DNA of 32,000 nt, from contig NC_007335.2 of assembly GCF_000012465.1 (NCBI RefSeq), positions 1,080,001 to 1,112,000 on the forward strand, read 5' to 3'. The first letter of the stretch is position 1. The number at the start of each line of letters is the position of its first letter. Origin of the DNA: Prochlorococcus marinus str. NATL2A. Lineage in GTDB: Bacteria; Cyanobacteriota; Cyanobacteriia; PCC-6307; Cyanobiaceae. Position numbers and translations under genes: made by a program. The notes below the pieces were generated by a model, which was not told the DNA's origin, did not search any database, and was given only the letters and a program-made list of their open reading frames with translations. Shown piece by piece: positions 1 through 32,000 of the stretch.

Positions 1-405
1 CATCCAAAGAAATATTTTGACCAGATAGAGGTGTTTGGATCCATAGAGAAGCGTTCATGGATCCATGGTCCAAAGTCACCAAAAAGTTTCTTTATAAATG
101 AATCAAAATGTCCTGTAAGAAACCCCTTCGACAGAATCAATGGCTTAGTAAGGGAAGAGGGAGTAAAAATGTTTGATGGTTTGGTTTGACAGAGTTGGCA
201 TGAAGATGGAAATATTCCAAAAGAAGCTAAAGAGTGGTTTGATGCAAGAGTGGAAGATTTTATAGCTGGAACAGATATTGATCTTGTTTGTAATTGTCGA
301 AGATTTAGAGGTCAAGATGATTCTGTAGGTCTACAAGCTAAACACCCTTGCGATTGTCATGGCTATACATTGAAAAAATATATTGAATTTTTAGCTGACA
401 ATTAG
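1..405 (+). pseudogene. DUF4326-like gene, 5' end outside window, interrupted by one in-frame TGA (187-189)
   Basis: Frame 1 is open from nt 1 to TAG 403-405 except TGA 187-189. Translation is ...SKCPVRNPFDRINGLVREEGVKMFDGLV*QSWHEDGNIPKEAKEWFDARVEDF..DLVCNCRRF..HPCDCHGYTLKKYIEFLADN. It has the NPF / C-x-C / CH-x3-L layout I associate with DUF4326. Absent from the ORF track because neither half has a clean start. Confidence 0.4.
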
Positions 406-424
406 GAACAAGAATTTCCTTTGC

Positions 425-449
425 CTAGTCTTCAAGCCATAGACCACGG
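425..449 (-). repeat. C-repeat copy C6 (right half + ..cttgaagactag tail as in C2)
   Basis: Reverse complement ccgtggtctatggcttgaagactag versus C2 ggtggctttggcttgaagactag. Confidence 0.6.
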
Positions 450-561
450 ACTGACATTTTCAGGTCAGTCGAAAACAAAATCAAATCTCTGCCTATAAAG
501 GTTTCTAAAAAGGTTATCTAATAATGGATTCTCAACTGCTTTTCTTTTTTTAGTTTTAATT

Positions 562-707
562 CTGCAAAGGTCGTAATTGTCCTTTTTTGGGATAGTGAAG
601 GGAGTAAATAGCTTCATAAACCTCTTATGGCTACACCTATGGTCTACTCCTTCTTTGTTCTGGTTAGGAGTAGGAGAACACTACTAAAATGAGAATAAAA
701 GATTAAC
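562..707 (+). repeat. G-element copy G1 (~150 nt conserved non-coding; candidate RNA)
   Basis: ctgcaaaggtcg..gggatagtgaagggagtaaatag..ggtctactccttc..ttaggagtaggagaacactac..gaataaaagattaac. Truncated by C7. Confidence 0.65.
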
Positions 708-710
708 TCT

Positions 711-727
711 TTAAGCCATAGACCAGC
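711..727 (-). repeat. C-repeat copy C7 (right half)
   Basis: ttaagccatagaccagc = reverse complement of gctggtctatggcttaa. Confidence 0.55.
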
Positions 728-872
728 TTCGAACAGAAGTTGAACTAGATCTCTAGATCAGCTGGAAAGGTTTTAGGAAACTCTCATCACTTCAATCATA
801 TTTTTACAAAAACTCCATAAACTCAAAAACTTCTCAATAAGAGGATAATATTTTTAGGATTATTCTAGAAAT

Positions 873-1475
873 TTGATTTATCCAAAGACATTACAACTTG
901 AATCTGGAAGTGATCTTCTTAATAGTCTTCAAGCTCTGGCGACAAAAGAAAATAAATTAGGATATGTTTTGAGTGTAGTAGGTAATTTATCCATAGCTAA
1001 ATTTCAATGTCCGGGGAAAGGAGAAGCTACTACAATTAAAAATCATCTAGAAATAATAGGCTTGAATGGAACAATATCTCCAAACAAATGTCATCTTCAT
1101 ATAAGTCTTTCAGATGGAGAATGCAAGGTATGGGCCGGTCACCTAGAGGAGGGGACGATAATACTAAAAGGCGCTGACTTATTAATAGGATTTCTTGATG
1201 AGACTATAAGTAAAAAAGAAGTCAATACTAATCAGCAAGCAGTTGAAATATTTATACTTCCAGATTGTCCATGGTCCTCGAGAGCTGTTCGGATGCTAAG
1301 AACATTACAAATACCACATGAAATAAAAGTGATCGAAAATGATGAAGATTTTAATTCCCTTCATAAAAGAAGTAATTATTCGAGCTTTCCTCAAATTTTC
1401 ATAGACGAAGAATTTATCGGTGGCTACACAGAATTATCTGAACTTCATGCTTCAGGCAAATTAAGCAGTTTTTAA
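873..1475 (+). CDS. PPC/DUF296-like domain fused to a C-terminal glutaredoxin-like domain (CPWS site)
   Basis: 200-aa ORF with a TTG start. The N-terminal half has the PPC-type signature ..LEIIGLNGTIS..CHLHISLSDGECKVWAGHLEEG. The C-terminal half is VEIFILPDCPWSSRAV...FPQIFIDEEFIGGYTELSELHASGKL, a glutaredoxin fold pattern. Confidence 0.75.
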   Translation: MIYPKTLQLESGSDLLNSLQALATKENKLGYVLSVVGNLSIAKFQCPGKGEATTIKNHLEIIGLNGTISPNKCHLHISLSDGECKVWAGHLEEGTIILKGADLLIGFLDETISKKEVNTNQQAVEIFILPDCPWSSRAVRMLRTLQIPHEIKVIENDEDFNSLHKRSNYSSFPQIFIDEEFIGGYTELSELHASGKLSSF

Positions 1476-1542
1476 TGATGAAGAAGTTATCAAAAGGAAT
1501 AAGAAAGTTTCAGAAGAAATAGCAGCTATGGAAGTTATGCCA

Positions 1543-1612
1543 GGACTGGAGCAATATTGCAAAAAATTATGGAGCTAATCCTAATTCTGTTAGTCGGAGA
1601 TCTATGGCCTAG
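1543..1612 (+). repeat. C-repeat copy C5 (startless HTH ORF fragment ..QDWSNIAKNYGANPNSVSRRSMA*)
   Basis: Ends ..cggagatctatggcctag. An in-frame TAG lies upstream and there is no start codon. Confidence 0.6.
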
Positions 1613-2010
1613 AAAGTTTATTGATAGTCTTATCAGACTTTTTTAAAATTTTTAGAGCCTCTTTTCTTGAGGTACAAGCATCAGCCTTTGCTTGAAGTTT
1701 TAAAAGTTTGGAGTGTTGTTTTTCTAAGTTCATCCAACGATAGGATAAAAACGAAGATGGAAAGCTAACAACTTTTATCATTAACCGAGAGAGGTCTAAT
1801 CGTAAAGTTCTCTAATTTGTATATTTTGAGCAAGACAATAGAAAACCCCCTTGTTTAAAAGGGGGCTAACTAACTTTAATAGTTACTCAAAGTTCCTAAT
1901 AGTGTCTTGAAGAGGTGACGCCTAGAGTAGGAAATGAGGCTAATCAACTTTTCTGGAAGACTTTAGGTTTTGTTTATCAAAAAAAGTACAGACCTACTTT
2001 TGATGAATTT

Positions 2011-2152
2011 GCGAAGAGAGGACAGGATTTCACCGACTGTCCCCCGATCTAAACTGATTTGGTGATGCTCACGTACCACGCCATCAACTTGTTATTAGCT
2101 TAAAAAGAACTTCTCCACTCCTGATGTTCGGTTGAGGTAGGGCTTTCCAATC
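2011..2152 (+). repeat. A-element copy A1 (~140 nt, non-coding)
   Basis: gcgaagagaggacaggatttcaccgactgtcccccgatc ... gatgttcggttgaggtagggctttccaatc. Confidence 0.75.
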
Positions 2153-2312
2153 TTTGCTTGTTTTTTAAGTTGATTTCACCTATAAATTAATTGAGGCCAA
2201 GCCTCATCAAGACATAAATTGACTTCATATAGTACGAGTCAATTTAATAACCCCTTTAGTTATTGGAATTTCTAGAGGGGTTTCTTGTTTTAACTTTTTT
2301 AATTGGATCAAT

Positions 2313-2356
2313 AAAAATGGGGGCCAATGCCCCCAAGACAAATCGACTGTCAACCG
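2313..2356 (-). repeat. B-motif copy B1: TTGACAGTCGATT + GGGGGC/GCCCCC hairpin + T-run (read on minus strand)
   Basis: Plus strand: aaaaatgggggccaatgcccccaagacaaatcgactgtcaaccg. Confidence 0.65.
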
Positions 2357-2370
2357 AATTTTCACCTTAA

Positions 2371-2396
2371 CTGCTAGGTGGTGGTCTTTGGCCTAA
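2371..2396 (+). repeat. C-repeat copy C1
   Basis: ctgctaggtggtggtctttggcctaa. Confidence 0.6.
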
Positions 2397-2549
2397 ATGT
2401 ATCGAAGGATGCGGCAGCCTAAAAATACGTGCGATACAAATACATCAAGAGTTACCTCTCCACAATGGCAAAAGAACTTAAGGTTTCTTCGTCCTTGCTA
2501 ACTGTTGGCGTAAGCGTACTTCTGACGCTGGAGCAGCTACATTCTCTAA

Positions 2550-2696
2550 CTATTTAAATTCCTTTACTGGGATAGGTTTGACTTCGTTTTCGACTGACGG
2601 CTTTTGATTCATTTGTTTCCACATAGGCGAATTACTAGCCAAGAAGAAAACTCCAATAGCAGCGATAAAAGGGAATAGATTTTTAAATTGCTTCAT
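2550..2696 (-). CDS. 48-aa signal-anchored peptide, translationally coupled to the upstream gene
   Basis: MKQFKNLFPFIAAIGVFFLASNSPMWKQMNQKPSVENEVKPIPVKEFK. Its ATG (2696-2694) overlaps the TGA of the 2693..2950 gene as ATGA. Below the ORF-track size cutoff. Confidence 0.4.
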   Translation of the reverse strand: MKQFKNLFPFIAAIGVFFLASNSPMWKQMNQKPSVENEVKPIPVKEFK

Positions 2697-2950
2697 TGCT
2701 GCTGCTGTCGCTTATGAATTTCTTCCTCATAAGTGGAAACTATCTCTTTCACTTCAGCAGCATGAACGTGCTTAATTTCACCTGTATCAACATTCGCCAC
2801 TTGGAATAGTGAGGGAGCGTCTGGATCTCTAGAACCTCCAGTAAATGAAAGAACTTTGCATATTTCACTCTCGCCAACCAGAACGGTATCTCTGGATCTG
2901 ACCTTTAAAAATAGTGGCTCTTCGCATGTATCAATTTTTTTTTGATCCAT
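2693..2950 (-). CDS. small conserved hypothetical with poly-Gln C-terminus (paralog of 18665..18928)
   Basis: The track ORF is 2693..2974. I place the start at the internal Met (MDQKKIDTCEEPLFLKV...) because the paralog starts MDTPLFLKV. The two share a core ..KVL(S/T)F(T/V)GGSRDP.APSLFQ(V/I)ANVD(T/S)GEI.. and both end in QQQQ. Confidence 0.65.
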   Translation of the reverse strand: MDQKKIDTCEEPLFLKVRSRDTVLVGESEICKVLSFTGGSRDPDAPSLFQVANVDTGEIKHVHAAEVKEIVSTYEEEIHKRQQQQ

Positions 2951-2992
2951 AAAGATGGGGGCTAATGCCCCCAAGATAAATCGACTGTCAAC
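2951..2992 (-). repeat. B-motif copy B2, hairpin ends 6 nt before the start codon of 2693..2950
   Basis: Plus strand: aaagatgggggctaatgcccccaagataaatcgactgtcaac. Confidence 0.65.
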
Positions 2993-3006
2993 AATTCAAT
3001 TCTGAA

Positions 3007-3171
3007 TTAAGAATCCATTGATGCAACTTCTTCACGAAATTGCTTTTGTCTTTCTTCAAAAACTGAAGGTTTGTAAGAAGTAAATACTCCTTTTTTAAAT
3101 GTTGCAAGTTGAGCGGCATGAAGCATTTCAGCTTTCTTGATTCGCTTCTTGGTTAGGACTAGGTTGTTCAT
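3007..3171 (-). CDS. hypothetical 54-aa basic protein
   Basis: Hand-translated ORF MNNLVLTKKRIKKAEMLHAAQLATFKKGVFTSYKPSVFEERQKQFREEVASMDS, upstream of and co-oriented with 2693..2950. No homology recognised. Confidence 0.3.
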   Translation of the reverse strand: MNNLVLTKKRIKKAEMLHAAQLATFKKGVFTSYKPSVFEERQKQFREEVASMDS

Positions 3172-3310
3172 GACCTTTTCAATTACTGGAAATCCCGTTC
3201 CCTACTTCCATTTGATGCACCCCATGAGTTGAGGCGAACGTATTGATAATCTAACAAGCTAATTAGAAAGAATGAAATAATCTACGAGTACGGTTTCTTA
3301 GATAATCACC

Positions 3311-3397
3311 AGTCCATTAAATTCCCTCAACTCCCTTTATTTCATAAAGTTCATGGACGCATTATGGATGCAAAGAAAATAAGCATTAAAAAAGACA
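3311..3397. repeat. K-repeat copy 1
   Basis: agtccattaaattccc..ccctttatttca..tggacgcattatggatgcaaagaaaataagcattaaaaaagaca aligns with 28668..28755. Confidence 0.65.
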
Positions 3398-3402
3398 CTG
3401 AT

Positions 3403-3588
3403 TTAATTTGAAATCAGATATTTGATGATTGAGAGAAGTGTGATGGTAATTATTCCGTAGGTCCAAATAGAACTGCTATTTCTAGATAAGTTATCCATCC
3501 AATTTGGAAGTTCATTGTTCTCCGAGATAAACACGAAGAGGAATCCAATAATCAGGATTGGGGTAATGAAAGCAAGAATGAGGTTCAT
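3403..3588 (-). CDS. hypothetical 2-TM membrane protein
   Basis: 61-aa ORF with two hydrophobic helices (ILAFITPILIIGFLFVFI ; IWTYGIITITLLSII). Confidence 0.5.
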   Translation of the reverse strand: MNLILAFITPILIIGFLFVFISENNELPNWMDNLSRNSSSIWTYGIITITLLSIIKYLISN

Positions 3589-3708
3589 TTATCAATTTTC
3601 ATTAAAGAGATAAAGAGTTATCCACAGATACTCTGAAAAACTATTGGTTAATTTTAGCTATTACAGCCTTTTTCAATAAAAAAGACCCTAGGTATGGTGT
3701 CCTACGGC

Positions 3709-3750
3709 CTGGGTGATGGGGATACTATTTCTAGCCCCGTTTCCTCGAAG
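3709..3750 (+). repeat. I-motif copy 1 (CTGGGTGATGGGGAT + hairpin)
   Basis: ctgggtgatggggatactatttctagccccgtttcctcgaag. Confidence 0.5.
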
Positions 3751-3860
3751 AAGCAACCCCCGCCATATATGGCGCTCAATAGTGAAGTTTTGTTATGTGA
3801 ATCTTTATATGGTGTTATGAGATCTTGAAAGATTCTGAGTCCTTACTAAGGTTTCTATGA

Positions 3861-3875
3861 CTGGGTGATGGGTCT
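3861..3875 (+). repeat. I-motif copy 2
   Basis: ctgggtgatgggtct, 43 nt upstream of ATG 3918. Confidence 0.45.
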
Positions 3876-3917
3876 CAGTCCTTTGGTTCATAAAGGTCCA
3901 AGCATCGGTAACACAAC

Positions 3918-4136
3918 ATGAGGCTTGACCTTTACTTCTTTCAAATTAATTCTATGAATCTTGGATTGCTTTTTCTTAAATCAATTTCAACTGGTGTGAT
4001 TACTTCAGATGAAATGAATTGGCTAACATCAAATCAGACTCACTTTTCACGAGTTGAAGAAGCGACAGCTTTGAAGCTTGGTCGACTACTAGATCGAGGC
4101 TTAATTCAAGTTGGTTGTCGTATTGGTCACAACTAA
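3918..4136 (+). CDS. hypothetical small protein (start may be Met at 3954)
   Basis: 72-aa ORF. The hydrophilic C-terminal part ..SDEMNWLTSNQTHFSRVEEATALKLGRLLDRGLIQVG looks coding. No family recognised. Confidence 0.4.
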   Translation: MRLDLYFFQINSMNLGLLFLKSISTGVITSDEMNWLTSNQTHFSRVEEATALKLGRLLDRGLIQVGCRIGHN

Positions 4137-4239
4137 ATATTCATTCGACTACTAAAAACAGAATCAAATCAAGTCAAGCTTTGGATCAGCCCTAATTGTT
4201 TGACCTAATTTACTGCGCTGACTATCATTTTTAGCATCG

Positions 4240-4296
4240 CTGGGTGATGGGGATCAGTCAGTTAAAGTTCCTAGCCCTTTTCTTTGAGGGCTTTTT
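4240..4296 (+). repeat. I-motif copy 3 ending in a rho-independent terminator (4273..4296)
   Basis: ctgggtgatggggatcagtcagttaaagttcctAGCCCTtttctttgAGGGCTtttt. Confidence 0.5.
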
Positions 4297-4525
4297 GATT
4301 GAAGAAATATTTTCATAGACATCTATTTTCTTTAATTTCCTTTGTTCATATTATTTACTGGATGCATCACCTCTAGAGGTGGGATGGGGGAACTATCCAT
4401 CATATGAGAATCAATTCCGACCTAGTAATGCAGGTGATTATTCTTGTAGTAGGTGTTCTTCTCCTGTTTATTCTGCTTCATGAGAGCACTACGAACTAAG
4501 CAACTGTTAAGAGGTAATCTATATC

Positions 4526-4642
4526 TTAAAAATGAGCGTAAAGATCAAACAAAATACCACCAATTAATTCCCCTAATGAAAAATTAAATCCATTATTTGA
4601 TTTGGTTGGAGTAGATGTATTATGAGATTTTATAGAAGTCAT
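4526..4642 (-). CDS. 38-aa 'MTS' peptide
   Basis: MTSIKSHNTSTPTKSNNGFNFSLGELIGGILFDLYAHF. Lies 3 nt downstream of the previous MTS ORF. Hand-translated. Confidence 0.3.
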   Translation of the reverse strand: MTSIKSHNTSTPTKSNNGFNFSLGELIGGILFDLYAHF

Positions 4643-4645
4643 TAA

Positions 4646-4765
4646 TTAGCCGAATTTAGAAGCAACAAAGATAGCAAGTATGGATAGTTTTGCAGCGATG
4701 CCAAAAGCAATTACTTTTCCAAAACTTGAACCATCTCTTGTCTTAGATGTATCAGCTGAAGTCAT
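4646..4765 (-). CDS. 39-aa 'MTS' membrane peptide
   Basis: MTSADTSKTRDGSSFGKVIAFGIAAKLSILAIFVASKFG. Hand-translated. Confidence 0.3.
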   Translation of the reverse strand: MTSADTSKTRDGSSFGKVIAFGIAAKLSILAIFVASKFG

Positions 4766-4894
4766 GAGAAAGAATAAGTTGAACCTCGAGCGGTGTTAAA
4801 TCACTATTTTCTATTCCCCAAAGCTCGCCATTGTCTGAAGCTTCAAGGATGGATTCGTAAAAATCAGGTGAAAAATTTGAAGGCGTTGTTTTAA

Positions 4895-5005
4895 TTAAAC
4901 AATTACAGAAGAAGCAACATCAAAAGAACCTGATACAAGTAGAAGAGCAGGGATGCAGAAAAGAGCTAGGAACTTAGCTGCTGAAGAATTATCGATTGAA
5001 GTCAT
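4895..5005 (-). CDS. 36-aa 'MTS' membrane peptide
   Basis: MTSIDNSSAAKFLALFCIPALLLVSGSFDVASSVIV. Hand-translated. Confidence 0.3.
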   Translation of the reverse strand: MTSIDNSSAAKFLALFCIPALLLVSGSFDVASSVIV

Positions 5006-5049
5006 TTCAGGTAGGGGGTGATGATTTTTCGGTGATACAGGGGTTGCAC

Positions 5050-5122
5050 ATTCCATTCACCGATGTGACAAATATAAAAAGTAGTCTTTAAGTAGTGATG
5101 TTCGGTCGAGGTAGTGCTTTCC
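5050..5122 (+). repeat. A-element partial copy A4 (internally deleted)
   Basis: attccattcaccgatgtgac ... gtagtgatgttcggtcgaggtagtgctttcc. Confidence 0.5.
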
Positions 5123-5387
5123 ACTCCCTTCCACAAGTAAAAGGAATAGTTCAAGGTCTAGCAGGGAAGATTGACTAAATTATTTATGGTTTTATTCTCG
5201 ATCTTCTTGTTCCAATAATCGCAAATCAAAGAACATTGCGGTTAATGAAATTAAGATTAAAAATAGTCCAGGTCAGAACCAAAACCTATCTTTGCTGGAG
5301 ATGTAGTCAGCGTTGAATGGACAACACAATGAAATTACTGGTGTCAATAAGGGGCTTGAATGAAATTATTAACTGTCTGATCAATAT

Positions 5388-5480
5388 TTAATTCTGTTCT
5401 GCAGTAGACATTTCAAAGATCGAGGCAGCGCTAACAACAAAGAGTATTCCGAACATTATTCCGTGAGATGGCGTAAACAT
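5388..5480 (-). CDS. 30-aa hydrophobic peptide
   Basis: MFTPSHGIMFGILFVVSAASIFEMSTAEQN. Hand-translated. Confidence 0.25.
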   Translation of the reverse strand: MFTPSHGIMFGILFVVSAASIFEMSTAEQN

Positions 5481-5950
5481 AAGGATTCAAAAAGGTGTAT
5501 TCAAATAAGAAGTTAAAAGGGTACTTCGTTGTAGTAAAAATACGACTTTTTTTTAGGGAGTTCTGCACACTGACAGGACATACAAATCCGTTAGAAGATA
5601 GGTGTGTTTGAAAATTTGAAACTGTTTACTTTTTAAGTATTCCTAAATCAAAATGACCGATCTTTGACGTACCAAAAGTTGACAAAGAAAAACATACAAA
5701 CATGTTCAAACCATCTATCCAGCCACATGAAATCATCTAACTTTTATCTCTCATTTTTCAGCCGAAGACCACTAGAAATGAGTTTGTTTTTTGTTTATTG
5801 CGGAGCATTAGCTTGTTTCGTTAGTTCTATAGGTCATTATTAAGAAATCAAAATGAACTCTTCTAATAATTTTTTTCAAAAGCCAATAGCAATGACGTTC
5901 GCTTTTGTTGTCTGTACTTATTTAGCTGATTCTTTAGTTGGTAGCTTTGT

Positions 5951-6148
5951 ATGAAAATTCCAACTATTAGCCTTAAAAGAGCCCTTGAAGTGACAATGAA
6001 GGATGCTGTAAAAAGAATAAATGAATTAGATGGACTGAATGAAAAAGCACTTAGAGAGGAATACAAAGAATGGATTGAAGCAAGTGAAGGTAGCAAAGAC
6101 CAGCCACATGTCCTTTATGCCAATCAAATCAATATTGAAAAAAGTTAG
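5951..6148 (+). CDS. hypothetical 65-aa hydrophilic protein
   Basis: MKIPTISLKRALEVTMKDAVKRINELDGLNEKALREEYKEWIEASEG.. has a coding-like charged/helical composition. The overlapping minus ORF 5863..6096 looks like its antisense shadow. Confidence 0.45.
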   Translation: MKIPTISLKRALEVTMKDAVKRINELDGLNEKALREEYKEWIEASEGSKDQPHVLYANQINIEKS

Positions 6149-6421
6149 CTCATAAAGAAAAGATCAATAAGATACTTAATTTTAGAAAGTATCTGTAATT
6201 CAAAAGAAAACAAAACTTTTAGACAAAAGGGATTGATTGATTCATTTAAAATAAGGTAAAGAAATATTGACAGAGCATAGGAAATAGCTGATCTATACGA
6301 AGTACTACTACACTTGTTAGATGTAGGCTAAGTCAATCTTAAATTTAATACACAAATCATTTGTACATTGACAATGATTATCGTTTTAGCGAGTGTGTCT
6401 GTATCGATCCTTACTTCGACT

Positions 6422-6586
6422 ATGGATTCTTACACCAAAGATATTCATAGATATGCTTTCGCAATGTTCAAGGCTGCAAGGTCTATGCCAGCCGATCTTG
6501 TAGAAAAGCTTGATCACATTAAGCAATTAAGATTTAACGTTCAATTACAGGTATTAAGAAAAAGAATCAACAGACGTATCACCTAG
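6422..6586 (+). CDS. 54-aa basic protein, 'MDS..HRYAF' family (3 paralogs in window)
   Basis: MDSYTKDIHRYAFAMFKAARSMPADLVEKLDHIKQLRFNVQLQVLRKRINRRIT. The start is set at MDS because the third paralog (19118..19282) has no in-frame extension upstream, while the nucleotides upstream are still conserved (5' UTR). Confidence 0.6.
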   Translation: MDSYTKDIHRYAFAMFKAARSMPADLVEKLDHIKQLRFNVQLQVLRKRINRRIT

Positions 6587-6733
6587 AAATTAACTTTTTA
6601 TTCAACTTTTCGTAGTGTTCTCCTACTCCTAATATGCAAACAGAAGGATAAGACCAAAAGTCTAGCAAGGAGGGCTTGTGAAACTTTTTACTCCATTCAC
6701 CATCCTTAAAAAGGAGAATTGCGACCTTTGCAG
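6583..6733 (-). repeat. G-element copy G2 (inverted)
   Basis: The reverse complement aligns end to end with G3. Abuts the stop codon of 6422..6586. Confidence 0.7.
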
Positions 6734-6753
6734 AGTTGAGAAAACTAATGCTA

Positions 6754-6785
6754 AGAGGGGAAATAACCCCTCTTTCATTTTTTTT
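6754..6785. terminator. hairpin AGAGGGG-aaataa-CCCCTCT with flanking T-run; homolog of 18931..18956
   Basis: Followed on the plus strand by tttcattttttt. Next to it lies a decayed remnant of the poly-Gln gene end (cagcaacaaaaaatga on the minus strand). Confidence 0.6.
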
Positions 6786-6848
6786 GTTGCTGATAGTTAC
6801 TGTGTGAGTACTTCTACTGTTCAGCGGTGTAGTAATTAAATTTCTTTT

Positions 6849-7022
6849 TTAGTCAGTTTCTCTTGATCGAGTAAACATATAGTCTTCCCATGCTTCATAG
6901 TCGTGATTGCATAATGCTCTTATAGCCTGATTCTTTAAACATTCTTCGTAGTTCTCGGCTTCTTTAAGCGAGTCGAATCTTGTACCGTCAAAAGATTCGT
7001 AGATAGTAATTTCTTTGACCAC
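6849..7022 (-). CDS. hypothetical 57-aa acidic protein (GTG start)
   Basis: (M)VKEITIYESFDGTRFDSLKEAENYEECLKNQAIRALCNHDYEAWEDYMFTRSRETD. Hand-translated; only a GTG start is available. Confidence 0.3.
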   Translation of the reverse strand: MVKEITIYESFDGTRFDSLKEAENYEECLKNQAIRALCNHDYEAWEDYMFTRSRETD

Positions 7023-7076
7023 ATTTTCAAATTACCCTTCTACATCTATAAACAAATGATTGATTAATGACAAGTT

Positions 7077-7208
7077 TCAGGTGAGACCTGAAAAGAAAAA
7101 ATACCAAATAAAAACGATTGCGTTTAAGCCAAAGGTCACTGAAATCCCAATGATCTTGAATTTCCTTCCAACATCATCTGAACCAGAATTTAATTTCACA
7201 TCAGGCAT
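7077..7208 (-). CDS. 43-aa membrane peptide
   Basis: MPDVKLNSGSDDVGRKFKIIGISVTFGLNAIVFIWYFFFSGLT. Its start overlaps the end of the upstream gene by 8 nt. The longer track ORF (to 7301) overlaps 7201..7437 out of frame. Confidence 0.45.
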   Translation of the reverse strand: MPDVKLNSGSDDVGRKFKIIGISVTFGLNAIVFIWYFFFSGLT

Positions 7209-7437
7209 CGTTATTCTCATTTGATTGATTTGAGGCTTTCTCAAGGAACTCGACAAATTCTTTTTGCTTTGGAGTAAGTTCCTCTTTCTCTTTCTTCCCA
7301 TTTTTGATTAATGGATTGTTTGGGAAAAAGAATGTAACTAGTCGCCCAAAGTAAAAAGCTCCTAGTAAAACAAAACCACCACCACCCACATAAATCAGCA
7401 GGTTGCTTTGTGTAGAAGTTGCAAAAATTGGAACCAT
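7201..7437 (-). CDS. 78-aa single-TM protein with charged tail
   Basis: The TM segment LLIYVGGGGFVLLGAFYFGRLVTFFF is followed by a K/E-rich tail. Confidence 0.55.
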   Translation of the reverse strand: MVPIFATSTQSNLLIYVGGGGFVLLGAFYFGRLVTFFFPNNPLIKNGKKEKEELTPKQKEFVEFLEKASNQSNENNDA

Positions 7438-7465
7438 TAATCCTTTTTCCCGTAAACGAATATTT

Positions 7466-7521
7466 GAAAAGGACTGATCTAAATCAGCCCTTGTTATTCA
7501 GAGGGCCATCGACTGTCGACC
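7466..7521 (-). repeat. B/L-type copy: GTCGACAGTCGAT + two hairpins incl. GGGCTGATTTAGATCAGTCC + T-run
   Basis: Lies between the cupin stop (7549) and the next gene start (7437) on the minus strand. Probably also the cupin terminator. Confidence 0.6.
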
Positions 7522-7548
7522 TTCTTTATTCAATCAGAAAGCGTTTAT

Positions 7549-7980
7549 TTATTCAGTCGGGACAGTGGTCTTTTTACCTTTAGCTCCTGCTGAGGCGCTA
7601 AAAACCACCATCTCTTCATCACCTATGTTTTGACAATAATGAGCAGTATCCTGAGATGAAGCGAAGCTTTCACCAGCTCCTAATGTCAGTGATTGTCCGT
7701 CACTGGTTTCACAATAAAGAGTTCCTCTCTGAACATAAATAATCCCAGGCTGTGGATGTAAATGAAGAGGTGTTTTAAAACCAGCTTGAGCAGTTATTTT
7801 TTCAAGTTTCATTTCTGCTTTCCCTCTCGGGTACTTAAAAGAATCTCCATTCCACGATTCAGTTGCACTGATAAGAGTTTCTACTACCACTGGTTCAATG
7901 GATGTTTGCTTCTTTGGACTACAGGCAACTATTGGGATAGAAATTCCTGCTGTTAGTGCAAGAAGTAAAATGCGTCGCAT
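7549..7980 (-). CDS. cupin-domain lipoprotein
   Basis: Lipoprotein signal MRRILLLALTAGISIPIVAC. Cupin_2-like core FKTPLHLHPQPGIIYVQRGTLYCETSDGQSLTLGAGESF..DTAHYCQNIG. Paralog of 10895..11335. Confidence 0.8.
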   Translation of the reverse strand: MRRILLLALTAGISIPIVACSPKKQTSIEPVVVETLISATESWNGDSFKYPRGKAEMKLEKITAQAGFKTPLHLHPQPGIIYVQRGTLYCETSDGQSLTLGAGESFASSQDTAHYCQNIGDEEMVVFSASAGAKGKKTTVPTE

Positions 7981-8273
7981 AAAGCTATATAAATACCAGC
8001 TCGTTATAGCTGATCTAGATCAATCAGACATCTATTAAAAAAGGGATGACATAAAAACCCGAACTGGTTAGCCCTACCTGAACCGGCCTGTAGGAATATG
8101 GGCATTGCACTTATGTTGTAGACATCCTCACACATCTAGGAACAGCTTTTAGCCATGCTTGCATTAAACAAATCTACCGCAGCTAAACTATTAGTACTAT
8201 GGAATCTTCCTGTACTTCTTCTATTGGCAGGTGTTTTTGAAGTTGGATCTAAAGTAATGGTTTAAGCTGATAA

Positions 8274-8441
8274 TTATTTTTTACTTCTACGATTTGCTTT
8301 TCTAGTTCCGCCGTATCTATATCCCTCATTTTTAGTAAATTCTTGCCAACAATCCTTACAAGTAAAAATCCAATCTTTTTGTTTAGCACTGACAACTCGA
8401 TATTGAACTAGGCCGTTCTTTTTACAAATATCGCAAAACAT
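8274..8441 (-). CDS. 55-aa zinc-ribbon-like protein
   Basis: MFCDICKKNGLVQYRVVSAKQKDWIFTCKDCWQEFTKNEGYRYGGTRKANRRSKK. Two CxxC pairs and a basic tail. Hand-translated; below the track cutoff. Confidence 0.5.
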   Translation of the reverse strand: MFCDICKKNGLVQYRVVSAKQKDWIFTCKDCWQEFTKNEGYRYGGTRKANRRSKK

Positions 8442-8819
8442 TTTAGTTAGATTCGGTTAACCAGACTTAAAATCTGTGGATAAGTTAGACGTTCAAATAT
8501 TTAATTTATCTAACATAGTTATACGTCAGACAACTGTTAATCGAGGACTATAACTAGTTGGTTTCTGAGGAGGAGCACTGACGTTTTAAATTCACAGATC
8601 CACTCTTTAAAGCTCAGTAATAAAAAGAGTGGCCTTATTAAATTTTCAAAATAGTAAGAACTAAAGCTATTCAATTGTGTAGAGATAAATACTCATTCAG
8701 AATAAAGTTCGGATTCTTTTTAGGAAGTCATTAGTTGATGTAGTTATTCATAAAGTCCTTATCGTTTGGTTTTTATATAGAAACTCTCTAAGGTGCTTTT
8801 ATAAATAATTAATTTTTGG

Positions 8820-9008
8820 ATGCCTAACCCATTATTTGCAGTACCACTCAATATGGGTACAGGTACTTGGATCGTAACGATTGTTGCTGGTTTAAGTTTT
8901 GTCGTGATGTTTGGTATTGCTTCTGCTTTTGGCGACTTCCAAGGGTTGATAAATACAACATTAGAAAATGATTCAATTGCAAGAGAGAACAGGCAAAACA
9001 AAAAATAA
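8820..9008 (+). CDS. 62-aa single-TM protein
   Basis: MPNPLFAVPLNMGTGTWIVTIVAGLSFVVMFGIASAFGDF.. followed by a polar tail. Preferred over two overlapping minus-strand ORFs of low-complexity composition. Confidence 0.45.
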   Translation: MPNPLFAVPLNMGTGTWIVTIVAGLSFVVMFGIASAFGDFQGLINTTLENDSIARENRQNKK

Positions 9009-9540
9009 AAAAAAGACTGAGCCAAGTCACTACCGATTTCTAGAGAGACCTTCTTCTTTTATGGGATGCATCATTGAACTAGCAACAAAAAGAGGCATGA
9101 TGATGAAAATACTCTTTTTGTAGAAATGGTCTTAATAAGATTGATTAAGGCGGATAAACTATTAGCCGAGGGTATTCAAAAAAAATTTAATTTAACCAAC
9201 TATCAAATGCTTTGCCTTAGTTGGGCAATCGGTTTAGTAATGGGAATAGTTATTGCAATTCTCTTTTTCTAAATCATCGTGGGAAAAGACAATACGTTTA
9301 AGTGGTTCTTAATCACCTATTTAGCAATTCCAATCTTTCTCATAGTTACTGTTTACGGATATTTAATTCTTAAGTGATGGATGATTATCGTTTAGGAGTT
9401 TTATTTTCAGTTTTTGATTTAAAGCCATTAGCAAGCTATAAGAACAAGATTTAATTGTTATCACTCCGATAGGTGGAGTTGTAAAAAGAACAGTAAATAT
9501 TTGAAGTTGCAACTACAACTTTTAGGTAGTGATATATGGC

Positions 9541-9639
9541 TTAGTAGCGAGCATAAAAATTAAATAAAATACCATAAACAAATACCCCCAGTCTGAACAA
9601 AGACTTTTTAATTATTTTGGTGGTAATAGATGTAGTCAT
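9541..9639 (-). CDS. 32-aa 'MTT' membrane peptide
   Basis: MTTSITTKIIKKSLFRLGVFVYGILFNFYARY. Its ATG overlaps the upstream TAA (TAATG). Confidence 0.3.
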   Translation of the reverse strand: MTTSITTKIIKKSLFRLGVFVYGILFNFYARY

Positions 9640-9746
9640 TACATGCACTGACGAAGTCTTTTAACGAGGATTGTTGAAAATCCAATAAACAACCCAGCGG
9701 GTACTGCCAAGCTTGCAATAATTACTGCTTCGTTAACTCCGTACAT
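9639..9746 (-). CDS. 35-aa membrane peptide
   Basis: MYGVNEAVIIASLAVPAGLFIGFSTILVKRLRQCM. Hand-translated. Confidence 0.3.
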   Translation of the reverse strand: MYGVNEAVIIASLAVPAGLFIGFSTILVKRLRQCM

Positions 9747-9767
9747 GGTTATACCTAGAAAATTTTT

Positions 9768-9900
9768 GCGAAGAGAGGACAGGATTGCACCAACTGTCCC
9801 CCGTTCTGATTTGATGATGCTTTCGTATCACGCCATCAACGTTCAAATAAACTAAGAAGAACATTTCTCACCTTGATGTTCGGTTGAGGTAGGGCTTTCC
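9768..9900 (+). repeat. A-element copy A2
   Basis: gcgaagagaggacaggattgcaccaactgtcccccgttc ... gatgttcggttgaggtagggctttcc. Confidence 0.75.
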
Positions 9901-9947
9901 TATTTATTTTTTTTGTTGTACTTAGAGCTCTATATTGATTAGAAATT

Positions 9948-10283
9948 TTATGTTTTTTCAATTGGTGCCATTGTTAATCCTTTGCTGATCAGTTGCTGAT
10001 GATATAACTCTGCCTGTTCAAAGGGGCCTCTCCATACTTCCGCTAAACCTTCCCTATCTACTTCGACTGCAAGTTCCCATGATCTTTTTTCACTCATTCC
10101 TGGGATGATTGTCACAAGACAATTTGCCACATGTTCAAACGTATTAAAATTATCATCAAGCACTATTATTCTTGCTTCTGGATATTTTATTTTTGTTGTC
10201 TTTGGGTCTAAGACTGTAGTAGTTGAATTGGTTGAAAATTTCATAGCTGTTGCTGCTGTTAATTGCAAAACATCCTTCAACAT
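9948..10283 (-). CDS. clpS: ATP-dependent Clp protease adaptor ClpS
   Basis: YPEARIIVLDDNFNTFEHVANCLVTIIPGMSEKRSWELAVEVDREGLAEVWRGPFEQAELYHQQL matches the ClpS core (compare E. coli ..[25 protein letters not shown]..G.A.). The start could be the internal Met (MKFSTN). Confidence 0.85.
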   Translation of the reverse strand: MLKDVLQLTAATAMKFSTNSTTTVLDPKTTKIKYPEARIIVLDDNFNTFEHVANCLVTIIPGMSEKRSWELAVEVDREGLAEVWRGPFEQAELYHQQLISKGLTMAPIEKT

Positions 10284-10316
10284 TGAGGCAGTGATCTAAG
10301 CATCAAAAAGCTCTCT

Positions 10317-10514
10317 TTATTCTTCCCTTTTCCACTCCCTATACCATTGGCGATCATCAAGCCATCTAATGAGAGGCCAATTAATGAGTATGGATGCAAA
10401 CAGAACTCCAAAAGTAGAAAATCTTCCTGAATTAATAACAAATAGAAGAGTTGGAGGTATGGACATGATTACTGCTGTAAGGCATGCTCTTCTGGCGGAC
10501 ATTTTTGTTCTCAT
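10317..10514 (-). CDS. 65-aa 2-TM membrane protein, upstream of clpS
   Basis: Hydrophobic segments ACLTAVIMSIPPTLLFVI and FGVLFASILINWPLI. Same strand as clpS, 34 nt upstream of it. Confidence 0.5.
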   Translation of the reverse strand: MRTKMSARRACLTAVIMSIPPTLLFVINSGRFSTFGVLFASILINWPLIRWLDDRQWYREWKREE

Positions 10515-10663
10515 AACAAGATCTTATCCTTTTTTAGACCTACAACTATTCGGCTTGAACAATAAGTAAATAACCTGACAGTGTTAATACTCAACTTCCG
10601 GTTTTTTCTAGACAAACACTGTTTGATGTGACCAAAATGCCCTTACAAGTCCTTACTTCGACT

Positions 10664-10825
10664 ATGGATTCTCATAAAGAAACTCATAGGTATGCTTTCG
10701 AGCTAGTAAAAGCAGCAAGGTCAATGCCAGTAGATCGGGCTGAAAAACAACCTCATATTCAAGAAATAAGAACTCAATATCAAAAACAAGCTTTAAAACT
10801 TAGAACAAATAAAAAGTTCAGCTAA
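10664..10825 (+). CDS. 53-aa 'MDS..HRYAF' family paralog
   Basis: MDSHKETHRYAFELVKAARSMPVDRAEKQPHIQEIRTQYQKQALKLRTNKKFS. The nucleotide context tccttacttcgactATGgattc is shared with 6422. Confidence 0.6.
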   Translation: MDSHKETHRYAFELVKAARSMPVDRAEKQPHIQEIRTQYQKQALKLRTNKKFS

Positions 10826-10894
10826 TCGTGTATTAATTCTGACTTCCCGAATTCTCTACAGGGGATATGATTTAAATTCAAACTTTTAAAATTA

Positions 10895-11335
10895 ATGCTT
10901 CAAAAGATCTTCAGTCTTATAGCCTTTATGGCTTTCTCATTGATGAGTTATGCACCTAGTGCTATTGCAGTTGAAGATAAACCCCCTGTAGATGTACAAG
11001 AACTTTTCACAAGCACAAAGCCAATTTATGGAGAGTCATTTACATATCCTGAAGGTAAAGGAGAAATGCGTCTTTATAAAGTTGATGTTCAACCAGGTGG
11101 TATTGTCCCCCTTCATTTTCATGAGGCACCATTAACCAGCTATATCGAAGAGGGTCAATTAACGCTGAAGACGAAGAAAGGTAAGAGCACAACTTTTCGT
11201 GAGGGAGATTCTTTTGTATTGTCAGCTGATACTCCTCCTCATACCATGGCGAATAATGGAAAAGTACCAGCAGTCATGTGGGTAACTGTTGCTGCAGCTG
11301 AGGGAGTTCCTACTCTCACCAATGTTGAAGGATAA
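10895..11335 (+). CDS. secreted cupin-domain protein
   Basis: Signal peptide MLQKIFSLIAFMAFSLMSYAPSAIA. Cupin core GGIVPLHFHEAPLTSYIEEGQLTLKTKKGKSTTFREGDSF..PPHTMANNG. Confidence 0.8.
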   Translation: MLQKIFSLIAFMAFSLMSYAPSAIAVEDKPPVDVQELFTSTKPIYGESFTYPEGKGEMRLYKVDVQPGGIVPLHFHEAPLTSYIEEGQLTLKTKKGKSTTFREGDSFVLSADTPPHTMANNGKVPAVMWVTVAAAEGVPTLTNVEG

Positions 11336-11374
11336 ATATTTTCGATTTCCACCAAATTGATATTTCTATAACAG

Positions 11375-11400
11375 GGGCTGACTTCGGTCAGTCCTTTTTT
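11375..11400 (+). terminator. rho-independent terminator (GGGCTGAC-loop-GTCAGTCC + T6)
   Basis: 8-bp stem gggctgac/gtcagtcc, ttcg loop, then tttttt, 40 nt after the cupin stop. Confidence 0.7.
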
Positions 11401-11721
11401 GAGTAATACTCGAAGTAGCTAGATCTTCTCCCACTTTGTTCTACAGCTGCTCAGCGGTGGAGTAATAAAATTCTGAATCAGGATTTAATTTGACTTCAGC
11501 CATAGGTCCCTTTTCTCTGAATACTTTTTAGCTCTTCTCTATTTAGGGAACCGCTATAAAGCCAAGGTGGTATTTCTACACATGCAATCTTGACTCACTG
11601 CAGCTAGAACTAGAATGTAAAGGAAACATAAAGCCAATCGCTCCTCTGGTGCTCTTAAGTCTGACATGTCAGATCTTCCTTCAAGAGAGCGTGAAGTTCC
11701 TACGAAGAAAACTCTGTAATC

Positions 11722-11970
11722 ATGTCCCTAACAACAATTAAATACATAATCAAACCTGATGGGAATGTAGAGGAAGAAGTTCAAGGAGTATTCGGCCATG
11801 ACTGCCAACGTATTACTAAGTCAATTGGAAATGAAGTAGGAGAGCTTGTTAGCCGTGATTATCTGGCATCATTCTTTATTACCGATTCCAATCCAACCGA
11901 AGCTAAGATTCAAAACCTTGAAGATGAAGACTGGCGTGAATGCTGTACTTCTTGGAAGTGTGCTGTGTAA
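11722..11970 (+). CDS. DUF2997-like small protein with Cys-rich tail
   Basis: IKYIIKPDGNVEEEVQGVFGHDCQRITKSIGNEVGEL fits my memory of the DUF2997 pattern (I.PDG.V...V.G..G..C). C-terminus is ..WRECCTSWKCAV. Confidence 0.55.
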   Translation: MSLTTIKYIIKPDGNVEEEVQGVFGHDCQRITKSIGNEVGELVSRDYLASFFITDSNPTEAKIQNLEDEDWRECCTSWKCAV

Positions 11971-12272
11971 ATTATTTTATTAGCAAAAAACACCCATTAG
12001 AGAAAGCTATTTGAAATATCTTCTTAATCATTCTTCTGATCTTTGATTTTCAAATTAATTCTTTGGTTTTCGTAATTTATAACCAAATCAATAAGTTGAT
12101 GATATGTCAATTTGATTTTTATGGCGTTAATAAATAGACGTATCCTTTTTCTTGATTTTGACGATTACTATCAATTTTGCTTTTTCAGCCGACCTCCAAT
12201 AGACAAAATTACTGCTGTAAAAAAAGATTTCCTATCGCGTAACAAATAAGTCATAATAAGCCAAGGTTCGTC

Positions 12273-12587
12273 TTGGCTAAAGTGTCTGATCTTTTATTCA
12301 AGGTAAATATCGAAATTGATCAAGTTCAGAAAAGTTTTGATTGCAAATCAGACCAAACTGTATTAGAGGCTGCTGCAAATGCAAATATTGAGCTACCGAG
12401 TTCTTGCCTTGTTGGGATGTGTTGTACATGTGCAGCCTTTCTCAAAGAAGGTTTAGTCGATATGGAAGCAATGGGGTTGAAGAGTGAATTACAAGAGCAA
12501 GGTTATGTCCTTTTATGTCAGGCCTATCCCAAATCAGATTTAAAAATAGTTGCGAATCAATTTGATGCTGTTTGGGATCAACGATAA
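12273..12587 (+). CDS. plant-type [2Fe-2S] ferredoxin
   Basis: Cys ligand pattern C-x4-C-x2-C (SSCLVGMCCTCAAF) plus a distal Cys in YVLLCQAYP. ~100 aa, TTG start. Confidence 0.85.
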   Translation: MAKVSDLLFKVNIEIDQVQKSFDCKSDQTVLEAAANANIELPSSCLVGMCCTCAAFLKEGLVDMEAMGLKSELQEQGYVLLCQAYPKSDLKIVANQFDAVWDQR

Positions 12588-12641
12588 ATTTAAAAAACAT
12601 CCTAAATTGAACTACATTTTGCAAAAAAGTTCTTACATAAA

Positions 12642-12938
12642 ATGACTGTTCATCCAGATTACGAAATTAAAATCAACATTAATGAGTTGATAGAAAAGAG
12701 AATTCCTTGCTGTGATTTACTACATCCTGATCACTGTTTGACAGAGCACCAGGTTTCGGAGATAGCACATGCTGTTAGTAAGGACTTAAATCTACATGAC
12801 ATTTACAAACAAGTTGATCAGCACATTATGAATTATGCAACTGCAGCTGGTGTTGATAATAAATCTCATTGGATAGAGCCAAATCTTCCCGATCTAGATA
12901 GGGATATGAAAGAAGAAGTAGAGATTGATTTTGAATAG
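12642..12938 (+). CDS. hypothetical 98-aa acidic protein
   Basis: Clean ATG ORF 55 nt after the ferredoxin gene, on the same strand. No family recognised. Confidence 0.55.
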   Translation: MTVHPDYEIKININELIEKRIPCCDLLHPDHCLTEHQVSEIAHAVSKDLNLHDIYKQVDQHIMNYATAAGVDNKSHWIEPNLPDLDRDMKEEVEIDFE

Positions 12939-13016
12939 TTAATCTGATTGTGTAGTCATTAATGCAATCAAGTTATTAATACGCTTATATAAAATAGAGA
13001 TATTTGGAAAATCTTA

Positions 13017-13190
13017 ATGAGTGGAGACAATCAGCATGTTTCTCAGCCTTTAAAGTTCTATATAGAAGAAATGACAGAAACAAAAAGAATTGCCATAGCT
13101 CACTTAGAAAAGAAATTATTTCCTGTCGCTAACTCTGTAATTTATTTAGACCAAAAGCGCAATGAATCAAGAGTTACTGAAGCTGCATAG
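13017..13190 (+). CDS. hypothetical 57-aa protein
   Basis: MSGDNQHVSQPLKFYIEEMTETKRIAIAHLEKKLFPVANSVIYLDQKRNESRVTEAA. Hand-translated. Confidence 0.35.
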   Translation: MSGDNQHVSQPLKFYIEEMTETKRIAIAHLEKKLFPVANSVIYLDQKRNESRVTEAA

Positions 13191-13523
13191 CATTTAAAGG
13201 TAAAGATCTTGTGAGAGATAGAACTTTCATTGGATTCAATTGTGAGGCTTGGTATCTATTGAAAAATCAATTCAATTCGATTAGATGAATCTCTGGCTTT
13301 TTGTAATTGACCAAGGAACTGGTATTTCGCTTCCCACCGGAACATCATTAGATGGTGTTCCGATTTGTGAGTTGGTTCCTTATGGTGCGATATCTTGATC
13401 TGCTTGGCAAGAATTTGAATGTACTAATTTCTTGAAAAGGTCAACCTTTTTATGTCTCAACGTATTTTTTAATACTGCAGAAATTAATTGAGCTATTAGA
13501 TTTATTAAAATTATTTAAATCAT

Positions 13524-13685
13524 ATGAATTCTTCTCTTACTACAGCCAGAAATATCAAATTAAACAAATTCTCCAAGATCGCGCTTACTATGACCTCCTC
13601 AACTTTTTTTCTTTACGGATTAGGTCAAGCACCGATATTTAAGAATTTCCTTGCTAGTGCTTTCTCTTGCTCTGGTGCAGGTTAA
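13524..13685 (+). CDS. hypothetical 53-aa protein
   Basis: MNSSLTTARNIKLNKFSKIALTMTSSTFFLYGLGQAPIFKNFLASAFSCSGAG, followed by the terminator at 13719. Confidence 0.35.
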   Translation: MNSSLTTARNIKLNKFSKIALTMTSSTFFLYGLGQAPIFKNFLASAFSCSGAG

Positions 13686-13718
13686 TCAAACTTGCGATCT
13701 CAAATCTTATAGTGACTT

Positions 13719-13743
13719 GGGCTGACTTAGGTCAGTCCTTTTT
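13719..13743 (+). terminator. rho-independent terminator, same hairpin family (GGGCTGACTTAGGTCAGTCC + T5)
   Basis: Hairpin plus T-run read directly from the sequence. Confidence 0.65.
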
Positions 13744-13823
13744 CATGAGATCAATCAGAAGTTCTAAATGTCTATTTCAAATGTGAAGAATCATATTCCT
13801 TAGTCCTTTGCCATGATGTAAAT

Positions 13824-14006
13824 ATGAACTTCGCTGATAACTGGGCACGGGTTTTTGTTGTGATTACTTTCCTGACTCTTGGAGAATCCCAGATCATTGG
13901 AGGCATCGTCCCAAACCTGATTGCATTTGGATTGTTTCTTGGAGCAATTGGATACTTTGCTTCAACTGGAAAAATGGCTGAAATGTTCGGCTGGAAAAGG
14001 AAGTAG
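13824..14006 (+). CDS. small TM protein, 'IIGGI(V/I)PNLI' family (3 copies in window)
   Basis: ..ESQIIGGIVPNLIAFGLFLGAIGYFASTGKMAEMFGWKRK. Near-identical core at 27131..27277 and a related one at 26979..27125. Confidence 0.55.
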   Translation: MNFADNWARVFVVITFLTLGESQIIGGIVPNLIAFGLFLGAIGYFASTGKMAEMFGWKRK

Positions 14007-14065
14007 AACAATCAGCTTTGATCTCATTCCTGACACAAAAACCTGTGCTAGAGCAAAGACATTTA

Positions 14066-14145
14066 AAAAGACAGGCTGGCAAACTTGTTTATGACTGATC
14101 GGGGAGCTCAGGATTAGAGCCTGCTACAAAATGCTCCTAAAGCAC
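14066..14145 (-). repeat. decayed tRNA-Pro 3'-half scar plus terminator hairpin (copy R1)
   Basis: aaaaagacaggctggcaaacttgtttatgactgatcggggagctcaggattagagcctgctacaaaatgctcctaaagcac aligns with the better copy at 28752..28827. Confidence 0.65.
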
Positions 14146-14285
14146 TGAACAGCATATCGGTAATACTAGGTTTTTGAGCTATAGTAATATCGTCAAATTT
14201 TGCCGAGTTTGTCATGACAAATAAAGCAATATTTGTCTGCAATTTGTCCGCATATTTAAAATAGATAAAAGGTAACTTTGACAAA

Positions 14286-15008
14286 ATGGCTACCAGAATT
14301 AATAAATATTTAAGTGAAGTCGGTTACTGTTCTAGAAGAGTCGCAGATAGACTAATTGAAGAAGGAAAAGTAGTCATTAATGGTAAAATTCCAGAAAAGG
14401 GTACGAAGGTAGAGGAAGGTGATCAAGTAAAAGTTGACGGTCAAAGAATAGAAAAATCAACGAAACAAAAAAATATATACTTAGCCTTTAATAAACCTGT
14501 TGGGATTGTTTGCACAACCGATAGAAGAGTAGAACACGACAACATTATAGATTTCATTAAATATCCTACAAGAATTTTTCCTATTGGAAGATTGGATAAG
14601 CCCAGTGAGGGACTAATTTTTTTAACTAACGATGGAGATATCGTAAATAAGATACTCAGAGCAAGAAATAATCATGAAAAAGAATACATCGTAAGCGTTA
14701 ATCGTCCGATTAATAGAGACTTTATTCAAAGTATGAGTAATGGAGTTGAAATACTAGAAACTATAACTAAGAATTGTTTCGTAAAACAATTGGGGGCGAA
14801 AAAATTTAAAATCATACTCACTCAAGGACTTAACCGTCAGATCAGGAGAATGTGTGAGTCCTTAGGCTACAGAGTAGAATCATTAAAGAGGGTAAGAATT
14901 ATGAATATTAAGTTAGACGTACCAATTGGAAAATATCGCGAATTTACCAAAGAAGAACTTTTAGAATTAAATGGATTACTCGAAAACTCTTCAAAAACAT
15001 TTGACTAA
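14286..15008 (+). CDS. rluF: 23S rRNA pseudouridine synthase, RluF/RsuA family
   Basis: N-terminal S4 domain RINKYLSEVGYCSRRVADRLIEEGKVVINGK. Catalytic motif FPIGRLDKPSEGLIFLTNDGDIVNKILRA..HEKEY. C-terminal LTQGLNRQIRRMCESLGY. Collinear with E. coli RluF as I remember it. Confidence 0.9.
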   Translation: MATRINKYLSEVGYCSRRVADRLIEEGKVVINGKIPEKGTKVEEGDQVKVDGQRIEKSTKQKNIYLAFNKPVGIVCTTDRRVEHDNIIDFIKYPTRIFPIGRLDKPSEGLIFLTNDGDIVNKILRARNNHEKEYIVSVNRPINRDFIQSMSNGVEILETITKNCFVKQLGAKKFKIILTQGLNRQIRRMCESLGYRVESLKRVRIMNIKLDVPIGKYREFTKEELLELNGLLENSSKTFD

Positions 15009-15095
15009 TCAAATATCCCCTCTTTTTTAGCTAAACAAGATTACATTTGTTTTTCTGTCTGCTTTTGTTGCGGACAGAATTTAATCAATAAAAAA

Positions 15096-15171
15096 GACAG
15101 GCTGGCAAAACTGTCTGTGATTGATAGCGGATCACAGGATTAGAGCCTGCTACCAAATGCTCCCAAACCAC
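15096..15171 (-). repeat. decayed tRNA-Pro 3'-half scar plus terminator hairpin (copy R2)
   Basis: gacaggctggcaaaactgtctgtgattgatagcggatcacaggattagagcctgctaccaaatgctcccaaaccac. Same architecture as R1 and R3. Confidence 0.65.
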
Positions 15172-15235
15172 TAAAAAGGGCCCCTTCTGTAATGACAGAG
15201 AAGAAACCTTATTTATTAGATTTTAAAAACTAGAC

Positions 15236-15361
15236 TTAAACAATTCCTGGGATGATCCAGCCTGTTAATCCGTAGTTAATCACAGCCGCAAAGAAGCCCA
15301 TCATCGCAAGGCGGCCATTCATTTGCTCGGCTGTTTTCCAGTAGTTAGTTTCTTTATTCAT
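15236..15361 (-). CDS. hli: high-light-inducible protein (41 aa)
   Basis: MNKETNYWKTAEQMNGRLAMMGFFAAVINYGLTGWIIPGIV carries the HLIP/CAB helix motif E..NGR.AM.GF. Its ATG overlaps the upstream TGA (TGATG). Confidence 0.85.
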   Translation of the reverse strand: MNKETNYWKTAEQMNGRLAMMGFFAAVINYGLTGWIIPGIV

Positions 15362-15510
15362 CACACGAAACCTGGAATGATTTGACCTGTTGTTGCATAA
15401 GCACCAACTAGAGCAATGCATCCAAACAATGCTGCATAGCCGTTAAGTCTTTCTGCAGTTACCTTTTCAGGATCAATGTTTCTTCTGTTGTTGTTGTTTT
15501 GAGTAGTCAT
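15361..15510 (-). CDS. hli: high-light-inducible protein (49 aa)
   Basis: Hand-translated MTTQNNNNRRNIDPEKVTAERLNGYAALFGCIALVGAYATTGQIIPGFV. Missed by the ORF track (<60 aa). Its ATG overlaps the upstream TAA (TAATG). Confidence 0.8.
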   Translation of the reverse strand: MTTQNNNNRRNIDPEKVTAERLNGYAALFGCIALVGAYATTGQIIPGFV

Positions 15511-15629
15511 TAAACAACACCTGGGATAAGTTGACCTGTTGTTAGGTAAACACCTGTTAGAAGAACGAATGCCATCATGGCTGGTCTGCCGATGCTTCTT
15601 TCTAGAATTGTTTTGTTAGATGGTTGCAT
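15510..15629 (-). CDS. hli: high-light-inducible protein (39 aa)
   Basis: MQPSNKTILERSIGRPAMMAFVLLTGVYLTTGQLIPGVV. The track ORF 15510..15728 is an artefactual N-terminal extension of this. Confidence 0.75.
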   Translation of the reverse strand: MQPSNKTILERSIGRPAMMAFVLLTGVYLTTGQLIPGVV

Positions 15630-15649
15630 TGTTGTTAGTAGTTGTTGAT

Positions 15650-15757
15650 TTAGAAAATTCCAGGAATGATTTGACCTGTTGTTGCGTATGCACCGAAGGC
15701 TGCAACGAAGCCCAGCATTGCTGCCCAACCATTAAACTTTTCTGCTTCTGGAGTCAT
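15650..15757 (-). CDS. hli: high-light-inducible protein (35 aa)
   Basis: Hand-translated MTPEAEKFNGWAAMLGFVAAFGAYATTGQIIPGIF. Motif E.FNGW.AM.GF. Confidence 0.8.
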   Translation of the reverse strand: MTPEAEKFNGWAAMLGFVAAFGAYATTGQIIPGIF

Positions 15758-15964
15758 TACTAGAATTGAGTAGATGTGTATGAACATAAAGTATTAACTT
15801 TGTGGCTTAAAGATACGGTCAGGTACGGCTTCTTCTAACAATCAATAGAAAGAAGCCTTAAACACTAATGACAGCAACTAATTAGAGAGATATTTATCCA
15901 ATGATTAGATCTGCTGATGACTCTAATAAGCATAAATAGCCCGAACCCGTACCCCTACTTCAAA

Positions 15965-16008
15965 CCCAATCGATTTAAGTAACAAAGGACGCAATAGACG
16001 TTTTATTT
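15965..16008 (-). repeat. D-repeat copy 2
   Basis: The reverse complement aataaaacgtctattgcgtcctttgttacttaaatcgattggg matches 24651..24703. Confidence 0.6.
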
Positions 16009-16152
16009 CCCCTCAAGACAAACAAAATTTTAAAAAGCCCCGCAGCTTTCATATCTTTATAAGCTTCTCCATTTTTTATGCATTGATCTAAATCTCTCAT
16101 TTCATTATTATCCAAACCAGACTCTCACATGTATAGGTCTTAACCAAACACT

Positions 16153-16218
16153 TTAAGCATTAGAAGCGATAAGAGAGAGAAGCCCAGCAGTTAGGGCATC
16201 TAGTAAAAAGCGTTTCAT
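16153..16218 (-). CDS. 21-aa signal-peptide-like ORF coupled to the upstream gene
   Basis: MKRFLLDALTAGLLSLIASNA. Its ATG overlaps the upstream TGA (ATGA). May be a truncated gene head rather than a functional peptide. Confidence 0.3.
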   Translation of the reverse strand: MKRFLLDALTAGLLSLIASNA

Positions 16219-16604
16219 TTTAATTCTTTTAAAACAGCTCGTGAAAATTCGAAAACCCCCTGAACGAGAACCCTTGAATAGACGGAAATAATAGCTAATG
16301 TCCAATAAGCCAATGGAATAACAAGGAGAATCCACCAAATCCTGAAAATATTTGACCAGATAAAATTTAAAGTTGGTATAACTCCAACAAATACCAAGCT
16401 TAAAAGAAAAGCCAATATCAAAACAAATTTTTTACCACCTTTCGTCTTGATAAAAGTCAGTAAGGGTCTTATAAATTTTTCAGGTAGCAAATCTGCCCAA
16501 CAAGATGGTCGATACTTTATCCAAAAGCCCATATCTTTTCTTATCTGTCTGTCATAGGCTGCAAGAATTTCTTTTAGTGTCTTCTTATTAGTCAAGCGGT
16601 TCAT
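16215..16604 (-). CDS. 129-aa membrane protein (operon gene 3)
   Basis: MNRLTNKKTLKEILAAYDRQIRKD.. followed by three hydrophobic segments. ATG at 16604 overlaps the upstream TGA (TGATG). Confidence 0.6.
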   Translation of the reverse strand: MNRLTNKKTLKEILAAYDRQIRKDMGFWIKYRPSCWADLLPEKFIRPLLTFIKTKGGKKFVLILAFLLSLVFVGVIPTLNFIWSNIFRIWWILLVIPLAYWTLAIISVYSRVLVQGVFEFSRAVLKELK

Positions 16605-16795
16605 CACCAAAGTCTCCTTTTGCCAGTCCAGTTATATAGCAACCAAATTACAAACCCAACCATAAACAAAGGCATAAAACTATCGAGTAATAAATAGGTT
16701 GAATAGACGATTAATGGAAAGAAGATGACACGTTTTATATTGAGACGTCTACCTCTCGATAGTTTTTTGAATGGTTTAAGGAAGAAGCGGTTCAT
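16604..16795 (-). CDS. 63-aa membrane protein (operon gene 2)
   Basis: MNRFFLKPFKKLSRGRRLNIKRVIFFPLIVYSTYLLLDSFMPLFMVGFVIWLLYNW.. The start is set at the internal Met whose ATG overlaps the upstream TGA (ATGA). Confidence 0.55.
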   Translation of the reverse strand: MNRFFLKPFKKLSRGRRLNIKRVIFFPLIVYSTYLLLDSFMPLFMVGFVIWLLYNWTGKRRLW

Positions 16796-17187
16796 TTTTT
16801 CCCTTTTAGCAATCCATAAGTACAAAAAACTGGGTTTGCAATTAGAACAATCCAAAACGGTGGTGGTGGGCCAGCATCAACAATGACTCCTGCATTAAGA
16901 GTATTGAATACGGCAACTATTAAGAGGCAAGACATTAATGCCAATTCACCTAGTAAAACTTTCTTGGCAGATTCGTGATCTCTGATGGAACTAGAAATTA
17001 TCAATAAGAAGCCAATACCTATATTTGTTGCTGCAACAACATCTGCTGTCCCTCTAATAAATAACAATGTTTCTGCTGAGACTGATGGGGCAATGGTATC
17101 AACAGAAAAAATCAACATGTTTATTAGCAGTAACCCCAATAACAAGTGAAGAGATCCAACAGTTTTTAGAATTGTTTTTATTTTCAT
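16792..17187 (-). CDS. 131-aa polytopic membrane protein (operon gene 1)
   Basis: MKIKTILKTVGSLHLLLGLLLINMLIF.. with four hydrophobic helices. ATG at 17187 is preferred over the GTG at 17232. Confidence 0.6.
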   Translation of the reverse strand: MKIKTILKTVGSLHLLLGLLLINMLIFSVDTIAPSVSAETLLFIRGTADVVAATNIGIGFLLIISSSIRDHESAKKVLLGELALMSCLLIVAVFNTLNAGVIVDAGPPPPFWIVLIANPVFCTYGLLKGKK

Positions 17188-17273
17188 TAATAGAATTCGA
17201 AAGTTGAAGTCACAGAACTTGTTGGTTCTCACTCGGCATTAAAGCATTTTCAAAAACTAATGACATCTTTTGC

Positions 17274-17456
17274 ATGCGTAATGGCATAGCTTGTTGCCTT
17301 GCTAACGGTTCCACTAATGCTTTACATCAGGGTGTTAGATACAAAAAAACCAGAATCAACAAATATAAAATTTACGGCTGGACTTGGAAAAAGATAGTTG
17401 ATATTTATGGCTTTAGTCCTACTACTGCTAGGCGGTGGCTTTGGCTTGAAGACTAG
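17274..17456 (+). CDS. small HTH-motif ORF; only copy of the C-repeat family with a start codon
   Basis: ..YGWTWKKIVDIYGFSPTTARRWLWLED has a classic helix-turn-helix pattern (W.KI....G.S..TARRW). The N-terminal 35 aa look non-genic, so it may itself be a remnant. Confidence 0.3.
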   Translation: MRNGIACCLANGSTNALHQGVRYKKTRINKYKIYGWTWKKIVDIYGFSPTTARRWLWLED

Positions 17457-17483
17457 GCAAAAGCAAACCCCATAGAAATCAAT

Positions 17484-17777
17484 TCAACCAACCAAGCCTG
17501 TCTTTTGATAAGTCTCATCAACATTGGTCATTTCTTCATCATCTTCATGAAATGAACATGTATACATAAGATTTATCACACGGTCCAGGTCAATCTTTCT
17601 ATCTGCAACATCCTGCCAAAGCCTCTTAGTTAACTCTTCATCACCTCGGGCAAATTGAGCCTGTACTAAATCCCGTACAACCTGAAAAACAGCTTGGCGG
17701 TCATTTCTTATTCTTGCCTCTTGGGTTCCTATTGGAGCTTGCGATGACTTTGAAGAGAATTTGTTTTTTAGATTCAT
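17484..17777 (-). CDS. hypothetical 97-aa protein
   Basis: Clean ATG ORF with helical charged composition (..RNDRQAVFQVVRDLVQAQFARGDEELTKRLWQDVADRKIDLDRV..). Confidence 0.55.
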   Translation of the reverse strand: MNLKNKFSSKSSQAPIGTQEARIRNDRQAVFQVVRDLVQAQFARGDEELTKRLWQDVADRKIDLDRVINLMYTCSFHEDDEEMTNVDETYQKTGLVG

Positions 17778-17882
17778 TGTATTTTCCTTAATGTTTGTAT
17801 CTATTTTTACAAAAAATTGATTTGTGGCAATCAGTATTTATTTTGATCTTTCAAAAGTTTGATAGAACAAATGAATATTTCT

Positions 17883-17918
17883 ACTACTAATGTTCGTTTG
17901 AGTTAGGGCTTTCCAATC
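17883..17918 (+). repeat. A-element right-end fragment A5
   Basis: actactaatgttcgtttgagttagggctttccaatc. Confidence 0.55.
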
Positions 17919-18157
17919 TATTTTTTCTTTTTCTTGCTGTAATCCCGTTTGGTATCAACCTTGTTGCCTCGCAAATCAAGAGTACCTAAATACATCTCCT
18001 CTCCAAATAAATCGTTTAGTTGCTTTTCCGTAATTGGTTCAAGGGCAGGTGCCTCAACTATTTCTTCTTGGGGCATCATCTCAACCTCCTGTGCTTGTAA
18101 TGAAAGAGGGCAGAAAAACAAAAGAAGACCAAGAACAAAAGAGAAAAGTTTTTTCAT
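17918..18157 (-). CDS. 79-aa secreted protein
   Basis: Signal peptide MKKLFSFVLGLLLFFCPLSLQA, then an acidic region and a K-rich tail. The aaggag SD lies 2-3 nt upstream of the ATG at 18157. Confidence 0.55.
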   Translation of the reverse strand: MKKLFSFVLGLLLFFCPLSLQAQEVEMMPQEEIVEAPALEPITEKQLNDLFGEEMYLGTLDLRGNKVDTKRDYSKKKKK

Positions 18158-18163
18158 CTCCTT

Positions 18164-18179
18164 GAATCGACTGTCAACC
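18164..18179 (-). repeat. B-motif copy B4 (motif only, abuts SD of 17918..18157)
   Basis: The minus strand reads ggttgacagtcgattcaaggagATG. Confidence 0.5.
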
Positions 18180-18299
18180 AAGCTTTGAATCTACCAATCC
18201 GGATATTCCCCTTGGACTGGTTCTTCATAAAAATCACCTTTTTCTATCCCAGAGAAATATTCAATTAAAAACTCTGGCTGCTTTACTTGGTCTTCCAAC

Positions 18300-18467
18300 T
18301 TATGCGTCAGTTTCTTCTACTTGCTCAGTTTTTGTTTCTTGATTTGCTTTGTCTTTAGAGCAACCGCCTTCACCCCAACCCCAAGCAAGAGATGGACCAG
18401 CAATAACTGAAAGAGCAAAAACTATTGGAATAACCTTTTTCACTTTGAATTCAAAAGTAGGATCCAT
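18300..18467 (-). CDS. 55-aa secreted peptide
   Basis: MDPTFEFKVKKVIPIVFALSVIAGPSLAWGWGEGGCSKDKANQETKTEQVEETDA. Hand-translated. Confidence 0.4.
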   Translation of the reverse strand: MDPTFEFKVKKVIPIVFALSVIAGPSLAWGWGEGGCSKDKANQETKTEQVEETDA

Positions 18468-18664
18468 ATCTTAAGGGTATTTTTCTAAGTCCGTTAATTG
18501 CAGTTGATTCAACTACTTTTGATCATATTCCTGGCGCATATCTGACACAAACGGCTGTGTTAGCCTTGAAAATAAAAAACAACGGCTGGGAACCGCTGCT
18601 TAAATTTTTAATTCGGTCAAAAATAATACTTCTCCTATTTTTAGATTTTTGATATGAATGAAAT

Positions 18665-18928
18665 ATGGATACTCCTCTATTTTTAAAAGTAAAATGCGGT
18701 GACGCTGTTCTTTATGAAAAGGACCAGATTGGAAAAGTTCTTACATTTGTTGGCGGCTCTCGTGATCCTTATGCACCCTCACTCTTTCAAATTGCGAACG
18801 TAGATTCTGGAGAAATCCGCTGGATTCATGGTGAAGAAGTTACTGACATAGTTAGCGAATATCGGACAACAATCAAAAAGCCTTCTTCGCTTTACTGGCA
18901 AATACAGCAGCAACAACAACAACAATAA
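18665..18928 (+). CDS. small conserved hypothetical with poly-Gln C-terminus
   Basis: MDTPLFLKVKCGDAVLYEKDQIGKVLTFVGGSRDPYAPSLFQIANVDSGEIRWIHGEEV... ends QQQQQQQ. Paralog of 2693..2950. Confidence 0.7.
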   Translation: MDTPLFLKVKCGDAVLYEKDQIGKVLTFVGGSRDPYAPSLFQIANVDSGEIRWIHGEEVTDIVSEYRTTIKKPSSLYWQIQQQQQQQ

Positions 18929-18930
18929 AA

Positions 18931-18956
18931 AGAGGGGCTATTTGCCCCTCTTTTTA
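18931..18956. terminator. bidirectional rho-independent terminator
   Basis: aaaaAGAGGGGCtatttGCCCCTCTtttt is a perfect hairpin with an A-run and a T-run, placed between convergent genes. Confidence 0.75.
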
Positions 18957-18968
18957 TTCTTTCTAACC

Positions 18969-19122
18969 CTGCATAAGTCGCAGTTTCCCTTTTGTGGGAT
19001 GGTGAAAGGAGTAAATAGTTTCATAAGACCCCCTCTTTCTACACCTTTGGTCTAATCCTTCTGATTGCTTATTAGGAGTAGGAAAACACTACAAAAAGTT
19101 GAATAAAAAGTTAATTTCTAAG
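18969..19122 (+). repeat. G-element copy G3
   Basis: Fills the gap between terminator 18931..18956 and the stop codon of 19118..19282. Confidence 0.7.
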
Positions 19123-19282
19123 TGATCCTTCTGTTGATTCTTTTTCTTAAATTCTTTAGTTGAACATTGAATCTTAATCGCTTTATATGATCTAGCTTTT
19201 CAGCAATATCACTAGGCATGGTCCTTGCTGCCTTAACCATTGCGAAAGCATACCTATGAGTCTCTTTGGGAAAAGAATCCAT
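19118..19282 (-). CDS. 54-aa 'MDS..HRYAF' family paralog
   Basis: Hand-translated MDSFPKETHRYAFAMVKAARTMPSDIAEKLDHIKRLRFNVQLKNLRKRINRRIT. Missed by the track (<60 aa). Confidence 0.6.
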   Translation of the reverse strand: MDSFPKETHRYAFAMVKAARTMPSDIAEKLDHIKRLRFNVQLKNLRKRINRRIT

Positions 19283-19385
19283 GGTCGAAGCACGGTTTGG
19301 TTTTAATACGATGCCGAAACGATAATCATTTGTCTATAAAGAAAATTACTTAAATTGCCCACCTCCGAGCAAGAGATAAAGAAAA

Positions 19386-19521
19386 GATTGGATAGCTCTA
19401 CCTCAACCGAACAGCAGTAGTGGAGAAGTTCTTTTTAAAATGTTCTTAACTTGATGACGTACTAAGAGGCGTAATCAAATTAGATCGGGGGACAGTCGAC
19501 GAAATCCTGTCCTCTCTTCGC
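19386..19521 (-). repeat. A-element copy A3 (inverted)
   Basis: gattggatagctctacctcaaccgaacagc ... gatcgggggacagtcgacgaaatcctgtcctctcttcgc. Confidence 0.75.
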
Positions 19522-19716
19522 AAAACTTCCTCACACAGTTTTAGTCAACCCTCCGCTGAGAGGGTTTTCTTTTATGGCTTCATTTGATAAAGCAGCATTC
19601 GAAAAGAAAGCTTTTAAGTTTGTTCCTTATCTTATTTTGGGAAAAATTATATTTGCCGCTTGGTTTATTTCCTACTTAGTGAAGCTTTAACTTTTGCCTA
19701 GTTAGCAACTCATGTC

Positions 19717-19733
19717 CCACCGCCTAGCAGCAG
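19717..19733 (-). repeat. C-repeat copy C4 (left half only)
   Basis: ccaccgcctagcagcag = reverse complement of ctgctgctaggcggtgg. Confidence 0.5.
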
Positions 19734-20046
19734 TTTGACTAATGCCATGTATATCAGCGTAACTTTATTTATAACAAGAGTATTAATTGAACTAGATCAG
19801 CCAGAAAGGTAGAAAAGGTAATTTGATTAATGCCGATCGGAATTATTTTTTTAAGAATTTAATTAGCCGTAGACAACTGTTTCCACAAGAAGCTAAAAAC
19901 AAATTCACTAGATTTTCACCTCTTGTCTATATCAGTACTTCTTTTTGTCCTGAAAGTACGATCAAGGAATTAGGAATCAAAAATCGGCCGAAAAGGACTT
20001 GTGATGAAAGTCCTTTTAATTGGATATATGACAACAAGGAGACTTG

Positions 20047-20793
20047 CTACTGTTTATCAAGCTGGTTTAGAAACTTTCTACTTCTCTCGTGTCTTGCATT
20101 AGAAAAGAAGATATTTGGAGGAGATGTTTCTATGACTTTACCTGAATCCATAAATAAAACTTGATCACTGACGTCTTTAGCAAAACCAATTTCGTGTGTT
20201 ACAACAACCATTGTCATTCCTTGCCGAGCAAGTTTTCTCATTGCATCGAGTACTTCGTTGATTCGTTCTGGATCTAGAGCGCTAGTGGGTTCATCAAATA
20301 GAAGTAGTTCAGGCTTTAAGGCTAAAGCTCTAGCGATGGCTACTCGTTGTTGCTCTCCTCCGCTAAGTTGACTTGGGTATTTTTTTGCATGTGAATCTAT
20401 TCCCATTTGATTTAAAAGATACATGCCATATTCTTCCGCTTCAGCTTGACGACGTTTTTGCACATGTACTGGAGCGAGAGTGATGTTTTCAAGGATTGAG
20501 AGATGAGGGAATAAATTGAATTGTTGAAAAACCATTCCTACTCTTCTTCTTATTTTTTGGATTTTCCTTTCATCATGAGTGGAATCTATTTTTATTCCTA
20601 GAATATTTAGTTCTCCTCTATCAAAAGTTTCAAGACCATTAAAAGTTCGAATCAGAGTACTTTTCCCTGAGCCTGAGGGACCCATGACTACTAGGACTTT
20701 CCCTTGATTAACTGTAAGAGAAACATTGTCGAGAGCTCGTAATCCTTTTGTGTAAGACTTAGAGAGATTCTTCGCAACAACAATAGGTTCCAT
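20047..20793 (-). CDS. aapP: amino-acid ABC transporter ATP-binding protein
   Basis: Walker A GPSGSGKST, signature LSGGEQQRVAIARAL, Walker B LLLFDEPTSALD, H-loop VVVTHE. Confidence 0.95.
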   Translation of the reverse strand: MEPIVVAKNLSKSYTKGLRALDNVSLTVNQGKVLVVMGPSGSGKSTLIRTFNGLETFDRGELNILGIKIDSTHDERKIQKIRRRVGMVFQQFNLFPHLSILENITLAPVHVQKRRQAEAEEYGMYLLNQMGIDSHAKKYPSQLSGGEQQRVAIARALALKPELLLFDEPTSALDPERINEVLDAMRKLARQGMTMVVVTHEIGFAKDVSDQVLFMDSGKVIETSPPNIFFSNARHERSRKFLNQLDKQ

Positions 20794-20799
20794 GAATTA

Positions 20800-21834
20800 T
20801 TAGAAATTAGCTTGATTAATGGTCATTCTTTGTTCAAGATGTCTTGCAAGAACAGCCATGATTGTACAAACGATCCAATAGACACACGCTAGCCAAACAT
20901 AAACTTCAATATATTGACCAATAAATTCTGGATTAGCCAGGATACTTCTGCCTATGCCTAGTAACTCCACTAACCCTAAAATAGCCATTAACGATGTATT
21001 TTGAAAAAGTCCAATGGATTGATTTGTGAGAGCAGGTAATGCAATGCGTAAAGCTTGAGGAATTAATATGAATTGTATGATTTGGTATTGATTAAGGCCA
21101 AGACTATTTGCTGCCTCTATTTGAGTGTTGGGAATTGACTGTAGTCCGCCACGAATGTCTTCCGCTATGTACGCTGAGACAAATAGCGTAAACGCAAAGA
21201 TAGCTCTCCAAACACGATCAATTTCTATTTCAACTGGGAGAAATAAAGGTATTAGTAGTTGACCAAAGAAAAGCACTGCAATAAGCGGTATTGCTCTCAT
21301 AACATCTATAAAGATTGAACTTAGCTTTTGAATTATTGGTAATGAACTATGTCGACATAGTGCTAAAATTATTCCAATTGGTAATGATAATAACGAGCTA
21401 CAAACAGTTAGCAGTATAGTTAGAGTTAATCCACCCCATTGTCTACTCATTATAGGCGATAAGCCAATTCCACCATAAAGTAAATATAGACCCAATGGTA
21501 TTGTTCCTACCCACAGTATTAGTAGGTGTTTACGTAGCCATTTCCACTCAGGACCATAAAGAGTAAAGATACTGAGTGAAAGAAGACTGATGATCCAAGT
21601 AGCAGGTCTCCATTGTTCATTAGATGGAAAACTACCAAATGCGTATAAAGGGAGATTTGATATTACAACTTTCCAATTAGCCTTAAATATGAGCCATTCA
21701 AAAGTATTAAAACAAGCTACGCTAAGAAATAATATAATGAGCAAAGTAATAATTGTATTGAATAAATTTGAAAACAATGTTTTTCTTGCATTCTTGAAGA
21801 AAATTATTAATGAACTTGTATAAATTCCGAACAT
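20800..21834 (-). CDS. aapM: amino-acid ABC transporter permease (AapM/NatH-like)
   Basis: Polytopic protein with EAA-type loop FVSAYIAEDIRGGLQSIPNTQIEAANSLGLNQYQ. Confidence 0.9.
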   Translation of the reverse strand: MFGIYTSSLIIFFKNARKTLFSNLFNTIITLLIILFLSVACFNTFEWLIFKANWKVVISNLPLYAFGSFPSNEQWRPATWIISLLSLSIFTLYGPEWKWLRKHLLILWVGTIPLGLYLLYGGIGLSPIMSRQWGGLTLTILLTVCSSLLSLPIGIILALCRHSSLPIIQKLSSIFIDVMRAIPLIAVLFFGQLLIPLFLPVEIEIDRVWRAIFAFTLFVSAYIAEDIRGGLQSIPNTQIEAANSLGLNQYQIIQFILIPQALRIALPALTNQSIGLFQNTSLMAILGLVELLGIGRSILANPEFIGQYIEVYVWLACVYWIVCTIMAVLARHLEQRMTINQANF

Positions 21835-21837
21835 ATA

Positions 21838-22737
21838 TCAACTGTATCTTTGTGATTTTAAAATTAATCTATTTATGATTTCCATGGCATTAGTTATCAA
21901 TAAATTTAATAGCAAGAAGCTAAAAAGTAATATAATAAAACACTCGATAGCTCTACCTGTTTGATTAATGATAGTATCATTAATTGCGTAAATATCTGAA
22001 TATCCAACGGCTATAGCTAAGGTACTATTTTTAGCAAGGTTAAGGTATTGACTTGTTAGTCCAGGAATGATCGCTGGTAATGCCTGTGGAAGTATTATGC
22101 GGATAAGTCCTTTTCTTTCTGAAATTCCTAAGCTCCTAAACGCTTCCCATTGCCCTCTCGAAACAGAAAGAATACCTCCGCGGATCACCTCTGCTATGTA
22201 AGCACTTGTAAAGATACTTAGACCAAATAATAATGCTAGAAACTCCGAAGAAAAAGTTAATCCTGAAAACTCTATTCCTTTATTTGAAATATTAAATATA
22301 TTTTTTATTTGGATAAACATATTGTCTTTTAAACCTAAGAACCCAACAAAATACCAAAACATAAGTTGAAGTAAAAGAGGGGTTTGTCTAATTATTGTGA
22401 TGTAACCAGCCGAAATGAGACCTAGTAATGAATTCGTACCTGTCCTTGCAAAGCCTATCAGTGTCCCCAAGAAAGTAGCCAATATTAATGATGAGACAAT
22501 AACTTTAAGACTGTTAAGCCAACCTATAAATAAAGCCCAAGCATAGCTATCTGAAGAGGTATAAGGTAAGGGGTGTTCCGCTAAAGCAAAACTTGCTGGT
22601 TTAAAAAGCCAGCTAAAATTAAAACCAAGACCTGTTCTTATTAGATTTATTGTTAAATTATTAATCAGTATCCCAAATAAACCAAAAAAGATAATAGATA
22701 TTCCAAATTGCAAAAATAATTTTTGATTTTTTTTCAT
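21838..22737 (-). CDS. aapQ: amino-acid ABC transporter permease (AapQ/NatG-like)
   Basis: Polytopic protein with EAA-type loop FTSAYIAEVIRGGILSVSRGQWEAFRSLGISERK. Confidence 0.9.
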   Translation of the reverse strand: MKKNQKLFLQFGISIIFFGLFGILINNLTINLIRTGLGFNFSWLFKPASFALAEHPLPYTSSDSYAWALFIGWLNSLKVIVSSLILATFLGTLIGFARTGTNSLLGLISAGYITIIRQTPLLLQLMFWYFVGFLGLKDNMFIQIKNIFNISNKGIEFSGLTFSSEFLALLFGLSIFTSAYIAEVIRGGILSVSRGQWEAFRSLGISERKGLIRIILPQALPAIIPGLTSQYLNLAKNSTLAIAVGYSDIYAINDTIINQTGRAIECFIILLFSFLLLNLLITNAMEIINRLILKSQRYS

Positions 22738-22755
22738 TCCCGCAATAAATTATTT

Positions 22756-23817
22756 TTAGTTAAATGGTGGTGAAATATGTACACCTCCTTTCTTGTACAA
22801 CTCATTTTGTCCTCTTGGAATAGGTACTTCGCTATTTTGTCCTAAATGTCTTTCGTAAATCTCTCCATAATTGCCTGTTGAGCTAATTACTTTAACTACG
22901 AAGTCATTGCTAAGTCCAATTTTTTCTCCTAGTCCCCCATCAATACCTAAAAATCTTCTTAAAGGTTTTAACTGAGGATTATTCTTTGCAATTTGAACTT
23001 TTTTATCAATATTTGATTTTGTTATCCCTTGCTCTTCTGCCGATATAAGGGAAAAGACAACCCATCTCATTGCATCAGCTAGTTTCTGATCTTGGCCATC
23101 AGAAGCAGGAGCAAGTGGCTCCTTGCTCAATACATCATCAAGAATAATATGTTCTTGTGGATTCTTAAAGCCAGATCTAGCTGCAGCCAACTGTGAACGA
23201 TCAGAAGTCATAGCTGAACAACGACCCTGTAAATAACCAGCAACCACTTGATTAAGATCTTGATATTTGATTGGTGTATAAGGCAGTGAGGCACTCTCAA
23301 ATGCATCATTTATATTTTGCTCAGTAGTGGTACCTGAACCTACACATATAGATTTATTTGCAAGATCTTTGAGACCACTAATTTTACTTTCCTTCTTGAC
23401 CATCAATCCCTGGCCATCATGGAAGACAACTGGTGCAAAAGTTAATCCATTTCCTCCTGAGGAATCTCTACTGAGAGTGAAAGTGGTATTTCTTGACAAA
23501 AGGTCAATTTCCCCAGTTTTAATAGCTGTGAATCTTTCTGCTGCAGTTAGAGGTCTATATTGAATTTTTTCTGAATCTCCTATGATTGCAGCAGCAAATG
23601 CTTTACATATATCGACATCTAGTCCTTGATAAGTGCCATCACTTTTCAGAAAACTAAATCCAGGAATCTTTCCACTTACTCCACAAATCAACTCATTACG
23701 ATTTTTTATTAGGTTAAGTCTAGAACTATTGTCTTGATTTGTTGTCGCACAGCCAGCTGATAGAGCTGCTAGACCAACTATTACAGATACCAATCGACGC
23801 ATAATTTTTTTAATCAT
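22756..23817 (-). CDS. aapJ: general L-amino-acid-binding lipoprotein (AapJ/NatF-like)
   Basis: Lipobox LSAGC. Collinear with AapJ-type binding proteins as I remember them: LICGV..PGFS, RPLTAAERFTA..GE.DLLSRNTT.T..RD, HDGQG.MV, GTTTE.N, SKEPL.PA, VGNYGEIYER. Confidence 0.9.
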   Translation of the reverse strand: MIKKIMRRLVSVIVGLAALSAGCATTNQDNSSRLNLIKNRNELICGVSGKIPGFSFLKSDGTYQGLDVDICKAFAAAIIGDSEKIQYRPLTAAERFTAIKTGEIDLLSRNTTFTLSRDSSGGNGLTFAPVVFHDGQGLMVKKESKISGLKDLANKSICVGSGTTTEQNINDAFESASLPYTPIKYQDLNQVVAGYLQGRCSAMTSDRSQLAAARSGFKNPQEHIILDDVLSKEPLAPASDGQDQKLADAMRWVVFSLISAEEQGITKSNIDKKVQIAKNNPQLKPLRRFLGIDGGLGEKIGLSNDFVVKVISSTGNYGEIYERHLGQNSEVPIPRGQNELYKKGGVHISPPFN

Positions 23818-24107
23818 TAAATTTGATTTTCGCCAGTTATTTCTGTTTCCTAGGCAATTAAAGAAAATCTTTTACTTTTTCTTCATTGAAAGTTGTGATC
23901 CCAAAAATAAAGCTTACTAGATGTAATTTCTAATCTCCCTCAGTTTGATTTGGTCTTAATTATTGTGATTTATTTCCCTGTCTGGTGTTTACTTTATTTT
24001 TCTTTCTTGTGCTTTAGAACTTCTTTTTCAGTGGCTATTTTTGTCGCTAAGGGTAGAAAAAATTACGCAAAAGTAGTCGAAGCCTTTCCGCTTATGCAAA
24101 CACTTAT

Positions 24108-24129
24108 TTAAGCCATAGACCACCGACTG
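24108..24129 (-). repeat. C-repeat copy C8
   Basis: ttaagccatagaccaccgactg. 14 nt (cggtggtctatggc) are a perfect inverted match to C3. Confidence 0.65.
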
Positions 24130-24303
24130 AAAGTACTAGGAGAAACACTATAGAAGTGAGAGTTTCTTCCAGCTCCAACCATATTCTTACCTGTTAATTT
24201 TTGTTTTCTTAGTGACTAACGCCTAGATAAACAGCATTAGTGGAACCATAAGCACAGCGCAAAGCCATGCGAAAGCACAAGTAAATGACATTAATTTTAG
24301 AAA

Positions 24304-24367
24304 TACTTTTGTTAGAAGAGCCTGAAGAGATGGCCTTCTGTGCTGAAACTTTAAAAGAAGTATGTAA
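24304..24367 (+). promoter_or_regulatory. E-element copy 1, 28 nt upstream of ATG 24395
   Basis: tacttttgttagaagagcctgaagagatggccttctgtgctgaaactttaaaagaagtatgtaa. Confidence 0.55.
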
Positions 24368-24394
24368 CCCTGTTGAAGATTGTCACCACATTTA

Positions 24395-24655
24395 ATGAAT
24401 ACCCTGATCATCTCCACCTTTAGCTGCACTTTCGAGTCCTTTGAAAAAGATGTAAGTGGATTTATTACTGACATGGGTAAGGAAGTAGTTTCAGATTATG
24501 AGTTCGTCAAAGTGAATGACCATAAATCTCATTTACTTATGAATGTCTTAGATATGGATGCACTTTGTACTGAAATGACTTCAGATAAAGCTAAGGAGTG
24601 GGATAAAGCTAATAACTGCGAAGATACTGTTTATGGCATTGAGCTTGTTGAATAA
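24395..24655 (+). CDS. 86-aa small protein, paralog of 25305..25568 (DUF3764-like from memory)
   Basis: MNTLIISTFSCTFESFEKDVSGFITDMGKEVVSDYEFVKVNDHKSHLLMNV...AKEWDKANNCEDTVYGIELVE. Shares NDHKSH and EWDKANNC(E/K)D.VY with the paralog. Confidence 0.65.
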   Translation: MNTLIISTFSCTFESFEKDVSGFITDMGKEVVSDYEFVKVNDHKSHLLMNVLDMDALCTEMTSDKAKEWDKANNCEDTVYGIELVE

Positions 24656-24703
24656 AAACGTCTATTCCGTCTATTGGGTCCTTTGTTAATTAAATCGATG
24701 GGG
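24651..24703 (+). repeat. D-repeat copy 1
   Basis: aataaaaacgtctattccgtctattgggtcctttgttaattaaatcgatgggg. Contains an internal cgtctatt duplication relative to copy 2. Confidence 0.6.
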
Positions 24704-24824
24704 AGCATACAATCGAAATTCACCTGGAAAGTTATTCAGATTTATTCCAGACGGAATTGCTGATCTTTACGCAAGTAGAAATTCAAAAGTTAAAGCGGCT
24801 TGATTTGATCTCTCTGTAAATAAG

Positions 24825-24888
24825 TACTTTTGTTAGAAGAGCCTGAAGAGATGGCCTTCAATACTGAAACTTTAAGAGAAATATGTAA
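24825..24888 (+). promoter_or_regulatory. E-element copy 2, 26 nt upstream of ATG 24914
   Basis: tacttttgttagaagagcctgaagagatggccttcaatactgaaactttaagagaaatatgtaa. Confidence 0.55.
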
Positions 24889-24913
24889 TGGTGAGATTAA
24901 CTGAAATAAATTA

Positions 24914-25300
24914 ATGTCATTCGGAGCCGAGACGCCCTTTATTCTTCTTGCTCGTCTTCAAGTTAAGCCAGACAAAGTTCAAGAATATTTATTACTTGCA
25001 GCTAAAACTGATAAGGCTGTTGAAGATTCAGAACCAGGAATGATTCACCATACTTTTGATCAAGATTCTGAAGATCCTCTTTGTTTTGTTTGGTCCGAAG
25101 TTTATAAAAATGACGAGGCTTTCCTTGCTCATTTAGCAAATCCACCTGTAGAAGAATATTTACAAGGTCATGCAGAACTTGGCGATAATTTCACTGTGGA
25201 AGTTTATGGAACTGTTGGAGATAAATGTAAAACAGCTATGGAGGAAACTGGATTGCCATTAAAAATCTTTGAAAGCAAGCTTGGCTATAGCAGGGTCTAA
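24914..25300 (+). CDS. ABM (antibiotic-biosynthesis-monooxygenase/Dabb) domain protein
   Basis: FILLARLQVKPDKVQEYLLLAAKTDKAVEDSEPGMIHHTF...FVWSEVYKNDEAFLAHLANPPVEEY fits the ferredoxin-like ABM fold pattern. Confidence 0.75.
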   Translation: MSFGAETPFILLARLQVKPDKVQEYLLLAAKTDKAVEDSEPGMIHHTFDQDSEDPLCFVWSEVYKNDEAFLAHLANPPVEEYLQGHAELGDNFTVEVYGTVGDKCKTAMEETGLPLKIFESKLGYSRV

Positions 25301-25304
25301 TTAA

Positions 25305-25568
25305 ATGGAAAGACTATTTATTGTATGTACTTTTGACTGCTCGTTTGAGTACTACGAAGAAACCATAGAAAAGTTTGTAAAAGAATATGGAGATGGAGTT
25401 GTTATTGACTATGACTTAAACAAAATCAATGACCATAAATCACATTCTTTCTATAACGTCACAAGTTTAGAAGCTTTTGCAAAAATCCTCGATAATCCTT
25501 TCGCTAGAGAATGGGATAAAGCTAACAACTGCAAAGATATTGTTTATAAGCTTGACGGACCTTTATAG
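25305..25568 (+). CDS. 87-aa small protein, paralog of 24395..24655
   Basis: MERLFIVCTFDCSFEYYEETIEKFVKEYGDGVVIDYDLNKINDHKSHSFYNV..FAREWDKANNCKDIVYKLDGPL. Confidence 0.7.
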   Translation: MERLFIVCTFDCSFEYYEETIEKFVKEYGDGVVIDYDLNKINDHKSHSFYNVTSLEAFAKILDNPFAREWDKANNCKDIVYKLDGPL

Positions 25569-25678
25569 ATTATTTGTTAATTGTTAAAAATTAGATATAG
25601 ATATGAACCGCTTCTTACTCCTCGACCTAACCGCTGGCTTTTATCCCCTTTCACAAGATTGTTAACGACTACAAAGAT

Positions 25679-25885
25679 TCATTTACCGCCATTACATTGA
25701 ATAATTGCTACGACTGCTGAATTATATTTCTGACCTAGCTTTTCCATGCAATAAATTTCCGCTGTGGTTTTAATGGCTACTGGAACTTGAGTTAGAGCTA
25801 AAAGCATCAGTGCAAATCCAGTCCCTGGTGCATGAATATTTAATTTAAAACCGCTCATCCATCTTCTCTTAGACATGCATTTCAA
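25679..25885 (-). CDS. hypothetical 68-aa protein
   Basis: Only ORF in this interval. One hydrophobic segment, GFALMLLALTQVPVAI. Weak support. Confidence 0.35.
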   Translation of the reverse strand: MKCMSKRRWMSGFKLNIHAPGTGFALMLLALTQVPVAIKTTAEIYCMEKLGQKYNSAVVAIIQCNGGK

Positions 25886-26034
25886 TCATTTACTCCTTGT
25901 TTATAGCTATCCCTACGCGATAGTTAATGCTTGTATTAATTTTTACCTTTATCAAAGTCTAAGTCATGAAAGCAGGATGAATTAACTAAAAAATCGTTTT
26001 TCAAGTTAAAAATATTCTGCAAAATAAATTCTCA

Positions 26035-26382
26035 ATGGCCTCTAACTTTTATATCGTTCATCACGAATTCAGAGCTGGTACTTCCTCTAAGTGGTGGGAA
26101 ACTGCTTATGCAGCAATGGCTCCTGGTGGAGGATGGGATGAGGCTGTAGCAGCCAACAAAGAAAAAGGGTTTTTCAACCATTCAGCTAATGCTGTTACTG
26201 CAAATGGTCCTGTCTACTGTATTTGGGAAACAAAAGAAGGGATTTCCATAGAAGAATTCCAGGAATTCATTGATGGTCCTACAGGGCCTGGTTTTGGACT
26301 GAGTGCATTAATGAATATCTGCAAGCCAATAGATACATCATTAATGAACGGACAAACTCCATATCCAAGAGTTTTCTCCTAA
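26035..26382 (+). CDS. hypothetical 115-aa protein (possibly DUF4242-like)
   Basis: Clean ATG ORF. ..NGPVYCIWETKEGISIEEFQEFIDG.. resembles the DUF4242 core from memory. Followed by repeat/terminator L1. Confidence 0.6.
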   Translation: MASNFYIVHHEFRAGTSSKWWETAYAAMAPGGGWDEAVAANKEKGFFNHSANAVTANGPVYCIWETKEGISIEEFQEFIDGPTGPGFGLSALMNICKPIDTSLMNGQTPYPRVFS

Positions 26383-26400
26383 ACCTGTCAAAATAAAAAA

Positions 26401-26458
26401 GGTTGACAGCCGATTGCCATCGGAACAAGTGGGGCTGACTTAGGTCGGCCCCTTCTTT
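26401..26458 (+). repeat. L-element copy L1: GGTTGACAGCCGATT + CCGAT/ATCGG hairpin + GGGGCTGACTTAGGTCGGCCCC hairpin
   Basis: 19 nt after the stop of 26035..26382. Likely doubles as its terminator. Confidence 0.65.
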
Positions 26459-26557
26459 GTTCCCTATCGAAATAATAGGAAGTTGTACTTGAGTAAAAGC
26501 CGAGGTGTTTAAATCACAAGGAATCAAGTAGAACATATTCACCCGAACAGGAGGTTT

Positions 26558-26722
26558 ATGAAGCTAAGAACTCCATTTTCTGTAATCAAAAATGCTTTGA
26601 GTGATATTCGAGTAATGCATGATTTTAATTACGAAATTCCTGCAGAAACCAGAGATGAGTTTTGGAAAGAAGAATGTGAGGTCCACCCAACTTCTTCAAC
26701 ATGCAAAGTTTATGACAACTAA
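26558..26722 (+). CDS. CP12 C-terminal-module mini-protein (54 aa)
   Basis: Hand-translated MKLRTPFSVIKNALSDIRVMHDFNYEIPAETRDEFWKEECEVHPTSSTCKVYDN with a GGAGG SD 4 nt upstream. The C-x3-P-x4-C-(K/R)-x-YD(N/D) end matches the CP12 C-terminal loop (..YCDDNPEAAECRIYDD). Confidence 0.55.
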   Translation: MKLRTPFSVIKNALSDIRVMHDFNYEIPAETRDEFWKEECEVHPTSSTCKVYDN

Positions 26723-26737
26723 AAAAACAAAATTTTA

Positions 26738-26920
26738 ATGGATCCGTTTGATCCTGCTCTTCAAAGTACTGCCGTATCCGGAGTCAGGCCTTTACTGACT
26801 TTGGCAATATTTGCTGGATTAGGATCTTTTTTCCTTGGAGCACTTGTTACTGCTATTAGAAGGGGAATGAAAGAAAACGGTTGGTTTAAATTTAACCAAG
26901 AGAAAGAGAAGCAAGACTAG
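26738..26920 (+). CDS. 60-aa single-TM protein
   Basis: MDPFDPALQSTAVSGVRPLLTLAIFAGLGSFFLGALVTAIRRGMKENGWFKF.. Confidence 0.5.
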   Translation: MDPFDPALQSTAVSGVRPLLTLAIFAGLGSFFLGALVTAIRRGMKENGWFKFNQEKEKQD

Positions 26921-26978
26921 GCAATTGCTTCTTATAGTCCCTAATCTAAATAAGTCAATTTGGAGTCGATACAGATAT

Positions 26979-27125
26979 ATGGAATTTTTTGATGAGTTTA
27001 AAATTATTGGCGGGATCATTCCTAACTTGATTGGCTTAGCAGTTTTTTGCGGGGTGATTATTTATTTCGATCAAACTAGAAAAGCAAAAGTCAGACGAGG
27101 AGAAAAAGTCCCCCCTCATCAATAA
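26979..27125 (+). CDS. 48-aa TM peptide, 'IIGGI(V/I)PNLI' family
   Basis: MEFFDEFKIIGGIIPNLIGLAVFCGVIIYFDQTRKAKVRRGEKVPPHQ. The internal ATG is preferred over the TTG at 26925. Confidence 0.5.
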   Translation: MEFFDEFKIIGGIIPNLIGLAVFCGVIIYFDQTRKAKVRRGEKVPPHQ

Positions 27126-27130
27126 AAAAG

Positions 27131-27277
27131 ATTCTTTTTGCTAAATCAGAAATAATTGGTGGCATTGTTCCAAATCTGATTGCTTTTAGCTTGTTTCTTG
27201 GAGAAATTGGATATTTTACTTTGACTGAGAAAATGGCTGAGATGTTTGGTATTAGAAAACGGCCCAAATCAGATTAG
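27131..27277 (+). pseudogene. 'IIGGIVPNLI' family copy without canonical start codon
   Basis: ..KSEIIGGIVPNLIAFSLFLGEIGYFTLTEKMAEMFGIRKRPKSD* is near-identical to 13824..14006. No ATG/GTG/TTG lies between the upstream in-frame TAG (27077) and the conserved core. Confidence 0.35.
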
Positions 27278-27286
27278 TCCTCCACC

Positions 27287-27341
27287 GTTTGACCGCCGAT
27301 TCCTATCGGAACCAGAGGGCTGACTTAGTTCAGTCCTTTTT
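27287..27341 (+). repeat. L-element copy L2
   Basis: gtttgaccgccgattcctatcggaaccagagggctgacttagttcagtccttttt. In the first hairpin the stem is conserved and the loop differs from L1. Confidence 0.65.
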
Positions 27342-27675
27342 ATGTGAGAAGGAAACTGATCGAGGATTCCTAGATTCTTTTGTAAAGATCATGTGCCAAA
27401 GATTTCTAATAACACTACCCTCAGCGTATACTCATGACGAATTAAGTGACCTCAACGCTAGATAGGCCGTTTATCTATTCAGAAATTGTCACCCATACTA
27501 CTTTGGAACTAATGACCAAGTTGACCGAATATCCATCTCAAGCGAAGCAAGAAGCACTTATAGAAGCTCAGAGAAGTAACGAAGAAGTTCGTGTGCTTAG
27601 GAAATCTCATTCATAACAAGCGATTAAACAAGAAAATATACGTAAATGGATTCATGTAATAGCTATTTAATAGTT

Positions 27676-27752
27676 ATGGCTGGAATTGGAAAAAGATTGC
27701 TGATATTTATGGGGTAAGTCCAATTACTGCTAGGCGGTGGTCTATGGCATAA
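27676..27752 (+). repeat. C-repeat copy C3 (startless HTH ORF fragment ..GWNWKKIADIYGVSPITARRWSMA*)
   Basis: ~75 nt align with 17384..17456. An in-frame TAG lies upstream and there is no start codon. Confidence 0.7.
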
Positions 27753-27795
27753 AAAAGAGGGCTTAATTGCCCCCTCAATAATCGACTGTCAACCG
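27751..27795 (-). repeat. B-motif copy B3 directly abutting C3
   Basis: Plus strand: aaaaaagagggcttaattgccccctcaataatcgactgtcaacc. Confidence 0.65.
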
Positions 27796-27831
27796 AGCTT
27801 TTATTTTACAATTAACAGTCATCCCCAAGAC

Positions 27832-28464
27832 TTAAGGGATTACAGCAACCCAAGAGAAAGCAAGTCCTATTCCTATCCAAATCCCTGCAAATAAATTGCG
27901 ACCATTCAATCCAAATTTATCAATAACTGATTGAATGGATTGTGTGACCAGTAAAAGTAAGAATAGTTGCGCAAGAAGAAGGCCTAAAAAGTAACCAATC
28001 AGCGGTGTAGGTTCTGCACCAACGATGGTGCTTCCAAGTAAGTAGCCATGCAATGAAAACATTGGCAAAAGCCATTTAGTGCTCACAAGATTCAGAACAA
28101 TTAAGCCCTCTACAGCCAAAGTTAGAGAAACAAGTGCTTCTGCCCAAGGAGCTACTAAATCAGGCAAGGGCTGTAGTTGTACTAGTGCACTTCCTCCTAA
28201 TCCAACAGCTAAAAGTGGGAGAATCCATTTTATGGATCTCTTTAATCCCACCAGTGCGATTCCTAACATAAAAAGTAAATGATCAGGTCCAAGTAATGGA
28301 TGACCGATACCACTAAGGAGAGCTTGCCATGCTGAAAGATCAGTACTCTCTCCCATTCCAAAAGGATGATGAGCTAAAGCCGTGTTAGATAAAAAGGTAA
28401 GTAATAAAAATAATGGAGTTAAAACTGCAAGAGAATACTTGTGCACCAAAAAGTGAAACCTCAT
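27832..28464 (-). CDS. hupE: HupE/UreJ-family metal (probable cobalt) transporter
   Basis: Signal peptide, then HHPFG..LLSGIGHPLLGPDHLLFMLGIALVG (HupE/UreJ signature HP..G.DH). About 6 TM segments. Confidence 0.85.
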   Translation of the reverse strand: MRFHFLVHKYSLAVLTPLFLLLTFLSNTALAHHPFGMGESTDLSAWQALLSGIGHPLLGPDHLLFMLGIALVGLKRSIKWILPLLAVGLGGSALVQLQPLPDLVAPWAEALVSLTLAVEGLIVLNLVSTKWLLPMFSLHGYLLGSTIVGAEPTPLIGYFLGLLLAQLFLLLLVTQSIQSVIDKFGLNGRNLFAGIWIGIGLAFSWVAVIP

Positions 28465-28479
28465 AGGTCGATCCTCGTC

Positions 28480-28590
28480 GAATAGTAAATAAGGCGGGCA
28501 TTCTGACTGGTATCGAAGAAGATCGATACATCACAGTTGCGGGACAGCAGCGGATTCGCACCACTTTTCCCCATTACTTCAAATAGCTGA
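28480..28590 (-). promoter_or_regulatory. cobalamin (B12) riboswitch in the hupE leader
   Basis: The minus strand reads aatGGGGAAaagtGGTGcGAAtCCgctGCTGtCCCGCAACTGTgatg...gataccAGTCAGAAtGCCCGCC. That covers the conserved GGGAA / GGTG.AA.CC / CCCGCAACTGT core plus a B12-box-like AGTCAGAATGCCCGCC about 20 nt before the start codon. Boundaries are approximate. Confidence 0.8.
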
Positions 28591-28667
28591 TCACTATTCG
28601 AACCTCAGAAATAATTTAACCCTCGAGTGCCAAACATTATTAGAACGTAATAGCACCGTTACACCTA

Positions 28668-28755
28668 AGTCCGTTAAATCCCATTAGATCCCTTTATTTC
28701 AGGTAGCTCTTGGACGCAGTATGGACGCAAAGAAAAATAGGCATTAAAAAAGACA
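28668..28755. repeat. K-repeat copy 2 (flank of the tRNA-Pro scar R3)
   Basis: agtccgttaaatccc..ccctttatttca..tggacgcagtatggacgcaaagaaaaataggcattaaaaaagaca. Confidence 0.65.
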
Positions 28756-28827
28756 GGCTGGGAAACCTGTCTATGACTGATCGGGGCGACAGGATTCGAA
28801 CCTGGGACCTAGTGCTCCCAAAGCACC
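28752..28827 (-). repeat. tRNA-Pro(UGG) 3' half (anticodon arm to discriminator) plus terminator hairpin; not an intact tRNA (copy R3)
   Basis: The minus strand reads ggtgcTTTGGGAgcact aggtc ccagg TTCGAAT cctgt cgccccg a. That is an anticodon loop with UGG, a canonical T-loop, and the tRNA-Pro acceptor 3' strand CGCCCCGA. No matching CGGGGCG 5' strand or D-arm lies upstream. Followed by the hairpin gacaggtttcccagcctgtc + T6. Confidence 0.8.
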
Positions 28828-29021
28828 AACTTTCCATAATGAGACAAGCTTGTAATAATGATAGTCAGGCTATGACTTAATAGTCAAGATAGTAGTAACT
28901 ATAACGAGTCTCAGGGTTGACTTATTACTGGCCAAAGGTGACCGTAGAGTACCAATTGATCGCTCAAGGATCGCTCGCCTTAGGCCCTTGCTTCGACAAA
29001 AATAGATTATCAAATCTCATA

Positions 29022-32000
29022 TCAGCCAAATCCTGTCATTTCAGTAAATAATAATTTGTTCTCTATTGATTCAGAAAAGCCTAAAAGCACTTCATGTCTA
29101 GTTTCTGCTCCATTATTTAATTGATTAGACCAATACAATAAACCAGATAAATCTGCCACTCTTCCTAAAACATTTTGATATAGATTATTAACATACACTT
29201 CTGTACTAACATTCGTTCCATACTTAGTAGCAAACTCAGGAGACTTTAGAAAAGACATAGCAACCGCTCTCTCATCATCTTCACCAGAACTATATTTCCC
29301 AATCCAATACTTAAGGCCATCTGAATCTGGGAACCGCGCAAAGGCTGCGTTGTACAGACGAAACATCTTCCCTGAATCAGTATTTAATCCTGTAATCTGA
29401 TCAAAAACCCCTATAATATCGTCTAGGACACTAGTTGTTTTATCTACAAATTTGAGCTTATCAATACCTGTAATCTCATCATACCTAGAATCTACTTTAA
29501 TTTCATACCTTCCATTACCTCGATTATAAAATTTATATTCATCGAAATTATTTGAAAAAGTTAAACTATTTGAATCATCAAAGCTTACATTTGAGCTTAA
29601 AATAGTAAAATTCTTTGAATGAACTCTATTTAATTTTTCAGAATCATTATATACGTTAAAACTTAGATCTTTTACGACTTCATCGTTAGAGGAATTAATA
29701 TAAATTTCAGTTTCGTATTTGTCACCAGAGTAGAATCTCAAGGTACCCGAAGATCTTCTAAAATCTTTTGAATCAAATTTCTCTCCCTTAATATCCCAAT
29801 ATAATTTACTAGTACTCCAATCAGTTTTTGGCAACCCATTCGGCTCTATAATAACTTTAAAGTATTCTCCATAATTAATAGAATCTGATATATTAATATT
29901 AAGATCTATATCCCAATCTTCTAATTGGAAAGAAGTTTGGGCAAGCAGTTCAGCTTCAAGACGTTTTGAATTTGGATATAGTTTGAAATATGCTAATTCA
30001 TTACCCTCATTATAATTATCATCCTGTTTAGTATATATATTTATAGAAGCCTCACCATTTTCATCAGTAATAATTGAGCTCCTTCTATAAGAATATGAAA
30101 TGTCGCTACTATCTATTTCAGAACCTGTTATCTCCCAGTAAAGGTAAGAAGACATTTTAACAGGATATGTTTTTACTTTAATATTAATTAACTCGGACTC
30201 AACATAAGAAGGTTTATTAGTAATGATTTCATAATCATATTGTAGTGGTTGTCCTATAGAAGTATCAATCAAATAAGGCCATACTGTTTCACCAACCTGC
30301 TCAGTATTTTTAGCATCCTTGAAAAGCTTTATACGAAGCAATTCATTCCCTTCAGTAGTTAAATCATTGGCAATAACATGGGAGAAAGTAAACGTTCCAT
30401 CAGCACCAACTTTCCCGTATCCATCTAATAAACCAGGAGTGAAATCAGTAGAGTGAATGCCAACTCCTGAAAGATTCCAATATAGGATTGTACCCTCAGC
30501 TAAGTTTGTAGTTTCAACGGTTGTCGTAAGAGTTTCACCTTCATCAAGATTCAAAGAAGAAGCCGAAATTTTATAGGTTGGAGGTAATGATGTAGAGGTG
30601 TCTAAAATAGTAATTAAATCAGATTTAGCAATCTGATTTTCTCGACTTGGATCATTAAAAAGAAAAATATTGAATGTTTCCGTTCCTTCCGTCGCCAAGT
30701 CATTAGCAAATTTATGAGATAAAATTATTTGATTATTAACAACACTATCTGATCCAAGCAACTCACCTAAAGAGAGATCAGAATCTTGAATATTTTCCCC
30801 TAAAATAGACCAATAAAGAATAGTTCCATCAGGTACATTAAAAGTACTGATATTTGTTGTGAATGAACTACCTTCATCAGATTCTAATGTAGACGTCGAT
30901 ATTGAATAAGGCTTCCTTGTTAGTGGAGGAGAATTATACCAATCATCAGTGAGAGGATTTGCGAAACCAACTACACCACTAGTCAATTTTGCTGCAATAT
31001 CATCACTATGTGTAGTTCCTGAACCCCATGTAATTACTGACCCATCATTTTTTAAAGCTGCAAAAGAAAGTCCTGAAGCATAGATCTCAATGACATCGCT
31101 CTGAAGTAGATGTGTTGGACTTGTACCCCCAAAGTCTATATAGGGTAAATTCGGACCACCTCCCCAAGTAACTACTGATCCATCATTTTTTAACGCAGCA
31201 AAAGCACAATTATTTGGAACAATACTAACAACATCCTTAGTTAAGGAAGAAAAGACTGAAGAGCTATCTCCCCCAGAATCACTCTTGCCCCAAGTAACAA
31301 CTGATCCATCATTTTTTAACGCAGCAAAAGCATATTCAGTTGCATAAATCGTCTTAACCCCACTAGCAAGTAAATTAGCTACTGAACTACTATCTCCTCC
31401 TGCATTTTTACTACCCCATGTAATTACTGAACCATCATCTTTTAATGCCGCAAAAGCATCTCTAGACGTAAAAATATCACTAACTGCCTCTTGTAGTAGA
31501 TGTTTAACATCGCCAAATAAGATTAAATCCTCATGAAAAGTTACTCCATCAATTGGATAAGGAGTATCAAACTCAGAACCGGAAAGAGGTTCTATATCAA
31601 TACATCCCCAAACGACTACTGAACCATCATTTTTTAATGCAGCAAATGCTTGCCCTGATGTGAAAATTTTACTAACGCCTGTACTTATTAATGAGCTAAC
31701 AGAAGAACTATCACCACCATGAGTATCTCTGCCCCAGGTAACGACTGAGCCGTCATCTTTCAGCGCAGCGAATGCTTTATAGGTCGAATAAATAGATTGA
31801 ACATTACTTTTTAAAAAATTAGCTACTGAACTAATGTCTCCACCGTTTCCCTCCTCCCCCCCTGGATGAGTCCAAGCCACGACCGATCCATCATCCTTAA
31901 CTGCAGCAAATGATGAAACAGTTGAATAAACATCTCGAACACTATTATCTAGTTGAGATCCAACAGTGTCTGTATAGTTTCCCCAACTGATAACGACAGA
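29022..32000 (-). CDS. giant secreted/surface repeat protein, N-terminus outside window
   Basis: The frame stays open through 31881..32000 (..SFAAVKDDGSVVAWT..), so the track 'start' at 31880 is internal. Domain 1: at least 8 copies of a ~38-aa repeat (AFAALK(N/D)DGSV(V/I)TWG...GGDSSSV), beta-propeller-like. Domain 2: four ~105-aa repeats (Y.IS.S...EG....T.....GT.LYW...G..I...D......TEGNE). Domain 3: a DUF4214-like C-terminus (FRLYNAAFARFPDSDGLKYW..; LYQNVLGRVADLSGLLYW). Confidence 0.85.
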   Translation of the reverse strand, partial: SVVISWGNYTDTVGSQLDNSVRDVYSTVSSFAAVKDDGSVVAWTHPGGEEGNGGDISSVANFLKSNVQSIYSTYKAFAALKDDGSVVTWGRDTHGGDSSSVSSLISTGVSKIFTSGQAFAALKNDGSVVVWGCIDIEPLSGSEFDTPYPIDGVTFHEDLILFGDVKHLLQEAVSDIFTSRDAFAALKDDGSVITWGSKNAGGDSSSVANLLASGVKTIYATEYAFAALKNDGSVVTWGKSDSGGDSSSVFSSLTKDVVSIVPNNCAFAALKNDGSVVTWGGGPNLPYIDFGGTSPTHLLQSDVIEIYASGLSFAALKNDGSVITWGSGTTHSDDIAAKLTSGVVGFANPLTDDWYNSPPLTRKPYSISTSTLESDEGSSFTTNISTFNVPDGTILYWSILGENIQDSDLSLGELLGSDSVVNNQIILSHKFANDLATEGTETFNIFLFNDPSRENQIAKSDLITILDTSTSLPPTYKISASSLNLDEGETLTTTVETTNLAEGTILYWNLSGVGIHSTDFTPGLLDGYGKVGADGTFTFSHVIANDLTTEGNELLRIKLFKDAKNTEQVGETVWPYLIDTSIGQPLQYDYEIITNKPSYVESELINIKVKTYPVKMSSYLYWEITGSEIDSSDISYSYRRSSIITDENGEASINIYTKQDDNYNEGNELAYFKLYPNSKRLEAELLAQTSFQLEDWDIDLNINISDSINYGEYFKVIIEPNGLPKTDWSTSKLYWDIKGEKFDSKDFRRSSGTLRFYSGDKYETEIYINSSNDEVVKDLSFNVYNDSEKLNRVHSKNFTILSSNVSFDDSNSLTFSNNFDEYKFYNRGNGRYEIKVDSRYDEITGIDKLKFVDKTTSVLDDIIGVFDQITGLNTDSGKMFRLYNAAFARFPDSDGLKYWIGKYSSGEDDERAVAMSFLKSPEFATKYGTNVSTEVYVNNLYQNVLGRVADLSGLLYWSNQLNNGAETRHEVLLGFSESIENKLLFTEMTGFG

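Follow-up and report, generated by a model that had tools for sequence, protein, structure and literature searches.

Layout of the tRNA-Pro locus

The DNA analyzed here (the window, 32,000 nucleotides of Prochlorococcus marinus str. NATL2A) is the inner part of a tRNA-Pro(UGG) genomic island of a low-light clade I (NATL2A-like) Prochlorococcus. ARAGORN found no tRNA gene in the window. The intact tRNA-Pro(UGG) was located in JBJBDX010000003.1, a contig with 100% identity to window positions 17832-32000; it lies on the minus strand at the window-equivalent positions 32783-32856, about 800 bp past the right edge, on the side where the original prediction had placed it. Moving away from this gene there is a 4-kb block with one RCC1-like-repeat gene and no integrase, followed by the first of three partial copies of the tRNA gene, here called scars A, B and C. 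Scar A is followed by a cobalamin riboswitch with a HupE/UreJ transporter gene, a gene with an ABM domain (a putative monooxygenase) and the fossil of an integrase gene. Next come an amino-acid ABC transporter, remnant E, hli genes and small ORFs, and scar B. Beyond scar B are an rluF-like gene, scar C, cupin, ClpS and ferredoxin genes, and remnant D. The three scars have the same orientation as the intact gene. Coordinates are given in Table 1.

Table 1. Positions of the scars, remnants and associated features in the window
Feature	Position	Strand	Description
Scar A	28781..28828	-	tRNA-Pro(UGG) positions ~27-73; sole difference from the intact gene, G49->C
Stretch upstream of scar A	28829..29021	-	Non-coding, in P-arm position
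Scar A hairpin	28745..28772	-	AGACAGG-TTTCCCAG-CCTGTCT plus T-run; -11.8 kcal/mol, z = -3.96
Scar A P' arm	28711..28729	-	TGCGTCCA x2, 11-nt period; putative arm-type integrase site
Cargo directly behind scar A	27832..28622	-	Cobalamin riboswitch (28476-28622) and HupE/UreJ transporter gene
Tyrosine-recombinase gene 3'-end fossil	24703..24795	+	HTIEIHLESYS, frameshift, FIPDGIADLYA
Remnant E	18528..18601	-	Hairpin variant AGCAGCGG..CCGTTGT, -12.1 kcal/mol; P' arm repeats TGTGTCAGATA/TGCGCCAGGAA
Scar B	15127..15173	-	tRNA-Pro 3' half, decayed, 30/38; T loop CTCTAAT
Scar B hairpin and P' arm	15050..15115	-	Weakened, -7.1 kcal/mol; arm with TGCGGACA (15069-15076, + strand) and GCAGACAG
rluF-like pseudouridine synthase gene	14286..15008	+	Sole gene between scars B and C
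Scar C P arm	14148..14270	-	TGCGGACAAAT/TGCAGACAAAT direct repeats at 14231-14252; TTTGTCATGACAAA palindrome
Scar C	14099..14147	-	tRNA-Pro 3' half, decayed, 29/38; anticodon changed to UAG
Scar C hairpin and P' arm	14020..14089	-	Collapsed, -0.9 kcal/mol; TGTGTCAG-type arm, one repeat unit lost
Remnant D	3311..3400	-	Final hairpin bases, T-run, P' arm TGCATCCA/TGCGTCCA, 11-nt period

It had been claimed that no recombinase is left in the window. This holds for complete genes, as no complete integrase or other mobility gene was found there, but about 30 codons (~90 nt) from the C-terminus of a tyrosine recombinase remain in a frameshifted state. Like the integrases of intact elements, this fossil is antisense to the tRNA. 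With the closest LLI integrase as the query reference, tblastn gave 78% over 18 aa (E 8e-5) and blastn 37/46 nt against the integrase gene of locus L060; an HMM of the integrase family gave only a marginal match (E = 1.8) to the six-frame translation of the window. Since no complete integrase or mobility gene is present, no block of the window can be demonstrated to be a former element. The window ORFs scanned also included no replication or hallmark module (primase, helicase and similar genes), so the blocks are remnants rather than elements.

Half-tRNAs, hairpins and flanking repeats

Scar A comprises the UGG anticodon arm, the T arm GGTTCGAATCC and the acceptor strand CGCCCCGA. The 3' half of the intact gene is not a different sequence but departs from scar A at a single base (Table 1). 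When the scars were aligned without gaps to tRNA positions 26-63, A, B and C matched at 36, 30 and 29 of the 38 positions, far above the best of 200 dinucleotide-preserving shuffles (23); the next real site in the window reached 21. A profile of the ~90-nt unit detected them with E-values of 5e-29, 4e-22 and 4e-23, respectively. In all three, tRNA identity begins at positions ~27-28, that is, in the anticodon stem, and the 5' boundary is constant. An Rfam search of the window (evalue mode) found riboswitches and Yfr13, and no family at the scar sites, because the tRNA model gives half-tRNAs no score. The original observation of three tRNA-Pro(UGG) 3'-half copies, A clean and B and C decayed, is confirmed, and the coordinates and sequences given there are correct.

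The same terminator hairpin, GACAGG-N8-CCTGTC, had been described behind all three copies. The hairpins are indeed homologous, but they are not equally preserved: mismatches to this sequence number 0 in A, 1 in B and 2 in C, and the hairpin is intact in A, weakened in B and lost in C, where its folding energy is no better than that of its own shuffles. In remnants E and D the tRNA portion is deleted; D has 77% identity to the flank of scar A. The arm types of A, E and D differ, and within the window the arm motifs are restricted to these remnants and the scars. One hairpin variant was found with several different P' arms, and therefore a hairpin is not always accompanied by the same arm. A region similar to the scar C flank (27144-27249) was considered as a further scar and rejected as a paralogous small gene. 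Each scar is built like an attR junction, consisting of the tRNA from the anticodon stem onward, a terminator hairpin, and paired direct repeats with an 11-nt period, which are probably integrase arm sites.

Homologous loci and viral contigs

The 116 genome loci fetched for comparison, almost all from Prochlorococcus with a few from Synechococcus/Cyanobium (designated by L numbers), contained 182 partial and 43 intact tRNA-Pro copies, with up to 5 copies per 8 kb. Most of these partial copies match the tRNA from positions 25-29 onward. Two low-light-clade loci, L161 and L075, lose homology to the window precisely at scar A (at 28824 in L161), and a tyrosine-recombinase element comes next. In L090 the intact tRNA is joined directly to the hairpin and flank of scar A. 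The strain-to-strain breakpoint of presence and absence seen in L161 coincides with scar A, and L075 and L090 agree. Scars B and C are shared by every fetched relative covering their stretch (NATL1A L149, L148 and L158). Locus L158 is without the ABC transporter and, as a unit, the riboswitch-HupE cassette, and has instead an element with integrase and McrBC that also carries AAA_25 and SNF2 helicase genes. Across these four loci, the blocks between scars vary as units.

A complete integrase lies 100-300 nt from homologous scars in L158, L161, L075 and L060; in L158 and L161 the gene starts 101-156 nt from the scar and is antisense to the tRNA. A cluster of 26 integrases adjoins partial tRNA-Pro copies, and its members are candidate tyrosine recombinases of the tycheposon clade. 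The L060 integrase matched PF00589 (3e-7), and most members of the cluster had no Pfam match at 1e-3.

An exact 42-mer present in 20 IMG/VR contigs was carried as a partial tRNA in 18 of them, and in 11 of these 18 an ORF of ~400 aa from the tyrosine-recombinase cluster lies within 1.2 kb. In these 18 viral contigs the half-tRNA serves as attP. Here tRNA identity begins at GC|TTTGGG, and in contig L022 the arm repeats TTGTACACAA are found on both sides, with a terminator hairpin inside attP. A downstream direct repeat with at least 9 matching positions, mostly with an 11-nt period, follows 154 of 245 tRNA-Pro 3' ends, compared to 1 of 245 shuffles. Arm repeats matching on both sides were found in 9 of 12 viral attPs and in none of the control windows; among chromosomal scars the count is only 14 of 98. 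Such a both-sided match, usual in attPs and rare in scars, is what a model of serial integration predicts.

The stretch upstream of scar A contains no integrase, where canonical elements carry one. Its visual likeness to the "ctgtctcaaattggagggc" arm family was not confirmed, because no homologue of the stretch was found in any fetched locus, and the assignment was dropped. A corresponding search with the P-arm region of scar B returned hli-gene matches only. The P arm of scar C is present in 14 fetched loci, among them genomes with HL-type flanks, and in 12 of the 14 it adjoins partial tRNA-Pro copies. The rluF-like gene beyond this arm has the position and orientation of the integrase in intact elements. 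The idea that rluF is scar-flanked in HL-type genomes as well was rejected: the sole HL-type locus with rluF (L103) is 86% identical at the 3' end of the gene and has no scar on that side. The gene may be a conserved resident rather than cargo.

Origin of the array

The tRNA-Pro half-copies are very probably the footprints of mobile elements that integrated serially into one tRNA gene. The site-specific integration originally proposed is supported by the intact tRNA, the breakpoint at scar A, the integrases of relatives and the viral attPs. Against it weigh the lack of complete mobility genes in the window, the integrase-less block next to the tRNA and its P-arm stretch without homologues in the fetched loci, the varied P' arms behind one hairpin variant, and the possible residency of rluF. 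From the att anatomy, elements with a divergent tyrosine recombinase would recombine their attP (the tRNA-Pro 3' half from the anticodon stem onward and the terminator hairpin, set between a P arm and a P' arm that carry identical 11-nt repeats) with the tRNA gene. Integration would restore a functional tRNA and terminator out of element sequence, and the old 3' half, hairpin and P' arm would be displaced inwards as an attR scar. Repeated rounds, followed by loss of integrases and other mobility genes, would give the present array. Scars decay after their release from selection, and adjacent ones still recombine. We infer from sequence in what order the events took place, where the crossover lies and that integrase binds the 11-nt repeats.

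Independent integrations alone do not predict how scars B and C are related: over 93 nt they have 83% identity, and they have in common at least 6 derived substitutions absent from both A and the tRNA. In L158, moreover, the two scars have traded their middle ~26 nt compared with the window and NATL1A, which shows that B and C exchange sequence. Thus the original view of B and C as progressively decayed copies is right as to decay, but they are not simply independent, successively older scars. Both features would fit an origin of B and C, or of all copies, from one old scar that was duplicated locally or underwent homologous recombination, for example by Campbell-style insertion of a circle with rluF and one scar copy. 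We consider such an origin possible but unlikely. The upstream arms of B and C differ, and the TGCGGACAAAT arm of C is widespread in other genomes. All three TGCRGACA sites of the window lie either in the P' arm of B or in the P arm of C, as expected if these are the two ends of one element. The arm types of A, E and D are distinct as well. Duplication could explain why B and C are alike, but it does not explain the whole array.

Retention of the copies for a function, as terminators of upstream genes or as tRNA-like processing or sRNA elements, appears quite improbable. In its favor, A and E have strong hairpins with T-runs, each lying where a minus-strand coding region ends, and B and C are conserved between NATL1A and the window. 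However, this conservation is not above the 97.6% identity of the surrounding DNA, no Rfam family marks the sites, and decay grows with distance from the tRNA, with mutations in the T loop, acceptor and anticodon and loss of the C hairpin. Ordinary tRNA pseudogenes, arising by duplication and 5' truncation unrelated to mobile elements, would also be partial tRNAs with no recombinase nearby in the window, but this origin is hardly credible given the anticodon-stem boundary in the three window copies and in most of the 182 partial copies, the integrases adjoining homologous scars in relatives, and the identical half-tRNAs acting as attP in viral contigs.

A further reading, which we think rather unlikely, is that the blocks lacking an integrase are non-autonomous cassettes still moved in trans by visiting integrases. 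The clearest candidate would be the 1-kb rluF block between B and C, bounded by matching arm-type sites. If so, the island would behave as an array of exchangeable cassettes and not as a graveyard, the swap of scar centers between L158 and the window would be a trace of excision and re-insertion of the rluF block, and the 11-nt arm repeats would specify which integrase moves which cassette.

Comparison with known integration systems

Pro(tgg) is one of seven island-seeding tRNAs in Prochlorococcus, whose islands grow at tRNA loci through integrative elements, as the original prediction had assumed, and older integrations leave scattered partial tRNAs as their remnants (Hackl et al., bioRxiv 10.1101/2020.12.28.424599). 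The preprint text mentions neither a terminator hairpin nor 11-nt arm repeats, the terms "arm", "direct repeat" and "terminator" being absent from it. The tycheposons of Hackl et al. resemble the present locus in that they target Pro(tgg), with a full-length tRNA at the proximal end, and carry nutrient-uptake cargo; the island is strewn with partial tRNAs and integrase fragments, and variability peaks beside the tRNA. Unlike tycheposons, the window has degenerate remnants only, without an intact integrase or replication module. The tycheposon work is said to have been published later in Cell (2023). In island ISL3 of MED4, ~48 nt of the tRNA-Pro 3' end are reportedly repeated, which Coleman et al. 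(Science, 2006) are said to have taken as a trace of integration. The same tRNA is involved there, but the clade is HLI rather than LLI and the island content is different.

The att sites described here also resemble the anticodon-loop class of tRNA-gene integration sites, as outlined by Williams (2002, Nucleic Acids Res 30:866), and lambda-type att sites, in having a block of identity from the anticodon stem to the tRNA 3' end, an integrase gene beside attP, and direct repeats on the P and P' arms. They differ from both in that the crossover position and protein binding are predictions here, and in that the integrases are highly divergent. The tRNA-Pro scars represent the published tycheposon or island-accretion mechanism; this reading is correct but already known, and no new principle is involved. 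The locus is nevertheless a clean example of ordered att remnants at the tRNA gene of a growing Prochlorococcus island, with a cobalamin riboswitch-HupE cassette, an amino-acid ABC transporter and hli genes as the cargo behind them. Its useful anatomical features are the attP-internal hairpin, the element-specific 11-nt repeats, the matching arms around integrase-less blocks and the exchange between neighboring scars, and such att anatomy may be of use in tracing the limits of degraded elements in islands of this kind and in matching both ends of an element.

Partial and intact copies of tRNA-Pro(UGG)

As the original prediction had it, the minus strand carries the 3' half of tRNA-Pro(UGG) three times; these copies, here called scars A, B and C, are read as attR remnants. 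Compared without gaps against positions 26-63 of the tRNA, A matched at 36/38 positions, B at 30/38 and C at 29/38; the best of 200 dinucleotide-preserving shuffles reached 23, and the highest score at any other site in the window was 21. With a profile of the ~90-nt unit, the three gave E-values between 1e-22 and 1e-29, and the copies are confirmed as real. A stem-loop and T-run lie after each scar. The expected common hairpin is indeed homologous in all three, but it is preserved only in A (folding energy -11.8 kcal/mol), being weaker in B (-7.1) and lost in C (-0.9).

ARAGORN detected no tRNA in the window, and the intact gene, predicted to lie past the right edge, was found ~800 bp beyond it on contig JBJBDX010000003.1 (GCA_047285025.1). 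This contig encodes the window's HupE protein and is 100% identical to window 17832-32000. When the scars were aligned to the intact gene, all three scored above shuffles and A differed from its 3' half by a single base change, G49->C. The hairpin of the intact gene is a compensated variant, GCAAGGG..CCCTTGC in place of GACAGG..CCTGTC. The sole gene between it and scar A encodes an RCC1-like repeat protein.

Two further remnants retain hairpin and arm sequence, the tRNA part being deleted: E shares 86% identity with the sequence flanking a complete scar at locus L133, and D matches the flank of scar A at 77%. A complete recombinase gene is absent, as predicted, but a frameshifted integrase fossil remains, running antisense to the tRNA like the integrases of intact elements.

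Features of the window and its right-hand extension (window coordinates)
Feature	Position	Strand	Description
Scar A	28781-28828	minus	tRNA-Pro(UGG) 3'-half copy
Scar B	15127-15173	minus	tRNA-Pro(UGG) 3'-half copy
Scar C	14099-14147	minus	tRNA-Pro(UGG) 3'-half copy
Remnant D	3311-3400	minus	last hairpin bases, T-run, arm with TGCATCCA/TGCGTCCA
Remnant E	18568-18600 (profile match)	minus	third hairpin variant, then repeats TGTGTCAGATA/TGCGCCAGGAA
Integrase C-terminus fossil	24703-24795	plus	frameshifted; includes H-x-x-x-H-x-x-Y region
Intact tRNA-Pro(UGG)	32783-32856 (window-equivalent)	minus	on JBJBDX010000003.1
1108-aa protein gene	29022-31930, runs past edge	minus	126/138-nt tandem RCC1/WD40-like repeats, C-terminal DUF4214
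55-nt P-arm segment	14198-14252	minus	TGCGGACAAAT twice, palindrome
Glutamine-II riboswitch	3186-3243	minus	
Cobalamin riboswitch	28476-28622	minus	
Repeat family D4	15236-15745	minus	three tandem ~150-nt units
GATGTTCGGTTGAGGTAGGGCTTTCC-core family	2054-2166, 5077-5140, 9806-9918, 17869-17932		four copies, ~64-112 nt, T-run at end
Yfr13 sRNA	2193-2268		
AATCGACTGTCAAC family	2313-2369, 2951-3007, 27752-27808 (and 18927-18948)		GGGGGC..GCCCCC hairpin, then AATCGACTGTCAAC
Terminator-like hairpin	11375-11399, 13719-13743, 26432-26456, 27317-27341	plus	GGGCTGACTTAGGTCAGTCC and T's, four copies across island
Dispersed duplicates	545-706/18952-19114; 17363-17438/27665-27740; 13885-13990/27144-27249		77-84% identity

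Half-tRNAs in viral contigs and related strains

Of 20 IMG/VR contigs with the exact 42-nt 3' half, 18 have it as a partial tRNA whose identity begins at the anticodon stem; in 11 of these 18, a tyrosine-recombinase cluster ORF of ~400 aa lay within 1.2 kb. Viral contig L022 shows a full attP in the order integrase, P arm (the tRNA-upstream side) with TTGTACACAAA/ATGTACACAAA, half-tRNA, terminator hairpin of low-light clade I (LLI) type, and P' arm (the side beyond the hairpin) with TTGTACACAAT twice. Since the hairpin sits inside this attP, elements bring their own hairpin, and hence each scar has one. A genome search pattern comprising the T arm, acceptor and first bases downstream matched 116 loci, nearly all from Prochlorococcus, holding 43 intact and 182 partial tRNA-Pro copies (at most five per 8 kb); identity in the partial copies starts mostly at positions 25-29. 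An integrase of the same family begins 101-156 nt from the scar in L158 and L161, relatives of the window, and another member, in L060, matches PF00589.

Related strains were compared as originally proposed. Scars B and C both occur in NATL1A (CP000553.1), whose sequence is collinear with window 4282-25000 and 97.6% identical to it; the window accordingly comes from an LLI Prochlorococcus. Collinearity of L161 with the window spans 25787-28824 and ends precisely at scar A, with an integrase-bearing element starting there; L075 has the same break. In L090, A's hairpin and flank are joined directly to an intact tRNA, and in L034 the upstream flank and the tRNA with variant-1 hairpin are shared before the sequence differs. 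Both the riboswitch-HupE cassette and the ABC transporter are missing from L158, which carries an integrase and McrBC element; a type I restriction system occupies that place in L159, and L157 has a large serine recombinase and a capsid gene. Among relatives covering those stretches, B and C are common to NATL1A and L158, and E to L158, L159 and L160. Variability is thus highest near the tRNA, and the deeper B, C and E are kept in these relatives. The attP in viral contigs, the integrases beside scars and the break at scar A support the interpretation of the half-tRNAs as scars of tRNA-targeted integration.

Arm repeats and neighboring repeat families

A direct-repeat pair (at least 9 matching positions, mostly of 11-nt period) was found behind 154 of 245 tRNA-Pro 3' ends, against 1/245 in shuffles. 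By analogy with lambda-type systems, integrase would bind these repeats. In 9/12 true attPs the P' repeat is found again in the P arm, against none in control windows. Only 14/98 chromosomal scars have it on the upstream side too, as serial integration predicts, since the sequences on either side of a scar come from different elements. Arm motifs in the window are confined to att remnants: TGCGTCCA occurs only at scar A and remnant D, TGTGTCAG only at scar C and remnant E, and TGCRGACA three times, limited to B's P' arm and C's P arm. From this last sharing, B and C appear to be the opposite ends of a single former element, its contents now reduced to rluF, an rluF-like pseudouridine synthase gene.

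At least six derived substitutions are common to B and C. L158 (2177-2265 and 3179-3268) has the middle ~26 nt of B and C reciprocally swapped with respect to NATL1A and the window (14057-14152 and 15083-15178), the outer parts being position-specific; neighboring scars therefore exchange sequence. The swap suggests either reciprocal recombination (a double exchange) or that the 1-kb rluF block was excised and re-inserted. Such exchange can explain the similarity of B and C with the integration model kept.

The 55-nt P-arm segment is present in 14 fetched loci (for example L094 1933-1987 and L123 6527-6581), and an integrase adjoins 0/14 copies. It is 92-96% identical between the LLI window and several loci with high-light-type tRNA-Pro flanks, which seems high for clades so distant. 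The glutamine-II and cobalamin riboswitches lie directly behind the TGCGTCCA-type P' arms of remnant D and scar A, respectively, so that one arm type precedes different riboswitch-controlled cargo. Just inside scar B, the D4 units look by eye like putative tandem high-light-inducible (hli) genes. One GATGTTCGGTTGAGGTAGGGCTTTCC-core copy is just upstream of Yfr13 and one is a weak L20-leader match. The AATCGACTGTCAAC-family copy at 27752 coincides with the left edge of the riboswitch-HupE cassette that is absent in L158. The third duplicate pair represents a small paralogous gene lying behind a P' arm, and relative to L158 and L163 there is an indel at window 27138-27372.

Comparison with known Prochlorococcus islands

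The phenomenon is not new, being already known for Prochlorococcus islands. Pro(tgg) is one of seven island tRNAs; elements insert at the proximal tRNA and displace older ones inward, and their remnants are partial tRNAs and fragmented integrases (Hackl et al., bioRxiv 10.1101/2020.12.28.424599). The text of that preprint makes no mention of arm repeats or terminators, and the details of both given here are small additions, consistent with classical integrase biology. The array in the window is exactly the pattern that Hackl et al. describe.
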